Positions 1-64,000 of a stretch of 64,000 nucleotides of DNA are shown one piece after another. The notes beneath the pieces were generated by a model that saw nothing but the letters and a program-made list of their open reading frames with translations, did no database searches and was not told where the DNA came from. Made by a program: the position numbers and the translations under genes. The stretch spans positions 682,001-746,000 of the forward strand of contig JAYWIR010000033.1 in NCBI GenBank assembly GCA_036172245.1. The letters are read 5' to 3'. This DNA comes from Raillietiella orientalis. Its lineage: Eukaryota. Every line of letters begins with the position of its first letter. Position 1 is the first letter of the stretch.

Positions 1-1742
1 CCTTCCCCATCGGTGACGGCGCGTCGGGCGGTTCACCCTCCGGTGGGGTCGCGCATACCTGTTGGCCCTCCTCCATACGGGTGGGCTGTACAGGGTCCGC
101 GCCGGCAAGGTGGACCTAGCCCCCCTTCTCACCCTTCTCCATGGGGGTGGCCTGCTCGACGACTTCCGCGCGTGAGATTTCCCCCTCCGGGGTTCCCACG
201 CTGCCGTCGGCTTCCTGCTTCTCCTCCTCGCTCGTAAAGGGGAGGCGCCTCCTCGGCTTTTGGGACTTGCGTCCCGTCTTCCGGGAGGGTTCCTCCGACG
301 AGGAGGATGCACTTCCGGTTCCCGGGTCGCACTCAATTGCGGGGGCCTTCTTCGGCGGAGCCGGCCTTCGAAAGGCCTTGCGTGAGGGGTTCTCACGCTC
401 GGCCAGCGTGGCCGCGAGCTCCTCCGCCGCCTGCGCGAAGGCGGCGTCCTCGCTTTCGGCGCGCGCTTCGAGCGGCTCACCCTCTGTGCAAACAGAGGGT
501 TCGTCGTCGCGAACCTCGGGCGCGGCGGAAACGGCAAGGGGAGGCTCGTCGCCCCGGGTGGCAGCCTCGGGGACGACAATCCTTTCGAGTGCCACCGTGC
601 ACTCGCGAAGAGGTTTCGAGCGCGGACCGGGTTTATTCGGTTTCGCGCTCTTATTTCTCTTCGCTCTCGCGGGTTCCACGGGGGGAACTTTTTTTTCTTT
701 TTTGGCCTTTACCAGCTTCCATCCGTCTTCCTCTCCCGCGTCTTCAGCGGGTTTTTCCTCCGATGCCTGGGTGGGAGGAACAGGAGATGGCGACTGGGGC
801 CGGCCAGTTTCGCGATAAGGTCTTTCGACCTTTTTTCTTTTTTAAGTTTGCGCCTTTTTGGCAGCAGGTGGCACCGGGGTGGGGCGTTTGGGGCACACAC
901 GACGAACGTGTCCCTTCACTCCGCACAAGTGGCACTCTATATTCGGGCACCGCTTGCGCAAGTGCCCTACTGCATCGCAGTAGCCACAATAGCGGGGTTT
1001 CCCCACGTACCAGAGGTCGACGGATTCCTTTAGTTTGTGGGACAAGCCACTGCCCTCATTAACCGTTACACGCGCTGCGGCCTGGCCTCCGAAATGGCTA
1101 TTAAAGCCTTCGAAAATGGTAGGCTTTGGCCACAACGCGTATATCTCACCGTATTTACTGAGTTCATTACTCACCGCAGATCGCGTCATGCGGTTCGTAA
1201 TGCCGGTTAGATGGACCACTACGGAGCGGTCCATGCTAACCGGAAGGATCTTCCGGCCATCCACATTCAGCGGGGTGTTAATGAGGCGCTGTGCTTAGGC
1301 TACATCTTTGCAGACGACCTGCACGCGCTGCCCCCCGCTGAGTACGGAGTGACCGTCAAGATCCTCCTCGCGTACAGGGAAATCCTGCAGTGCCCTACTA
1401 AAAGCCCGAGTGGTGCGACCATCAAACAGGGGTCCTACTTTATAAACCAGAGATGGTTTATATCTGGAGGCCCTGTAGGCCGCTTGCTCTGCCAAGGTTT
1501 CCGCGCTCGGTGCGGAAACCATGGCGCTCCACGTCCTTGGCGTTGCCGGGGATGATTCCGGGGCGAACGCCCCTGATTCTGCAGGCTGTGGGGGTGGGCA
1601 AGCCTCCCCCACACCTACCTCCATCGTGGTGTCCTCAAGCATCGTTGCCATCGGACACCAACGATGTTCCACACGAACACACACAAAGAAAAAAGCCGCT
1701 TCCTGTCGACTCGCTCGGGAGCTCAGGAAAAACACGTCCGCT
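1..1742 (-). mobile_element. E1: 5' part (5'UTR + disrupted ORF1) of an L1/Tx1-like non-LTR retrotransposon, running off the left edge; apparently inserted into E2
   Basis: ORF1 pieces 1651->1295, 1264->842 and 679->116 are homologous to E4 ORF1 (MATMLEDTTMEVGVGEA..., CGYCDAVGHLRKRC, CHLCGVKGHVRRVC). 5' motif GGACGTGTTTT at ~1729-1739. Sequence right of ~1743 switches to + strand ORF2 of E2. Boundary is approximate. Confidence 0.85.
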
Positions 1743-4256
1743 CGCCAAGTGAGTTGGGGAGGGGCCGCGTAACGAAAGGTGCTATCTTCAGGCCTGACGT
1801 TACGCGAGAACCCCCGACATGCGCAGGTTAGCAGAGTATCGAGCGGGAGCCGAGAGGCAATCCTAGGAATCCGGGTCGGACAGCTTGCTGGACGACCAGG
1901 GCCTGGAGCACTCGGTTCCCGCTCAGAAACGCGGGATAGTGAGGAAATTTTACTCCTTTCAGTACGCCAGGGCGCCTCCGGAGCAGGCTGTCTCACGACT
2001 TTTGCTTCTGGTAGGTGCTCCAGCAATCGGAGAAAAGGAACCTCGACGAGCCTTTCACGATCGGCGAGATCATCTCGTCCATCGGATACCTCAAGAGGCG
2101 AAAGGCATCAGGGGAGGACGGCTTTCCTGCGGAGTTTCATCCAACTTTCGCGGCAGAGCTTACTCCCCTGGTACATCAGCTGACCTTGCTGGTCCGCGAA
2201 ACAAATGACGTTCTCACCTCGTTTCGTTCAGCAAAGGTGCGGCTCCTCCCTAAGGGAGGAGACCTTAGGAGCATGAACAACTGGCGTCCCATCACAATAG
2301 TGAATGCGGACGCCAAGTTGCTTGCCAAGCTGTGGGCAGAGTGCTTGGGACGGGTCGCCAACATCTTCATCAGCTCGGAACAGACATATGCTGTTCCCGG
2401 GCGAAGTATGGAGGCGAACCTGTTCCACGCTTCCACATGGTTAGAGCTCCAACAAGGAAGGAGCATAATAAGCAACCGGAATTCCGGTGCGTCCGTCGGT
2501 GGGGGACGGGATGGTCGGGATGGAAGAGGAGCCATCGCGGTCGCAGTCGATTTGCATAAAGCATTCGATTGCGTCGACCAGAATCTCCTTTTGGAGCTTC
2601 TGGAACGCTTGGTCTTCCCGGTCACTTTGCTGGCCTACCTGCACTTCAGCTTGCGCGACGCGCTTATTAATGTTTTTTTTAGTGGATCTACCGTGTACGG
2701 CGTACCGGTTTGACGCGGCATACGGCAGAGGGACAGCCACAGCCCCTTGCTCTTCAGCGCCTATTTGGAATTGCTGCTGAGAGCATACAGGGAGACTCTG
2801 GCACACCTGCCGTGCGATTGTCCCGGTACGCCTGCGGTTTCGGCGTACGCGGACGATCTTCTGCTGCTGCTGCCTATGTCCACCCCGGCCTCGGCGCTCG
2901 AGGACTTCTTCGACCTGCTGAGTCGTGGAACAGGACTGACGGTGAACAGGGCGAAGTCGTCCGTAATGCCAGTCGGAGCGGCGTGGGCAGGGCAGCAGGA
3001 CTGGGTCCGTTTGGGGATCCCCACGGTGAGGTACTTCGAGTACCTTGGTGTGCCGTTGGGGGAGTACTCCCCTGCGGAAGCGTGGTCCGGCTGCCTTCAG
3101 AAGGCTCAGGCGGCGATCGGCCCGTTCCAGGACCGCAGGTTCTTCCTGCATGAACGGGCCGCGGCGTGGAACGCGTTGGCAACCCCCCTCCTTCGCCCTT
3201 TGCTTTTTGTTTGCCCCCCCTCAGCGGAGTCAAAGAAGAGGACGAAGGACCTCCTGAGGATCGCCCTTTGGGGCAGAGGAAGGCCCCGAGTCCGTCTTTC
3301 GGACTTGTGCGCTCCTCGTCGGGATGGTGGTCTGGGCCTCCTGACGTTGAAGCGGCTGGAGCTACAGCTCCAGTTCCGAGTTGTCGCCTTTATGGCAGAA
3401 AATTGGTGCACCTTATGGTGCCTCACTGCAGGTCTCTTCGTCGAGGGGGCCACCGGCAATGCGGGACTCTCGTCCTACTTTGCAGTCCGAAGCCCCATCT
3501 GCCACTGAGGACTTCAACTTCGGAGGGCGGCCAAGCTCGTGAAGAACAACTCGGCGCGGATCCTCGTACGCCCCGCGAACAGTCCTGCCTGGCTGCAGGA
3601 AACCGTGCGGACGTGGGCGATGATTCAGACGCAGAGCCCGCAACACGAGCGAATAGCTGTGTTCGGGCCGCATGCCCACCGCACGCTCCGAGAAATCCTC
3701 GAGGATCCTCGAAGGAGAGCGTGGGCTCAAAGAACCTTCCTTGCTGCGGTACTGCATACCCTACGGGAACATCTGGGCAGCGACGTCGCAGCACAATGGG
3801 ATGTTACTGTCAAGATCGCCAGCAGGGCAAAGAAGATCGGGGATTGGAGTACGGGTTAGCTCACCAACGCTGCGACCCCGAGGACCACCCCAAATGGACT
3901 CTTGCGCTAGGGAGAGCTACTGGATGTTCCAGAGGAACATCTCGAGTGGCCCTCGGTGCTCATGGACTCGCGCACCCTCCCCATGAAGTGGCAACAGTCG
4001 GCACTGCTTTTACACCCGGGTGCGCCGGGGCGTTTATTTCTTTAATAAAAAAAATAAACAAGCAAGTGTAGGGCTATCGCCCCTACAGTGTTCAGAACAT
4101 GTTCTTCTGAACTCGCCGAGTGGGCAGCACTCAGGCTCCCAAGGTCGACTCGGCAGCGGAGGGGGAAGGGACAAATAGAAAAAAGCAAAAAGAAAACACT
4201 ATTTACAAAAGCAGGGAGGGGTTGGGGAAGGGATCACGTTCCGCTGGAGACGTCCT

Positions 4257-7200
4257 CTACATCCTTTGCAGGATGCCGGCAAGTTCAAACTGCATGTGTC
4301 CCAGATGGGTCCATCTGGCTGCCGTCCTCAGGAAGCGCAGGGCGTAGCACAAGATGTCCCTATCGTTCGGTCCACCAGTGGCGGTGCTCCAAGCCGCTAC
4401 AATCCCTCGTAGGCAGCAGAGGGCTGCAAGGGCTGCGGCAGGCGAAAGGGCGTCGCGCACGAAGAGGCGCTTTAAAATGTCTCTGGGAGCGTGCAAGGGT
4501 GCACCAACGGCTGTTGCAAAGCGCAACCACAGGGGCCGGAGGGCAACACAGTCAACGAGCAGGTGCGGGACAGTTTCTCGTTCGCCGCACCTGACACAGT
4601 TTGGGTCCACAACCCCCCTCGTCCAATGAGAGCGGCGGGCGTTGCTGGGGAGTCCCCAGTGCAACACCAGGAACGCCGACTCCTGCCACTTTAGGGGGAG
4701 GGCCCGAGTATTCCTCAGCACTGGGGGCCACTCGAGTTCATCCCGCGGGATGCACAGCAGCTCGCCCCAGCGCAACAGTCCTCTCGGTGGGGAATTTGGG
4801 ATCGCGGCATCAGCAAGCTGACCCGTGGTCCAACCACCTTGTTCTTTCTCAGTGTCCCTGATCGTACACCGGACCTCCCACATGGCCGGCTGGCTACTGC
4901 CCAGATGTTCCTTGAGGTGGGACAGAGCTGTGGCAAGGGAGGTCCTCTCAGCCCACGCACTCAAGGCGGGCTGCACGATGATGTCCTGCAGCGAGCGGCT
5001 CTTATGATAGGAGTGCAGCATTCGCTGCCGCAACTTCAGGCTCGCTTCCTCGATCTGGGCCCACGTGCGAAGGCTTTCCTGCAACCAGGAAGTGCCGTTC
5101 GCGGGCCGGCAGGAGATCCAGGTGTTCTTCCTGGTCAGCTTCGCCACTCGCCGAAGAGCCAGTCCGCAGTGGAACAGGTACCGGCGTTTGCGGCGCACTA
5201 GGAAGGTAGATAGTCCCGCGCAGCCGCCGACTCGCTGAACCAGGCATCGTGCAGGCTCGCACCAGCTGGCGCTCCACAACTTCGCCACTAGGGCGATTGT
5301 TCGGAACTGCAGCTGCAGTTCGAGGCGCTCCAGCGTGAGGAGGCCAAGGCCCCCATCGCGACGAGGGGCGCACAAGTCCTTCCAACGCGCGCGGGGCCTT
5401 CCTCTGCCCCAGATGCCGATTCTGAGGAGGTCCTTTGTACGTGTTCTCACACCACGGGGTGGGGGACGAACAAAAAGCAAGGAGCGAAACAGAAAAGGCC
5501 GGGAAAGGGGCCACGAAAGTGTTCCACAGCACGGCCCGTTCCGGCAAGAAGAACTTGGCATCCAGTAACGGGCCGATCGCTCTCTCGACCTTTTGGAGGC
5601 AGCAAGACCATTGTTCCGCTGGGGAGTAGTCCCCCAACGGCACACCGAGGTACTTAAGGTACCGTACCGTGGGGATCCCCAAGCGAGACCAGTCTAGCTG
5701 CCCTGCCCACGAGGAACCGACTGCAACAACAAACGACTTTGCTCTGTTCACCTCCAGTCCTGTCCCGCGACGCAGCAGCTCGAAAAAGTTTTCGACCGCC
5801 GACGCCGGGGTGGACATGGGGAGCAGCAGCAGAAGATCGTCCGCATACGCCGCCAAGGCCGGTGTACCTGGGCACACGCGCGGCAGGCGACCAAGAGTCT
5901 CCCTGAATGCCCTCAGCACCAACTCGAAGTAGGTGCTGAAGAGCAAGGGGCTCAAGCTATCACCCTGCCGTATCCCGCGGCGCACCGGCACACCGAACAC
6001 GTTCCTTCCCCTGAAAGAAATGTTGGTCAGCGCGTCGCCCCAGCAAGAGCGCAGAAAGGCCAATAAGGAGGCCGGGAAGCCCAAGCGCTCCAGAAGCTCC
6101 AGCAGGAGCTCCTGGTCGACACTGTCGAATGCTTTCCGCAAATCGACAGCGACCGCGAGGGCCCCTTCTCTCTCCCGACTATCCCGCGAACCACCAGCGG
6201 ACGTCTTGCAAATCGGGCTGCCGACCTTGTTCCCTCCATTCATTCTGGTTCTTTGAAGTTCGAACCAGGTGTTCGCGAAGAGCAGGTTGGCGTCCATGCT
6301 TCGCCCGGGAACAGCGTGTGTCTGCTCCGGGCTGATGAAGCTTTCCGCCACCCGCCCCATTCGCTTCGACCATAGCTTCGCAACCAGCTTGGCGTCCGCG
6401 TTCAGTACGGTTATCGGACGCCAATTGCTGAGGTTCCGTAAGTCTCCTCCTTTCGGTAGGAGACGCATACATGCCGATCGGAAGGAGGCGGGAACGTCTC
6501 CTGTCTCCCGGATCAGCAGCGTTAGCCGCTGCACCAGGGGAGCCAGCTCCGCCGCGAAGCACTGAAAAAACTCCGCGGGCAGGCCGTCTTCCCCCGGTGA
6601 CTTCCGCCTTTTGAGCTTCCCGATTGAGGTGATGATTTCACCCATCGTGAAAGGCTCGTCCAGGCGTACTCTCTCTTCTTCCCCGATCGCCGGGGCACCG
6701 TCCGGAAGCAAAAATTGGGAAAATTCCCGGTCCGGAGGCACCCTGGTGTACAGGGAAGAATAATAGCCGTGCACGAGGCTACTCACCTCTGCCGGGGCCG
6801 AGTGCTCTTGGCCTTCGTCGTCCAGCAGGCTGGGCGACCCCGATTGCCAGGCCTGCCGCTCGGCCCCGGCTTTAAATTCCGCCAGTCTTCGGACGTCTGG
6901 TGTTCGGGAGTAACGACGGGCCTGCAGGTAAGCCCTATCGTTCCGAACACCTTCTCCAAATCCTTTCGGGAGACGGTCCATGGGAAACTGTTGGCAGAAC
7001 TCTCGCACCGAGACTTTCAAATCGTCCCAGTCGTCGAGCGTCTGCAGGCTGCAACCTCGCAAGAACGCGCGGAGGTGTTCCGCTGCGCCTGGCTTGGTCA
7101 GCCAGTCCCCCGGTAGACGCCACGCCTGCGCGGGGGGCCCCCTGTCGCGCGGGCGAATGACGAGTTCCACACGGGAGTGGTCGGAGACTGCGGACTGTAT

Positions 7201-7836
7201 CTTACCTCGCCTGCCCACGCGACAGCGCAGGTGATCGTCGAGGAAGACGTGGTCCACGCTCCGTTCCATCCTGGTATCCCCGGCTAACAAGTTGGATGCG
7301 TGCACCGCAGCGCACATCTCGTTAACCGGGGTGGCCTCTGTCCTCGCCGCACCTGATAGCAGGCGAATATTAAAATCGCCGGCTATCAGGTGCGCCGTGC
7401 GCGCGCCTGCCTCCGACAGCCAGTCGCGCTTGAACGCACGGAAAAACGCCGTCCGTGCCACGCGCGCGTGACCGCCGCTCGGCGCGTACACGTTCGTGAC
7501 GACGAGATTGATGGAGTCGGACCACCTGAAGGTGATTTGCCCGACCCGACCTGCCTCATCGAAACGAACTTTCCGCACCGCGCGTTGTAAGGCAGGCTTC
7601 AGAAGGAAAGCGACCCCGCGCGTACGGCGGTGGCGGCATCGCCACATAAGCTGACCACCTGCTATCCGTTCGATCTCCCGCGCATGTTCTGCGGAAATCT
7701 CATGGATCTCCTGCAGCAGCACGAGGTCGAAGGCTTGCAAGGTGGCAGCTATGTCTCGTCTCCTGCCGTCATCGCAAAGCCCGTTGACGTTCCAGCTGGC
7801 GATGCGTATTTGACGGCAGGTGGCGAGTCCCGGCAT
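4257..7836 (-). pseudogene. E3 ORF2 (APE endonuclease-reverse transcriptase-Zn finger), one frameshifting indel near 5490-5510
   Basis: SWNVNG, LQE, NVYAP, GDFN, DH and SDH (APE); WRPI, DLRKAFD, GIRQGDSLSP, YADD, YLG (RT); CVRCGE..HLLVDC. Split between ORFs 5002..7836 and 4257..5645. Confidence 0.92.
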
Positions 7837-9435
7837 TACTGCTGGGAAAGTGATGCTGCGTCTCCCGCCTCACCTAGGGGCGGGACGCCGGCTTTCTCCT
7901 GTGCGGTGGGGGGCGGCTCGACGACCCCCTCCGTCTCCATCGGCTCCGTCTCGACCGATCGTGGGAGTTCAGGACTCGTGTCCATCTCTCCCACGCTCGC
8001 CGCACCCTCGTTTCCGGAGGATTCCCCTTCCTCGGAGGAGACGATCCTCCTCGGGTTACGGATTTTCCTTCCGGTCTTCCTCGGGGGTGCAGATGCGGAT
8101 GGTGCGTGTCCGGTCTCCAGGTCCGAGTCCGAGGTCCCGGTCCCCCTCCTCTCGGCCGGACGTCGAACGGCCTTCTTCCCGACCTTTGCGGGAGGCTGCT
8201 GACTGGCGGCGAGCTCGGCGGCGGCTTTTGCAAAGCCAGCGTCATCGCGGCTCCCCCTCGCCGCAGCCCTCGGACGCTGTTTGCACAGCGACGGGGCTGT
8301 CAGCGTTGTTGCACACGGCAACGTCCTGTTCGCACGGCACTTCGGCGTCTGCAAGGCGCTCCAGTGCGACCGTGCATTTTTTCAGTCCCTGCTTTTTCGC
8401 GGGTTTCGCGGTTTTTGCAGGGACTTTATTTTCATTATTTACGTCCTTTTTTTCTTTCTTTTTCTTTGGACAGATCTTTTGCCAGCCAGGCTCTTCTCCT
8501 TCCACCTCGGTTGCCTGCGTTTCTGCAGACGGGGTGGTCGGGATGCCCTTTTTGGCTGGCTCCGGGTCAACCGTATTTTCAGACGGCGGCCTGGTCTTGC
8601 CAGGCTTCTTGCTCGCGTTCGTGCCGCTCACGGCAGCAGCCGGCGCGCGCGAAGTCTTTTTGGGGCACACTTCTTCCGTGTGCCCGATTGCCTCGCACTT
8701 GCGGCAGGTGATGTTGGGGCAGCGTTTCTTCACGTGCCCCGTACCATCACAAAACGCACAGTATTTGGGTTTCCCCAGATACCAGATGTCGACAGAATCT
8801 CCGTCGACTACTAGTTTATGGGGAACCCCAATGTCCTTATTCACAGTCACACGTGCCGCGGCGAGTCCGCTCAGGAGTCCGTCATAAGTACGGAACCTGT
8901 TGGGCTTCAGCCACAGCGCGTGTACGGTGCCGAATTTGCTGAGTTCAGCCCTAACGGCGCTCGGTGACATCCGCACGGTGATTCCACGGAGGTGGACAAC
9001 TATTGAGTTGTCCACCGGGACAGAGAAGATCTGGCGGCCCTCGACCCTGACGGGGGTTCGCAGCAGTATTTGCGCCAACCATGCTTCTTTGCAGGTCAAC
9101 TCGACATGCTGTCCCCCGCTGCGGATGTAGAGACCCAGCAGATCCTCCTTGTTAACGTTCAAACGGTGGAGCTCCTTCTCGAAGGAGCGCGCCACACGGT
9201 CATCAAACACCCGGCCTACCTTATACAGCAGACTCGGGTTGTAGTCGTAGGCCTTGTAGGCCTGGGCCTCGGCGATGGCCGCTGCAGATGGCGCGGCGAC
9301 CGCGGCGCTGTAGTCCCTCGCCGGCGCGGGGGACGAAGCTTTCGGGGCAGGTGCCCCTATCTCCATGGGTACGGGGGACGTTCGCCCGGCCCCCACCCCA
9401 CATTCACTAGTAGCGGGATCAGGCATTTCTGCCAT
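7836..9435 (-). pseudogene. E3 ORF1 (gag-like, 2 CCHC zinc knuckles), one frameshift near 8245
   Basis: ATG 9435 (MAEMPDPATSE...), CAFCDGTGHVKKRC and CRKCEAIGHTEEVC. Continues in the 7836..8354 frame to TAA at 7836-7838, which overlaps the ORF2 ATG. Confidence 0.85.
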
Positions 9436-10516
9436 CCCCCGACCACTGATGCACCGCACTACACCAATAAAGTCGAGCGAGTCAGGAGCGCGCAGAGAAC
9501 ACGTCTGACCGTCGGCACTGCTGGTGTTGCATTGGGGGCTTCCTTGCAACGCCCGCCGACACCACTGGACGCGGAGGGGTGTCAACCCTAATTGTGTCAG
9601 GTGCGGGGAGAGGGAACACCTCCCCCACCTGTTAGTGGATTGTGTTGCCCTCCGTCCCTTGTGGGAACGCTTTGCCGCAGCCCTGGGGATCCCCGGAGGC
9701 ACCCCCAGAGACGCTTTGCGCCCCCTCTTCGTCCGTGACGCCCTGCCTCCAGCGGCCTCGCTTGCAGCCCTGTGCTGCCTACGCGGGATCGTCGTGGCAT
9801 GGAGCAAAGCGACGGGAGGATCCAGCGACAGGGATGCCAACGTGTATGCCGCCCGTTTCCTCTGGATGGCGACGCGATGGAACTATCTGGAACCACACAC
9901 GCAGCAACAGCTTGCCGGCATCCTCCAGAGGATGACGGACCCTCCCAGCAGACTGTGATCCCTTCCCGCTCCCTCCCTGATTTTTGTTTATTTTTTTTGT
10001 TTTCTTTTTGTTTCGTTCCCCCTCCCCTCTGCTGCCGAGGTCGACCGCGCCAGTCTGATCACCGGTAGCCCGGCAAGCTATATCTTTCCAGGGCGTGGCT
10101 GGACTACTAGTCCGGTCACAGATTGTATAGGTTTATTCGTGAGAATAAACGTCCCGGCGCACCCGGGTTTCAATGGAGATTCCGGAGCGTGACGCCTCTC
10201 AGGTATTCGCGAAGGTGTTCCTTCGCACCTGAGAGTCGCGTCCAGTCCCCCGGCAGACGCCAGTCTCTGGATGGCGGTCCCTTGTCGCGAGGCCGCATCT
10301 CGAAAATTAACCGGGAATGGTCCGACAACGTTGACGCAACCCTCCCCCGTTTGCCGACCCGTGAACACAGGTCAGCGTCGAGGAAGACGTGGTCGATGCT
10401 GCGGACCATTCCCCTCTCACCCGCGAACAAGTTGCGCGCACGCATGGCGGCGCACAACTCGTTCATCGCGTTCACGTGTGTTTCCGGCTCACCTGTTAGC
10501 AGGCGGAGATTGAAAT

Positions 10517-13500
10517 TTATCACCCGGTCACGCCGGGGCGTTTATTAATAATAATAAACTGGTCAGGGACAATGTCCCCAACCAAGAGAACGACAGAGAA
10601 CATAGAAAAATTACCGGCACGCAGGCCTGGTAAACAAACCGCTCGCAGCGTGGGGGGAATGAGGGGAAACAAACGAAAATCAAAAACTGGAGGAAAGGGT
10701 AACGGGTTTTTGGTTAGGCTCCGTACTCACGGGGATTTAAACGATGAGCACCTAGAATATTCCAAAGCCTATGGGGACGCGGGTATAAAAAGAAAATACA
10801 AAATTAGTTTATGGAGGGTAGGGCAATGATCACCGGGTTGGCCGCTGCTGAGGGTGTGTAAACCGGCGGTGTATTGCGGCGAGATTACTTTTTGTCTCCT
10901 ATGTCAAATGAGGCCATCTAGCGGATGCTCCCATGTAGACGGATGCTTTGCTGATTACCTCTTGGTGCTGTCCGTTGATTACCAACGCCTGGCGAACGGA
11001 AACTATCGCGCGTATGCAACCGATGGTTGCAATCCTTCCGCTTAGTGACAGCCCGCTCGGCGTGAAGAATCGTCGCAGCAAGTCTCTTGCGGTGTCCACG
11101 GGATGCATTAGTGCTGTTGTCAGCCTACGCCACAGTCCTTGTAGGCGACCGCAGTCCAGAAGTAGGTGCGGAATCGACTCCGTCGATCCGCACCGAACGC
11201 AGTTCGCAGACGCAAGTCCCCCGGAGCCACGATGCCAACGCTCGTAGCACTGAAAACCCCAGTGAACGAAAAGCAGCACGGCTTGTTACCAAGCAAGGGG
11301 GAGCAGCGAACTGTCAATACACTGTGGAGAGACTACAAGTTCTTCGGGGGTGACAGCAAGTGATTCTGCCCACCGGAGGAGTCCCTTTGCAGTAACACGA
11401 GGAGTGGCGTCGTCCGCCAACTCACTCGTCTTCCAGGCGCCAAGGATTTTGGTTTTTCCCGCTATCGTGCAGGAAACCTCCCACCTCGCCGGTTAGTAAC
11501 TGTGGTTTCTTGCACTGAAGGCAGACAGCGCTGCGGCAAGAGGCGTGGCAGCCAGGGTAGAAAACTTCAACTCGTCCTGCAGTACTTCTTCCAAGGATCG
11601 TGGAAAAAATTGGCGCAGGGGGCGAAGATCTTTAGAGCGTATTCCTTTGAACGCCGCCCAGGATTCAACAGACTCCTGCCGCCAAGCTTCAAAGTTCATT
11701 GGGAGGCAGGAGATCCACGAGTGAGCTTCCAGAAGTGCGGTCAACTGCCGCAATGGAAACCCGAAACCCCGCTTCCTGTATTGAGTGCCCGGCAAAAGCG
11801 AGAGAAATTCTCCGCTGCCGGCGCATCTCCGCAGGAGAGTGCGGGCTGGCACACACAGGGGGAATGTCCATAGCTGGGCACACAGTGCCAGCAGTCGGAA
11901 CTGCACCTGCAGTCCGATTCGCTCCATTGTCAAGATACCCAAACCAGCATCCCGACGCGGAGCTAACAAATCTTTAAGGCGGATCCTGGATCTCGCCGGA
12001 CCCCAGAGAGCGTTCCTGAGCAGGCGTTTAGCCCGCTGTTTTGCCGCATAGGGGGGGTCCAAAACAAAAAACAGGGGACGGAGGAGGGGGGCCACAAGGG
12101 TGTTCCAAATAGTCGCCCGTTCCTGCAAGGTAAACTTGCCGTTAAAGAACGGGCTGATGGCCAACTCTGCTTTCTGAAGACAGTCCGCTCACGCTTCGGC
12201 TGCGCCGAAAGCGCCCAACGGAACGCCAAGGTACTTAAAGTACCCGCCCGTGGGGATCCCCAGGCGGATCCAGTCGGACTGCCCCTCCCACGACGTACCC
12301 ACAGGAACGACCACGCTCTTCTCTCTGTTCACGCTCACGCCAGCTCCCCGACGAATCAGGTCGAAGAAATCCTCGACACTGGACGCCGGGGTGGACATGG
12401 GGTGCAGAAGAAGCAGGTCATCAGCGTAGGCGGCCACGGCAGGCGTTCCCGGGCAGGAGCTTGGCAGGTGAGACAGCGTCAGCCTGTATGCTCTTAGCAC
12501 CAACTCAAAGAAGATGCTGAAGAGCAACGGGCTTAAGCTGTCGCCCTGTCGGATGCCCCTACGAACGGGAATACCATACACGCGGCAGCCGCTGAAAGTA
12601 ATGCAGGTTAGCGCGTGGCGCCAGCACGCGAGCAAATACAGCAGGAGTTGCGCCGGGAACCCAAGGCGTTCCATAAGCTCCAAAAGCAGCTTCTGGTTTA
12701 CGCAGTCGAACGCCTTGTGGAGATCGACCGCGACCGCCAAGGCACCTGGCGTTCCCTCCTGCCGTCGGCGCCTGTTCTTCTTGCCTGTGGCAGTGACTTT
12801 CGCAGCAGCCTGGCTTTGCTGCGCCACAACTTCCTGCAGCTGCATCCATGTACGCGCGAAAAGGATGTTCGCCTCCATGGATCGTCCCGGAACCGCGTAG
12901 GTTTGTTCCGGGCTCACCACAGATTCCGCGATACTTCCTAACCGCGCGACCCACAGCTTGAAAAACAACTTGACATCCGAGTTCACCAAGGTGATCGGAC
13001 GCCAGTTCTTAAGTTGACGCAAGTCTCCGCCTTTCGTCAGGAGACGAACCTTTGCTGAGCGAAAGGAATCCGGGACATTCCCGGATTCACTCATCAGCGT
13101 CGCGAGTTTCAGCATCAAGGGAATGAGCTCCACTGCAAAGCACTGATAAAACTCTGCAGGGAGCCCATCCTCGCCTGGCGCCTTTCGTCTCTTCAGCCCA
13201 GCGATTGCGGACGAAAATTCATCCGCCGTGAAGGGCTCGTTGAGACGTTCGCGTTCCTCCTCGCCGACAACACGAGCATCCTGAGACAGGAGTATCTCAG
13301 AAAGAATATCCTCCGTCGGGGATTCCGCGTACAGAGAGGAGTAGTAGCGTCTCACAATGCGGCGTACTTCGGCTTGGGCCGAACATTCCTGGCCCTTGTC
13401 GTCCAACAGGCATGCTGCTCCGGACTGCCAGACCTGGCGCTCGGCCCTCGCCTTGTACTCTGCGAGACGCCCGACATCGGCGCGTCTCGAAAACGTGCGG

Positions 13501-16423
13501 GCCTGCATAAAGTCTCTTCTGTTGGCCACTCCCTCTCCGAAACCGCGTGGAAGCCGGTGCAAGGGGTATTTGCAGCAGAACTCGCGGACAGATCTTTTGA
13601 GATCGTCCCAGTCCGCAAGTTCTTGAATGGCAAAGCCTCGGAGGTATTTACGTAGATGCTCCGCAGCCTCCGATTGGCTAAGCCAATCCGCCTGCATCCT
13701 CCAGTTCTGCAACGGAGGCCCCCTGCCTGGCGGAAGGATCTTAAACTCCAACCTGTGGTGGTCAGAAAGCCTAGTCAACAATCTTCCTCTCCTACCCACA
13801 CGCGAATGCAGGTTTTCATCGAGGAAAACGTGATCGAGCGATCTTTCCATTCCAGGTTCGCTGACCATCAAGTTGGCGGCGTGCACGGACGCGCACATCT
13901 CGATGGGCAGCGCGCGTTCCCTCGGGCGGCTCCAATCGTCGGAGAGCAGGCGGACGTTGAAGTCCCCAGCGACGAGGTGCGCCACTTGGAAACCGGAGTT
14001 GTTGAGCCAGTGGCTCTGCACCTCACCAAGGAAAGCTACTCTTTCTTCGAGGTAGCGAGAGCCACTCGGCGCGTAGACGTTCGTAACGACGAGATCGATG
14101 GACTCGGACCACTTGATGACAAGCTGGCCTATCCGTCCGTCGTCATCGAAACGAACACTACGCACCGCTTCCGCCATTTTTCCTCTTACGAGGAACGCAA
14201 CGCCGCACGTGTGTGCGCCGCCGCACCGCCAATGTAGCGTTCCGCCTGCGCGCTCCTCGATTTCGGTTGCCTGCTCGTCGGAGATTACGTGAATCTCCTG
14301 CAGGAGCGCGAGGTCGAAGGGGCGCAGGGCGTTGGCTACTAATCGCCTCGTCTCGTCGTTCTGTAGTCCGTTCACGTTCCAACACGTTACGGACAGACGA
14401 CGAGAAGACGCGATTCCCCGCAGTACTGCTGGGAAGGTGGCGGCTTTTTGCTCGCTTTATCCGGCGAGCAGACGGCGAGCAGCACGACTGGCTGGAGGGG
14501 ACGGTCGCCACCGTCCTCTGTCGTGCTGCATGCATGTAATGCCTCCACGCCAGGATGATCCCCGTCGGGTTTCGTGGAGACTTCGCGTGGCTTCGCAGCT
14601 ACAGTTGCCTGGCTGCCTACTTTTGATCGGCGCGCACACGCTTTCGAGCGAGTTGTCCTCGTCTCGGTGATCGGAACGGCATCCATTTCGGAGTCCGACC
14701 GGCGCATGTTCGATCGGGTTTCGGCCTTCCGCGAAGCAGTGACAGGTTCTGCTGGATTGACAGCTGTCCTGTTTTCGTTTTCTGTCACCAGAGCATCGCT
14801 TTTGGTGACGGCTGCTTTCCCGGCGCGCGCGTTTTCAGCGTGCTCACGCGCAGTTGCACGAGGGACCTTTGCTGAAGTCTTCTTTACTTCATTACGGTTC
14901 CTCACTTCGCGTGGCGCCGTAAATGGAGATTCTGCTCCATTGCCATCTTTGAAGCCATCCGCGTCTTTGGACGGGAGCACTTTGGATGGCTTCGACACGC
15001 TCGTCATGGACGCTGCCTTCGGAAGGGCTTTTAATCCCTTCGTTGGCATGGCATCCGCGCCAGTCGAGAGCTTGCTCTCCGATTGCGACGGCGTGAGATT
15101 TTTCTCCGCTTTCGCGGTGTTGGATCGCGACGCGGATTTTTTTTTTTGCTGACTTTCGAAGTCGAAACGGCACAACCCTTCTTACCCGATTTGGGCTTCT
15201 CAGCCACTGCAGGAGGTGAAGGAATGGATCTGACGGTACCGGAAGTGTCCTTACCGCCGTTGTCCATTGGCGTCCCCGCCGGTTGCTCGAACTCCGAGAG
15301 AGCCGGGCGTGCTTGGGAAGGACAGCTATTGCGCCTAGGGGGACTTACCATTGCCCCGGATTCCCCGCACCCTTTCTTTTGCGGCTCCCCTGCCGCGAGA
15401 GGGGGCGCGCAGGGCTTCGCGTGCGAGGTTTCCTGCTGCTTTGGGGCGACATTCCGCCTCGCGTTTTTTCGGAATTTCTGCCGTGGGGTCTCCAGGTTTT
15501 TCGCAGATTTTTTCTTTTTATCCGCGCTTTGTTTTCTAGGATGGAGCTCCGCGGCTGCCTTTTTTCGCAAAAGATCCGGGCAATTTTTCAATTGGTGCCC
15601 GGATAGTTTGCAATAACGGCATTTTCAGAGGGGCATTTATCCAAACAATGCCCCTCCTTCCTGCATTGCTCGCACGTTTTTACTTTGCCCACGAACCACA
15701 GGTGAACGACCGTGTCTTTCACCTGTAGTTTGGTGGGCAGCAGACGGCGGTCCGGCATTGTAAGCTGGACTCCAGCGACTCCGCTGTGTATGGACGGGAA
15801 GTCCTTGAGGTTGCTACGCACCCTCCACAGCGCATGGACCGTGGCGAATTTCGCCAACGCGTTCCGAATATCAATATCGGAGATTTCCTACTCGATGTCG
15901 AAAATCTCCGCCACAAATGAGTCGTCCATGGCGGCCGGGAAGACCTTCTGGCCACGGATCGACAACGGGGTGCGCAGCAAGCGTTGCACAAGTGCAGCGT
16001 CTTTGCAACGCACCTTGAAATAGCCCATGTCTTTTACGGGCATAATGGCGAGAAGGTCCTCCTCCCGCACGCCAACACGGGTCTGTTCATCGTTGAACTG
16101 ATTCCCGTCGCGCGCAGAAAGAAAACCACTCACCTTATATCGGAGAGCAGGTCTATAGCCTTGGGCTACGTATGCCTGCAACTCCGACTCGTCGAGTGGT
16201 TTCCCCTTGACGGCTGCTGTGGCAGCAACGTCAGCAAAACTCCTCTCCATTGGCGAGAAAGACGAAGTGGAGGCGGCCGTAGGTTCCGCGATTGCAGATC
16301 CGGATGCTGTTCCTCCAACTTCAGTAGCTTCAAGTTGGGTCGACATCGTCGTCAAAATGTACGACGCCAAGATGAAGCGGATGAAAGCACGGAGACGAGA
16401 GCGAAGAAAAAACGTCCGCACTC
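10517..16423 (-). mobile_element. E5: full-length (~5.9 kb) decayed L1/Tx1-like element inserted in the APE 'GDFN' motif of E4
   Basis: Near-perfect 9-bp TSD GATTGAAAT (10508-10516) / GATTTAAAT (16424-16432). 5' GAGTGCGGACGTTTT; 3' AATAAACGCCCCGGCGTGACCGGGTGATAA. ORF1 16346->~14423 and ORF2 ~14423->10830 both carry stops or frameshifts. Confidence 0.9.
10830..14423 (-). pseudogene. E5 ORF2 (APE-RT), with in-frame stops (e.g. 12189, 11493, 10899)
   Basis: 728-aa open segment with LQE, GDFN, SDH, DLHKAFD, GIRQGD and YADD. Downstream fragments include CVRCGSTESIPHLLLDC. Confidence 0.88.
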
Positions 16424-16891
16424 GATTTAAATCTCCCGCTATCAGGTGAGCCTTCCGCACGCTCGTGTTCGCCAGCCAGTCGCGCTTCAGGGTTTCAAGC
16501 AGCCTGGTACGGTTGCTGTATCCCTTTTAACCGGTTGGGGCGTACACATTCGTGACGATCAGATCGATCGAGTCCGACCAGCCGAGAGTCAGCTGACCGA
16601 CCGGACCTTCGTCATCGAAGCGCACGCCCTTCACGGCAGCGTGGATGGCCGGCTTCACGAAGAACGCGGCCCCGCAGGTGTTGCGGATGCCGCATTGCCA
16701 GTACAGCCGACCAACCGCGATCGTCTCGATCTCCTGGACGTCTGCCGCGGTGATCACGTGGATCTCCTGCAACAGGGCCAGGTCGAACTCCCGCAGGGTG
16801 TCGGCTGTATCTCGACTGTTACCGTCGTCGCGCAGCCCGTTGACATTCCAGCAGGCGGCGCGAATCCGACGGCGACTGGCGAGCCCAGGTG

Positions 16892-18637
16892 TTACTCCTG
16901 GGAAGATGGCAGTGCGGCGTCCGCTACCTGCTGGGGCGGGACGCTAGGTGGAGGAGGGGGGTCAGGTTCTGAAGGCACCTGCTCCCCCTCCTCCATAGGA
17001 AACTGTATGTCGAGCGGGTCACCCACAGGTGGGGTCGCGCCTACCTGTTCGCCCTCCTGCATGGGGACGGGCTGCTCAGGGTCGGCGCCTGCAGGGGGGA
17101 CTTCACCCCCCTGTTCACCCTCCTCCATGGGGGTGGCCGGATCGACGGCTTCCGAGCGTGGGAATTCCTCCTCCGAATTTCCCACGCTGGCGACGGCTTC
17201 CGTCTTCTCGCTGGTGGAGGGGAGGCGCCTCCTGGGCTTCTGGGACTTGCGTCCCGACTTCCTGGGGGGTGCCTCCGAGGAGGAGGATGTGCTTCCGGCC
17301 CCCAGGTCTAACTCACCTGTGGGGGCCTTCTTCGCCGGAGCCGGCCTTCGCACGGCCTTGCGCGAGGGGTTCTCACGCTCGGCCAGCGTGACCGCGAGCT
17401 CCTCCGCCGCCTGCGCGAACGCGGCGTCCGCGGCTTCGACCGCCGCTATGTCGCGCGGCTCACCCTCTGTGTAAACAGAGGGTTCGTCGTCGCTAGCCTC
17501 GGGCGCAGCAGAAACGGCAAGGGGAGGATCGACGCTCCGGGTGGCAATCTCGGGGACGACGATTCGTTCCAGTGCCACCGTGCACTCGCGCAGAGTTTTC
17601 GAGCGCGGACCGGGTTTTTTCGGCTTACCGGCCGTCTTGCGCTCTTTGCTCTCCGCGGGTGGGAGTTTCCTCGGCTTTCTGGCCTCTACAAGCTGCCATC
17701 CCTCTTCGCCTTCCACCGTTTCAGAAGGTTTATCCTCCGGCTTACGCGCCGGAGGTTGAGGTGTTGGCAGCTTGTGCTGGCCCTTTTCTACTTTAGGTCT
17801 AGAGACCTTTGAAGCACGTGTCCCCTGCGCTTTTTTCGCGGCAGGGGGAACCGGGGTGGGGCGTTTGGGACACACGCGCCGAACGTGGCCCCGCTCCCCG
17901 CACAAATGGCATTGTATATTGGGACACCTTTTACGTAGGTGTCCCACGGCATCACAATGCCCGCAATACCGGGGCTTCCCTACATACCACAGGTCGACGT
18001 TTTCTTGCGCCACCTGTAGTTTGTGGGGAAGCCCACACTTCTCCCGTACGGTGACCCGCGCTGCAGCCTGCCCACCAAAAAGGCTATCGAAGCCGTCGAA
18101 AATGGAGGGTTTCGGCCACAGTGCGTGCACCTCACCGTACTTCCGTAATTCCTCACCAACCGCTGACCGCGTCATGCGGCTGGTGATGCCAGTCATGTGG
18201 ACCACCACGGAGCGGTCCATAGATACTGGCAGGATCTTGCGGCCGTCTACGTTCAGCGGCGCATGGATAAGGCGGTGAGCCAAGGTGACATCTTCGCAGA
18301 CCACCTCGACCCGCTTCCCGCCGCTGAGGACGGAGAGGCCGTCCAGATCCTTCTCTGTGACATTCGCGTCCTTCAACGCTTTGCTGAAGGCGCGCGCTGT
18401 CCGGCCGTCGAACAAGTTGCCTACCTGGTAGACAAGCGATGGCTTGTACCCGGAGGCCTTGTATGCGGCCATCTCCGCTATGGCTTCTGCGCTGGGCGCG
18501 GCCACCATGGCGCTCCATGTCCTCGGCGTGGCCGGGGATGATTCCGGGGCGGCTGCCCCTGCTCCAGTAGGCTGTGGGGGCGAACTAGCCTCCCCCACTC
18601 CCACCTCCATCGCGGTGTCCTCTGGCGTCGTGGCCAT
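16892..18637 (-). CDS. E4 ORF1, uninterrupted gag-like protein (581 aa) with two CCHC knuckles
   Basis: Open frame MATTPEDTAMEVG...CGHCDAVGHLRKRC-PNIQ-CHLCGERGHVRRVC...PSSQE*. The ORF2 start has decayed (TAATG->TAACA). Confidence 0.85.
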   Translation of the reverse strand: MATTPEDTAMEVGVGEASSPPQPTGAGAAAPESSPATPRTWSAMVAAPSAEAIAEMAAYKASGYKPSLVYQVGNLFDGRTARAFSKALKDANVTEKDLDGLSVLSGGKRVEVVCEDVTLAHRLIHAPLNVDGRKILPVSMDRSVVVHMTGITSRMTRSAVGEELRKYGEVHALWPKPSIFDGFDSLFGGQAAARVTVREKCGLPHKLQVAQENVDLWYVGKPRYCGHCDAVGHLRKRCPNIQCHLCGERGHVRRVCPKRPTPVPPAAKKAQGTRASKVSRPKVEKGQHKLPTPQPPARKPEDKPSETVEGEEGWQLVEARKPRKLPPAESKERKTAGKPKKPGPRSKTLRECTVALERIVVPEIATRSVDPPLAVSAAPEASDDEPSVYTEGEPRDIAAVEAADAAFAQAAEELAVTLAERENPSRKAVRRPAPAKKAPTGELDLGAGSTSSSSEAPPRKSGRKSQKPRRRLPSTSEKTEAVASVGNSEEEFPRSEAVDPATPMEEGEQGGEVPPAGADPEQPVPMQEGEQVGATPPVGDPLDIQFPMEEGEQVPSEPDPPPPPSVPPQQVADAALPSSQE

Positions 18638-18723
18638 TGGACACCGACGATGTACACAAAACACCACACAGAAGAAAAAGCGCTTTCCTACTACTCTTTG
18701 GGGAGTGAAGGAAAAACGTCCTC

Positions 18724-20126
18724 CAGCTGGCCGTGGAGGGGGCTGGCTGCAATTAGGCAGCCAGTTCCTCCGCGGCTCGCGCGAAGGCTACGTCATCGAT
18801 GGTGGTGTCGATGACGGATGCCGCCGCCGGCTCGCTCCCCTCGCTGTAGACTGTGTCAACAGAGGGGAGGTCGTCGGTAGCGGCGAGTTCTTTCTGGCAG
18901 CGTTCGGCAACATCGGGAACGCGTTCGACGACGACGCTGCACTCTTCAATTATCGCGCTAACCTGTTCTTTCTTCTTCTGTTGGTAGGCGATTTTTTTTT
19001 CTAACCTCCTCTCCTTCTTTGATTTTTTGGCCGTAGCCACCTCCCACCCAGGCTCCTGGCTTGTTCCCTCGACTTGTTCGGCGTTGTTCGCCGGGGTCTC
19101 GGGTGCGGCCTGGGCCTTGGGCGCGGTTGGCACAGCCTTCGCGGCAGCTTTCGCCGCCAGCCTTTTCTGCAGAAGCCGGGCGCGTTTTTTAAGGTTTCTC
19201 TTGGAAACCACCCGCACTGCTGCTTTTAGGCACACTTCCCTCGTGTGACCCATTGTGCCGCATACTTGGCACTGAACATTGGGACACCTCTTTTTGAGGT
19301 GGCCCGACGTATTGCAGAAACCACAGTATTTCGGCTTCCCCACATACCAGAGGTTGACGGTTTCGCCATCGACCACCAGTTTGTGGGGAAGAGTGCAGCC
19401 CTCCCGAACGGTCACGCGCGCAGCAGTGAGGCCGTGTTGCAGCCCCGTGTAGTCCTCGAAAGGACTAACTTTCGTCCACTGCGCGTGGACCGCTCCGTAT
19501 TCCTCCAACGCGGCGCGAACCTGTTCCTTGCGCATCCGGCCTGTAACACCTAACAGGTAGACCACCATGCTGCGGTCCGCCGTAATAGGGAGCAGCCTAC
19601 GCGTCCCCATCACCACGGGGGTTTTAAGCAGTCATTGGGCCAGCTCTGCTTGTTTGCAGATGACCTCAACGTACTGACCCCCGCTGCGGATGGTCATAGC
19701 GCTGAGCTCCTCCTCTTTCACATCGAGAGCGCGCATGCCCTTCGAGAAGGCGCGCGCGCTCTCTAAAGAATATAAATTGCCTACCTTGTAGAACAATGAG
19801 GGGTTGTACCCCTTTTCTACATAGGCCGACAATTCCGCCGCGGCTGCAGGCGATGGCGCCGACACAACGGCGCTCCACGCCCGCGCTGCAGCGGGGACCG
19901 ATTCTGTGGGGGCGGATGCCCCCACCTCCATCGCCTTCGGGGGCGACGTTGCCGCCGCCCCCTGGCTCTCCATTGCCTCTGGGGGCGGCGTTGCCGCTGC
20001 CCCCTGGCCATCCCTGGTGGTCGCGTCAGGCATTGCAGCCTGATCGACCACCGGACCACACGACGCTTTCACTGAAGGAGACCTCCTGGCACGAGGAGCA
20101 CCGATAAAACACGTCCACCCTGGAGC
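18724..20126 (-). mobile_element. E6: 5'UTR + ORF1 (with stops) of an element of the same family as E7; interrupted by E4
   Basis: ORF1 ATG 20033 (MPDATTRDGQG...) is nearly identical to E7 ORF1, with stops at 19632 and 18753. 5' end GCTCCAGGGTGGACGTGT. Confidence 0.87.
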
Positions 20127-20360
20127 ACGCAAGGCGTTCGATTTTCACCCGGATTTCGCCGGGGCGTTTATTGTAAAATAAACATTTACAAAGACGTGCG
20201 GTGGCTGGACCATTGCTCCAGCCACGCACGAAGAAACACAGAGCCTGCCGGGTCACCGGTTGGCAGACCGGAACGGTCCACCACGGCAGCAGGGGGAAGG
20301 GGGAAAAACAAAAAAACAAAAAAAAAAAGAAAAGAAAACTTGGGAGGGTAAGGGAAGGGA

Positions 20361-23300
20361 TCACAGTTGCTGGTGGGGCCGTTGCATCCTATGCAGGATG
20401 CCGACAAGCTCCTTCTGTATTCCTGGATCCAGGTGAGGCCATCGGGACGCCCTCCTCAGGAACTGGTAGGCTGGCTGGATGGCACACTGGTCGCGTTGTC
20501 CTCCCGTAGCCTTGCTCCAAGCGGTCACGATCCCGCGTAGGCAGCACAAAGCGGCTAACGAGGCTGCTGGCCGAAGGGCGTCGGCAACGAAGAGGGCTTT
20601 CAGTGCGTCCCTGGGGTTGCCGCAGGGGATTCCGATGGCCGCGGCAAAGCGAAACCAAAGGGGCCGAAGAGCAACACAATCCACTAGCAGGTGGGGGAGG
20701 GACTCCCGTTCCCCACATCTGACGCAATTGGGGTCCACCGCTCCCCAGGTCCAGTGGTGTCGGCGGGCGTTGCAGGGGAGTCCCCAGTGCTGCAACAGGA
20801 GAGCCGACTCCTGCCATTTTAAGGGGAGGGCGTAAGTGTTCATGAGCACCGGGGGCCACTTCAGATGTTCAATGGGAACATCGAGCAGCGCGCCCCAGCG
20901 CAGAAGTCCATTGGGAGGCGTACTCGGGGTCACAGCGTCTGTTAACTGGCCCGTCTTGCACTTTCCTATCTTCTTCTCCTTTCCGGAGATTGTTACTGTA
21001 ATCACCCACTTCGCCGCAACATCGCTGTCCAGATCTTCCATCAGGTAGGGCAGCGCAGCAGCGAGGGGTGTTCTTCCTGCCCACGCTCTCTTCTTTGGAT
21101 CCTCCAGGATCTCGCGGAGAGTGCAACTTCTGTAGCCCCCAAACAGGAACCTTCGTTCCTGTTGGGAGCGTTGCATGCCGAACTGTCCCCACGTTCGAAC
21201 GGTTTCCTGCAACCAGGCACTACCGTTCGCGGATAGACAGGTGATCCATCCTTGATTTTTCCTTGCCAGCGCAGCCACTTTCCGTAGCTGAAGTCCGCAT
21301 CGGTTGACGCGGCGACGGAGTGCTAGAAACGACGTCAGTCCCGTCTTGCCGGTTGCTTCCTGGAGAAGGAGACGTGCAGGGACGCACCAACAGGTGCACC
21401 ACAACTCTGGAACGAGTGCCGACAAGCGGAACTGGAGCTGAAGCTCCAGCCGCTCCAGCGTCAGGAGGCCCAGACCACCATCCCGACGAGGAGCGCACAA
21501 GTCCTTTAAGCAGACTCGGGCCCTCCCGTTGCCCCAAAGGGCGATACGGAGGAGGACCTTTGTCCGCTTTTTAATTCTCTCTGTGGGGGAGCAAACAAAA
21601 ACCAGGGGGCGAAGGGGAGGAGCCGCGAACGTGTTCCAAACCGCGGCCCGTTCAGGCAGGAAAAACCTGCCGCCTCGGAACGGGCCGATTGCTGTCTCTA
21701 CTTTTTGAAGGCAGCCGGACCACGCTTCCGCAGGAGAGTAGTCCCCCAACGGCACACCAAGGTACTTGAAGTACTTCACCGTGGGGATCCCCAAACGGAC
21801 CCAGTCCTGCTGCCCTGCCCACACCGCACCAACTGGCATCACGGACGACTTCGCCCTGTTCACCGTAAGTCCGGTTCCCCGATGCACCAGGTCGAAGAAC
21901 TCCTCGACCGCCGCAGCCGGGGTGGACATAGGGAGCAGCAGCAGAAGGTCGTCCGCGTATGCTGAAACGGCCGGCATACCGGCACAGTCGTGCGGCAGGT
22001 GCGCCAGAGTTCCCCTTTACGCTCTCAGTACCAACTCAAAGTAGGTACTGAAGAGCAAGGGGCTCAGGCTGTCTCCCTGCCGGATCCCACGCTGCACCGG
22101 CACGCCGTGCACGGTCTGTCCGCTGAAAGAAACGTTGATGAGCGCGTCGCGCCAGCAGGAGCGCAGATAGGCCACTAATGAGGCCGGGAAGCCCAAGCGT
22201 TCCAGAAGCTCCAGAAGGAGATTCTGGTCGACGCAATCGAATGCTTTCCGCAAGTCGATTGCGACCGCAAGGGCTCCCTTCCCCACCCGACTATCCAACC
22301 CCCTGCCGGCGCACGCACCGGAATTCTAGCTGCGCACCAAGCTCCTTTCATGTTGGAGCTCTAGCCAGGTGGAAGCGTGGAACAGGTTCGCCTCCATGCT
22401 TCGCCCGGGAACAGCATATGTCTGTTCCGGGCTGATGAAGATGTTGGCAACCCGTCCCAGACGCTCTGCCCACATCTTGGCTATGAACTTGGCGTCCGCA
22501 TTCACTATTGTGATGGGACGCCAGTTGTTCATGCTCCTTGGATCTCCTCCCTTAGGGAGGAGCCGCACATTTGCCGAACGAAACGAGGCGGAAACGTCAC
22601 CTGTTTCGCGTATCAGCAAGGTGAGTTGCTGTACCAGGGGGGTAAGCTCAGGCGCGAAATTTGATAAAACTCCGCGGGCAAACCGTCCTCCTTTGGAGCC
22701 TTTCGCCTCTTGAGCTTTCCGATGGCCGAGAGGATCTCGTCCATCGTGAAAGGCTCGTCGAGGGTCTTTCTCTGCTCCTCCCCGATCGCTGGAGCGCCTT
22801 CCGGAAGCAGGAGTCGTAAGACGTTATTCTCCGGAGGTGCCCTGGCATACAGGGAGGAGTAGTAACTCCGCAGCAGGCCGCGGATTTGGGCAGGTGTCGA
22901 GTGCTTCTGGCCCTGATCGTCCAGTAAGCTGGCCGATCCGGACTGCCAGGCTTGCCTCTCGGCTCCTGCTTTGTATTCCGCCAGCCTGCGGATGTCGAGG
23001 GTCCTGGCGTAACGACGGGCCTGCAGGTAGGCTCGTTCGTTACGGACCCCGGTCCCAAAACCCGTAGGTAGGCGGTGCAGAGGGAACTGGTCGCAGAACT
23101 TCTAGACCGACCGCTTGAAGCGGTCCCAATCATGTAGTGTCCGCAGCCTGATGCTCCGTATGAACGTGCGGAGATGTTTTGCCGCGTCCGGGAGCTTTAG
23201 CCAGTCCCCTGGAAGACGCCACGCTGACGAGGGGGGGCCCTTGTCGTGCGGATGGATCTCGAGGACTAGCGGGCGATGGTCGGACAGCTCGCACGGTAAC

Positions 23301-23792
23301 TTGCCGCGCCTGCCCACGCGAGGGCACAGGTGCTCGTCAAGAAACACGTGGTCAATGCTGTCTTCCATCCCCGGTGCACTGGCCAACAGATTACAGGTGT
23401 GCACCGCCATGCACACCTCGTTGACCAGGTCACGCTCGGGATTCTGCCCATCTGGTTTCAGGAGAACGTTGAAATCGCCTGCAACCAGATGGGCATTCCG
23501 CACGCCTGCTTCGGTCAGCCAGTCGCGATGGAGGGCAAGAAAAAACTCTTTCCTCGCCCTCCTGTTCATCAGGTCCTTGCCGCTCGGTGCGTACACGTTC
23601 GTGACGATCAGATCGATCAAGTCGGACCACCTGAGAGTCAGCTGTCCGACACGACCGTGATCGTCGAACCGCACGCCCCGAGCCGCGGCCTCGACGACTG
23701 GTTGAAGCAGGTAGGCGACACCGCAACTTTTCGCTCTCCCACACCTGTACCATAGCCGCCCTCCGGAGATCCGTTCGATATCTTGCGCTCGT
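20361..23792 (-). pseudogene. E7 ORF2, main part (N-terminus at 35571->35408), several stops and frameshifts
   Basis: NVYAP, GDFN and SDH (23102..23674); WRPI and DLRKAFD; AYADD through CVRCGE..HLLVDC (20361..21977). Confidence 0.88.
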
Positions 23793-25286
23793 ACAGTGCA
23801 GACGTGTTTCCGCGTCTATCCGCGCCAACGATCGGGCAACTTTGTGCCTGCGTTTTCGCTCGCACTTGTGTGTTCCTGTGCAATCTGCCAAGTAGCATAG
23901 TGCAACATGGCCAGTACACAGGATAGTGTGGAGGAGCAAGCCACTGGATGCACTTCAGCTGCACTTGAAGTGGCCGCATCCTCCGTAATGGTTTCCTCGC
24001 CCCCGGTGAGGAGTTACGCCGCCGTTACCTCCCAAAGACCAGGACCCTGCGAGGCGGAGTTCCAGGCATATGTGTCATCAGGATACATGCCTGCACTCCG
24101 TTATAAGGTCAGTGGGCCACTTAACGGGAGAATCGGTCGTGAGCTCAATGATGAGCTCGTCAGGATAGGCGTTCGCGAGGAGGAAGTCCTTGCCATAATG
24201 CCTGCTGGCAGGATGGAATATACGAAGATTCGGTGCAAGAACGCAGCACTTGTGCAGCGCCTTCTCCGTACGCCGTTGACCATCAATCACAAGGAAGTCC
24301 TACCTACCGCGATGGACGACTCTTTTGTCGTTCAATTGTGCGACATCGAACCGGAAATCTCCGACCGCGATGTCGTAAGTGTGCTGGCGAAGTTCGCCAC
24401 CGTGCACGCTCTGTGGAGGAGGCCAAATCCTCTAAAGGATTTCCCCTCTGTCCACATTGGACAAGCCTCCGCGCGGATCACCGTCGCGAATAGGCGTGTT
24501 GTGCCTGAGCAGCTGCAGGTGAACGGCACGGTCGTTCACCTGTGGTTCATAGGCCAGACTCGCGCGTGCGAGCAGTGCGGCAAGGAGGGGCACCGAATTA
24601 AAGAGTGCCCCTCTCCAAGATGCCGCTATTGCAAAGATTCCGGGCACGAAATCAAAAAGTGCCCGGTACTTGCAAGAAAAAGAGCCGCAGCGGAAATTCG
24701 TCGGGTTCAAGAGACCACTGCACGAAAAGCCGCAGCGGCAAATAAAAAACGTCGTCCGCAAAAACTCGAAAAAAACCACAAGCGATCCGCGGATAAAAAG
24801 AAAGCATCCCCGCCCGCAACGCCCCGAAAGGGGAAAGTCACGGCGGGGAAGCCAATTAAAAAGGGGCGCGAGGGTTTGACGCGTGCCGTGTCTTCCCTCT
24901 CTGCCGAACTCGCAGGCACCTCTCCGAGCCAGGAACCAGGAAATCTCCGTAACACCCTGGAGGGAAAGGTAGGAAAACAGGAAGATCTCAACAGTGCGAA
25001 GACTTCTTGCCCCGTTCCGTTGTCCCTTCCGAGTTCCGGACAGCCCCACTGCAGCGCAGGCCCCACTGCAAAGGCTACGAAAGCCGTAAAAAGCAGCGTC
25101 GCGACGAACAAAAGCACGCTGCATGCAGTCGCCCCATCGCCGACTCGGCAGGTTTCCCCAAGTCCCACAAGGGGTGGGGTAAGTTTATTTTTCTATAAAA
25201 ATACAAAATTTACATTCGCACTCTCATTCACTCAATACAAACATTTTACACTTGGGGGTCCTTGGGTTGCACTAGAGTTCTGCTTT

Positions 25287-28200
25287 TCAGGGGGGAATTC
25301 CAGCTGGATGGTCCCGGGCGTCGTCCTGGATCCTCTTCAGGATGAATCGGTACGTCCAGGCGTGGATCTTCCCGCAGTTCCTGATGCCGATTTCCCTCTT
25401 CAAGAGCCCTGGTAGGATCTCCATCGGTGGTGCGGCTCTCCTGGCTTTCCTCATTTTCCACCACCGCACAAGTATGGCGGTGATGAAGAGGGCTATGGTC
25501 GTCCTCACCATGGGATTGTAACAGGGAATATTACCATCCCCATGAAACATCCCGGCGAGGATCTCCATAACGGACTTGTTGGTAAGTCCTATGATCCTTT
25601 TCAGGATCAGCCAGTCATGCAGCAGTGTGGGACACGTCAAGACGTGAAGTCTCGTGTCGTCGTCTCCACATGCTGCGCAGTCTCGGTCTTCCCGTCTTCC
25701 TGTGAAGTGCTGCAATCGGGACCCACTCTGGATTCCTCCGTGATAAAACATCAGGAGGTCATCCTGGGTGCCCGGCGGAAGGTCACTTCTCCAGAGCGTC
25801 GCGCCGATCGCTAACAGGTTGAACCGTTCACTCCCGTAGCGTTCGGTGGCTTCCTGGAGGGCACTGGTGTCACGGTCGTTTTCTTGGATAAGCCTTCGGA
25901 GGTTTGTTCTGGTTACCCTCGACCATGCGAAGTCGTTGTGGTTGAACCACACTTCGCGGGTCCTGTGGGTAAACCTTCCTAACATCATCTCTGTATACCG
26001 AAGAATACGTGTTTGATGTAGGTAGCCTCCTCGCCTCCACTCCTGGATTTGCAGTAGGGTAACTCTGGACCGCTGGTAGATCCAGCTTCTCGTGTCCGGC
26101 GGGACAGGAAGCAACCAAGGGATCACCAGGATGGACTCGTCCTGCCAGAGTTCCCTGCTTCGCGGCACGATCTTGATTTGGTGCTTCCGCACCAGCCGTT
26201 GCTTCCTCGTCCAGGTTGGGTCGATTTTTTTCCATACGCCTGCTCGGCCTAGCAGCGCAGTCATCAGGCCTTTCGAGTTGTTAAGCAACAACGCGTAGGC
26301 CCTGTGCGCCGCATACGGCCAGTCATCCCAGTCAGTGGCAATGTCCAGGATGTGTCGCGTATCCATGATTTCCATGGAATGTGCAAGCGACTTCATCCCG
26401 GAACCGCCTTCTTCCCTGGGACGACACAGGGGTTTCAGTCTTACTCTTGGACGATAGTGGCCCCAGAGTGTTTTTCTTTGCAGCTTGTCGAACTCCCCAG
26501 TAGTGTCCTTGTTCATCCTCGCGAAGGCCGCCCCGAAGAGCACTTTCGGAAGGAGTACTCCGTTCCATATGTTGGCCTTTCGCTTCATCCCAAGGTCCGT
26601 TCGGGTGTACTTGGCTGCTTCCTTGGCCGTTTTCTTCAGGATTTCCTTCCACAGCAGCTTCGACGCAGAGCCGTCGCCGATGTAGACTCCCAGGTACTTG
26701 GCCGTGTCCACCGTACGGAATCCACTACCCGTTAGAGTGGAGAGATCCAGGATTCCGACGGGCAAAAGCTGGCTCTTCTGGGAATTGATTTTTAAGCCCA
26801 ATCCCTGTTCCATCTGGTCCACCACATCCAGAAACGCACGCTGATTTTTCTCTCCCTTGATGAAGAAGAGTAGATCATCGGCGTATGCCAGATGGGTAAG
26901 AAGCTGGCTATCGATGGTAATCCCGCTTAGTCGTCCGCTCTTCTCGATAAAGGACGACAACGCCTCCATATAGATGACGAACAGCATCGGACTTAGCGAG
27001 TCGCCCTGTCGGACTCCTGGTTCCATCCTGATTGCTGCCGTCTCCTGGCCGCTGATCTTGATCCGGCAGTACTGGTTCTGAAGTACCGCCCTCACGAAGT
27101 TGCTGAAGTGTTCCGGAAGCCCTAGCTTCTCCAGAACCTTCAGCAGCATCCCATGGTCGATGGAGTCGAAGGCCTTCTCCATGTCAGTGAACACCAGCAC
27201 CAGGTTCTCGCCGACGTATCGACTGAGTCCACCAGTGGCCTGGGCACACTTGACATTGTCCGACATGTGTCGTCCTGGGACTGCACATGTCTGGACCGGA
27301 GAGATCAGCCTCGACATGACCTTGCCTAAGCGGTTGGACCAGATCTTCGCCAACCACTTGGCATCGGAGTTTAGAATCGAGATTGGCCTCCATTGGGCGA
27401 TCTGGGTAGAGTCGCCTCCTTTCGGCAGCAATCTTATCCGACTCTCGTAGAAGGACTGAGGTAGTCTGCCTTCTTCCCGGATGCAGAGGGTCAACTGGTG
27501 GAACAAGCGCAGGTAGACGTGCAGGTACCGCTGATAGTGCGTGATGGGTACACTGTCAGGGCCCACTGCCACGTCCTTGCGAAGTTGCCTAAACGCAGTC
27601 TTCACCTCTTCTTCGGAGAACTCCTCCTCCAGTCTGTTCCGCTGGAGGTCGTCGGTCCTCTTCTCGAGATAGCTCAAGAAGGCCTGTTGACTAGAGCGAC
27701 AAAGCTGTTGTCGCCTGAAGTGTTTCGTGTAATGCCTGTGAAAGGCATCCACGATGTCCTCAGACGACTGTCGCTTTTGGCCGTCGTACTGGATGCAGAA
27801 GATATCTGGTCCCAGATTTCTCTTCTCCAGCATATTGACTTCCCCTTTTATGTTATTGAGGACGTATTGACTCTCGTACTGATCGAAGTACTTTGAGAGG
27901 GAGCGATCTTGGATGTTCAGCTCCCGGTACGCCTCTTGCCTCAAGCGCCTATCCCCGAACTGTATGTTCGCAAACAGGTGTATCCTGTGTTTCAGGCTGT
28001 CCCAGTCGGCGACTCTTCGGATTGTTGTTGCCCTCAGAATCGCCTCCAGGACAGCCTGATGTCCAAGATGGGTTTCCAACCAAGCGGGCATGCTGATGAG
28101 CGCTGCCCTGGTGCCTTGCCTCCGCCGAGGATTCTCCGTTCTTAGGGAAAACCGCACCAGGGGGTGATCGGACACCGTAGTCATAGTGTCGCGAAACCCC

Positions 28201-28805
28201 TGGATGCGGTTCCCAAGTTCGGTGCTGTGCAGGACTAGATCGATTGGCTTGTGGCTTGCTGTTCGCCAGACCAGTCCGAACTCCTCGGATAGCCGTCGAT
28301 ACGCCGTCCTTCCTCTGGCGTCTTCCGAATGAATGATCACATCCAAGATGTTGAGATCGCCAGCAACTATCACGACGTCCTTAGGGGCGACCTTTTGCCG
28401 GAGTGTTGCATGCAGCGCCTCCGCACAACGATGTTTTAGCCTGTGCGGCCTGTACACGTTCACCAGGATAAGGTGAACAGTCGCGGACCAGGCCAGTCGC
28501 ACGCCGATGATTCGTCCGGGTTGGGGACAGAACACTTCCAGAATAGTGGGGGCTAAGTTGTTCTTTATTAGCACCGCCACACCCTTCGTGTTCCGTTCTC
28601 CTTCGTTGACGAACATCTGCCCGTTGAATCGTCGTTCCATTCGCTGGCTTATCTCCAGACCCATCCTGTGGGTCTCCTGCAGGCACACGATGTCTTGTTG
28701 TGCGATGGTCCGCACAATCCTTCTTCTTTTTCCCTGGTCGACCACACCGTTTACGTTCCAGGAGGCGATGTTCATCCTCCTGGCGGTCGATAGGGAAGAG
28801 GCCAT
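25287..28805 (-). CDS. E9 ORF2, intact APE endonuclease-reverse transcriptase (1172 aa)
   Basis: Uninterrupted: SWNVNG, CLQET, NVY, GDLN, IDL, SDH; WRPISILN, DMEKAFD, GVRQGDSLSP, YADD, KYLG; CAACGDDDTRLHVLTC. Confidence 0.93.
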   Translation of the reverse strand: MASSLSTARRMNIASWNVNGVVDQGKRRRIVRTIAQQDIVCLQETHRMGLEISQRMERRFNGQMFVNEGERNTKGVAVLIKNNLAPTILEVFCPQPGRIIGVRLAWSATVHLILVNVYRPHRLKHRCAEALHATLRQKVAPKDVVIVAGDLNILDVIIHSEDARGRTAYRRLSEEFGLVWRTASHKPIDLVLHSTELGNRIQGFRDTMTTVSDHPLVRFSLRTENPRRRQGTRAALISMPAWLETHLGHQAVLEAILRATTIRRVADWDSLKHRIHLFANIQFGDRRLRQEAYRELNIQDRSLSKYFDQYESQYVLNNIKGEVNMLEKRNLGPDIFCIQYDGQKRQSSEDIVDAFHRHYTKHFRRQQLCRSSQQAFLSYLEKRTDDLQRNRLEEEFSEEEVKTAFRQLRKDVAVGPDSVPITHYQRYLHVYLRLFHQLTLCIREEGRLPQSFYESRIRLLPKGGDSTQIAQWRPISILNSDAKWLAKIWSNRLGKVMSRLISPVQTCAVPGRHMSDNVKCAQATGGLSRYVGENLVLVFTDMEKAFDSIDHGMLLKVLEKLGLPEHFSNFVRAVLQNQYCRIKISGQETAAIRMEPGVRQGDSLSPMLFVIYMEALSSFIEKSGRLSGITIDSQLLTHLAYADDLLFFIKGEKNQRAFLDVVDQMEQGLGLKINSQKSQLLPVGILDLSTLTGSGFRTVDTAKYLGVYIGDGSASKLLWKEILKKTAKEAAKYTRTDLGMKRKANIWNGVLLPKVLFGAAFARMNKDTTGEFDKLQRKTLWGHYRPRVRLKPLCRPREEGGSGMKSLAHSMEIMDTRHILDIATDWDDWPYAAHRAYALLLNNSKGLMTALLGRAGVWKKIDPTWTRKQRLVRKHQIKIVPRSRELWQDESILVIPWLLPVPPDTRSWIYQRSRVTLLQIQEWRRGGYLHQTRILRYTEMMLGRFTHRTREVWFNHNDFAWSRVTRTNLRRLIQENDRDTSALQEATERYGSERFNLLAIGATLWRSDLPPGTQDDLLMFYHGGIQSGSRLQHFTGRREDRDCAACGDDDTRLHVLTCPTLLHDWLILKRIIGLTNKSVMEILAGMFHGDGNIPCYNPMVRTTIALFITAILVRWWKMRKARRAAPPMEILPGLLKREIGIRNCGKIHAWTYRFILKRIQDDARDHPAGIPP

Positions 28806-28818
28806 AAAAGGGGAAGAC

Positions 28819-30633
28819 CTATTTTTGGGCCTTCCTGAGCTTCTTCTGTCTGAGAGAGCGTGCTCTTCCAGACAATGAAGAAGCAGCGGGCTTCTCGCTG
28901 CCGGCGTCACTCTCCGTACCTGTGAGGTCGGTAATTTCCGCCTCCTCCGTAGAGTGTTCCGCCTGCGCGATCAATTTTCGAGATAGCGCCTCTATCTCGA
29001 CCTTGGCGCAGAAGTTCGCCTTCACGTCGAGAAGCTGTTCCTCTAACTTCTCACGTTAAGCGACCTCCACCACCTGGTTGATGTTCTCTTGTGCAGTGCA
29101 GATCTTCTGCAAGATTTTCTCTTGCTGAGGACCGCTCTGCACCTCCATGATCTTCTCCGCCAGTGTTGCCAACTCCTCCGTAGTCTGCAGAGCCTCCTGC
29201 GACACTTTAGTGGCTTCCTGTCTCTCTTCCTTCGCGCCTTCCTGCGCTACCTCCATCTTCTCGCCTTCCTGCTCTGGTGCTTCCAGGATTTGAGGAGATC
29301 CTTGCTCCTTGACGAGCATCCTCCTCTTTCCTTTCTTTCCCACTTCTATGAAGCCGTCCGCCGACACCGGGACGGCTTCTTTCACTTTTTTCTGCCTTCC
29401 TGCCTTCTGAGGCTGCTCGGCCTCCTTGATGTTTCTCTCTCTCACGGGAGAGAGACCTCGAATCCTTCTGCAGTTTTCAAACTTCGGACAGCTCCATTTC
29501 GCATGTCCGTGTTTCTTGCAGTAGGAGCACACCTCCGGCTGCGGGCAGTTTCGGACTTGATGTCCTACTTTGCCGCAGCGGAAACAACGACACGTTGGGC
29601 AAGCCCCGGCCCTGTGGCCGAACTGCTTGCACCCGGTGCAGAATACCGGGTGTTGCCGGTAACGCACATTCACTCCCTGGGATTGTTCGTCAATAACGGC
29701 CAATCCAGGGATCACCGCTCCCTCCCTCAACTTCATCTTGGCGATCATGTCGCCAGAAAATATGTTTCCAGAGAAGTTCTGGAAATCAAGGTCCAGAACT
29801 TCCCCAAACTGCTCCAAGTAATTCCACACCGCTAGTTGCGGTGTGAGGATGGAGATGCCGTTTAAAAAGACGGGTGTGTATGGCATCTCGCCAATACCAC
29901 AAACCATCCGTCCTTGTATATTGATCCCCTTCTGGATCAATCGCTCTCTAATGTTTTCACAGTCTGTAAAGACTGTGAACCCGTTGTTTGATGCAATGAT
30001 CGCCTGAATGCGATCAAAGTCTATGTCCGTCTTGTCGAGGGACAAATAGACCTCCCTGATGTTATTAAATTTTATTAGCCCCGTCTTGAAGATAATGGGC
30101 TTCACGTTGGGGCCTATTTCGACCATTGGTCGGTCCACTTTTAGTACTTTTCCGCTAAGCGGCTTACCGAATTTCCTAGGTGGGTGGACACTCGCCTGTC
30201 CAGCCGCCACCGACGCATAAGAAAAGGGCCGCGACGCCGCAGCCGAACAAGATGGCGTCGCTCCCTGCACCGCGTGGACGCCCGCGGGTCCCGCCTGGGA
30301 CGCCACCGCCGCGGGCGCAAACCTCGACGGTGCCGCCGTTACCGCCGCGGGCGGCACCCTCGGCATCGCCGCCGCAGGCGCGACCTTCCCCGCCGCGGGC
30401 ACGATCCTCGGCGTCGCCGCCGCGGGCACGACCTCCGCCGTCGTCGCCGCGGGCACGACCTCCGCCGTCGTCGCCGCGGGCACGACCCTTGGCATCGCCG
30501 CCGCCGGCGCAGCAAAGCCCGCCGCGGGCGCGATCCTCGGCATGCCTGCCACCGCCTCGCCGTTGCCGCACGTTACCTCCATGGCTTCCATGGGGGACGA
30601 CGGTCTCTCCACTCCTCTTCTAGGTGCCTGCAT
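28819..30633 (-). pseudogene. E9 ORF1 (gag-like, three CCHC knuckles) with one in-frame TAA at 29056-29058
   Basis: ATG 30633; CTGCKQFGHRAGAC, CFRCGKVGHQVRNC, CSYCKKHGHAKWSC. The same frame continues after the TAA to TAG at 28819, 11 nt before the ORF2 ATG. Confidence 0.82.
30320..30550 (-). repeat. GC-rich coding tandem repeat (~27-bp core) giving Ala/Pro-rich units in E9 ORF1
   Basis: Repeated GCCGCGGGCACGACCTCCGCCGTCGTC on the + strand; protein VVPAATTAE VVPAATTAE VVPAAATP. Confidence 0.8.
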
Positions 30634-31479
30634 CCTGGCAGCTGGTCTTGCTGCACGGGACCACTGCAGGTCTTTTGCCGCGATCTCCTCGCCGCTTCTT
30701 TTTTTTTTTTGTTTCTTCTGGAAAACTTCCCCTTTCCGGGCACACACGAGCACAATGAACTGATTAAGTTGTCAAGCGCACAATACTTCGAGCCGCGGAG
30801 CAAGTTCACCGACTCGGCAGGAGAGGAGGGTTCTGCCGACTGTCAAGAAGGTGACTCCGTTGCCGCCTTTTAAAGGCGTAGCGAAAGCAACGCCCCCAGA
30901 GAACGCAGCGAAAATCCCGGAGGTTTCCGCAACTACTGTCGCGGAAGCCTCCGAAAATCGCGAAGGCGAATGGAAGGTTGTGGAGAGGAGGAAAGAAAAA
31001 TCTCCAAAAAAAGCTCCGCAACCTCCATCCCTGAGCTCTTCCAAAGGAAAAAGCAGTCGCGGGAATACGAAAACACGCGCGGCTTGTGCCTCTTCCAAGG
31101 AAAAAGCCAGCGCCTTCAACGCGTGCAAGTCCGTTTCTGTGACCGCCGAGAAGACCATTCCGGTGCAATCGGACGGATGCAAGCGCACGTCGATCGTGCG
31201 AGCATCAGACTCCGCAAAGGAGTCCGATAACGCAGCTGAACGACGCGTTACTCGCGCGGGAGCGAGCGCCCGCCGGGCTGAAGCCCTGAGGCGTGACACA
31301 CTCGCCGCGGAACGGCGAGTGCTAACCCCGGAACCCACAGGTTCTGCACCCGGGGAGGAGCACCCGATTACGTGCAGCACAGTTGAGGCCGGTGGCGACC
31401 GCGCCCTCCAGCCCGTCGTGCTGCTTACTGCCCGCGCGCCGGGTGAGGCGAGCACCACGGCCTCGCTTTCCCAGCCGTG

Positions 31480-34400
31480 ATGAGGGCAATCGCGTCTTCT
31501 CGTCGTGTTGCCGTAACGTCTTGGAACGTCAACGGGCTCCAACACGAGGAGAAGAGGCGACTAGTGGCTGACGCTCTGCGCGCCTTCGACTTGACGCTCC
31601 TGCAGGAGATTCAGAGCATCTCCGGAGAGCAGGCTGCCGAAATCGAACGGCGCGCGGGCGGAACGCTACTTTATAGGTGCGGCGTTGCACGTACGTGCGG
31701 CGTCGCTTTCCTCGTGCGAGGAACTTTGGCGGGAGCGGTGCGCAGCGTTCGTTTCGACACGGAAGGCCGAGTGGGACAGCTTGTACTCAAGTGGTCCGAC
31801 TCGATCGACCTTGTCGTAACCAACGTGTACGCGCCGAGCGGTGCTGGACGATGGGCCGAAAGGATTGAGTTCTTCGGTACCCTTCAAAGCCAATGGCTCA
31901 CTCGATCTCACCCTACTGTGGCCCATCTCATTGCGGGGGACTTTAACGTCCACCTGCTTTCCGAGAATAGATCCCACAAAAGGGAAAAGTTGCTAGCGGA
32001 AGAGATGTGCGCGTCCGTGCACGCGTGCAACTTGTTTGCTAGCGACCCTGTTATGGCAGCAACGCCGGACCACGTATACCTTGATGAACACTTGCTCTGT
32101 CGAGTGGGTCGGAGAGGTCCCGTGCCGTCCGTGCTTTCCGACCACAACAGGCTCGAGTTCGAGTTGCTCCCGCCAGGCAAGGGGCCTCCAAACTGTTTTT
32201 GGAGGATGCCGGCAGACTGGCTAAGCCACCCGGAGGCGGCTGAGCATCTTCGCCAGTACCTCCTCGGCTTTGCCATAAGTGAGCTCGAGGACTGGGACGA
32301 TCTGAAAAGATCGGTCCGCGAGTTCTGCTGCCGGTTTCACTTGCACCAGCTTCCGCGCGGCTTCGGAGAGGGCGTAGCCAACAGCAGAGATTTCCTGCAG
32401 GCCCGCTCCTTTTCCAGGCGCGCGGACGTTGGTCGATTATCCGAGTACAAGGCCAAGGCCGAGCGCCAGGTCTGGCAGTCAGGGGCGACAGTTCTGCTCG
32501 ACGACCAGGACCGGGAATGCTCGGCCTTAGCCGACGTGCGACGGATAGTCAGGCGCTATTACTCTTCTCTGTATGCAGAGGCACCGACGGAACGCAGCCT
32601 CTCCCGGCTGCTTCTGCCGATTGATGCACCTGTTGTAGACGAGGAGGAACGCGCGCGTCTTGATGAGCCCTTCACGGCAGAGGAAATTTCCTCGGCCATC
32701 TCGGGGCTCAAGAGACGAAAAGCGGCAGGCGAAGATGGGCTCCCCGCGGAATTCTTTCAGTGTTTTGCGGCGGAGCTCATCCCCCTGGTGCTCCAACTCT
32801 CGTCGCTGATGCGAGACTCGGGCGATGTCCCCGCCTCGTTTCGCTCAGCGAAGGTGCGTCTACTGCCGAAAGGCGGAGACTTGCGACAACTGAACAACTG
32901 GCGTCCGATCACATTAGTGAATTCGGACGTCAAGTTGTTCTCGAAACTTTGGGTGGCGCGGATTGGTAGGATCGCGGAATCCTTGGTAAGTCCGGAGCAG
33001 ACGTACGCTTTTCCTGGGCGGTCCATGGACGCGAATCTCTTGTTCATCCGCACATGGCTGCAATTGCAGCATCGTGTGGCGGTGGATCGTCGTGCGGAAG
33101 CGACGCCTTCGATCTCTCACCGACGGAGGCGCAAGACGCAAAGGGAGACACCGGGAGCCTTGGCGGTTGCAGTCGATCTGCACAAAGCTTTCGATTGCGT
33201 GAACCAAAAGCTTCTTCTTGAGCTTTTGGAACGTCTGGGTCTTTCGGCATCCCTGTTGGCATACTTGCGCTCCTGCTGGCGCCACGCGATTACATCCATT
33301 GTTTTCAGTGGCTGTCGCGTGTACGGCGTGCCGGTACGACGAGGAATTAGGCAGGGTGACAGCTTAAGCCCGCTGCTCTTCAGCATCTATTTTGAATTGG
33401 TGCTGGAGGCTTACAGGCTGACGCTAGCCAACCTGCCGAGCTCCTGTCCAGGTACGCCGGCCGTGGCAGCCTGTGCCGACGACCTGCTTCTCCTGTTGCC
33501 CATGTCCACCCCGGCGACATCGCTTGAAGACTTCTTTGAGTTGATTCGTCGCGGTGCGGGCGTGAGCGTTAACAGGAGTAAGTGTATGGTTGTTCCGGTG
33601 GGTGCGATGTGGGAGCGGCAGTCCGACTGGATTGGCCTGGGGATCCCCACGGGCAGGTACCTCAGGTCCCTTGGCGTGCCGTTGGGCGACCTCTGCATCT
33701 CAGAAGCGTGGTCGGACTGCCTTCGGAAGGCAGAGCGTGCACTTGGCCCGTTTTCAGGAGGCGAGTTCGTCTTGCCGGAACGGGCCTGCATCTGGAACAC
33801 CTTCGTTGCCCCCCTCCTCCGCCCCCTGTTTTTTGTTTGTGCCCATCCCTTCAGGAAGTCAAAGTCTGGGCGCAGCGCCTTCTACGCAAAGCGTTGTGGG
33901 GCGCTGCAAGATCCCGGGTTAGACTTAAAGAGTTGGTGGCGCCGCGTCAGGATGCAGGCTTGGGCATCCTCGACTTAAACAGCATCGAACTGCAGGTGCA
34001 GTTTCGCATGCTGCGGCTCTGTGCCAAGCTGTGGTGTACGCCGTGGTGCTTACCCGCACGCCTTATACTGAGGCGCTGCACGGGAAGCGAGGGACTGCTT
34101 TCCTTGCTACCCCACATTCGGCACACCAGAATAGGGTTTGGCTTCCCGCTGAGGCAGCTGTCCTCACTGCTGGAAGCCCAAAGCTGGATCTCCTGCCGCC
34201 CCATGAACATTAATGCATGGCGGCAGGAATCTTTTTCATCGTGGGCAGCTTTCGAAGGAACGCGCCCGGAAGATCTTCGACGCCTGCGACTTCTCCTCAG
34301 TCATCAAATGGACGAAGTCATGCAGGACAAGAAGTTGTCGGATCGTCTGGCCGCCACACCACTCGCCGTAGCGCTGTCTGCCCTCAGTGCAAGCAACGAC

Positions 34401-35054
34401 GGTTGCCTACCGGCGGAATGGGAGTTCTCCTGCAAAATAGCGGGAGTCAGTAAGCTCCTCGGCAGCTGGACGACAAAGGAGCTGGTGCAAGCCGCCTCAC
34501 CTCGGAATCGGGCGAAGGGACTGCTTCGGTGGAGCGAACATTTAAGTGTGCCCCCCGGAGAGATAGTGGTTCCTTCCGTTTGTTTGGACAGCTCCGTGTT
34601 CCCCATTAAGTGGAAACAAGATGTGCTGCTCTTTTTACATTGTGCATTTCACTGTAATAGGCAGCGAAGCATCGTTTCCGGGGGAGCTGCTTTGCCAAAC
34701 TGTTTAAGGTGCGGAGAGATCGAGTCTTTTCCGCACCTTGTGTTGGACTGCGGTGACCTCCGGGAACTGTGGCGAAGGCTCACTTCGGCCATCATGCCAC
34801 AAGGAGGCACTGCCATTGATGTGCTGCGGCGCTTCTTCAGCAGAAATGGACTTTCGGTTGGCGCGATTGTCGCAAACATGTGTTGCGTTCGCGCCATCGT
34901 GAAGGCCCGCTACGCCCTGGAGTTGTCATCGCAGCGAAGGCAGGCTCACCTGCTTGCAGCTCAATTCATGGAGAAGGCTTCAAGGTGGTCTCATCTTCGT
35001 GACAAGGTGAATGAGGACATCACCGGCATACATCGCCGGTTTACACACCTTTGA
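31480..35054 (+). pseudogene. E8 ORF2 (APE-RT-Zn finger), frameshift near 33845; YADD reads CADD
   Basis: SWNVNG, LQE, GDFN, SDH, DLHKAFD, GIRQGD, ACADD. C-terminus lies in the 33582..35054 frame with CLRCGEIESFPHLVLDC. ATG overlaps the ORF1 TGA (TGATG). Confidence 0.9.
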
Positions 35055-35585
35055 GAACGGCGTAATCCGGTGACCCCTGCGACCTCTCGCCCACCCATAC
35101 CCCGTCCCCGTTTGCTCGGTAAAATTTCCGGTGCCCATGCTCTTATCCCCGTGTCTTCCAGAGCGATCCCAAAGACCCTTATCCCGTCCTCCTTATTCAT
35201 TGTTTTTATTTTATTTTGGTTTCTTTGTGTTTCCCGCCCCCCCACACCGTTCACAAAACTGTTACTCTGGCCTGCGAGCCAGCAATATTCTCTTCATTCT
35301 TGTTCAGTCGTCGGTTGGGAGTTTGGTTCCCAACTGGTTTATTTTGTATAATTGCTTTTTTTCGTTATGTTATATGGAATAAACGCCCCGGCGTGACCGG
35401 GTGAGAAATCTCTTGCGCTTGTTCTGCAGAGATCACGTGGATCTCCTGCAGCAGCGCAAGGTCGTAGGACTCCAGAAGGGCGGCCATGTCTCTTCTCCTG
35501 CCGGCGTCTGTCATGCCGTTCACGTTCCAAACGGCGATGCGCAGACGACGGCGGGAGGAGATTCCCGGCATTACTGCTGGGAAGA

Positions 35586-37247
35586 TTAAGGTGTGGGGGA
35601 GCCCTCCTCTTTCGAGGCGGGCGGGATGTCCATGGGGGTTTCGGCCTTCTCAGGCACCTGAGGCACCTGTTCGGCCTCCACCCCCTCCATCCCCTCCGTG
35701 TCCGTGCGTGGGAGTCTCTCGGGCGACGGGTCCCGAGAGTTTCCCACGCTCATGGCACCCTCGCTTGCGGAAGCCTTCTCTTCCCCTTCGACGGGGGAGA
35801 CGAGCTTCCTTGGCTTTGTGGACTTACGTCCAGCCTTCTTGCGCGGTGCCGTGGAAACGGAGGCTGCGCTTCCGGCCTCCACCTCGGGGTCGGAAGTGGG
35901 GGACTCCTGAGGGGAGGCCGGACGCCTTACGGCCTTCTTGCCAGCCTTGGAGGGTTCTGGCTGCAACGAGGCTGCCAGCTCCTCCGGGGCTCGCGCGAAG
36001 GCTACGTCATCGATGGTGGTGTCGATGACGGACGCCGCCGCCGGCTCGCTCCCCTCGCTGTTGACAGTGTCAACAGAGGGGAGGTCGTCGGTAGCGGCGA
36101 GTTCTTTCTGGCAGCGTTCGGCAACATCGAGAACGCGTTCGACAACGACGCTGCACTCTTTAATTATCGCGCTACCCTGCTCTTTCTTCTTCTGTTGGTA
36201 GGCGATTTTCTTTTCCATCCTCCTCTCCTTCTTTGATTTTTTGGCCGTTGCCACTTGCCACCCAGTCTCCTGGCCGGCTCCCTCAACTTTTTCGGCGTTG
36301 GTCGCCGGGGTCTCGGGTGCGGCCTGGGTCTTGGGCGCGGGTGGCACAGCCTTCGCGGCAGCTTTCGTCGCCAGCCTTTTCTGCAGAAGCCGGGCGCGTT
36401 TTTTAAGGTTTCTCTTGGAAACCACCCGCACTGCTGCTTTTGGGCACACCTCCCTCGTGTGGCCCATTGTGCCGCATACTTGGCACTGCACATTGGGACA
36501 CCTCTTTTTGAGGTGGCCCGACGTATTGCAGAAGCCACAGTATTTCGGCTTCCCCCCATACCAGAGGTCGACGGTTTCGCCTTCGACCACCAGTTTGTGG
36601 GGAAGAGTGCAGCCCTCCCGAACGGTCACGCGCGCAGCAGTGAGGCCGTGTTGCAGCCCCGTGTAGTCCTCGAAAGGACTTACTTTCGTCCACTGCGCGT
36701 GGACCGTGCCGAACTGTTCCAAAGCGGCGCGAACCTGTTCTTTGCGCATTCGCGCGGTCACGCCTAACAGGTGGACCACCATGCTGGGGTCCGCCGTAGT
36801 GGGGAGAAGCCTGCGCGTTTCCATCACAACGGGGGTTTTAAGCAGTCGTTGGGCCAGCTCTGCATGTTTGCAGATGACCTCAACGTACTGACCCCCGCTG
36901 CGGATGGTCATAGCGCTAAGCTCCTCCTCTTTCACATCGAGAGCGCGCATGCCCTTCGAGAAGGCGCGCGCGCTCTCTAAAGAATATAAATTGCCTACCT
37001 TGTAGAACAATGAGGGGTTGTACCCCTCCTCCACATAGGCCGACAATTCCGCCGCGGCTGCAGGCGATGGCGCCGACACAACGGCGCTCCACGCCCGCGC
37101 TGCAGCGGGGACCGATTCTGTGGGGGCGGATGCCCCCACCTCCATCGCCTCTGGGGGCGACGTTGCCGCCGCCCCCTGGCTCTCCATCGCCTCTGGAGGC
37201 GGCATTGCCGCTGCCCCCTGGCCATCCCTGGTGGTCGCGTCAGGCAT
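35586..37247 (-). CDS. E7 ORF1, gag-like (553 aa), two CCHC knuckles
   Basis: Open from ATG 37247; CGFCNTSGHLKKRC and CQVCGTMGHTREVC. Stops a few codons before the ancestral CAGCAGTAATG junction at ~35569-35579. Confidence 0.83.
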   Translation of the reverse strand: MPDATTRDGQGAAAMPPPEAMESQGAAATSPPEAMEVGASAPTESVPAAARAWSAVVSAPSPAAAAELSAYVEEGYNPSLFYKVGNLYSLESARAFSKGMRALDVKEEELSAMTIRSGGQYVEVICKHAELAQRLLKTPVVMETRRLLPTTADPSMVVHLLGVTARMRKEQVRAALEQFGTVHAQWTKVSPFEDYTGLQHGLTAARVTVREGCTLPHKLVVEGETVDLWYGGKPKYCGFCNTSGHLKKRCPNVQCQVCGTMGHTREVCPKAAVRVVSKRNLKKRARLLQKRLATKAAAKAVPPAPKTQAAPETPATNAEKVEGAGQETGWQVATAKKSKKERRMEKKIAYQQKKKEQGSAIIKECSVVVERVLDVAERCQKELAATDDLPSVDTVNSEGSEPAAASVIDTTIDDVAFARAPEELAASLQPEPSKAGKKAVRRPASPQESPTSDPEVEAGSAASVSTAPRKKAGRKSTKPRKLVSPVEGEEKASASEGAMSVGNSRDPSPERLPRTDTEGMEGVEAEQVPQVPEKAETPMDIPPASKEEGSPTP

Positions 37248-37340
37248 CGCTGCCTGATCGACCACCGAACCACACGCCGCTTGCACTGGGGGAGACTTCC
37301 TGGCACGAGGAGCACCGAGAAGACACGTCCACCCTGGAGC

Positions 37341-39443
37341 GCACAAGGCGTTCGACTGCGTGGACCAGGAGCTTCTCTTGGAGCTCCTGAGTCGCATGGG
37401 CTTCCCACCCTCCCTACTATCCTACCTGCGCTGTTGCTGGCGCAACGCCATAATCAACGTCTCTTTCAGCAGTCAACAGGTGTACGGCGTGCCGGTGCGA
37501 CGGGAATGAGGCAGGGCGATAGCCTTAGTCCCCTGCTCTTCAGCGCCTACTTTGAGTTGGTGCTGAGAGCATACAGGGTGACTTTGACATCCTTGCCGAT
37601 CTCGTGCCTCGGTACGCCCGCCGTATGATCTTCTGCTCCTTTTGCCCATGTCTGCCCCGGCAGCTGCAGTCGAGGATTTCTTCGATCTGCTAAGCTGTGG
37701 GACTGTGCTACGTGTAAATAATGCGAAGTCATCGATGGTAGCGGTTGGTGCGACGTGGGTCGGATGGCCTGATTGGATCCGTTTGAATATCCCCACGGCG
37801 AGGTGCTTGAAGTACCTTGGTGTCCCGTTGGGGGACTATTCCCCTTCGGAAGCCTGGTCAGGTCGTCTCCGGAAAGTAGAGTTGGCGATCGGCCCGTTCT
37901 TGGAAGACAAGTTTCTCCTTCCGGAACGGGCCGCGGTATGGAACGCGTTCGCGGCTCCCATCCTTCGCCCCCTACTTTTTGTTTGCCCCTTCCACATGGA
38001 AATAAAAAAAAGGACAAAGGACCTCTTGCGCATCGCCCTCTGGGGCAAGGGGAGGCCTAGAGTCTTTTTGATGGACTTGTGCGCTTTGCGTCGGGACGGC
38101 GGTCTAGACCACCTGACGCTGGAGCGCATGGAAATTCAGCTGCAATGGCGAACCTTGACCATCGCAGCCAAGTTGTGGAGCACCCCTTGGTGGGTTCCTG
38201 CCCGCCTCCTCGCCAGACGTGCATCCGGAACCGGAGGACTTGCTTCTCTTCTTTTATGTCGGGGAAGGAAAATAAGAAGATGCGGCCATCTCCTCGGAAG
38301 AATAGCCACCCTGGCGAAGGTGTATGCGTGGATGATCTTGAGCCCCGTCAACTCCAGCGCATGGCTGGAAGAAACAGTTGGCACGTGGGCGATAGTGAAT
38401 CAAAAGATCCACGAGAGGTGGAATAGCCTGCGGCGGGGCAGATACTCCCGCTGCACTCTACGCGAGATCCTGGAGTGTCCAGCCAGGAGCACGTGGGCAG
38501 AGACGACCTGCCTAGCGACGGTGCTGCCCTTCCTACGAAGGGCCCTCGTCAGCAGCCGGACGCCGAGGTGGCAAGTCTCTTGCCGTATCGCATGCAGAGG
38601 AATGTTGTTGAGTGGTTGGATAATGGGACAGCTGGCGGACGCCACAACCCAGAGCGTCCTTTCGCAGGGACTGAAAAAATGGGGCGAGCTGCTCGGCATC
38701 ACGACGGATGACCTGAAGTGGCCTCCAGTGATAACCAGAACAAGGATCCTTCCCCTAAAATGGCAGGAGTCGGCGCTTATGCTGTTGCACTTTTGACTCC
38801 CCTGCAATGCACGCCGCCATCACTGGACACGGGTAAGTGTGAATCCCAACTGTGTAGGGTGTGGGGAGCGGGGATCCCTCCCGCACCTTTTATTTGACTG
38901 TGTTGCTCTCCGGCCTCTTTGGGAACGTTTCGGTACCACCTTAGGGATCCTGGAAGGTAGCCCTCCCAGAGACGTTTTTCGGCTCTTCTTCATGCGGGAC
39001 GCCCTGCAGCCAGCCGCTGTAATAGCAGCTCTCTGCTGCGTACGCGGTATTGTGGCAGCTTGGAGTGGATCCGACGAAGCAGAGGATGTCGACGGAAGGG
39101 GTGCCATGGAGTATGCAGCTCGCCTTCTGCGAATAGCAACTCGATGGCCCCACCTTGGAAATCTGCACAAGGACCTCGTCGGCATCCTGCAAAGGATGGA
39201 AGCTCCAAGTAACGGACATTGATCCCTTCCCGGCCCTCCAAAGAACAGTGGTTTTTTGCTTTAATTTGTCTTTATTTTTATTTTTGTTTTTTCCCCAACC
39301 CCATCCGCAGACGTGGAGTGTCAAGTCGGTGCGCAGACCGACCACCCGACAGCTCCATAGACTTATTGGCCGCAGCGGGGCCTTGTACCCCAAACACTGA
39401 CTGAAAGTTTTTCAGTAAACGCTCCGGCTTGGCCGGGTGAAAA
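37341..39443 (+). mobile_element. E10: 3' part (RT to 3' end) of a decayed element, the target of E6 and E7; apparently inserted into the E11 5'UTR
   Basis: Starts at HKAFDCVDQELLL; the YADD region is deleted; CVGCGE..HLLFDC. Degenerate 3' end AGTAAACGCTCCGGCTTGGCCGGGTGAAAA at 39414-39443. Confidence 0.85.
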
Positions 39444-40712
39444 CATCGACGGTGTGGGATGGCTTTTATGCCTGAGGACACCGCGATGGATGTAGGCGTG
39501 GGGGAGGCTAGTTCGGAGGCATCCGCCCCGGAATCATCCCCGCCGCCGCAGGCGAAGACGTGGAGCTCAATGGTGGCCGCGCGTTTTGCAGGAACCTTGG
39601 CTGAACAAGCAGCCTACGGGGCTGCCGGCCATCGCTTGTTTACAAGGTAGGCAACCTGTTCCACGGGAAGACTGCACGTGCCTTCACGAAGGCGCTGCAG
39701 CTGCGAATGTACTGGAACAAGATCTTGACGGCCTCTCCGTCCTCAGCGGGGATCAGAGCGTCGAGGTGGTGTGCAAATACGTTTCCTTGGCACAGCGCTT
39801 TATAAATAACCCACTGACGGTAGACGGCCGCAAGATTTACCCGGTGACGATGGACCGCTCCGTTGTGGTCCATCTAACCGGAATCAGGAACCGCATGGCT
39901 CGCTCTGATGTGAGTGATGAATTGAAGAAGTACGGAGAGATGCACGCGCTGTGGCCTAAACCCACGATCTATGATGGCTATAATAGCCTTTTCGGGGGTC
40001 AGGCTGCGGCGCGTGTCACCGTCAAAGAGGATTGTGGGCTCCCCCACAAACTGGAGGTTGCCAGAGAATCGGTCGACCTCTGGTACGTGGGGAAGCCCCG
40101 GTATTGCGGCGACTTTAATGCCGTAGGACACCTTCGCGAGAGGTGTGCGGGGAGCATACAGTACCACTTGTGCGGGGAGCGGGGCCACGTTCGGCGCACG
40201 TGCCCAAAACGCCCCACCCCAGTTCCCTGCGCAGCGAGAAAAGCGCAGGGGAAACGCGCTGGAAAAGAACAAAAACAACGAGAGAGTGGCCATTACAGAC
40301 AGCCAGTCTCTTAAAGAATCTCTTAAAGTGACGTCGGAGGCTGAGCCTTCCGGAGTAGTGGAAGGCGAAGAGGGTTGGCAGCTTGTAAAGGCCAGAAAAG
40401 AAATGAAGGCAAGACCCGAAGAGAAAATGACGGGTGAAAAAACGGCCCCGAAGACGAATAAAGCCGCGCCGCGCGTCGAAACTCTCCGGGAGTGATACTG
40501 GAGCGGGTCGCCGTTCCGGAGGCTGCCACCCGGGGCGAGGAGCCTCCCCTCGCCGCTTCCGCCGCGCCACGCGCTCGCCGCCGGCGAGGGCGCCGCGTTC
40601 GCGCAGGCGGCGGAAGAGCTCGCGGCCACGCTGGAGGAGCGCGAGAACGTGGTGGGCCCCCGCAGGTGAGTTGGACCGGAAGTCCTTCCTCCTCCGCGGA
40701 GGCAGTCTTCAA
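39444..40712 (+). mobile_element. E11: decayed ORF1 of an E1/E4-family element, truncated at the border with AT-rich host DNA; outermost layer
   Basis: MAFMPEDTAMDVGVGEA..., DLWYVGKPRYC and degenerate knuckles with frameshifts. The upstream CATCGACGGTGT matches the E4 5'UTR (CATCGTCGGTGT). Confidence 0.8.
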
Positions 40713-42338
40713 GGTATGTCGATATGATTAAGAAATTTCCACAAACGCATGAAAGCACACTAAAAAATCAGACGGCAAGATGAAAAAAAGGGGGCAAATT
40801 TGAGAATTCAGGAATTCAGTTCCAGTGATACCAAGTAAAATATAATATGCTAAGTAGCAATTTAAGTCTGCATTCGCAGTTCCTGATTTTCAGTGAAATA
40901 TCTTTACTTGACTAATTTTTTTTTTAAAGTTCTTGGATTAGGATGCAACCAATTGATTGTTATTGAGAAGGGGAACAAACAGATAAGTAAAAAGTGAGCA
41001 GACTAAAACAAACAAGTAAACTGTGAGCAGATTCAACAAAAATGAAAAAATAAAAAATCGAGAAACCCTCAAAATCTGAACTAATGTAACAGTAAGTGAC
41101 TTTCAGTAAGTGGCAAACCAAATCTATTCCCAAAATGCTATGTGTATTCGTCAGAATGAATGCAAACATTTTACTCCTGATGCTATTGCAGTTACATGTG
41201 CTCAAAAGACATGAGTTTAAATACATAGGGCAGGTTTCGTTCGATTACAAAGGATTGTTTAGGTGCTCGTAGGCAAGTACTTTTCCATCTTTTCAGTAAG
41301 CAATACAAATTTAAATAGCAATGATTCGAGATATCATACAGCGAGTGGTTCCTATGGAACTTTCATCAAGATTAACTCTCAGTTCCTGGAGGTGTTCCAA
41401 AAGGAAATCTGAGTGAAGGTAGTAGGCATGATTTCGAAATTCGTGAAAAGAAAGAGACATATTCAACAAACATCTTTTTGCATTTAGATGTAGAAATATA
41501 TTTGATTGTTTTCTACTTTTGCAACTGAGATCGAACGAAATAAAATGATGATTCAAAGATAGTGTTTGCAATCAAGCACTGTTCTCAAGTTTATGCTTCT
41601 CTGTTTGAGACAATGAAACAGTTATCAGATCGAGGTATGCAAATGATCAGCTCATGCATGCTGCATGATGATGAATCCATGGATTTAACTTCAGGTAAGG
41701 TCTTCAGGTTCCTAAGCTGAACCTAAGCTGAACCTGAAGACATCTTTACTTTTTCTTTGAAACGTAAGCGTTTCGTGTCAACATATGTTCCAACAGCCGA
41801 AATGTGGTAATCAGAAAATTACTTAGCATCTCTTGGATCACAACTACTACGGGTGCCATTTGTGTCAGGGAAATGCTGAATCAGATTTTTGTGTGTGTTT
41901 GTAGAAATCACTGAGCTTGAGATCTGCATAGAAAACGTATTGCAACTGTTCTTTGAAACCATGAGCAAAGGAGTCAAAAATCAAATTCACTATATAAAAA
42001 CAATAATAATCGCAGGAAATTACACTTGTACGTGTGAAGAAAGTGACTGGAAACCTTATTTTGGGCCATATTTTTGGTCCTCTGAATCACGGATCGTTCT
42101 TTTTGCAAGGTAGTGATTGCAAAGCACACTAAAATCTAACATCGTTGCAGTAAAGTTCAAATGAGAAATTCGTTCGCTCAACTATCACGGTACGCTTTGG
42201 CTGAATAGGTGCAGCAACTCTTTCAATACTAAATATTTTCTTTTTAAGTACGTGCAGGTGTGTGATTTTTTTTAAAAAAAAAAAATTTATGATGCAGCGT
42301 AAATTTATAATTTTAATCCCATTTCTTTGATTCGAGAG

Positions 42339-42362
42339 CCCCCCCCCCCCCCCCCCCCCCCC
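42339..42362. repeat. Poly-C tract
   Basis: Run of about 24 C. Confidence 0.9.
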
Positions 42363-43948
42363 ATCCTTCCTGAGCTTTTCACACCACATAACAAAACAAA
42401 GATCCTTTCTCTTGAAAAATTTGATGGTGTTTTGTATTTCCGTCAGTACGAAAAAGAGCTGACTGTTAGGATTATTCCATTTGCCAGTGATATTTTTTTA
42501 TTCTGTAATTACAGTGTTTGATAATTTAAATTAGCTTAGTGACCGATTGTTTTATTTTTAAAGAAGTTGTGTCCTTGCAAAACCTTTTAAAACTGCATAG
42601 TGCAAGCAGTTTCGAAATATATTACTCATTTTGTTATGCTGTATCCTTGGAATCAATTAGAGAATTCCAAGTTCAGGTGTCAGCTATATAAGGGTACGGC
42701 CTTATCTAGTTGACAACTTCGACTTACCTGGAAAGCACTGAACAGTAAATTTTTGTCACACAGCATGAAAGATTTTTTCAGGGTAAATGGTTGAGACGAG
42801 ATGAGAGGAGAACCCTGAGTTCCAACTGGCAAACCCTGATCAGCTGGTTTGTGAGTAGCTAATGAGTGTTGGTTGCCTAGCGATCGTTTCATTCGAGTAA
42901 ACGCGGTCCGTGGGCACTACGAGTTTAGCACGTCGGTACCGGATGCCTTTGGGATGGTGTCAGCGGCCCCGGAATTTTCTTTCCTTTCTTGTATGTCAGT
43001 GAACGAAAAATAATAGCTCTTATGCTCACCTTACTTTGCTGGACCCTGAGACCAGCATGAATAATAAACTTCTCGGCTTCATTACATCAGCCTTGCAGTC
43101 TTTCTGTTTTTAACAAAGTCGAGACCGATGTTTTAATACCATGGTATTGTTACCAGCGTTGACTTTTGTGATTGTTTTGTGATTGATATGTCCACACTTG
43201 AATTCCAAAAATGTTTTTTTAAATAATGTTTTGTGTAAATGAAGTATTACAAATTTTGAATAAAGAATTTTCAAGGCAAGTTGGGTTTCTAGACCCAATT
43301 GTTTGCAGCTGTCAACTGAATAATCTGCTGTAATGATGATTGAAAAGCACAATGTAATAAGATAGTTTGTCACTAAACTAAGAGATAATTCATATATAAT
43401 TCATGCATACAATGCTTCCACATTAAAGTATGTTTTAAATTGTATCTATTTAAAAAAAAAAAAAAAAAAAAATTGTAAGAATTAATTGAAGTGCATTGAA
43501 GTGAATGCCAGGAACAATGTTTCTCAAGCAGGATGTCTAAATATTTATATACATTATTTTTTTATTGTATAACTATATTAATTTTATTCCTGATTTTAAC
43601 TATGTTATTTATAAAAAATCTTAGAAGTAGCATTAGAATATTCCTTTATTTATAGTAAACCCCAAATGTTTTGTATAACAATTACTTATTATTAATATAT
43701 AATATATTACCTTTTAATTAAGAATATAAAATTAACTAATCGAGGGAAATGTATTCCTAAAATTAATTAATTAATGTATTCTTAAAATATTTTTAGTATC
43801 AACTGAATGAATTTTAAATTCAGTTGTTTTAAAAAGGGAAAACATCAGAATTTAGCGTATTTGGATTTAAAGTAAATAAATATCAGAACTGTTTATAGAT
43901 GTTTGGTGTATCTTGTGTATTATGGAAGTTTAGAACTCCATTGTCAAC

Positions 43949-46466
43949 ATGATGGATGATCAGTTACCAAAAGCTTTTGATGTCATTGTTATAGGAACAG
44001 GTAAAGAACGTACTCAACTAATTGTTTTGAAGAAATAAATTCAGGGCTGGTAGAAAGTATAGTAGCAGCTGCTGCAGCAAGAATAGGAAAAACTGTTTTT
44101 CATGTTGATGTGTAAGTTGCCTAAGAATTTTGCAGTTTCGTTTGTGTAGCCTTAATAGTTATCAAGCTATGAATGAGTTTTAAAATATGGAAAATATTTC
44201 CTCAATCTTCTTCTATTTAATTGTATTTGTGGTATAAAGTAATACGAATAAGAGAAGAAATTTTTCCAAGCAAGTAGTACATGTTCAACTGAGGTATAAT
44301 ATAAAATACATGAATCCCTGGCTTCTTGGGACAGGTTAACCAAGGATGTTACAGTTGTTCAAATGTAACCTATTGATTTTCAGAATGTATATTTTGAGGT
44401 TCAAGATAGATTGTTTTTGTGTCTGAATCATTTGGATTCCTTGGAAGTAAATATTTGAACGGATGTGCTTCTGTGTTTCATTGAACTTGAATATCATTAT
44501 GATTAAAAGTAATTCTTAATTTTTCATAAAGCAAGGGTTTCTTCTCTATGCTCGCAAGAATAAGATAACAGAACAGCATTTAATCTTAGTATTTAAAACA
44601 GATTGGTCAAAAAACAAAATAGAGCTTCTAATAAGAACTAAATTGATTTTTGTAATAAATCTTAAAGTTCATATTGATTTAATGATGTGTTTGTTTTGTA
44701 TCTTGATTTTTTCTTCTGGTTATCGGCCTTTCTCATTCGATTCACTCACATTTCTCATGTCATTATCGTGAGTTACACAGTTTTTAAAGAGTTCATGTGC
44801 AAACATGACAAACACAATTTTTATAACATTGCAAAAAACCTGATTTTTAGAAATAAATATTATGGGATGAATTGGACAGCTTTTAATTGGAAAGGAATTC
44901 AGGAGTGGTACTCAGATAACCATCTGCCCTTTCCCAAAGAGAAGAATTCACAATTTGCTCATGAAGAATATGATTATTTACCTCTGAACCCAAACATGGT
45001 TACATTCTGTAAACAGACTTTTTATAAGTATAAGTAAGTAACCACAGATGTAATCTTTGATTGTGACTACCTTTATGTATTAGTGAGTATGAGAAATTTG
45101 ATATGGAAAGTGCTGGCAAGAATCTTATTCTGGATTTAGCACCTAAGGCATGTTGTGTCGCTAATTCTCTAATAATGTAATAGATTAGATTCTGTATTCT
45201 CAAGGACCATTAGTAGAACTTCTTTTGTCTTCAAATGTTTCCAATTACCTGGAGTTTAGAAGTGTAAGTCGTGTGGCAACCCTATTCGAAAATCAAATCA
45301 AAATTGTACCCTGTTCACGTGCTGATGTGTTTGCTTCAGAATCAATCAGCATTGTGGAAAAACGCTTACTTATGAAGGCAGTTACAAATCTTATAGATGA
45401 CACATCCTCTAGTAAGCTTGCAGTCCTCAGTCTCTGTTAAACTTTAAACAATGCTTGATACCTTAGTAAATCCAAGTGATCCATTTACAAACTGGTTGGA
45501 GCATCAGAATCTCACTCCCCTTTTAAAACATTACTTGTGTCATGTTTTGGCTATGGCTGATGAAAGCCTCACGACTGAAGATGCTGCAAACAGAATTAGA
45601 AGCTTTGTAAACAGTGCTGGGCGGTATGGAAATAGTCCTTACCTATATCCCATGTATGGAACTGGAGAAATTGCTCAGGCATTTTGCAGGTATTGAACTA
45701 CAAAGCAATACAAAAAAACATCTTTTGCAGGCTTTGTGCAGTACATGGCGGAATTTATCATTTGAATTTCCCTGTATCAGGGATTATCTGCACTAAGTCT
45801 GCAGAATGTTGTGGTATTGTGGTGGACAATGCTTCCTTTACAAGCAAACATGTTGTTGTTTCTGCTAGCTTAACTCCCACTAACCTGTTTAAAAATCAGC
45901 AGGAATTGGGCATTTCTAGGGCAATTCTGATTACAGATCGCTCAATTTTGTCCACTGAGAAAGAGGAACTAACATTGATACATCTTCCTGGTTCCACTTC
46001 AAATGCTGCTCCAGTAATCATGTTAGAACTGGGAAGCAGTATTGCTGCATGTCCAGCTAATTTATGTATAATATCAGTTCACTTTTACCTCTTATACATG
46101 TAGCTTTTAGATGTGATCCATTTAATAGCGCAACAGCAAAAAACTGCAGAAGAGGACTTCCGTATGGTTATTGACCACTTTTTCCAGTTCAGTCAAGAAA
46201 ATAAGAGCAAACCATGTATTTTCTGGTCGCTTTTCTTTAATCATTCTTCACAAATTAATGAAGAAGTTAATCGGAAAAATTTGTGGTCTTGTCCAGAGCC
46301 AGGGCCAGGCTTACATTTCACATACTATGTACAAAAGGCAATTGTTTTTGTTTTGTTTATTAATTTATTGTGGTTTATGTATGATTTTTAGGCAAAAGAT
46401 ATTTTTTGCAAAATGTACCCTGGTGAGCCATTCTTCCCACATGCACCAGATCCAGGAGATGCTTGA
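43949..46466 (+). CDS. CHM: Rab escort protein (Rab geranylgeranyltransferase component A, GDI/REP family); exons ~43949-44000, 44045-44111, 44851-45033, 45084-45147, 45189-45411, 45467-45689, 45731-46065, 46111-46337, 46392-46466
   Basis: [109 protein letters not shown], C-terminal FFPHAPDP. Splice phases are consistent. Confidence 0.9.
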
Positions 46467-46671
46467 GTTTTAAAAAACTTTTTATTTCATCTTGAATGAT
46501 GCTTTGATATTTTATACTGTGTGTGAACTGGTAAACCACCCAGATTTTTCAGACTTGCAATAAAGATCTTCATCTTGTTTTTTGCATTTATTATGACAAA
46601 CCACTAATAAATAAACTTTTTTAGAGCTTAGTATGCTACTTATAATGAATAGGTATATTATCAAGGCAGGA

Positions 46672-47410
46672 CTATTCAAATTCTTCTTTATCGAACATGT
46701 ATTCACCAAATCCTGTCCCAACCCTCTCCAAATTGGTGCAGTGATCACCCAGCTGCTTGATAAGGTTTTCTTTCCGGTCAAAGAACTGAGTTTCCACAAA
46801 GTCGGTTGTGCATGGATCTGCATTCTGTGCAGCTGCTGCATGCAAATTACAATATAACTAAGGAAAGAATTTTTTTTTTTTTGACAAATAATACAAATAA
46901 ATGCTCAACTTCTAGCAGTTCTTTTTCTGCTTCCAAAGCAAACTGCATGGCCTCCAACCCAGTCCCCCACTCATCTTTATGAGGTTCTCTGATTTCTTGG
47001 AAACTTATCGTACCGCCACGCTTGTTTATAAAACGTGATAACTCTTCACAATGTTGCATCTCTGCTTGTTTTAACTCCCCGAAATACTTTGAAAGGCCCT
47101 TCAATGCAACATTATCCCTATCGAAGTACATTTGCTAAAATGAAAGCCAAAAAATGTTAAACACATTGCTGTTTCTCTGGGTACCTTCCATACAACTGTT
47201 AAAAAATAATCTACAGTGGGAGACAGATATCTCAAACAGTCAGAAAAACAATTTTGCTGCAGGTAAGAGCTGCATACACTTTGACAAATGGCCAGTACTA
47301 CTACTCACCATTGAGAAAAACACGTAATGCATTGCCAATTCCTCATTTATTAACTTATTGAGGAAATCTTCGACCTTAACAGTGAAATTCTGGCGGATTT
47401 GTGAATCCAT
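46672..47410 (-). CDS. Ferritin subunit (170 aa); exons 47410-47309, 47134-46910, 46857-46672
   Basis: MDSQIRQNF..INEEL..YFDRDNVALKG..NKRGG..EWGTGLEAMQFALEAEK..DFVET..IKQLGDH.TNL.RVG.GFGEYMFDK; GT-AG introns, all phase 0. Confidence 0.93.
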
Positions 47411-47534
47411 GGCACCAAGTAAGTACCTCCAAGGCTTCAGCACAAGTGTAATGTCCACCACAATCTCAAGCTGTACTGGTTAGGTCTCAATCTCGTGTAC
47501 AACCGATGACACGAGAAAACTTCAAAAACATCGC

Positions 47535-47751
47535 CACGTATATAAATCAACACTTTTATACGTGCACGCACTACAGCTGGGCTAAGGCACCGCAGGCACC
47601 TCGCTGGGCTTCCACCCGTCTTTTAAAACGTGAAGAGTGACTGGGATGACGTCACAGGGAAAGAATTCAACTCATTTGAAATCTTATCTTGGGCCTGCAA
47701 GATAGTAAAGGAAACGGAGCTTCCCCGGGCATCTTGTGGATGATTAGATAA
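47535..47751 (-). promoter_or_regulatory. Putative ferritin promoter: TATA box plus HRE-, MRE-, CRE- and GATA-like motifs
   Basis: TATAAAAG on the - strand at 47553-47560; CACGTA 47535-47540; TACGTG 47559-47564; TGCACGC 47563-47569; TGACGTCA 47647-47654; WGATAR at 47684, 47700 and 47746. Motif matches only. Confidence 0.4.
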
Positions 47752-50700
47752 GTACCGTTTGCCTCACTCGTCTTCACCTACTCTTGGCTTGGAAGTAATA
47801 GAATTCCTCTTCCCCTTTTTCAATCCGAGCTACAGGCGGGAGTTGGGCATTTTCGACAGTCTGCTGCAGACGTGAAGATCTGTTTGGTCCCTAGGTAAAA
47901 AAAGGAAAAGAAAAGAAGAGAAAAAGTGTGGCTCAGTGCAGAGAGCACACCTCCTCCCCCTCCAGCTGGTGGACTGGATGCTGCGATCAGCAACGTTCAG
48001 GCACGTTTCTGCATCTTCCTCATGGGTCAGTCCCCAATCCATGAATGAAGTCTCGGCAAGAAAGCGGAACCGAAGAAAAAATCACTTGTGATGCTGAGTG
48101 TTGTTTCCACACGTCTCTGTTCCGATCTTTTGGGGAAGCGGGCAAAGTGAGCGGAGCATTCAAAAGCACTTTAAGAAGAGAGTATTTCCAAGTTCGACAT
48201 GATCTCGAAAAATCTTTTCCATCCTTGAAACGCTGTTCTGTGACTTGAAGTGCTTTTATCTTTAGCTAAAATGATGCTACAGATGCAGGCATCCTGAGGC
48301 ATCAAGGGACAGTGTCAAAGCTAGTAATTTTGTGTCGTTCTAGGCATCTGTGCATACGACTACTGATAATAAATTTCTAAGACATTGGAATTTGCTGAGA
48401 CAGTTATAGCACGAGCGCCCAGGCCTTGACGTCCCTTTTTTTTTTTTTTTTTTTTTTTTTAATGTTTCTTCCTGTGTAGAAGGAGCTTTCACTGAATACT
48501 CCTTTTGGTTTCAGACAGACGGCGGTGGGCTGTGGGCCTCTTGAGTCTAGTGGGTCTCCCACAAGGACTTGACCAACTCGCTGCTATTTCTTGTGGGTGA
48601 TACTTATCGTTAGTCTCTCACATATGCTGTAAGTCTATGTAGAAATAGCAAAATGTGAGCGAACGAGCAGAGAGCAGAAGAAGAGAACGGTGAGTTGGCC
48701 GAATTGGGCCAAACTGCCGCCCCAATGGAAGGAAAGCAACACCATCCTCTTGAGTGGATTCTCTGCTTCCCTGACGTAGTCAAAACTGGAAGACGAAGTC
48801 CACGACTCGCAAACCTGTAGGGTCCATCAGGAGTTTCGAAAACTCACCGTCGCTGTTTGATGGCATAAAGGTGCAAACCACGCAACTTATCTCAACCATA
48901 AAATAAAGGCTCGACACATGAATGTTATTTTGAACGGAGCCATTCAGTATGTCGAAATGACTGAATTCAAGACCGCAGGCAGAAAAACCAACTCCGATTC
49001 GATGGAACTCATTGCCGCGAGGACATTTGCCACTCAAAGAAGAACCGCCGTTTTTGTGCTTTCGAATAGCTCACTGCTTTGGCACCTGTCAGGAAATCTT
49101 TCTGGCAGGTGAAATGAAACTCGATAACCATTCAGCAGTTCCATAGAAGCGGTTGCATAGTCACTTAAATAGAGGTTTTTACGATTTTCGGGTGGGACAT
49201 GCTTCGCTTGAAAGAGTGCAAACTTTCAGGTGGAATCAGTGATTTCGATCGGATTCATTAAACATCAAATAATGAAGGTCTAAATTCAAAGCGAGACTTC
49301 CAAATTTTTATAGATGCTTTGATGAAGGTTCTAATTCTGGTAGATGCCGGAAGACAGGTCATTTTTATTGGTCAAGAGGCAGAGTTGAGTACCAGAGCAC
49401 ACTTGGGAACTCGTTGACGAGACGGGAAAAGGCAACCTGGACACTTTCGAGAAAAAATTCATATCGACATTCGCATTAAATCTCATTATCGCTGAATTGG
49501 TATTCTCAATAAGCACACTCTTTGGAGTCGGTGTGGTCCAATTTCATGTCTCTGCCCAGTCGAAGCTCTAAACCTTAAGGTCCATCACTCACGATGAAAA
49601 GGATAGCATCTGTTCTTGATTTGATGTAATTGATGCGTATCCAAGTGTCTGTGATACCCGCATCTGCTATCCCGCGTGGGTTTCAGTAAAATGCAGAATT
49701 TTGTGCCATAAAGGCACGAACGGAGATTTCGAGACTCTTGAGCCGCTGTATGAGGAAGCTGCAGGGAAAAAGGCTTGATTCTGATGATTTTCTGCATCCT
49801 TCTCTCAAGATAGAGGGATGGAATGCAGTACGCTTTGTCCAGAATTCGACCACAAATTGGTGGCAAATCCCTTTTGTGTCAAACTAAAACTCTGATTTTG
49901 AGCCCTTTTTCGCTCTAAGCCGCGAGCCGAGGCTTCGAAGCCTTTTCAAATCGCTCCGTTAACACGTAGGAAGGTCAAGTCAAATGAGAACTCCATGCTA
50001 ATATCGAGCTCGTATTCACGATTTATTGTGTTTCCGGGTGCGAATTTACGAAAAATCAAGTGTTTTTTCGTTTTTACAACACTTGTGAACTTTGGGCTAT
50101 CGCGATTTCAACTCTCTTTGGACAATTTGTCAATTTTTTTTTTTTTTTTTTCTTTCCAGAAGGAACTGCGCAGTCTCCGGAGCGCAGTGATGTCGATACC
50201 CAGCAGTCTTGGCAACGCATGCCCTGCATTACCAGTTCCAAGTTCATTACAATGTGACCTTCAGATCACGAAGCCAAGTAGTGCTGCACCCTGGGGAAAA
50301 CAGAGCCATTACGGAATACGTCATTAGAATAGTCATTTGAATATCCACGAAAGCAATCCGTGTGCTGATGCACATCACCATCCGTTTATGATTGATTGAA
50401 CGTAGGATGAGTGATTCACGAAGCTGGAGCAGATGGATGATTGGTAAATCTGTCTGGACAGAAATTTCGAAGGACGAAAAGGGGAAATTCTCTTGTTCGC
50501 TCCAATATTCTATATTAGACCGACATCATGACTTCTAAAGCTGGCATTCTCAGAAAAATGACAGTCCTCTGAAAAATGCAAATCAGCATGATCTTTGGCA
50601 GATAGCTTGTATTATCATCAAAGATCAAACTTTCGAAAAGACAGGGCAAAGTCCCACTCTATTTGGTGACGTTAGGATGCGAGGCAGCAAGAAACGGAGA

Positions 50701-52643
50701 ACGGGAAAATGAATGACCTCGCCAAGAAACGCAAAGAACACTGAGTGTATGGTAAAGTGCACTGACGCCAAACAGTAACAAGAATGCAGGATGCTAGAAA
50801 GGAAGGGAAGTAGGAGAGGTCCTACGGATAACTTGTAACAAGCTAGGCAAAAACGATGAAGAGTTTGCACAATGAATTCATTTTCATACGAGGAATCCAA
50901 AGAAGGATCGGGCGAAAATCTCCAAAATAACGCTGGAAATTGGACACCAGATAGAAGGAAAATGATCGAGCATCTTTATGGACTTGGTTCAAGATACGCC
51001 TTTGAATGCTTCATAACCGATGTCCACTCACTCTATTCTGTTGCCACTGCCTGGATCAGTTCGGTGGAGTTGAAACCTGCCTTCATTCCAAAAATCTGGG
51101 CGGTAGCCTGTCTGTATCTTTTAATGCTTTTGAAAAACGTAGCGAGCTGTTTTCGTATAGCTGTGTTCAACAAGTTTCCCAGCTCCAGCCTCGAGCGCAG
51201 GTCTGGCAGCCTTGAGTGTTGTGTTTGGTCTTCAGCTCTTGTATACAAGAGCTGAAGACAGGCAACACTGTTCTTGTATGCAAGAACAGCATTGTCCCTC
51301 CCTGCATGGTGCCAGGTTGTCCATGGTGGCAGGGACAATTGACAATCATTGACAATCTCGTGGGAAGTAGACGCGGATGCAGTGTATAGTATCATAAAGT
51401 CCTCTTCTTCGAAGTTAGGAGACAAACCATGGGAATTTTACCTGCTACCTGATGTGAGGCAGATTCGAGATCTTTAAGCAGCCGGAACTTGCGGAACCGA
51501 GGTGTATTGCAAAATTTGCTTTACCCTCCATGCGCGCTGCTTGTGGGACATAGTAATCAGGAAGTGGACCCTCGTGCCGTTCGAACTCGGGGCCTGAACC
51601 TCGGAAACTCAACGTGCAAGGCGAATTGAAGATGGTTTTTGTTGCATCTGGCTGAATGGCTCTTTTTCTTTCCCCGAGGTCTCGACGCAATTTACACCAT
51701 TTCCATAGACAGTGAGGCCAGACTTCGATGAATTCACTTTCCACAGATGTGAATGCCCGTTTGAAGGGAATTTGCTTACCAGTAACCATGTGGGTGCATA
51801 ACAAATTACCATCCTCATCATCATTCATCTCTTCACATTCCCCTTTAGAATGGAAGTGGAAATTCGTGCTTCCTCGTGATTTCCACTTCCACTCAACCAG
51901 TTTTTTTCGGTGGTCTTCGGAGCATTGATGTCTTCTCAACGTACAAATGGATGTACATCTGAACGATCTGCCGATACTGAGCAGTGATCAAGGGTGCATG
52001 TGCCTCAGATTTGCAGAAACGTATGCATCGGTGCTCACATAGCATAAGAGGCCTTATGACATTACGGTTCCATAAGGGAATCGCGATGAACTTATCGTAA
52101 CTGCTGTCGTGGCATCACAGCACAAGAAGTGACATTATGACTGGTTTCCAGAGTCGATAAACAACTCCGGAAACCAGAGACCAGAAATCATCAGGACCAT
52201 CAGGATATGGCATGAAACCAGAGACCAGCCCCGTTATGACATGTGCCCCTTTTGCATTCATCGTGTAAAAGATAGTCGAAAAACAGGATTGAGGATCGAT
52301 TCCTAATTTTCTTTCCCCTTGATGGAACTAGCACGTACAACATCCCGGAAAAAAAGAATATGAACGAACCGACTTCCTCTTCCGCAGTGAACCGCGCGCC
52401 CTTTAGAAAAATGCAAAGGGAAGATTCTTATGGGAGAAAAAAAAAAAATCGTCGTTGCTTCCTCTCTGGTATATCTAATTCATTCTCCTAAATTCATGTT
52501 ATCAATGCCGTGTCAATGTCGACCCACGCCCTAACCGGAAACGTCTCCTGTTTCCGGACCGAAACCACAAAACGTTGGCTGAGTTGTGGGACATCTTTCT
52601 CGAGGGAACGGTTGGGAGTCGCTATCAAAGCCATGAACGGCTG

Positions 52644-52664
52644 GTGTGTGTGTGTGTGTGTGTG
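52644..52664. repeat. (GT)n microsatellite followed by a T-run
   Basis: gtgtgtgtgtgtgtgtgtgtg then ttttt. Confidence 0.85.
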
Positions 52665-55374
52665 TTTTTTTTTTATGTTTTTCTGAACAGGAATACTCTG
52701 CGTCTCGAAATCAAAATGATGCTGGTACAATGACGTGGAGCATCCAAGTAGTAACGAAAGTAACGTTAAATTTCCCCAGGGTCGTGGGGATCAACACGGC
52801 GAAGGTAACATAGGCTGAGCAGTAGATCAACAGGGAAGAGAAAAAAAAAAAAAAAAAAAAGTCTCTGTGAGCAAACATCAAAGCGCAGATGCAGATAGAA
52901 CTTTCTCAGTCATCGCAACTGATCGTTTCACACATTTATCAGAGCAGCTGAGAAGCTTCCAGCATGTGCTGGCATTTTTCCAAATCAGTGATTTGGAAAT
53001 GTTCACCACGTTTCTTCCGTAACTTCCACGAGTTCGGGTCAGGCATATTTTTTTGTACACCTCATGTATGCGACTTCCTGCTTCAAGTCTCAGAGGGCAG
53101 GACCGTTCAGATGAATGCGGCAAACACTGCTGCTTTCTGACCAGAATCCTGGCAGTCAATTCGAATTCCCAGCGTGACCTTGTTGACACTGCAGGAGTCT
53201 GCGATTGGAATGCTCTTGTTCGGTAGAGGCACCTCGAGTGAGTGAGTGACCGCTTCAGTTACATTGAAACAACAGCAGATCGAAGAAGTTCCATTTTTGT
53301 GACTTTCTGAAAATGAAAAGCGACCTCATAAGCTCGGAAAAGAGTAAGATTTTGACAGAAGGAAAAAAAGGCTCCAGAGCGAATTTCTTGAAAAGGTTGT
53401 GCGGAAAGTTCACCAACTGGCAGCCAGAAGGCGATCGGTGGATCCAAGAGGCGAGAGTCAGTCGAAACTCGAAAATTTCCCGACTGCAAAACCATCGTCT
53501 TCATTCGGGGAATTCCTCAATGAAAACAACAGTAATCATAATACATCTACTGGTGCCAGAATCAAATTCAGGGTTCGGATGAGACTAGACAGAAATTTGA
53601 TGAGTATAAAAAAAAAAAAAAAAAAAAAGAACTAGAGTCTATGGAACACTGGAGAACCAAAAAAAAATCTATCCAGAGAAGCCTGTAATGGGAACGCAAA
53701 CACGCCATTCACTCTTCGCGTAAATTCCTTCAATAGGATGAAAATGAATTCTATTCCTTTGGGAGCAGCAGCATTCGTGGAGTTTCCCTGTCACGAGCAG
53801 AACGGAAGTGGCGTGACGTGCGCCATGATCCCAATCGCCAAACATGGAGGCCACTCATGGCTGAAAGCCGAATGAAAAGTCTTTCCAGCTCGCGGAGCTC
53901 AATTCCGCTGAGTAAGTGCAATACACGCTGTCACAAAATCGAGAAATCCGGGTCAGGAAGTTTGGCTCCATGACTCACCCTCCGTTGGCTGTTCCCGAAA
54001 AGTGCCGTTCGGCTTGCTTTTTTGAGTTGCCTTTTCTGATGTCATCCAAAAACGTGCAGACGATTTGGAAGTTCATCAACCTAACAAAAACAGCATTCCT
54101 TGCCAATTTCAGAAGGAAAGAATCGTTCTTGCTCCATACGTGAGCGTAACGTCCGAAATGAACCCACTCGATTCCAGACGGACATCCACTGGTCTCGGAG
54201 CTCAGTGTACGCACATCGGATGGCCGAATGGAGTCCGTACTCTTCTGCCGTGGGCCTTGTACTCTCGAGAGCACCACTCTAAACTGGAGCTGGATAATTG
54301 CAGCAGAAGAGCAGCAGTGCTTTCGTTGCTAGGTAACCAGCTTCCAGGCGTTCAAAGTCTGGAGGCAACGAAAGTCTGGTACGTCTGCTTCTCATCCGGC
54401 GTGTCTGTGGAAATGTTGCAAGAAAAAAAAAAAATTAGGTGATTCGTGTCTCTGGAGCCACGTTCTTGCCACCTTCTCAGGCTGTTAGTCGCCACTCTTC
54501 GATCACATTTTCGATCCGTTTGCGTTTTTGCTCCAGCGTCAGAAGAGATTAAAGCATGCAAATCTCTCATAGAGGATAGGCCAGATTATGGTTCCGTCCG
54601 AAACTTTCGGGAATCTCAAAAAGCTTTTTGCTTGCACGAAGATTATGTCCTCAACCTTCAAATCACGCATACACATTTTGGATGATATCCTTTGCATTCT
54701 TTCAAAACAACAGCAACGGCTACTGCGACTTTCATTGCTGCTTTTCATGAGAATGGTTGGTTGCGAGGAGTTTTTTCCCTCGTAATTCAAGTGCTCTTGT
54801 GTTAGAGAAAAACAGGCATCTGTGGTAGCGTCTGCGCTAAGTACCACCCCTTTGTGTCCTTACATTGAAAATTCCGCACTTCCTCGCTGCTGTCCTTAGC
54901 TTCATATGGCGCTTTTCCTGGTATTTCATCCAGCTCATCCCGAGGATTCGGTAATCTGCTGAACTTGGAAAGCATAGAAGACGTCTCAACAAGCTTTCCG
55001 AAGAACGATGCCAATCTGTCGTTCTAGAAAACGCCTCTCAAACATTTCTTTCTTCCTCTGCACCCTGTGCCAGGAAGAAACCCATGGAGAACTCTGGATA
55101 CAGCATGAACGCTTCCTGTCGCGTCCATGAGCAGTTCACAAAGAAGCTGGGAAAACCGCTGTTAGCACACAACTCCTATAGCCGGATGGACCAAGTCGCT
55201 ATTGATGAATTTCGGACGAGCAAAAAACCCCATTCTCCACGGCCTGCTCAATTGTAGGTTGGGCCCTCGAAAAACAGCACTCGTTAGACTAAACGGCACA
55301 TCGGCACTCGGCATTTCTTGACACCCTCATACGCCCTCACTGTCCACTGCTGCTGTCTCGGTTGTGGTGCCTCA

Positions 55375-57096
55375 CCCCATACCGAAAGGCGAGGACCCTC
55401 AACGTCCGTCGCCTGGCCGAGTATCGACCCGGGGTCGAGCAACAAGCCTGGCAATCCGGGCCGCCCACCTTGCTGGACGACCAGGGTCGGGAACACTCGG
55501 CTCCGGCCGCGATACGCCACCTCGTGAAGCGGTTCTACTCCTCCCTGCTCCTGGCCAGGGCTCCCCCGGAACGGGACGTCTCGAGACGCCTGCTCCCGGA
55601 CGGTGCCCCGGTCATAGGGGAGGATGAACGGGAAAGCCTGGGCGAGCCCTTCTCGATCGGTGAGATTATCACCGCGATAGGGAGGCTCAAGAGGCGGAAA
55701 GCACCAGGGGAGGACGGCCTGCCAGAGTACTTCTTCCGATGATTCGCCGCAGAGCTGGCACCCCTGTTGCTTCAGTTGATAAGGCTGATCCGAGACGAAG
55801 GCGATGTTCCCGCCTCGTTTCGGTTAGCGAGAATGAGGCTCCCTTCAAGGGGGGAGACCTCAGGTAGCTGAACAACTGCCGTCCAATCACGATAGTCAAT
55901 AAGGATGCCAAGTTGGTTGCGGTGCTGTGGGCTGCGCGTTTGGGGCAGGTGGCCGACTCCATAATTAGTCCGGAGCAGACTTACGTTGCTCCCGGGCAAA
56001 GTATGGAGGCCAACCTGTTCCTGGCCAGCACATGGTTCCACCTGCAGCTGGAACATGTGACCAAAAAGGAAAGAAGAGTCGGCAATTCGAACTCAAGGGC
56101 GCCTGGTGGGCAGGGAGGGGACAGCCGGGCGGGCAAGGGAGCCCTGGCGGTCGCAGTTGATCTGCATAAAGCGTTCGACTGCGTGGACCAGGAGCTTCTG
56201 GATCTCCTGGATCGCATGGGGTTCCCGACCGCCTTAACGGCTTACCTGCTGGAGCGCCTCGATAACAAACGTCTGTTTTAGGGGACAACACGTGTACGGC
56301 GTGCCGGTGCGGCGAGGGATCAGACAGGGCAATAGCCTGAGCCCCCTACTCTTTAACACCTGCTTGGAGTTGGTGCTGAGAGCGTACAGGGCGACTTTGG
56401 CTACCTTGCCGAGCTCGTGCCCGGGTACGCCCGCAAGCGGAGTGGGCACCTGGTTTCCGAGGGAAGTTGCATCCCCAGACTGCCAAAGGCGCAGGGGCGA
56501 CTGAATCATCCCCTCACCTCTTGATGGGCTGCGGTGGCCTCCGGCAATTTTTGTGGAGGCTGGCTTCGAAACACTCGCATCCCGAGGACGCTGCTAAGGA
56601 ACTGCTGAGGCGATTCTTCGCGAGAGGTGACTCCACCTCTCGCGAAGACAGGTCACTTGTATCGCAGCCGTCTACATGAGGACGGCTGCCAGGTGGCCTC
56701 GTGGCCTCACCCAGAACAAGAAATCAAGGATTGCCGACATCTAATATGTCGGTTTTAGAAGGAAAGAACGGGCATCACCAGTGACCTTTGTCCTCATCCT
56801 CCCTTAATTTTTTTTTTCTTTGTTCATATATTTTTTCAGTTTACTTCCTCATAGTCGTTCCGGGCCTTTCCCAGTTTCCCAATTTCCGAGACACACCAAA
56901 GACCCTTGTCCCCACACTCCTTTTAGTTATTTATTTCTTCCCTCCTTCCTCGTGCTCCAAACCTTCCTAAACCTCGACCTGAGTATCGGTGGATCGTCAA
57001 ATGACCTTTTGTTTTTTCGTTTTTAATTCGGAAACTGTGTCCCAAACTTGTTTATTTTTCTTATGAAAACAAACACTCGGCGTCACCGGATGAAAA
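55375..57096 (+). mobile_element. E12: 5'-truncated, internally deleted copy of the same L1/Tx1-like group outside the main nest
   Basis: EQQAWQSG..LLDDQG, RLKRRKAPGEDG, DLHKAFDCVDQ, GIRQG.SLSP, then a jump at ~56435 to the Zn-finger region. Degenerate 3' end AACAAACACTCGGCGTCACCGGATGAAAA (57068-57096). Confidence 0.85.
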
Positions 57097-57159
57097 CCCA
57101 AGAGCTGCTCCTCTTCATGTCGCAGGGCTTGGGCATAATCCGTAATCTTCCAAGCCGAT

Positions 57160-58450
57160 GTATCCAGCAAATATCGCGTGTAAAGAATGCATGAAGCAGC
57201 CACGTGCTGCCTCATTTTATCAGCATACATCCGCAGGACATCCAGTTCACCCGGAGGATGACTTCTTTGCTGGGGTCCCAAGTTCCCAAAGGTCCACTGA
57301 TGATGGCAGCACCTCTGCACTGAATCCTTCCTGGGTTGGTGGCTGGGAACTTTAATGTTGTTAATGCGTGCAATTACATAACTGGTTGCAAGGGGCTCCA
57401 GACCTTCTTTCGCAGTTAACATTCTGCTTCTTTGGGGCTCTCTTCGCCCCATCTTTATGGTGCTTCCTCTGTTTTCTCGCTTTCGTACGGTGGGAGAAGA
57501 TTGGATTCTCCGGCTGGCTATCGGTTTTCCTTTTGACGTGGGCAGCACATATATCACTTGAGTACAGGATACACGTAGCCACCATCCAATGCCTCAGTTC
57601 CACCAGCTTCTTTTTTGGTATTCCTGTATCTTGTGATACTTCTTCATTACCAGGACCCCATGCTCTCAGGGAGCCAACGATGAACGCGCGTACTTTGCTT
57701 TGCCTTCCACCTTTTCCCAGTTGTAGTGCTACGTCCTTGTGTTTTCCTTCGTTGTTCTTCCTGGCTGTGCTGAACGCCTTTTTTCCATTTTCGTATGGGC
57801 AGCAGACATCTAGCACACATATCCGGTTTCCATGACCAGATCCGAATTTGGGGTGGAAGTTGTTCCTGGCACTCTCTAGTTTCTTGACACAAGACTCCAC
57901 TTTGCTCCATCCACCGTGGCCTTCCTGATTGTTTCTGGAATCGCGTCGTGTCGTGCCATGGACAGAGGAACGTGTCTCTTGCATCTGTTTAACACGTGAG
58001 ACAGCGTTTCGTCCTCTGTTCCGCAAGGCCTACATATGCGTTCTTCTGGTTTCTTTTCTTGGCCCAGCGTCGATCGGCAGTACTTTGAGTCCAGCTACGT
58101 GAACGAAATTGAAATCCTGGAATCTTAGGTGGTATCCATTAGTGTGGAAAAAGCTTGAACGTAATGCGTGCCCACACACTGCATGGCTTTCCCTTGACTA
58201 ATGTGATTTTGGATTAGTGATTGCCATGCGTGTTCCCTTTGCAGTGTTCTCACGCCAGAGGGAAGCTTTCTTCTCGTGCCACTGGTGACGATGACGCCTT
58301 CGACCGTTATACCCGGTTCTCCATCTTCGAAATTCCAGAGGCCTTTCTTCCTTTGGACCAAAGGCTCTCTACATCGTTGTCGGCTCTCTGTATCTTGGTA
58401 TTTGGATATTTCCTCGTTCCTCACCATGCTGAAGTCTTCTTACCCATTCT
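57160..58450 (-). mobile_element. Decayed relics (probably two C-terminal pieces) of a restriction-like-endonuclease non-LTR retrotransposon (NeSL/Utopia/R2-type)
   Basis: ICVLDVCCPYENG..AF..AR..K..FIVGSL.AW.P.NE..GI....LR..MVA.CI.YS.DI...HV (57361..58026), QGKAMQCV upstream, and a second GTWDP/MRQHVAASCILYTR-like piece at ~57170-57330. Confidence 0.7.
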
Positions 58451-58544
58451 CAGAGGGCCAAGCTACATCCAGCACCACCATCCTGTTGCTCTTCTGTAAC
58501 ACAGTGTCATTCGATAAAAGGAACTTTTTCCAGCCGCGTGAAAG

Positions 58545-59240
58545 ATGGGGAAAAATAAGAAAAGTTCATCAACTATTCGCCAAAAGTCGGATGTTTTACA
58601 TGAAATCGAAGAGGGGACATCTCAATTAGCTGCATCTTGTTTGAAATTCAAGGCGGACCGATCAACCATTTCGAGATTCGCGAAAGATGAAGAGAACTTG
58701 GAGGTCGCCTCATGCTGTGGTGTTCCGAAACACCGAAGGACAGGATGGCGATCTCGAAAATTCCCGAGATGGAGAGAGCTTTACGTTCGTGGTTTCTACA
58801 ACAGCCCAAATGGAATCTTAAGATGGAAGGCCAAGGGAGTTCGCCTCCCTCTGGGATGTAAGGGGAACAATTTTCGGCAAGTGGTGGGTGGCAGCAGAGC
58901 AACTTCAAAAATAAAGACGTGGTGTTCGCTCATTAACCGCGTCCGGGGAGAAACTTTCGTGCGACGCCTCACAGGTTCCAGTTTTCTTGGAAAAGTCTAA
59001 AGGGACAGTTCATGAAAACCAGCATCGACTGGAGCAATTCTGTGGTTGTGACGAAACAGGACTGGTGCACAAAGGATCACCAAATAAAACGAATGCTCAT
59101 CGAAATGAAGTAACAGTCCCTGGGGGAAAAAATAGAAAGGGTCACTTTAGTGCTCTGTGTCAATGCCACAGGCAATGACAAATTACCCTTAATGATGTTT
59201 GGGAAGGCAGCTCGCCCAAGGCGCTTTAAAAATGCTCAAA
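58545..59240 (+). mobile_element. pogo/Tigger-like DNA transposase relic (CENP-B-like HTH + start of the DDE domain), frameshifted
   Basis: QKSDVLHEIEEG..KF..DRSTISRF.K; CDETGL..K..P.KT; NATGNDKLPLMMFGKAARPRRFKN. No TIRs identified. Confidence 0.75.
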
Positions 59241-62200
59241 AATTTACTGTTGGCAAAGTTACTGACACTCGTTCAATTTAGACACTGAGTGGTCAGAAAG
59301 TGTCCGCCTTCCTGTTCGTGACATTCTTCTCCTGAGAAGAATACGGGAGGAAGCAATCCGGAAGAAGTTCGAATAAAATTTTATATCGTATCATCATCAT
59401 TTGCCATATTACACTATCATTATTTTTCACTGTTGTAATGTTGCTGAATTTGTTCCTCTGATTATGAAAATTCATGCTGCTGTTCAACACTTTGGTTTCT
59501 TTTACTTCATTATCCAGATTTTTCATTTCTTTTTCATTTCGACTACCCATCTCGGTGCAATCAACAACATTCTATAAAGGCAACACTTCTAAAATTTCGG
59601 TTCCAGCAAAGGTGACTCTATCGAATGGACACCGTGCCAGATCTGGCCTCAGAGTTGAATCAAGATCAGGGGCGCGCGGATCAGCTTCCGTCTTGCCGTT
59701 TCCACCGCTGTTATTTTGACCTTGTCCACCATCGCGCCCTTGGAGGGACGAGAATGCCTCTTGCAGCGATTTGTTATGTGAGGCACTTATGTCGTCCAGC
59801 AGACCACAAAGACGACGAAATGATTCTGGGAAAGTGAGGAGTGAAAGCTGAACTGGCTCAACTCCCAGGTATCAAAAGTGTTTGGAAAAAAAATGGTGAC
59901 TACGTAGCAAAATGACATGGGGATGTACGTGTTTCGAACCACGGATACATTTTCGTTCCTCTTATTTGTTCTTTCCTTGTATCCGATCTGCCCTTACTTC
60001 TGAGAGGCGCCTCGTACTTGGCTTAAGTTCCCCTCGATCACTCCGGATACGAAACTCCATAGGTCCCTATCCTCAAGTGGTGTTTGAATTATGTCGGCTA
60101 CCACCGACTCCGCAATCGTCTCTGAGATTCTTCCATTTCATCCGGGCTCGATCTCTGAGGTGACTCGTTGCTGGGAAAGCCAGAGGTGTATGCAGGACGC
60201 TGCAATGATTACGCTGACGATGACCCTGACCCCCTAAGCCACAGGCACGGAAAGCAAAGGAAAAAATTGTGGGCCAAATCCAAGCCAAATCTTTTTTCCC
60301 GAATCACTAGCCATACCAGAAAAGAGGGACACTCCCTCAGAACCCCATACCTTATATATAAGTTAATGCAAAAGGAACACATTTCTTTACTGGAACGTTT
60401 ACACCCGCAATACGTGCCACTGGTACTCCGATACTTTATTAACAATAACTCTTAATTTTTACCATAAAACAATCCAGTTACCCAAGATCATCGGGTTGCC
60501 AAATGCGCTGAGAAACATAAGTTGCCAAGGCGTTTTTCGAAAGCACAAATGAATCCGTTTGCACGCATCTCAATTAGCTGCATCTTAGGTCGCACTTTGG
60601 TGGCAGTAGCTCACCGCCAATTTGTTGTGTGGCCTTTGGCTGACACAAGATGTCCAATCGCAAGCCCTACCGATGTCTTTGCTTCTTGCATTCACAAAAT
60701 TCGCGGATTTCCCACCTTTTATGAAGCTTGGATTTCAAACTGAACTCTTTGAGAAGCGTCATTGCCTTCCATCGGAACAGACAAATCATCACTGGTTTTG
60801 GCTTGAGCATTCCAGATCCGGAAAAGGGAAGGAGCGCGCCTTTTCCCCTATCCAACAGTCCACTTCTGCAGCCCAAACAAAAAACCAGGATCATTTCTCC
60901 GAGTCGGACGAATCTTAGCAGCCGGAGAATTGATGACGACAGGAAAGAGTAGTTCCTCATTAACGGACCACTTCATGCATCAGTTCGCGTGTGGATCAAA
61001 ACCCGAAAGTCAGGTCGAACTGCATTTCTTGACGTCTATCGTTGGGATTTCTGTTCCTCATCATAGAAGCGGAAATCCAGTTTCGCAACCAATTCTTCTC
61101 TTTTAGATATAGATTGAGGGTGGGAAGAGGGAGAAGTATCATTACTCCATCTCCAAATGCTGTGCCGTCACGGCAACACAGCCGCGGCACGCAGAAACAC
61201 GCAAGACTGGACCGCTACGTTGGGCATCGAAAAGACACGTTCTAGCGAACTTCACGACGTTTCATGGAGATGCTCCGCTGCCCATACTTCCTCCAGGCTC
61301 CAATACGATGCTTCCGCTTCTCCTCTCGTAGAAGAGGCGTGGAACCTGCCAGGTTCCCGCAGTCTCTGCTACTCCACACAGTTGAAACAGCGCCAAGGAG
61401 CCTTGATAGGTTAGCCTTCCAAGGTACTTGACCGGATGGATGTTGATCTGAGGTGATCGGTCAAATCAAACTCGTTCCCGTTCACCGAATGCCCAAGGAG
61501 CATTCCACGTCCAAAGAGAAGCTCCGAGTCCGATTCGCAGCTGACCCGCAGAGGCCAGCACTGCCACACATCACACACCTGACCACATATGAACGGGAAA
61601 CGATTCGTGTTTAGCTAGGTGGAAACCATCAACCAACCGCAATCTGAAAGTTGGGATTCCGAGACTTGGATTCAGAGCAAAGAATGGAAAACGTCACACG
61701 GTGCGAGGCCTTGAGATCTGACGAAATATCGTGCTGACGTCTCCCAGGAGGACGTAACTAATTTCCTGAACCGAGAGGAAAAACAACATCTGCTTTGGAA
61801 CGCTCCCCACTGGAAAGGGGATCACAAAAATAAATGTGATGAAATTCGCGTTTCCGCTTCCTGCTAACTCTTTTTGAAGATCGAAATGTGATGCTCAGTA
61901 AGTCCGTTTCGTGCAGCTGCCGGACTGAAACCACACTGAGCTAAGGAAAGAGGAAATGAAGAGAGCAAAAGCAAACAGCAGGTTGAAGGTTGGTGCGGTT
62001 ACTATTACTTCTGCGAAGGGGATGCAGGCATTTGCTATACAGCGTGTGGCACACACAAAATTCATTTTGAATAAAACAGCTCATTTCTTGAACGAAACGT
62101 AAACTATTTAGGAGTTGAAGCTGACAACTACGGCTGAGAACTGAAAAAAACAGAATACTTACAGTTCTCCGAGTGTTCAGCCACCGCCTATATACTTTGC

Positions 62201-63170
62201 GTTCGCTCCAGCTCACTCTTGGACACGACAGGATGGCCTCGAGGCGAGTTCCCAGGATCTTCAACTCGATGCCGAACCCCGCACTTTCTCCCAGCCCCGT
62301 ACCTCGATGCCTCCCTTGAGCCGTCTGATCTTCTGGCACCTCGGAGGCAGCCAGTTTCCGATTCAAGTACCGCACCGGAAGGAGACCTCGTTCGAGAAAA
62401 AACGAACCACAGTGAAGTCGGGTGAAAATTCGGCTTTCTCCTCCTTTGTTTTGGGTGCTGAAAACGCAGCACATTTGCCCAGACGAACCCCACTCAGACG
62501 GAATCTTCACTTTGATCCGACTGCCTAACATCTTCGACTTATCTTTCCACGGGGGGTGTTTCTGCGCAACAGATCGCATTCGGTGATTGGGGTCCCAAAT
62601 GCCTTTTTTGGAGAACTTTTTTATACCAGTCTTCTCGCCCATCAATGATAAAAAGGGAGCAGTTTGAAAATATCCTTACAATTAGGTTTAGCATTAGGTT
62701 AATGCCTAGCCGATTGGGGAGAGTACATGAAAGTCTGTAAAACACCTCGCAGCCCTCATAAAGTCTCAACGTGAACTGCAGAACCCCACACCTCACGATG
62801 CAAAATCTCCCTTTCACTTGTCGAAACCTCGGGATTCAACAGTTCTGGTTTGGGAAAATTACGAATGTACCATCGGAGAGGCGTTTCGACCGTATGTACA
62901 GTGCGCACCCACTACGCACGTCGGGAACACGGCCATGAACCCAGCCAAGTCTTCATTCTGGAAAGTTCCCGGTGCACGAAACAAACAGCCATAAACGTCC
63001 CTTGAAACAGATGGAATTGCAAACTTCCAAAAAAAGGTTTTCAAAGTCTTCAGAACAAACTTTATTGAACTTCAGTCAGCAATTAATTTAAACTAATAAT
63101 GAACTCCTTAAGAATTTTCCTGTATATTTGTTCTTTTCAAAAATCCGAACGCCCAACAACTTATGAAAGC

Positions 63171-63347
63171 TCATTTCTCCTCGCACCATTCATTTTCTTT
63201 ACGGACTTGCTCCTCTTCACTTGGGCTAAAGTCATTTTTGATGTTGAAAGTTTTCCTGATCTCCTCTGGAGTTTTCCCCTTTATCATATTGGCAACGGTT
63301 TTACACGTTACATCGAGCAGACCTTTAATATGCAAGTAATTTGCTGC
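63171..63347 (-). CDS. SKP1: S-phase kinase-associated protein 1, last coding exon (upstream exons not found; probably beyond the window)
   Basis: After a cttttag acceptor: [58 protein letters not shown]. Confidence 0.95.
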
Positions 63348-63460
63348 CTAAAAGCACAACAAAATTGACACTTCCACATTGGAAAATGTACACAGCAATA
63401 TCTTAAGTGTGAACCAATGCAACAATTCAAAGATAACTTTTGAAAACTTTGGGTAGGATT

Positions 63461-63513
63461 CAATAAACCGTGTGATCAGAAATGGAAAAACATTCTGATC
63501 ACACGGTTTATTG
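63461..63513. repeat. Perfect 21-bp inverted repeat (11-nt spacer) in the putative SKP1 intron
   Basis: CAATAAACCGTGTGATCAGAA (63461-63481) ... TTCTGATCACACGGTTTATTG (63493-63513). Confidence 0.9.
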
Positions 63514-64000
63514 GATATATTTTTTGATCAACAAAAAAAATACCAAGAACGGCTACTGAAAATTCTAAACTTGGTTGGTTTAAAATAGAATCAGTTTGTT
63601 CGAAAGTCCATCCAAACACCAACCATATCATCTGGAAAACAGGATCCATGAAAAATTACTGCTTCAAAATACGACCACTTGTAACAATCTCCATTATCCC
63701 CACTTTTACCAATAAATTCATGTTGGCGTATAATAAACACCAAATAATATTCTGGTATATGCAGGAAACAGGAAACTCAAAAACAGTTTACGAATCTTAA
63801 ATGGGGAAGGAACAGATACACGATCCATTAATCCACATATTGATGGATCAATACACATCCAAATGCTGAAGAAATATTATCCAATACCGATAAATGCGGA
63901 TAAACAGATGTACAAAAATCATAGAAGGAACAGATGTTTCGAAAAATATCAATAGATCATGTGCCTAAAAGGAAAACGAAAACATTAAGGCACAACACAA

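Follow-up and report, generated by a model that had tools for sequence, protein, structure and literature searches.

A GC-rich nest of L1-clade retrotransposons in the genome of Raillietiella orientalis

The window analysed here, a stretch of 64,000 nt from Raillietiella orientalis to which all positions below refer, raises the question of how 40.7 kb of DNA came to be built from retrotransposons lying inside one another, and whether the pattern reflects where the elements insert or where their insertions survive. An earlier note on this DNA described at least eleven nested L1/Tx1-like elements at 1–40712 with no host DNA between them. Both points hold, as self-blastn, tblastn and exact coordinates assigned each base of this interval to one of 11 elements, and the segment map, Pfam domains and a PDB search agree. 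The interval is a true nest of retrotransposons, with 10 nested insertion events within 40.7 kb.

Composition of the block and its surroundings

The GC content of the block is 58.7%, against 40.3% in the flanking host-like DNA (40713–55370). Of 811 200-nt windows within the block, just 4 have a GC content under 45% (minimum 42%), and these are located in ORF1 of element E9 and the 3′UTR of E8. At least five diverged lineages are represented among the 11 elements, with 65–79% nucleotide identity between lineages and one pair at 94%. Pfam found Exo_endo_phos and RVT_1 in 4 of the 22 long ORFs scanned, these four ORF2 frames carrying an AP-type endonuclease at the N terminus followed by a reverse transcriptase. 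The ORF1-type frames contain CCHC knuckles (Pfam), whilst zf-RVT was seen in two frames at 24.0 and 21.8 bits, both under the Pfam curated cut-off of 27.5. ORF1 and ORF2 overlap at stop and start (TAATG and TGATG). In the PDB search, human L1 ORF2p was the best solved relative (4e-53), with R2 at 1e-26. As judged from the search scores against solved structures and the Pfam domains, the elements are assigned to the L1 clade of non-LTR retrotransposons.

The element termini are also conserved. Every observable 5′ end is complete, and the motif [AG]GACGT[GT]T occurs at all 7 observable 5′ ends of hairpin-type elements, which account for 7 of its 13 matches in the window. At the 3′ terminus, AATAAA is followed by a GC hairpin (CCCGGCG..CCGGGTG) and then by 2–4 A-rich bases; a regular expression for this 3′ motif gave 8 matches, 6 of them at element 3′ ends, and no long poly(A) tail was found at the 3′ ends of elements in the window. 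The hairpin is probably recognised by the reverse transcriptase; it is conserved in sequence, yet compensatory change was seen in 0 of 5 predicted pairs.

Housekeeping-type genes do lie close by, as had been claimed: exons of a host gene of the Rab escort protein (REP)/GDI family at 45189–46388 (plus strand; Pfam GDI and RAE1_2_domI_C) and a ferritin-like host exon at 46850–47134 (minus strand; Pfam PF00210, 2.3e-11). The further claim that the elements inserted only into each other goes too far: in host-like DNA outside the nest, at 55371–~56900 (plus strand), a twelfth, degraded copy from the same guild stands on its own. This solo copy is 5′-truncated and internally deleted; it shows 59–64% amino acid identity to the ORF2 of E3 and E8 over aa 315–474 (46–52% to that of E5) and jumps to the C-terminal part of ORF2 at 56491. 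At the right edge of the nest the founder element, E11, abuts AT-rich DNA and is cut within ORF1 at 40712, where a 3′ end is expected. Its homology stops at ~40704–40712, and this edge is not a TPRT junction.

Insertion junctions and the order of nesting

For five of the insertions (E3, E5, E7, E8 and E9) the window contains both termini. All five elements are full length, with reconstructed lengths of 5502–5946 nt, and all five are flanked by TSDs of 9–15 bp, which confirms the readable duplications reported before (9, 12, 12, 13 and 13/15 bp). Chance alone would place an identical 12-mer at two junctions, each located independently, with a probability of ~7e-6. The earlier observation that the target ORF resumes in four cases was put to a frame test, in which the insert and one TSD copy were excised and the frame of the host element was read across the junction. 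Frames resumed in all four host elements that allowed the test: in three, including E2 minus E3, homologous proteins align through the junction in a single frame, and removing E9 from E8, the fourth case, leaves a frame open for >518 aa across the junction.

At the left edge of the window, the 5′ part of E1 (1–1745, minus strand; 5′UTR and ORF1 with in-frame stops) lies inside E2 and continues past the edge. It has 76% nucleotide identity to E4, an ORF1 tblastn match at 1693..8 and the 5′ motif GGACGTGT at 1739, with the E1/E2 boundary uncertain by at most 9 nt in the junction alignment. The first piece of E2 (1746–4008, plus strand) runs from mid-APE/RT to the C-terminal part of ORF2 with several frame breaks, and is 78.8% identical to E7 and 70.5% to E3. 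E3 (4009–9510, minus strand; 5502 nt) sits inside E2 between TSD copies at 3997–4008 and 9511–9522 (GTCGGCACTGCT, 12/12); it has a single frameshift per ORF, and both its 3′ end motif and its 5′ motif are present. The second piece of E2 (9511–10168, plus strand) holds the ORF2 C-terminus, the 3′UTR and the 3′ hairpin end, with the 3′ motif at 10147–10168.

E2 in turn lies inside E4, whose second piece (10169–10516, minus strand) is APE-coding (~aa 167–278), the remainder of that side being off the window, leftwards. Positions 10195–10516 match E3 at 7055–7376, and a one-frame HSP spanning the junction extends to ~10176. E5 (10517–16423, minus strand; 5907 nt) interrupts E4 at the GDFN codons, within a hairpin loop, between TSD copies at 10508–10516 and 16424–16432 (GATTGAAAT / GATTTAAAT, 8/9). 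The first piece of E4 (16424–18729, minus strand) comprises the 5′UTR, an ORF1 open for 611 aa and the start of ORF2, with the 5′ motif at 18721. E4 lies inside E6, which is represented by its 5′ 1.4 kb (18730–20129, minus strand; 5′UTR and ORF1 with one stop) and belongs to the same lineage as E7 (93.8% identity).

Between E6 and E7 stands a 12-nt piece of E10 (20130–20141, plus strand; CAAGGCGTTCGA), part of its HKAFD codons, which is both the E7 TSD (12/12) and the 5′ flank of E6. The 3′ piece of E7 (20142–23792, minus strand) runs from ORF2 ~aa 61 onward to the 3′ hairpin end at 20142, and its 5′ piece (35408–37343, minus strand) holds the 5′UTR, an ORF1 open for 585 aa, the TAATG overlap and the first ~60 codons of ORF2, with the 5′ motif at 37330. 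Inside E7 lies E8, of which piece 1 (23793–25152, plus strand; 5′ motif at 23800) contains the 5′UTR and the N-terminal part of ORF1, and piece 2 (30809–35407, plus strand) the remainder of ORF1, ORF2 with one frameshift, the 3′UTR and the 3′ hairpin end. The E8 TSD copies (23780–23792 and 35408–35422) are 13 and 15 nt long and differ by one indel and one mismatch, and its ORF1 is open for 636 aa once E9 is excised. The innermost element, E9 (25153–30808, minus strand; 5656 nt), is flanked by 25140–25152 and 30809–30821 (CCGACTCGGCAGG, 13/13). Both of its ORFs are open (571 and 1227 aa), it forms a separate lineage with its own 3′ hairpin, and human L1 ORF2p is the closest of the solved structures to its ORF2. 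The right part of E10 (37344–39443, plus strand) extends from the HKAFD motif of ORF2 as far as the 3′ hairpin end, and its left part falls outside the window; E10 lies inside E11, which is present as an ORF1 fragment (39444–40712, plus strand; ~aa 46–494 of 631 by tblastn; 71.5% identity to E4).

The hierarchy proposed earlier, E11>E10>{E6>E4>{E2>{E1,E3},E5},E7>E8>E9}, fits these junctions. Its six levels are plausible, a depth that we infer from one-sided junctions, since the left halves of E1, E2, E4, E6, E10 and E11 fall outside the window. Along the chain E10>E7>E8>E9 the inner elements are more intact (E9 intact, E8 with one frameshift, E7 with several breaks), and E3 is more intact than its host E2. 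However, E5 looks more degraded than E4, the element that it lies in, and this is at odds with a simple order of ages.

Choice of insertion site and the E6/E7 pair

It had been suggested that a guild of elements targets its relatives, and the sites themselves lend this no support. No common motif was present in the five fully defined sites, and the 5 nick sites yielded no consensus. An unusual hairpin was found at 1 of the 4 sites folded, which argues against a general hairpin preference. Insertion positions are scattered along the host elements, with 3 insertions in the same and 7 in the opposite orientation. Strict site specificity of the Tx1 type likewise finds no footing, because sites differ within lineages: E5 and E8 belong to one lineage and are inserted at non-homologous sites (ORF2 aa ~166 and ~61, respectively), and the sites of E1, E4 and E11 differ too.

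The exception is the E6/E7 pair. These two elements follow each other head to tail on one strand, separated by a copy of the 12-nt site, and the identical CAAGGCGTTCGA adjoins each of their 5′ ends as well as the 3′ end of E7. From there the site reads on in frame as H-K-A-F-D-C-V of E10, an RT motif of another lineage. E6 and E7 show 87 differences over 1400 sites without an internal indel, and these are distributed 26:15:46 over codon positions (chi-square p = 2e-4), a skew indicating that the two diverged as active lineages. A tandem duplicate decaying in place was rejected on this evidence. E6 and E7 belong to one lineage, were derived independently of each other and occupy exactly the same 12-nt site, for which chance re-use has a probability of ~1e-3, and this exact-site re-use is the new point of the present analysis. 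Among the eight KAFD sites in the window, seven are empty, including one in E5 that matches the 12-nt target 12/12. At least this one lineage may be able to re-use a site to the nucleotide.

Origin of the nest and relation to known systems

We favour, with a probability of about 0.6, an L1 nest built by successive TPRT with a preference for DNA occupied by relatives. Several L1-clade lineages that existed side by side inserted full-length copies one after another into earlier copies, and the lineages would integrate preferentially where relatives were already present. The cue would be regional (chromatin or GC-rich composition) rather than one common target sequence, and the pattern may have been sharpened by selection that removed insertions from a compact genome dense in genes. 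With the 10 later insertions taken as even over the window, which was chosen after the fact, the chance that all fall in element DNA is 9e-4 if the 23.3 kb of host DNA is available, 0.02 with 10 kb of tolerated host DNA and 0.12 with 5 kb. If little host DNA is tolerated these values (0.02–0.12) are not extreme, and passive accumulation, in which integration is near-random, gene-proximal insertions are purged and the survivors lie in dead element DNA, would need no targeting. The nearest genes, 4.5–6.4 kb from the nest, fit this alternative, as do the decayed solo copy in host-like DNA and the lack of any common target motif, hairpin, position or orientation. We nevertheless consider it unlikely, if worth serious attention: the 3.8-kb gene-free AT-rich spacer that adjoins the nest (40713–44500) took 0 of the 10 insertions, re-use of an exact site by two independent copies is unexpected under random integration, and the most deeply nested elements are young and undamaged (E9, with perfect TSDs), so that the pattern is not merely the residue of old purging.

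Strict homing of the Tx1 or R2 type, with each endonuclease recognising a defined sequence in relatives, would account for E6 and E7 in an identical E10 site and for the full-length 5′ ends, but is very improbable given the non-homologous sites used by one lineage, the nick sites without consensus and the empty KAFD sites. An assembly artefact, in which collapsed or chimerically joined repeats mimic nesting, could explain why the E11 edge lies inside ORF1. The region was found in just one public short-read-derived run (X1), which contains 11% of its sampled words. Contigs of X1 nonetheless bridge both E9/E8 junctions at ~98% identity, one contig beginning at 23791, and another runs through an E7-type copy without E8; X1 is possibly close to the source sample, and its support may therefore not be independent. 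Junctions that fall exactly at element termini, with TSDs and restored frames, are not the product of misjoins inside repeats, and lineages only 65–79% identical are too different to confuse an assembler. The same-guild copy in the AT-rich part indicates that the GC-rich and AT-rich parts belong to one genome. We find an artefact scarcely credible.

The preference for relative-occupied DNA favoured here would be a behaviour already proposed for Zepp/ZeppL and the centromere-linked Grem-LINE1, and the suggestion that this is a distinctive system is overstated, as published L1 clusters include the self-nesting Zepp and ZeppL of green algae and Grem-LINE1 of Mucor. Zepp (Chlorella and Coccomyxa) and ZeppL (Chlamydomonas) are L1 LINEs described as inserting into existing copies, in clusters of up to tens of kb that adjoin normal genes and are interpreted as centromeres (PMC3446292, PMC8226300, PMC9940879). 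Nested Zepp clusters have a higher GC content than the genome around them, 61% versus 53% in Coccomyxa (PMC3446292), and are described as consisting of one family, mostly as 5′-truncated 3′ ends (PMC8226300, citing Higashiyama 1997). By description, the present nest is alike in its compactness, its GC-rich elements and its copies inside earlier copies. It differs in the cross-nesting of at least five lineages, in 5 of 5 complete inserts being full length, in 3′ ends with AATAAA and a hairpin without long poly(A), and in AT-rich host DNA (40% GC). A cluster of the Zepp/ZeppL type is defined by one cluster per chromosome, at the centromere.

Grem-LINE1 of Mucor circinelloides and other Mucoromycotina is confined to pericentromeres, in gene-free repeat regions of 15–75 kb beside short AT-rich sequences; its copies are at least 90% alike and are described as interspersed and pointing away from the core, and nesting is not part of their description (10.1101/706580). 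As far as that description goes, it resembles the present elements in a zinc-finger ORF1, an ORF2 with AP endonuclease, RVT and zf-RVT (here sub-cut-off), ORFs overlapping at stop and start and a 3′ poly(A) signal, and differs from the nested, 65–79% identical elements of mixed orientation found here. Ferritin, encoded by a host exon near the nest, is typical of Mucoromycotina. Membership of Grem-LINE1 would call for an identity of 30% or more to the Mucor element, with coverage of 50% or more, and for a pericentromeric location.

Human LINE-1 shares the AP endonuclease and RT, the two ORFs, variable TSDs and TPRT. The elements of the nest differ from it in lacking a poly(A) tail and a TTTT/AA-like nick site, in being GC-rich with CCHC knuckles in ORF1, and in having complete, not mostly truncated, 5′ ends. 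The Tx1 group offers another parallel, comprising APE-type L1-clade elements with other repeats as targets; Tx1L inserts in the Tx1D DNA transposon. The E6/E7 tandem, with its target copy between, resembles such site-specific insertion, whereas every other insertion in the nest is at a different site. Some database relatives of the elements are automatically named 'Transposon TX1' at 29% identity, with automatic names spanning 25–29% identity.

A nest of mutually inserted L1-clade elements

Every base of positions 1-40712 could be attributed to one of 11 elements, E1 to E11, from a combination of self-blastn (42 HSP pairs), tblastn with the window's own ORFs and located junction strings. On the minus strand lie E1 (1-1745), E3 (4009-9510), E4 (10169-10516 and 16424-18729), E5 (10517-16423), E6 (18730-20129), E7 (20142-23792 and 35408-37343) and E9 (25153-30808); on the plus strand lie E2 (1746-4008 and 9511-10168), E8 (23793-25152 and 30809-35407), E10 (37344-39443, with a further 12 nt at 20130-20141) and E11 (39444-40712). 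By nucleotide identity in self-blastn the elements fall into at least five lineages: E6 and E7 are 93.8% identical, and E2, E3 and E10 are each 70-79% identical to E7; E1, E4 and E11 form a group at 68-76%; E5 and E8 share 73%; and the E9 lineage is similar to the other elements at the protein level only. The GC content, computed together with a 2-kb profile, is 58.7% in 1-40712 versus 40.3% in 40713-55370. Since just 4 of 811 windows of 200 nt in the nest fall below 45% GC (minimum 42%), all of them within ORF1 of E9 and the 3′UTR of E8, host-like AT-rich DNA is not interleaved between the elements.

The proposal of the earlier note that these elements are inserted into one another was borne out by three kinds of evidence. 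Target-site duplications (TSDs) flank all five insertions that have both ends in the window, with matches of 12/12 for E3, 8/9 for E5, 13/13 for E9 and 12/12 for E7, and 13 versus 15 nt with one indel and one mismatch for E8; two junctions located independently by homology would share an exact 12-mer by chance with a probability of about 7e-6. When each insert and one TSD copy were excised and the host element was read across the junction, the reading frame was restored in four hosts: E2 without E3, E4 without E5 and E7 without E8 each gave a junction-spanning homologous protein alignment in a single frame, and E8 without E9 gave one open frame of more than 518 aa. Lastly, the five complete inserts are all full length (rebuilt lengths of 5502, 5907, 5572, 5946 and 5656 nt).

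The hierarchy proposed for the nest, E11>E10>{E6>E4>{E2>{E1,E3},E5},E7>E8>E9}, with E11 as founder and E9 innermost, is plausible, but its deepest levels depend on left halves that lie beyond the window. Decay tracks nesting along one chain, in which E9 is intact, E8 carries one frameshift and E7 several breaks. Likewise, E3 has suffered fewer breaks than its host E2; contrary to the nesting order, E5 is seemingly more broken than its host E4.

A search of public runs with region 35001-45000 returned one DNA run (here X1; it contains 11% of the words sampled and is available as Logan contigs), and no RNA runs matching that region were listed. Of the X1 contigs, 628 matched 20050-40049 at 85% likeness or more. 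One of 595 nt spans 24845-25439 and another of 519 nt spans 30512-31032, with 10 and 11 differing letters, respectively; as these cross the two ends of E9, both E9/E8 junctions are bridged. A further contig starts at 23791, two bases ahead of the first base of E8, and another, which links 23779 to 35417 with 7 other letters in between, we read as a paralogous E7-type copy lacking E8. As X1 is possibly close to the source sample, we treat it as supporting evidence for the assembly rather than as independent proof. Summed contig depth in X1 is 52-83 in E9 (25386-29387), approximately 2-8 times that of the other elements (8-34), and 1.4 in the E11 bin (39393-40049), which includes the last ~50 nt of E10. 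From this contrast, the E9 lineage seems to be multi-copy in the X1 sample, judged against the depth of the other nest elements, and the E11 lineage seems to be rare or absent at 85% likeness or more.

Coding content, relatives and termini of the elements

Sequence and domain comparisons identify the nest elements as L1-clade non-LTR retrotransposons. Among 22 long stop-to-stop frames of the window scanned with Pfam, four contain Exo_endo_phos together with RVT_1, two C-terminal frames match zf-RVT (both below the curated cut-off) and CCHC knuckles occur in four ORF1-type frames, not all of them above the cut-off. The single intact ORF2, that of E9 (1227 aa; 25290-28970, minus strand), has human LINE-1 ORF2p as its best match in a comparison with solved structures (4e-53, against 1e-26 for R2). 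In a collection of 5.8 billion proteins, the best ten matches to E9 ORF2 show 22-28% identity, and named protein matches reach at most 29%, including plant proteins auto-named ‘Transposon TX1’. The one exception among these remote relatives is a JGI protein (P0046) with 76% identity to E3, and on these comparisons the lineages have almost no sequenced relatives. Protein-profile scans of genome_contigs and viral_contigs returned no relatives of the elements, and Rfam and tRNA scans of the 64-kb window gave no matches.

Six 3′ ends share the motif AATAAAC-G(C/T)CCCGGCG-N3-4-CCGGGTG followed by 2-4 A-rich bases, and E9 has a distinct hairpin at the corresponding position; a long poly(A) is absent from the element 3′ ends. 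As a regular expression, the motif has eight matches, six at element 3′ ends and two that are internal chance matches. Despite the conservation of its sequence, the 3′ hairpin alignment contains a compensatory change in none of the five predicted pairs. A metagenome scan for the 3′ motif gave one match, L001, which we read as a chance match and not a relative, because neither blastn nor tblastn finds it similar to the elements and its motif lies in a coding-looking stretch.

At the other terminus, [AG]GACGT[GT]T occurs 4-13 nt from the end at all seven observable 5′ ends of hairpin-type elements (1739, 9506, 16417, 18721, 20116, 23800 and 37330), out of 13 matches in the window. Read in reverse complement, the 5′ motif GGACGT(G)TTT gives the AAACG(T/C)CC of the 3′ terminal motif (3′ ends at 4024-4035, 10147-10158 and others), and the ends of the element RNA could therefore pair with each other or be bound by one common factor.

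The stop codon of ORF1 overlaps the start of ORF2, the shared sequence being TAATG in E7 and, in E8, TGATG. ORF1 also contains tandem repeats: a 42-nt unit occurs twice at the equivalent place in E6 (19926-20008) and E7 (37140-37222), and units of 27-48 nt are present in E9 (30305-30508). The part of ORF2 coding for the AP endonuclease (APE) holds a strong hairpin, whose stem is 18-20 bp long and whose centre lies at the GDFN catalytic codons, in E3 (7335-7412), E7 (23439-23516) and E4 (10490-10516 and 16433-16460), all on the minus strand. It is not present in E5 or E8. Five of its stem pairs stay paired through two-sided changes between lineages, the peptide of the 3′ arm varying accordingly, and its minimum free energy ranks 7, 19 and 35 in comparison with 300 windows drawn at random from the same element. 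The E5 insertion point is exactly the loop of this hairpin in E4.

Target choice, selection and a site used twice

The earlier note had pointed to the target preferences often seen in Tx1-group elements; strict sequence-specific targeting of that type is not supported by our data. Among the five fully defined sites, written out in the sense of the insert, we found no shared motif at either nick and no TTTT/AA-like site. Insertion points are scattered along the host elements, falling at aa ~45 of ORF1, in two cases some 1.4 kb downstream of the 5′ end, at aa ~61, ~166, ~280, ~365 and ~580 of ORF2 and in the C-terminal part, and inserts lie in the same orientation as their host element in three cases and opposite to it in seven. 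The lack of a motif, the scattered positions and the mixed orientation argue against a single target of the Tx1/R2 type. Hairpins as a general target were likewise rejected: of four rebuilt target sites folded alongside 1500 randomly drawn windows of element DNA (mean -10.5, 5th percentile -18.1 kcal/mol), only the E5 site stands out (-19.6 kcal/mol, about the 3rd percentile), and the other three are average. All 10 insertion events join different lineages or sub-lineages.

The exception is one site that was used twice. The TSD of E7, CAAGGCGTTCGA, runs on at 37344 in frame as H-K-A-F-D-C-V-D of the E10 reverse transcriptase, and is identical at 12/12 positions to the corresponding codons of E5. 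Next to its left copy (20130-20141) stand the 3′ end of E7 and, directly adjacent on the other side, the complete 5′ end of E6, an element of the same lineage and orientation as E7, so that the minus-strand order is E10 - site - E7 - site - E6. Over 1400 aligned positions, E6 and E7 show 87 differences and no internal indels. The differences fall at codon positions 1, 2 and 3 in the ratio 26:15:46 (chi-square 17.0, p = 2e-4), a skew which indicates that the divergence accumulated mostly under purifying selection in active lineages; with 50 transitions to 37 transversions, there is no RIP-like bias. Such a pattern fits two independent insertions and contradicts a tandem duplication that decayed in place. 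The probability that, over 10 events, an insert lands by chance in a site already used, and in the same orientation, is about 1e-3. Against strict homing, the remaining seven homologous KAFD sites of the window are unoccupied, including the perfect 12/12 match in E5.

Whether the nest reflects targeting or selection was modelled by spreading later insertions evenly over the window. The probability that 10 of 10 strike element DNA is 9e-4 if 23.3 kb of host DNA tolerates insertion, 0.02 for 10 kb and 0.12 for 5 kb. These numbers, local to one window that was itself picked post hoc, favour a bias towards element DNA, and do not separate insertion preference from purging of insertions elsewhere. 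The reading we prefer, at a probability of roughly 0.6, is nevertheless that insertion has a genuine regional preference, which selection reinforces. It is favoured by the youth of the inner elements, by the lack of insertions in the 3.8-kb gene-free spacer next to the nest and by the exact re-use of one site. The suggestion that relatives are targeted as a safe harbour is possible, though unproven. A far more specific scenario, which we consider improbable, is that the nest is a (peri)centromeric niche of competing, mutually homing L1 lineages, in which the E6/E7 lineage, at least, would be nucleotide-precise at the antisense strand of a rival's HKAFD codons, gaining a safe harbour and disabling a competitor with one insertion. 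If true, this would amount to site-specific parasitism of one transposon upon another; a non-exhaustive literature search found no published description of a LINE homing to the reverse transcriptase motif of another LINE.

Nested L1 clusters are already known as a phenomenon, of which this nest is a well-documented further example. Published accounts describe nested Zepp L1 clusters in Coccomyxa, 1.5-42 kb long, GC-richer than the genome and one per chromosome (PMC3446292), ZeppL clusters at Chlamydomonas centromeres (PMC8226300, PMC9940879), Chlorella T2T assemblies that agree with a LINE-based picture of the centromere (PMC11005252), and Grem-LINE1 of Mucor, restricted to gene-free pericentromeres of 15-75 kb adjoining short AT-rich cores (10.1101/706580). 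Grem-LINE1 resembles the nest elements in domain set, overlapping ORFs and 3′ poly(A) signal. In contrast to Zepp, ZeppL and Grem-LINE1, several diverged lineages are cross-nested here as full-length copies, with hairpin termini without poly(A) and exact re-use of one site. Should such nests be the work of insertion preference and not of selection, they would show how LINEs can survive in a compact, gene-dense genome without damaging it. They may, in addition, illustrate the growth of centromere-like regions made of transposons. With its full-length copies, intact TSDs, diverged lineages and exact site re-use, the window is an unusually clean case, and could therefore serve for experimental dissection of target choice.

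Edges of the nest and flanking DNA

The claim that these elements are inserted only into each other is overstated, as a twelfth copy (55371-~56900, plus strand) lies alone in host-like DNA of 44-50% GC. This 5′-truncated and internally deleted copy covers ORF2 aa 315-671 before jumping to the C-terminal part, and is 59-64% identical to the ORF2 of E3 and E8 over aa 315-474. Its presence there shows that the nest and the AT-rich part belong to one genome.

E11 ends within ORF1 (~aa 494 of 631) at 40712, and the side that is cut is the one on which a product of target-primed reverse transcription must carry its 3′ end. A later deletion is one possible origin of this edge, and a twin-priming 5′ inversion of a minus-strand founder is another. 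The idea that E11 passes into the AT-rich flank through RIP-like decay was rejected, as homology in ordinary blastn stops at ~40704-40712. The terminus reads ...CTTCAAG|GTATGTCG (40700-40720), and the resemblance of its first AT-rich bases to a GTATGT splice donor is probably a coincidence.

The earlier note was also correct in placing housekeeping-type genes near the nest, namely exons of REP/GDI (45189-46388) and an exon of ferritin (46850-47134). Longer proteins searched with the GDI exon gave no match. A gene-free AT-rich spacer (40713-44500) separates the nest from the first gene, and contains a trough of ~400 bp at 17-21% GC (43400-43800) and homopolymer runs of C24 at 42339 and A21 at 43452. 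This spacer recalls the short AT-rich core centromeres beside Grem-LINE1 in Mucor. Further downstream are unexplained ORFs of 198-244 aa at 57000-58029 and 61944-62675 (both minus strand), and an ORF at 58542-58997 (plus strand) with a weak match to CENP-B_N, a pogo/Tigger-type DNA-binding domain (E = 0.002, below cut-off), which may be a remnant of a DNA transposon.

Follow-up and report, generated by a model that had tools for sequence, protein, structure and literature searches.

Mammalian L1 elements read a poly(A) tract and hence also copy Alu and mRNAs, and most other LINEs read a stem-loop at the 3' end of their RNA. Stringent LINEs bind their own 3' stem-loop, which, according to the account in PMC4176376, is read by the ORF2 protein of ZfL2 generally in the stem and specifically in the loop. 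Conserved 3' hairpins are also described inside the L1 clade, namely in the monocot '1a' lineage together with ZmSINE2/3 and in L1-1_CR of Chlamydomonas together with SINEX-3_CR; for the monocot lineage a divergence of 0.144 over the last 45 nt versus 0.570 overall is given, and its hairpin carries compensatory changes (PMC3747384). The clade background in an earlier note on this DNA, which had placed 3' stem-loop recognition outside the L1 clade, was therefore incomplete, although these L1-clade elements do end in poly(A), as PMC3747384 describes them. In human L1, an RNA hairpin upstream of the initiation region sits on the C-terminal segment of ORF2p and helps to define the cDNA start, and the stretch from this hairpin to the active site has to comprise about 15 nt of single-stranded poly(A), which the enzyme contacts in an adenine-specific manner, as reported in PMC10830416.

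Here we analysed a stretch of 64,000 nucleotides (the window), in which all of the eight LINE 3' ends consist of AATAAAC or a variant of it, followed by a GC hairpin and just 0-4 A's. Six of these ends are canonical, one is decayed (E12) and one comes from a distant family (Eint) whose hairpin differs. The sites and sequences listed in the earlier note were recovered as written, i.e. in element sense at 4014-4038 (-) for E3, 10144-10168 (+) for E2, 10522-10546 (-) for E5, 20147-20172 (-) for E7, 35378-35402 (+) for E8 and 39414-39438 (+) for E10, with E12 as a degenerate copy (...AACAAACACTCGGCGTCACCGGATGAAAA, ending at 57096 (+)). The eighth end, that of the intact Eint, was absent from that list and reads AAATAAAC-TTAC-CCCACCCCTTGTGGG-ACTTGGGG-AAA. 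Within the window, CCGG-N4-8-CCGGGT has 6 matches versus 0.72 expected, and AATAAACGCCCCGG with up to 2 mismatches has 6 versus 0.31 expected, a number that in both cases none of 100 shuffles reached. Indeed, the central claim of the note, a conserved AATAAA plus GC hairpin with essentially no poly(A) tail, applies to every one of the eight ends, and every motif copy within the window is attached to a LINE body.

Most of these elements are inserted into one another. E2 (1768-4007 and 9522-10168, (+)) is split by E3 (4008-9510, (-)), and E5 (10517-16424, (-)) is nested in E6. E7 (20142-23789 and 35420-37355, (-)) is split by E8 (23790-25139 and 30822-35407, (+)), which in turn is split by Eint (25153-30808, (-)), in which both ORF1 (29056-30771) and ORF2 (25287-28970) are open. 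E10 (~37345-39443, (+)) is 5'-truncated, and E12 (~55371-57096, (+)) sits in AT-richer host DNA. A Rab-escort/GDI exon lies at 45636-46103, for which a database search gave no relatives.

The 20 non-loop positions of the terminal block show a mean pairwise identity between copies of 95% (minimum 85%), compared with 61% for the terminal 300 nt of ORF2 and 53% for the other parts of the 3' UTR. Among the 12 best-conserved 20-nt windows, the terminal one is the sole window in the last ~1,600 of 2,279 alignment columns, the remaining ones being coding blocks of the RT domain. From this we conclude that the terminal motif is conserved on par with RT-domain coding blocks. The ORF1s differ strongly between families, with identities of 25-71%, and the stem is common to all while the loop tracks the family; the note was right on both points. 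Four loop types are found, CGCAC (E2, E3), CGTGA (E5, E8), CGAAAT (E7) and CTTGG (E10). Since the loop is a specificity determinant in ZfL2, at least as far as the account in PMC4176376 goes, this family-tracking loop calls for caution about the cross-mobilisation that had been proposed for these elements.

The terminal GC hairpin (SL3) is located at 4015-4029 in E3 (CCCGG-CGCAC-CCGGG), 10153-10167 in E2, 10523-10537 in E5, 20148-20163 in E7 (with a 6-nt loop) and 35387-35401 in E8. In E10 (TCCGG-CTTGG-CCGGG, with a U-G wobble) and in E12 (CTCGG-CGTCA-CCGGA) the changes keep wobble pairs, and Eint has CCCAC-CCCTT-GTGGG at the same place (25164-25178), or alternatively CCCCA...TGGGG. When covariation was analysed, a check that the note had proposed, SL3 gave no significant signal, as 43 of 500 shuffles reached its score, and both of its double changes come from Eint alone, whose register was chosen by structure. 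The conservation of SL3 is thus at the level of the sequence.

The AATAAA, described in the note as fused to the hairpin, is indeed adjacent to it, but AATAAAC is also the 3' strand of a second helix, SL2, in which it pairs with a conserved upstream GUUUAUU. This helix spans 7-16 bp in five of the six canonical copies (E2, E3, E5, E7, E8): 12 bp in E3 (4032-4059), 8 bp in both E2 (10131-10150) and E5 (10540-10559), 7 bp in E7, where an alternative 7-bp hairpin at 20171-20191 competes with it, and 16 bp with an internal loop in E8. The eighth pair varies by family (C-G, U-A, A-U or U-G), whereas seven pairs are invariant on both strands, and this conservation may serve sequence-specific roles besides pairing. 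In the 3' UTR of Eint (25153-25286) the helix is retained as GTTTGT/ATAAAC, with one G-U pair, closing round a 13-bp inner hairpin. The decayed E12 module (57025-57096) has GTTTATT...AACAAAC, i.e. an A.C mismatch in SL2. The variant module of E10 (39372-39443) has AGTAAAC instead of AATAAAC and lacks the GTTTATT partner, and a hairpin different from SL2 is formed by ACTGAAA/TTTCAGT (39400-39416).

Further upstream lies a third hairpin, SL1, with clear compensatory changes. In an ungapped alignment of 25 columns and 7 copies, which was centred on the hairpin of each copy and therefore favours structure, 80% of the cells pair compared with 58% in shuffles (0 of 500 shuffles reach this value), both sides change in eight of the ten pairs, and the covariation score is 0.63 versus at most 0.15 in six slid registers. 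The real covariation signal of these termini is the one in SL1. SL1 occupies 4067-4087 in E3 (module 4008-4087), 10095-10119 in E2 (11 bp; module 10095-10168), 10560-10584 in E5 (11 bp, abutting SL2; module 10517-10584), 20195-20230 in E7 (module 20142-20230) and 35312-35336 in E8 (10 bp, abutting SL2; module 35312-35407); in E10 it is weak (GGGG/CCCC). Of 713 windows of 70 nt taken from the element bodies, 7.9% contain a stem of at least 9 bp, as do four of the six canonical SL1 regions, the copies of which are not independent.

Thermodynamic stability was dropped as evidence, since the terminal z-scores are unexceptional compared with the element bodies and the raw energies are average. Isolated terminal segments gave folding z-scores of only -0.7 to -1.75; terminal segments of 84-113 nt (136 nt for Eint) reached -2.9 to -5.0 in six of the eight copies, with -0.56 for E10, which has no SL2 partner, but 22% of 198 element-body windows reach -2.9 or lower. 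The structural alignments were anchored on the hairpins, and an unanchored MAFFT alignment followed by RNAalifold recovered just SL3 and 3 bp of SL1. A search of the whole window against Rfam gave no matches at gathering thresholds, and a histone-type 3' stem-loop was dismissed on this ground and because stem and loop sizes differ.

The similarity of the ends could also reflect common descent together with recent homogenisation, if co-expressed families had swapped their 3' ends through template switching or recombination, and the module would then have no function of its own. The copies fall into groups of shared ancestry (E2/E3/E7/E10 versus E5/E8/E12), which means that only about three independent lineages are sampled, and the reverse transcriptase may jump between LINE RNAs, as indicated by head-to-tail junctions without target-site duplication (TSD), where the 3' end of E7 adjoins the 5' end of a partial copy that is 94% identical and the 3' end of E10 adjoins the 5'-truncated E11. 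However, an exchange should carry the neighbouring UTR along, yet identity immediately upstream of the terminal block falls to 42-72%; moreover, the loop differs between families, SL1 pairing survives eight double-sided changes and in Eint the architecture is kept although the sequence differs. The ORF2 of Eint is only ~29-30% identical to the others and is nevertheless their sister lineage (SH-aLRT 99), from which it follows that the architecture outlived a deep divergence. We therefore consider exchange without function an improbable explanation.

The tails are short throughout. AAAA is present in E3 (after GT; SL3 is followed by TGT and the A's at 4008-4011), in E7 (TG, then 20142-20145), in E10 (TG, then 39440-39443) and in E12 (TG, then 57093-57096), and AAA in Eint (25153-25155). 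E5 ends in GATAA(A), i.e. TGATAA after SL3, and E8 in GAGAA(A), i.e. TGAGAA; in E2 an A run is not recognisable (GGGT followed by TTCAATGG), its boundary being uncertain by a few bases. TSDs bracket the motif in four of the eight copies: 11/11 in E3 (GTCGGCACTGC, 3997-4007 and 9511-9521), a perfect 13/13 in Eint (CCGACTCGGCAGG, 25140-25152 and 30809-30821), ATCT(CT)TGCGCT in E8 (23780-23789 and 35408-35419) and ATTGAAAT / ATTTAAAT in E5 (10509-10516 and 16425-16432). The statement that only 2-4 A's precede the TSD thus applies to these copies; for E2, E7, E10 and E12 a TSD was not established, and E2 is without an A run. Enclosed by the TSDs in four copies, the module is part of the element, and a reading as a target-site motif was therefore rejected. 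Likewise, the short tails are not a product of decay, an alternative that the note itself had raised, because Eint is intact, full-length and flanked by a perfect TSD but ends in AAA; E3, with its perfect 11-bp TSD, ends in AAAA.

A role at the DNA level, either as a site that later insertions prefer or as an antisense signal, would agree with two observations, namely that at two junctions the 5' side of another element follows directly after the A run and that the reverse complement of GTTTATT is a second AATAAAC. However, the four mapped insertions (E3, E5, E8, Eint) landed in coding regions of other copies and not at their termini, and such a role gives no reason for the covariation of SL1, so that we regard it as very improbable.

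The DNA primer ends at these four mapped junctions are not T-rich (...CACTGC, ...GGCAGG, ...TGAAAT, ...GAGAT), and the lack of T runs fits an initiation that is guided by structure and not by annealing to poly(A). A common folded end without a poly(A) tail suggests that the copying enzyme recognises the structure rather than a tail. Judging from sequence, we lean slightly towards the reading that the module is a 'stringent-type' 3' handle that fixes the start of reverse transcription and in which AAUAAA probably also acts as polyadenylation signal. The last 70-95 nt of the LINE RNA would form this conserved terminal module, beginning with the family-specific SL1 and followed by SL2 (AAUAAAC/GUUUAUU), two nucleotides, the 5-bp SL3 with its family-specific loop of 5-6 nt, and UG with 2-4 A's. 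It would serve as the cis handle by which the ORF2 protein putatively grips its own RNA, so that target-primed reverse transcription would begin at a defined position, presumably a few nucleotides past SL3. Stringent-type recognition would thereby replace the poly(A)-tract recognition of mammalian L1, and new copies would carry only 0-4 A's, whatever the tail of the RNA. The AAUAAA, which is located 19-28 nt before the last base of the element, would double as a polyadenylation signal, with cleavage just past SL3.

Alternatively, the module might be mainly a device for 3'-end processing, in which AAUAAA is the signal, the hairpins place or regulate cleavage past SL3 and the flanking DNA is not transcribed; an ordinary reverse transcriptase would then begin copying at the tail's first A's, or the RNA would have only a short oligo(A). 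The distance from the hexamer to the last base is constant, with 24-25 nt in canonical copies and 31 nt in Eint, which would place cleavage 19-28 nt after the hexamer and thus in the usual range of eukaryotic poly(A) sites. AAUAAAC is kept even where its partner is missing, as argued for E10, which indicates that sequence and not pairing alone is constrained; E10 itself reads AGUAAA, the only hexamer variant in a non-decayed copy and a common functional variant of the polyadenylation signal. In addition, vertebrate L1s, as surveyed in PMC5381506, all end in AATAAA plus poly(A) and have C- and T-rich 3' UTR tracts like the elements described here. What processing leaves unexplained is the 0-4 A's in eight of eight copies, since a start within an ordinary poly(A) tail is expected to give runs that are longer and vary more, and also the covarying SL1. 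The junction primer ends without T-richness, the sequestration of the hexamer in a helix in most copies and perhaps the presence of internal sense AATAAA hexamers, which do not seem to be avoided (one in E3, one in E8, two in Eint), also speak against it. A role mainly in processing is rather unlikely in our view. In sum, of the overall interpretation in the note, an element-borne and strongly conserved terminus with a tail that is not decayed stood, and covariation of SL3 did not; both its recognition by the reverse transcriptase and its part in 3' processing are what we infer from these features.

The protein domains point to an L1-like context for the proposed 3' handle. An APE-type endonuclease (PF03372) N-terminal of a reverse transcriptase (PF00078) was found in four ORF2 frames (E 1e-11 to 3e-33). 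Matches to zf-RVT in two copies (E 6e-5 and 3e-4) have 24 and 21.8 bits, below the Pfam gathering score of 27.5, the C-terminus of Eint gave no zf-RVT match, and no RNase H match was seen in the ORF2 domain search. In an RT tree, the rows of which were picked by similarity to the query and did not include a named LINE-clade reference set, the four ORF2s of the window form a clade (99) inside a split (100) with all eight zf-RVT-bearing database hits as well as a frog and a grass protein, and 12 of the 13 PF14529-bearing rows lie on the opposite side. Among solved structures, human L1 ORF2p matches best (E = 4e-53), compared with 1e-26 for R2. By these comparisons, the elements appear to lie on the L1-like side of the non-LTR retrotransposons, and the window ORF2s make up a deep lineage of their own that shares no more than ~27% identity with any database protein.

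Like the L2 clade (eel UnaL2, zebrafish ZfL2-1 and ZfL2-2), the elements have a terminal stem-loop that is conserved and sits a few nucleotides short of the 3' terminus, and the shared stem with a family-tracking loop resembles the stem and loop recognition of ZfL2 (PMC4176376); neither has a long poly(A). The elements differ in that their ORF2 appears to lie on the L1-like side and not with the PF14529-bearing group, that their module has three helices and AAUAAA, with a putative ORF2 binding, and that they end in 0-4 A's, whereas L2 elements end in short tandem repeats such as (TGTAA)n according to PMC3747384. The monocot and Chlamydomonas L1s likewise combine an L1-type ORF2 with a 3' end that is much more conserved than the remaining element, but those have poly(A) repeats and SINE partners in the description of PMC3747384, and their sequences are unrelated to the ones found here. 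With the vertebrate L1s of mammals, lizard, frog and zebrafish the elements have in common two ORFs, APE, RT and, putatively, a C-terminal Cys-rich region as well as C- and T-rich 3' UTR tracts and a terminal AATAAA, as outlined in PMC5381506; the differences are a GC hairpin between signal and end without a tail, a GC content of 55-61% versus 34-48%, and a CCHC knuckle in ORF1. From the L1 trait of AATAAA plus poly(A) tail, which is usual but not defining, only the AATAAA is thus present, and as in stringent-type LINEs the 3' terminus is conserved well above the rest of the element (95% versus 53-61%).

By analogy, the seating of the hairpin on human ORF2p is a plausible mechanism by which an L1-type enzyme could read SL3. 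Because human ORF2p needs about 15 nt of poly(A) and no more than 2-7 nt follow SL3 in the copies here, either the start point or the geometry would have to be different. A more far-reaching version, which we consider doubtful, is that these elements represent a deep, undescribed L1-like lineage in which poly(A)-tract recognition was replaced by a three-helix module with the hexamer as a helix strand, acting as a switch: when open, it would be cleaved and polyadenylated; when closed, ORF2p would capture it and copy it from a defined start. If this were true, the elements would be a natural intermediate between stringent and relaxed LINEs and would directly attest to hairpin-guided initiation as the ancestral state of the L1 group. 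As template choice by L1-type enzymes is debated, L1-like families that retain AAUAAA but have a conserved structured end and hardly any A tail would be a natural test case, with a bearing on the proposal in PMC3747384 that the L1 clade was ancestrally stringent and on what the hairpin observed on human ORF2p does (PMC10830416). Elements with such a 3' handle should yield few processed pseudogenes and little 3' transduction, and with their exact termini, insertions would be easy to annotate and to date.

When metagenome contigs were scanned for the full motif, there was a single match (L001), which lies inside a long ORF in a GC-rich contig, without an AT-rich UTR and without an A run, and was therefore attributed to chance. 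Among the contig rows listed from three DNA runs on 20101-40000, no loose ends or insertions were seen at the 3' termini, which is uninformative on the tails of other copies. Paralogues of the elements are numerous, as one of these runs (X1) on 20101-40000 gave 627 contigs, 562 of which are less than 99% alike.

Self-comparison, tblastn and reading of the junctions resolved bases 1-40,700 of the window as a nest of non-LTR retrotransposons (55-61% GC), which is adjoined by AT-richer host DNA (40700-64000, 33-52% GC) containing an exon of a Rab-escort/GDI gene (45636-46103). Within the nest, the LINE copy E3 (4008-9510, minus strand) is inserted into and splits E2 (1768-4007 plus 9522-10168, plus strand), E5 (10517-16424, minus strand) lies in E6 (minus strand), and Eint (25153-30808, minus strand), an intact element of a distant family with open ORF1 and ORF2, is nested in E8 (23790-25139 plus 30822-35407, plus strand), which is itself nested in E7 (20142-23789 plus 35420-37355, minus strand). 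Two plus-strand copies are truncated at the 5' end: E10 (about 37345-39443) and E12 (about 55371-57096). In the self-comparison, the families share 64-79% nucleotide identity; for the ORF2 protein, tblastn gives identities of 55-67% within the set of main families and of about 29-30% against Eint. Nearly all insertions within the window hit other LINE copies; E12, which is decayed and less GC-rich, is the sole copy in host DNA. Also in the host DNA, a reading frame at 58542-59000 (plus strand) weakly resembles the CENP-B N-terminal DNA-binding domain (E = 0.002, below the cut-off) and may represent the relic of a pogo/Tigger-type transposase.

The earlier note had proposed that the elements terminate in AATAAA joined to a hairpin with a CCCGG/CCGGG stem. 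Indeed, this motif is real and enriched, with six matches compared to 0.72 and 0.31 expected and none of 100 shuffles reaching six in either search, and its degenerate version in E12 was found at the proposed position. A lone match outside the window is a chance match. Since we could add the 3' end of Eint, which consists of AAATAAAC, a different GC hairpin and AAA, the architecture is common to all eight LINE 3' ends lying in the window, a sample of eight copies that represents about three independent lineages because copies within a group share ancestry. Junction reading revealed target-site duplications (TSDs) on both sides of the motif in four copies (E3, 11/11; Eint, 13/13; E8, 10/12 and a 2-bp indel; E5, 7/8). 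From this we conclude that the motif is the element's own end, and the alternative that it represents a target sequence is ruled out. Seven copies end in a short A run, with AAAA in E3, E7, E10 and E12, AA or AAA in E5 and E8, and AAA in Eint, and in the four copies with TSDs it stands ahead of the TSD as described; E2 has no recognisable A tail at its 3' end. Long poly(A) tails in young copies, which would have spoken against this description, were not encountered in Eint, the one intact copy available, whose open ORFs and perfect duplications indicate that it is young.

The 20 non-loop positions of the motif show a mean identity of 95% between copies (minimum 85%), compared to 61% for the last 300 nt of ORF2 and 53% for the remaining 3' UTR, which is scarcely alignable between the groups E2/E3/E7/E10 and E5/E8/E12. 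When the 3'-most 2,090 nt of five copies were aligned (2,279 columns), the final 20 nt, with the variable loop counted in, ranked as the tenth best non-overlapping 20-nt window. No other window of the top twelve falls within the closing stretch of about 1,600 columns; the rest are RT-domain coding blocks.

Single-sequence folds indicate three adjacent helices at the 3' end rather than one, which together form the 3' module. The upstream hairpin, SL1, comprises 7-14 bp and varies in sequence by family. In an ungapped alignment of seven 25-mers, which retains sequence anchors of its own (G7, C18 and C19 invariant), pairing is found in 80% of cells compared to 58% in shuffles, none of 500 of which reach 80%, and 8 of 10 pairs show changes on both sides. 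SL1 scores 0.63 for covariation, whereas six slid registers give at most 0.15. A comparison restricted to E5 and E8 shows two pairs with both partners altered, four with a single altered partner and no broken pair. In the second helix, SL2, the "poly(A) signal" AAUAAAC pairs with a conserved GUUUAUU located 4-40 nt upstream, over 8 bp in E2 and E5, 12 bp in E3, 7 bp in E7 and 16 bp in E8, the eighth pair being C-G, U-A, A-U or U-G depending on the family. Eint carries GUUUGU/AUAAAC with one wobble pair and E12 has one A.C mismatch; in E10 there is no SL2 partner and a different hairpin takes its place. SL3 is the CCCGG/CCGGG hairpin, which shows no both-side variation among the canonical copies (E2, E3, E5, E7, E8, E10). 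With CCCAC/GUGGG of Eint added, in a register that we chose ourselves, two of five pairs change on both sides, which is matched by 43 of 500 shuffles. Covariation of the 3' structure is thus borne out for SL1 but not for SL3. Folding z scores are -0.7 to -1.75 for short terminal segments and -2.9 to -5.0 in six of eight copies for segments of 84-113 nt (136 nt in Eint; E10, -0.56; E12, +0.59). However, 22% of 198 control windows from element bodies reach -2.9, so that stability alone proves nothing. The element bodies are, throughout, more stably folded than shuffles (mean z -1.3 to -1.7).

At none of the four mapped junctions is the DNA primer end T-rich (...CACTGC, ...GGCAGG, ...TGAAAT and ...GAGAT); therefore, annealing to poly(A) was not required for the first strand. 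The hexamer is located 19-28 nt ahead of the element end and is still kept, as AGUAAA, in E10 despite the missing SL2 partner, for which reason it probably doubles as a polyadenylation signal, and the RNA would then be cut just past SL3. The main rival explanation is that the module serves purely for processing of the RNA end. The fixed end, the conserved module and the common stem with its family-specific loop point to a probable "stringent-type" recognition. Such recognition would resemble that of zebrafish L2, whose ORF2 recognises the stem in a general and the loop in a specific manner (PMC4176376), and would be consistent with the hairpin seat of human ORF2p, which helps to determine the starting point of cDNA synthesis (PMC10830416).

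The long reading frames encode an APE endonuclease and a reverse transcriptase, the zf-RVT region is sub-threshold in two copies, and the ORF1s contain a CCHC knuckle. The closest database relatives (26-27% identity) carry APE, RT and zf-RVT, Atlas neighbours of ORF2 have the same architecture, and the top match among solved structures is human L1 ORF2p (4e-53), with R2 at 1e-26. In a 41-row tree, the four window ORF2s group in one clade (SH-aLRT 99), in which Eint is sister to the canonical families and which falls within a split (100) together with all eight zf-RVT-bearing hits and a frog and a grass protein, and 12 of the 13 PF14529-bearing rows fall on the opposite side. As the rows were picked by similarity to the query and not as named clade references, this provisionally puts the elements on the L1-like side, as a separate deep lineage. 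The view that L1-clade elements end in poly(A) and that 3' stem-loops belong elsewhere needs narrowing: poly(A) is usual, but hairpins with compensatory changes are described for a monocot lineage and Chlamydomonas L1-1_CR (PMC3747384); these elements have poly(A) ends in contrast to the 0-4 A's of the window LINEs. Vertebrate L1s are reported to carry tracts rich in C and in T in the 3' UTR and to terminate, "in all species", in AATAAA and then poly(A) (PMC5381506), and for human L1 and Alu a stem-loop at the 3' end has been proposed too (PMC5135761). The combination of an L1-like ORF2, AAUAAA in a helix, a GC hairpin located between signal and end and almost no A tail was not found in the open-access literature searched, a scope that does not prove its absence.

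A further hairpin of 11-13 bp was observed within the APE-coding region around the G-D-F/L-N motif, with both strands changing between families, on the minus strand in E3 (about 7335-7385, CACCTGATAGC/GCTATCAGGTG), E7 (about 23450-23500, CCCATCTGGTT/AACCAGATGGG) and E6 (16425-16440 and 10490-10516, CTCACCTGATAGC/GCTAACAGGTGAG). It is a possible functional RNA structure inside ORF2. The insertion point of E5 is exactly the loop of the E6 hairpin (ATTTAAAT).

Many paralogous copies are evident from contigs of a DNA sequencing run (X1). Contig depth on the Eint body (25413-30060) is 2-4x that of other elements (summed word depth 39-84 vs 7-36; not a copy number here), which suggests that copies of the Eint family are more numerous or younger in the X1 genome.

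Near the 5' end, at a distance of 5-35 nt, the full-length copies have the sequence (A/G)GACGT(G)TTTT in common (E3, about 9495-9510; E5, about 16405-16424; E8, 23790-23815; E7, 37320-37355; E7b, 20105-20141; E1, about 1730-1745; E6, about 18700-18715), and the 5' end of Eint is without it. This sequence resembles the downstream promoter element known from the internal promoters of insect LINEs. Two head-to-tail junctions have no TSD: at 20141/20142 a partial copy (18730-20141), which shares 94% identity with the 5' 1.4 kb of E7, meets E7's A run with its exact 5' end, and at 39443/39444 the A run of E10 is directly adjoined by E11, a copy in the same orientation that is 5'-truncated by about 100 nt. 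These junctions reflect either insertions at termini or a jump of the RT between two LINE RNAs, onto the 3' end of the second; in the case of a jump, only 4 A's came from the acceptor RNA.

Follow-up and report, generated by a model that had tools for sequence, protein, structure and literature searches.

Organisation of the nested elements

The window, i.e. the whole 64,000-nucleotide stretch of Raillietiella orientalis DNA analysed here, contains across positions 1-40.7 kb a series of L1-like non-LTR elements (APE, RT and CCHC) nested within one another. Among them, two copies of one family, E6 and E7, lie in tandem and antisense to a host LINE, E10, at the K-A-F-D codons of its RT motif A (hereafter the KAFD site; Table 1). 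E10 is represented in the window by its 3' half, the 5' half being outside; its reading frame is broken near 37600 and 38796, and it has itself inserted into a further element, C, within the 5' UTR.

Of E6, only the first 1.4 kb lies in the window, the copy being cut off by another element, E5, whose 5' end lies at 18725 (5' motif at 18710-18725); two in-frame stops occur in the remaining part of its ORF1. In E7, 11.6 kb of the 17.2-kb span belongs to the nested E8, which in turn carries E9, leaving approximately 5.6 kb for E7 proper. The target site duplication (TSD) of E8 is TCTTGCGCTYGT, found at 23781-23792 and 35411-35422, and that of E9 is CCTGCCGAGTCGG. The ORF1 of E7 runs from the ATG at 37247 to a stop at 35586-35588 (553 codons) and encodes two CCHC knuckles, its 5' UTR starting with GCTCCAGGGTGGACGTG, whereas the reading of ORF2 is spread over several frames.

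Table 1. Coordinates of E6, E7, their target copies and the associated elements in the window.
Feature	Position	Strand	Description
E6	18726..20126	-	5' UTR and first 434 ORF1 codons of the KAFD-site family; 93.8% identity to the 5' part of E7
Middle target copy (X)	20127..20141	.	ACGC + AAGGCGTTCGA (+ strand), with the 5' end of E6 on one side and the 3' end of E7 on the other
E7, 3' part	20142..23792	-	3' terminus (..CCGGGTGAAAA), 3' UTR and, from ORF2, the zf-RVT C-terminus, RT and the greater part of APE
E7, own KAFD codons	22237..22247	-	AAAGCATTCGA; two synonymous positions differ from the target 11-mer
E8	23793..35408	+	Sibling-family element nested in the APE region of E7
E9	25153-30808	-	Nested in E8
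E7, 5' part	35409..37340	-	First ~66 APE codons, open ORF1, 93-nt 5' UTR
Right target copy (X)	37341..37355	.	GCAC + AAGGCGTTCGA; both the E7 5' flank and the E10 codons (L)H-K-A-F-D
E10	37341..39443	+	3' half of the host LINE, RT motif A to canonical 3' terminus

Junctions at the KAFD site and origin of the two copies

At the joint between the two copies, positions 20110-20141 read CACGTCCACCCTGGAGC-ACGC-AAGGCGTTCGA, followed by TTTTCACCCGG from 20142, while positions 37324-37366 at the right junction read CACGTCCACCCTGGAGC-GCAC-AAGGCGTTCGA-CTGCGTGGACC. The 11-mer preceding each 5' end is thus the antisense of AAGGCGTTCGA (K-A-F-D, RT motif A). From 37341 the target reads in frame into the 3' half of E10, and the translation across the right junction runs on as HKAFDCVDQELLLELL, which keeps the register of RT motif A in six further RT copies of the window. 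E6 and E7 therefore sit at the same base and in the same orientation inside the motif-A codons, and the sequence at both junctions reads as the preliminary description had claimed, with two same-family copies in tandem at the identical nucleotide of the HKAFD motif.

The two copies are also, as described, antisense to E10 and similar without being identical: self-BLAST aligned 18730-20141 with 35944-37355 at 93.8% identity over 1412 bp, and the similarity breaks off exactly after the 11-mer. Their first 17 nt are identical, and this 17-mer (GCTCCAGGGTGGACGTG) occurs exactly twice in the window (0.17 occurrences expected at up to three mismatches). The exact 11-mer has three occurrences in the window, one at each junction and one at the E4 KAFD site. 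The 4 nt beside the 5' ends, ACGC in E6 and GCAC in E7, differ at two positions, the surrounding 28 nt being identical; CpG decay is not supported as the cause of this difference, CpG observed/expected being approximately 1.0 in the nest and 14 of 50 transitions falling in CpG context.

Position 20142 is the true 3' end of E7, its terminal motif, AATAAACGCCCCGGCG-loop-CCGGGTGAAAA, being common to five other elements. Since E7 ends there with the family-wide 3' terminus and the 11-mer directly adjoins it, the 11-mer on both sides of E7 represents a target duplication. In a region as repetitive as this one, the joint at 20126-20142 might instead be a mis-join of two loci sharing the short target sequence, and none of the listed contigs of the public run X1 (see below) spans it. 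We regard such an artefact as extremely unlikely, given that only 15 bp are common at the joint and that both flanks are canonical element termini; moreover, mis-joined loci would still constitute two same-site junctions.

The differences between E6 and E7 bear on whether the copies arose separately. Over the 434 ORF1 codons, the Nei-Gojobori method counted 39 synonymous and 36 nonsynonymous differences against 315 synonymous and 987 nonsynonymous sites, giving a dN/dS of 0.28 (binomial p 2e-7), with 1.25 and 1.94 in the two control frames; by codon position, the differences are distributed 19/14/42. A neutral simulation using the observed ts/tv (5000 runs) predicted 18.2 (sd 3.7) synonymous-changed codons, compared with 32 observed, a number reached in 0.04% of the runs (p=0.0004). 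The 5' UTRs differ at 10 of 93 sites, near the dS of 0.135. Because the ORF1 differences are mostly at synonymous sites, E6 and E7 derive from different active source copies.

The preliminary description had allowed that E6 and E7 might be a local duplicate pair. One insertion, followed by unequal crossing-over or replication slippage between its 11-15 bp target duplications, would yield the order X-E-X-E-X without any specificity, the single X shared by both copies is exactly the product expected of such an exchange, and E6 and E7 are closer to each other than to any other element of the window. DNA copies would diverge neutrally, however, contrary to the dN/dS, the third-position excess and the simulation, and for homologous exchange a stretch of 15 bp is very short. 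Already disfavoured on these grounds, a local tandem duplication becomes very unlikely in the light of the additional copies found in X1: a third family copy is closer to E7 than E6 is, and the junction of the family with a different RT copy would be left unaccounted for.

In X1, 38 contigs aligned to 19400-20900, with 15 loose ends, and the following results concern the 8 contigs and 6 loose ends listed. Among these contigs, one carries the E-type 5' end through 20141 and continues with CTGTGTTGACCAGGGGCTTTTGTTGGAGCT (D-CVDQGLLLEL); as this flank is identical to E10 37356-37385 at 25 of 30 positions, another RT copy was evidently entered at the same base. In another of the listed contigs, RT sequence (..GTAGATTTGCATAAGGCCA) stands directly before 20137 (TCGA TTTTCACCC..), so that the 5' half of an RT (..VDLHKAID) is joined to the 3' end of an E-type element; the target copy of this contig bears two mismatches (AAGGCCATCGA). 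The third family copy, a 317-nt contig, shares 9 of the 15 E7 states that its range covers and shows two or more private differences. All three 5' junctions (E6, E7 and an X1 contig) and both 3' junctions (E7 and an X1 contig) among the ends listed thus fall at the KAFD site. The additional junctions are single contigs of a single run, possibly derived from the assembly's own sample, and family ends with other flanks could exist beyond the X1 ends listed; among those, the unrelated flanks that would have spoken against specificity were absent, and two further junctions showed the same target.

Junctions with E10-like RT flanks could also have multiplied at the DNA level, had one ancient insertion been copied together with its flanks by segmental duplication or gene conversion among E10-type copies. 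Both processes are plausible in so dense a nest of transposable elements. Nevertheless, this spread of a composite would give no tandem pair with a shared target copy, and its inserts would diverge neutrally, contrary to the dN/dS and the simulation. Moreover, 5 of 30 bases (a small sample) separate the RT flank of the third 5' junction from E10, compared with about 6% overall for the inserts. We therefore consider it improbable.

Structure and affiliation of the family

The APE-then-RT order of ORF2 typical of L1-like elements was found through tblastn in E7 and through Pfam in its siblings. Exo_endo_phos and RVT_1 matched the sibling elements E2, E4, E8 and E9; E7 matched only Exo_endo_phos (E 2.3e-4) and zf-RVT (E 3e-4), both below the curated cut-off, as was the zf-RVT match of E2 (E 6e-5), and its APE and RT regions were located with the E2 protein at 62-68% identity. 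The other L1-like characters, a Cys-rich motif at the ORF2 C-terminus and a nucleic-acid-binding ORF1 protein, are present as the sub-cut-off zf-RVT and the CCHC knuckles of E7 ORF1, respectively. E6 and E7 appear to represent a low-copy, autonomous L1-like non-LTR family with two CCHC knuckles in ORF1 and APE, RT and a C-terminal zinc motif in ORF2.

Among solved structures (PDB), the ORF2 of the sibling E2 matched human LINE-1 ORF2p best (E 2.7e-47), with R2 proteins at 1e-11 to 1e-16; the latter matched in the RT only, and at E<=0.01 the PDB sequences matched included no R1Bm or TRAS endonuclease chain. Of 13 protein relatives of E2 ORF2, one (P0001) has 76% identity and the other 12 at most 28%, and protein atlas matches were limited to generic APE-RT clusters. 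Metagenome scans returned 0 loci for the shared 3'-terminal motif and 0 for E7 ORF1.

All six 3' termini in the window end in ..CCGGGTG(A/T)NAAA with at most four A, and none has a poly(A) or A-rich tail. A terminal hairpin was predicted in the four termini that were folded, no stronger than in shuffled sequences (z -0.8 to -1.7); AATAAACGCCCCGGCG-loop-CCGGGTGAAAA is accordingly treated as a conserved motif whose hairpin structure is only predicted. R2 and other co-transcribed LINEs carry a 5' ribozyme. As a candidate for one at the E7 5' end, two sub-threshold Rfam matches (scoring 22 and 18.8 bits, where the cut-offs are 47 and 50) were taken as chance, and the whole window gave 0 Rfam matches at the gathering score.

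Probable target preference, proposed mechanism and comparison with known systems

Target-specific LINEs are recognised by independent copies at the same nucleotide and in the same orientation, which is what the junctions listed, together with the independence indicated by the dN/dS, display here. The most probable explanation is that the family homes, as a target-specific LINE, in antisense into the motif-A codons (..L-H/R-K-A-F-D-C-V-D..) of E10-type sibling LINEs. The earlier proposal that it recognises RT motif-A coding sequence is thus supported, on a small number of junctions (three at the 5' end, two at the 3' end).

The preference is a property of this family and not of the whole superfamily, since the nest's remaining five insertions show target duplications unrelated to it (GCAGTGCCGAC, TTTMAAT, TCTTGCGCTYGT, CCTGCCGAGTCGG, and, for E10, a site in a 5' UTR). 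The ordinary nested LINEs of the window belong to the same superfamily and have the same termini and 7-13 bp target duplications, but their sites all differ, and only the E6/E7 family reuses one base. Two observations speak against the homing interpretation. B, the closest sibling in the window (79% nucleotide identity to E7 ORF2), has an unrelated insertion site, and unoccupied targets are present: the E4 site (12706-12716) consists of the exact 11-mer plus CTGCGT, and that of E11 (56168) is near-exact.

Recurrent insertion could also reflect a hot spot entered with an unspecific endonuclease, through local DNA structure or breakage, or through read-through transcripts of a resident copy, which include the target copy downstream of it and would anneal to any nick there. 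In line with this, sibling families with approximately 60-80% identical ORF2 have no common target, and the sequence following a resident copy, UCGAACGCCUUG, would on paper pair perfectly with the nicked target strand; R1Bm reportedly makes use of read-through 3' ends. An unspecific nick would nonetheless seldom recur at one phosphodiester bond three or more times, and all five junctions listed share orientation and position, making this account unlikely.

If the family does home to the KAFD site, insertion may proceed through target-primed reverse transcription. On the RT-sense strand, the endonuclease would nick the codon of the catalytic Asp between GA and C (AAGGCGTTCGA^CTGCG), the resulting TTCGA-3' end priming cDNA synthesis on an element RNA ending in ..CCGGGUGAAAA, and the other strand would be cut 11-15 nt away, generating an 11-15 bp target duplication. 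With this duplication, each side of the insert would again carry the site almost in full, allowing a second element to enter it and producing the arrangement X-E7-X-E6-(X), of a kind known from other site-specific LINEs. In the window this arrangement is seen up to the 5' part of E6, the 5' half of E10 and the 3' end of E6 lying outside. Where the strands are nicked and which copy inserted first are inferences; the site might be read by the APE domain, or by a read-through 3' end annealing to the nicked target.

Target-specific APE-type LINEs are known from the Tx1 group of the L1 superclade, in which Tx1L inserts into the Tx1D transposon and Keno, Mutsu, Kibi, Koshi and Dewa into multicopy RNA genes and microsatellites. 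R1 and R2 occupy 28S rDNA, and TRAS and SART telomeric repeats. The published target classes of such elements include genes for rRNA, tRNA and snRNA as well as microsatellites, telomeres and transposons (PMC5035012), and Tx1 and R1 are named as the APE-encoding target-specific clades (PMC4640811). The label 'R1/Tx1-type' applies to the E6/E7 family by analogy. Like the Tx1 group, it combines an ORF1 with CCHC knuckles with ORF2 APE and RT most similar, among solved structures, to L1 ORF2p, and occupies one base of a repeated target in fixed orientation, with head-to-tail copies sharing a target copy; as for Tx1L, the target is itself a mobile element. In contrast to the Tx1 group, whose targets are a DNA transposon, RNA genes and microsatellites, the family enters in antisense the coding sequence of a catalytic motif of sibling LINEs, and its 3' end has a conserved GC hairpin-like motif and TGAAAA in place of a poly(A) tail. 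As with R1/R2 and TRAS/SART, the target is conserved, multicopy and 'safe', the nick would be precisely placed, and a constantly regenerated site is occupied in tandem or repeatedly, but those elements belong to different clades and exploit host gene arrays, not another parasite's gene. No LINE homing to the RT motif of another LINE was found in the accessible text of the literature covered, from which Repbase Reports and most subscription journals are excluded, and the family would likely extend a known kind of element to a new class of target.

The motif-A Asp is an essential catalytic residue of reverse transcriptases; each insertion splits its codon, so the entered copy should be disabled. 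The evidence nonetheless does not support the view of the family as a hyperparasite that inactivates competitors: with its own ORF1 and APE-RT ORF2 the family can do without the host element, and the 3' half of E10 is itself decayed. We lean slightly towards a long-lived LINE lineage specialised in antisense homing to the KAFD codons of sibling LINEs, a case of homing and antagonism between transposable elements at a new class of target. In such a lineage, source copies would already differ at 9% or more (approximately) of synonymous sites, while purifying selection on active host-family copies would maintain the target, renewed at each host transposition. The family's own site (AAAGCATTCGA TTGCGTC) differs synonymously from the target (AAGGCGTTCGA CTGCGTG), and such recoding of its own motif-A codons would guard it against itself.

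Target-specific LINEs are natural models for programmable, site-specific RNA-templated insertion and serve the study of how mobile elements find 'safe' landing sites. Here the landing site would be the catalytic-motif coding sequence of a rival LINE, held constant by selection on that rival. If confirmed, the family would offer a concrete system for competition between transposable elements and bring in a further APE endonuclease whose recognition site is long and defined.

A minor observation concerns the 5' end of the family, which in antisense resembles, possibly by chance, the RT stretch immediately following KAFD (by eye, agreement at about 11 of 15 positions with one gap).

Tandem insertion at RT motif A of E10

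E6 and E7, two same-family LINE copies lying head to tail, share 93.8% identity over 1412 bp (87 differences per 1410 aligned bases), and their likeness extends 15 nt past the common 5' 17-mer, then stops. These 15 nt consist of 4 nt and the 11-mer AAGGCGTTCGA. On the E7 side, the 11-mer is continuous with the host LINE, E10, reading HKAFDCVDQELLLELL in alignment with six further RT copies of the window at motif A, and E10 matches other RTs by BLAST from 37341 on; on the E6 side, the canonical E7 3' terminus directly follows the 11-mer. E7 is thus bounded at both ends by the 11-mer as a target duplication, and E6 is preceded by it as well. The arrangement is X-E7-X-E6, antisense to E10, X being the target copy (11-mer plus 4 nt) in the KAFD codons of motif A. 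Both junctions (E6 5' end/E7 3' end and E7 5' end/E10) read as in the preliminary description, confirming the tandem insertion at the same base proposed there. On the + strand, the 4 nt read ACGC at 20127-20130 and GCAC at 37341-37344, two transitions with the 28 surrounding nt identical; the difference might come from two mutations of target bases, from extra nucleotides gained at the junction, or from carry-over of a few nucleotides flanking the source copy.

Features of the retrotransposon nest and its flank (window positions)
Feature	Position	Strand	Remarks
E10, LINE 3' half, RT motif A to 3' terminus	37341-39443	+	
E7	20142-23792 and 35409-37340	-	split in APE region by E8
E8	23793-35408	+	TSD TCTTGCGCTYGT; split by E9
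E9	25153-30808	-	TSD CCTGCCGAGTCGG, perfect 13-bp target duplication
E6, partial	18726-20126	-	full-length E5 5' end starts at 18725
E4	10516-16424	-	TSD TTTMAAT; interrupts E5
B	~1746-4007 and 9511-10173	+	interrupts E5; split by E2
E2	4008-9510	-	TSD GCAGTGCCGAC
C	39444 onward (ORF1 within 39444-40650)	+	E10 sits in its 5' UTR
Six shared 3' termini	20142-20201, 4008-4067, 10114-10173, 10516-10575, 35349-35408, 39384-39443		
APE near-palindrome	7390-7440 (E2); 16425-16452 and 10490-10519 (E5)		
Host exon, GDI/Rab-escort-protein-like	45636-46100	+	Pfam E 5e-14
E11, isolated RT fragment	55371-56435	+	KAFD site empty
CENP-B_N (pogo-like) match	58542-58997	+	weak

Two arrivals or one duplicated copy

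Separate arrivals keep the protein-selected differences of their sources, whereas copies duplicated as DNA diverge without selection. Across 434 shared ORF1 codons, E6 and E7 differ synonymously 39 times (315 sites) and non-synonymously 36 times (987 sites), giving dS 0.135, dN 0.037 and dN/dS 0.28 (binomial p 2e-7), with the differences distributed 19/14/42 by codon position; the two wrong frames gave ratios of 1.25 and 1.94. In 5000 neutral simulation runs that kept the observed numbers of transitions (42) and transversions (33), 18.2 ± 3.7 codons changed synonymously, fewer than the 32 seen between E6 and E7 (p 0.0004). Local tandem duplication, the counter-explanation raised in the preliminary description, is unlikely given this synonymous excess. 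Even if all non-synonymous differences were post-insertion decay, ~28 synonymous changes would be left, and the sources of E6 and E7 were therefore already ~9% apart at silent sites. In the 5' UTR, 10 of 93 bases differ, a rate near dS. E6 ORF1 now carries two stops, E7 ORF1 is open, and E7 ORF2 is read in several frames. As judged from sequence comparison, E6 and E7 are most probably independent arrivals from a family with a long-kept insertion habit.

The differences between the two copies are clustered (0-11 per 50-bp window; variance 7.2 vs mean 3.0), with the densest patch in ORF1 (~19493-19650 vs 36707-36864), a pattern that fits different source lineages or past conversion.

Contigs of one public sequencing run, X1, possibly derived from the sample used for the assembly, also bear on this region (Logan contigs; share of words 0.26; aligned to 19400-20900 at ≥88% likeness). 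Among the 38 contigs placed, six of 15 loose ends were listed and three were relevant, each a single contig from this one run. The first carries the E 5' end and 11-mer (to 20141), then CTGTGTTGACCAGGGGCTTTTGTTGGAGCT, encoding D-CVDQGLLLEL in frame; its flank is identical to E10 37356-37385 at 25 of 30 positions and, by eye, nearest to E10 among the RT copies. With it, the 5' junctions number three, this one lying at the identical base of another RT copy. The second, before 20137, has ..TTGGCAGTAGAGTAGATTTGCATAAGGCCA directly ahead of TCGA-TTTTCACCC.., and joins an RT 5' half (..VDLHKAID) to an E-type 3' end, which supplies the otherwise missing left part of this kind of insertion; the contig's copy of the target, AAGGCCATCGA, has 2 mismatches. 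The third, behind 20182, holds a 3' UTR variant without ~25 nt, suggesting that the copy at the 3' junction is not E7 itself. A 317-nt contig (19549-19865) shows 12 differences from E6, 9 of the 15 E7 states in range and at least two private ones; it is a third copy, intermediate between E6 and E7, as expected of a star-like family more than of a local pair. Among the X1 pieces listed (8 of 38), none spanned the E6/E7 joint.

Probable target preference and candidate mechanism

Site-specific homing is probably the best explanation of the E6/E7 family, a verdict drawn from few junctions. The five other readable insertions lie at unrelated targets (both target copies for E2, E4, E8 and E9, one flank for E10); the superfamily as a whole therefore does not share the repeated use of a single base. 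B, the nearest window sibling of E7 ORF2 (79% nucleotide identity), is inserted in an APE gene. Empty look-alike sites occur in E4 (the exact 11-mer plus CTGCGT) and E11 (one mismatch). The family's own motif-A codons, AAAGCATTCGA TTGCGTC, have the K, A, D and V codons synonymously changed relative to the target, a pattern compatible with self-avoidance, though no proof of it.

Integration would proceed by TPRT, as in other APE LINEs, with ..AAGGCGTTCGA-3' on the RT-sense strand priming the cDNA, the first nick putatively splitting the catalytic Asp codon as GA/C and the second lying 11-15 nt off. Target duplication would largely restore the site at either end of the insert, permitting a second entry and a tandem pair. 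The APE domain reads the target site in R1Bm and TRAS1, and could be the site reader here; alternatively, a read-through 3' end might pair with the nicked strand, UCGAACGCCUUG lying downstream of each resident copy.

Tx1L inserts in Tx1D. The Tx1 and R1 clades are the known groups of target-specific APE LINEs (PMC4640811), and transposons already figure among the listed LINE targets (PMC5035012). In behaviour, the E6/E7 family resembles these target-specific LINEs, and it differs from known ones in its apparently new target: sibling LINEs, entered antisense within the sequence coding for their catalytic motif. No described case of comparable targeting was found in the literature accessible to the search, whose coverage excluded most subscription journals and Repbase Reports, and its 'not described' status is provisional. 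The data do not reach as far as the earlier suggestion of a competitor-inactivating hyperparasite: the family is autonomous, and the E10 half is in decay, its frame broken near 37600 and 38796.

Composition of the nest and its flank

The non-LTR retrotransposon nest occupies 1-40.7 kb of the window at ~60% GC, with a CpG o/e of 0.99 (1-40000) vs 0.80 in flanking DNA (41000-64000), and GC is 33-52% outside it; CpG depletion is not apparent in the repeats of the nest. ORF1 of its elements has CCHC knuckles, and ORF2 combines APE endonuclease and RT with a zf-RVT-like motif at the C terminus. Among solved structures, the only ones compared, human LINE-1 ORF2p is nearest to the ORF2 of the sibling E2 (E 2.7e-47). 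A search of 5.8 billion protein clusters gave only 13 relatives of this ORF2, one at 76% identity and the other 12 at ≤28%; the lineage is poorly sampled.

Six elements of several families share the 3' terminus AATAAACGCCCCGGCG-(3-4 nt loop)-CCGGGTG(A/T)NAAA, with constant arms, a variable loop and no poly(A) tail, and a GACGT core recurs at seven 5' ends, 5-11 nt from the element boundary; element start and stop positions are fixed because these ends are shared. Predicted hairpins of the four 3' termini folded were no stronger than shuffles, and no known ribozyme was found at the family's 5' end.

E9 belongs to a distinct LINE family (~29% protein identity to other elements). Both its ORF1 (571 codons) and its ORF2 (1227 codons; APE, RT) are open, and it may be a recent, intact copy. 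The rest of E5 and E6 and the E10 5' half must lie left of the window. The APE coding sequence at AHLIAGD(F/L)N forms a natural near-palindrome, CACCTGATAGC..GCTATCAGGTG, and E4 is inserted at its centre. At 1733-1761, the full-length 5' end of element A (- strand, ORF1 8-1733) stands head to head with 5'-truncated B (+ strand), which begins near ORF2 residue 300. The layout would suit a 5' inversion of a single element by twin priming, with the remainder of A off the window. Element C apparently ends after ORF1 with no ORF2, next to a sharp drop in GC from ~57% to 33% (40.7-42 kb), and resembles a LINE truncated at its 3' end or the product of another rearrangement at the nest edge. The AT-richer part of the window contains at least one host exon.
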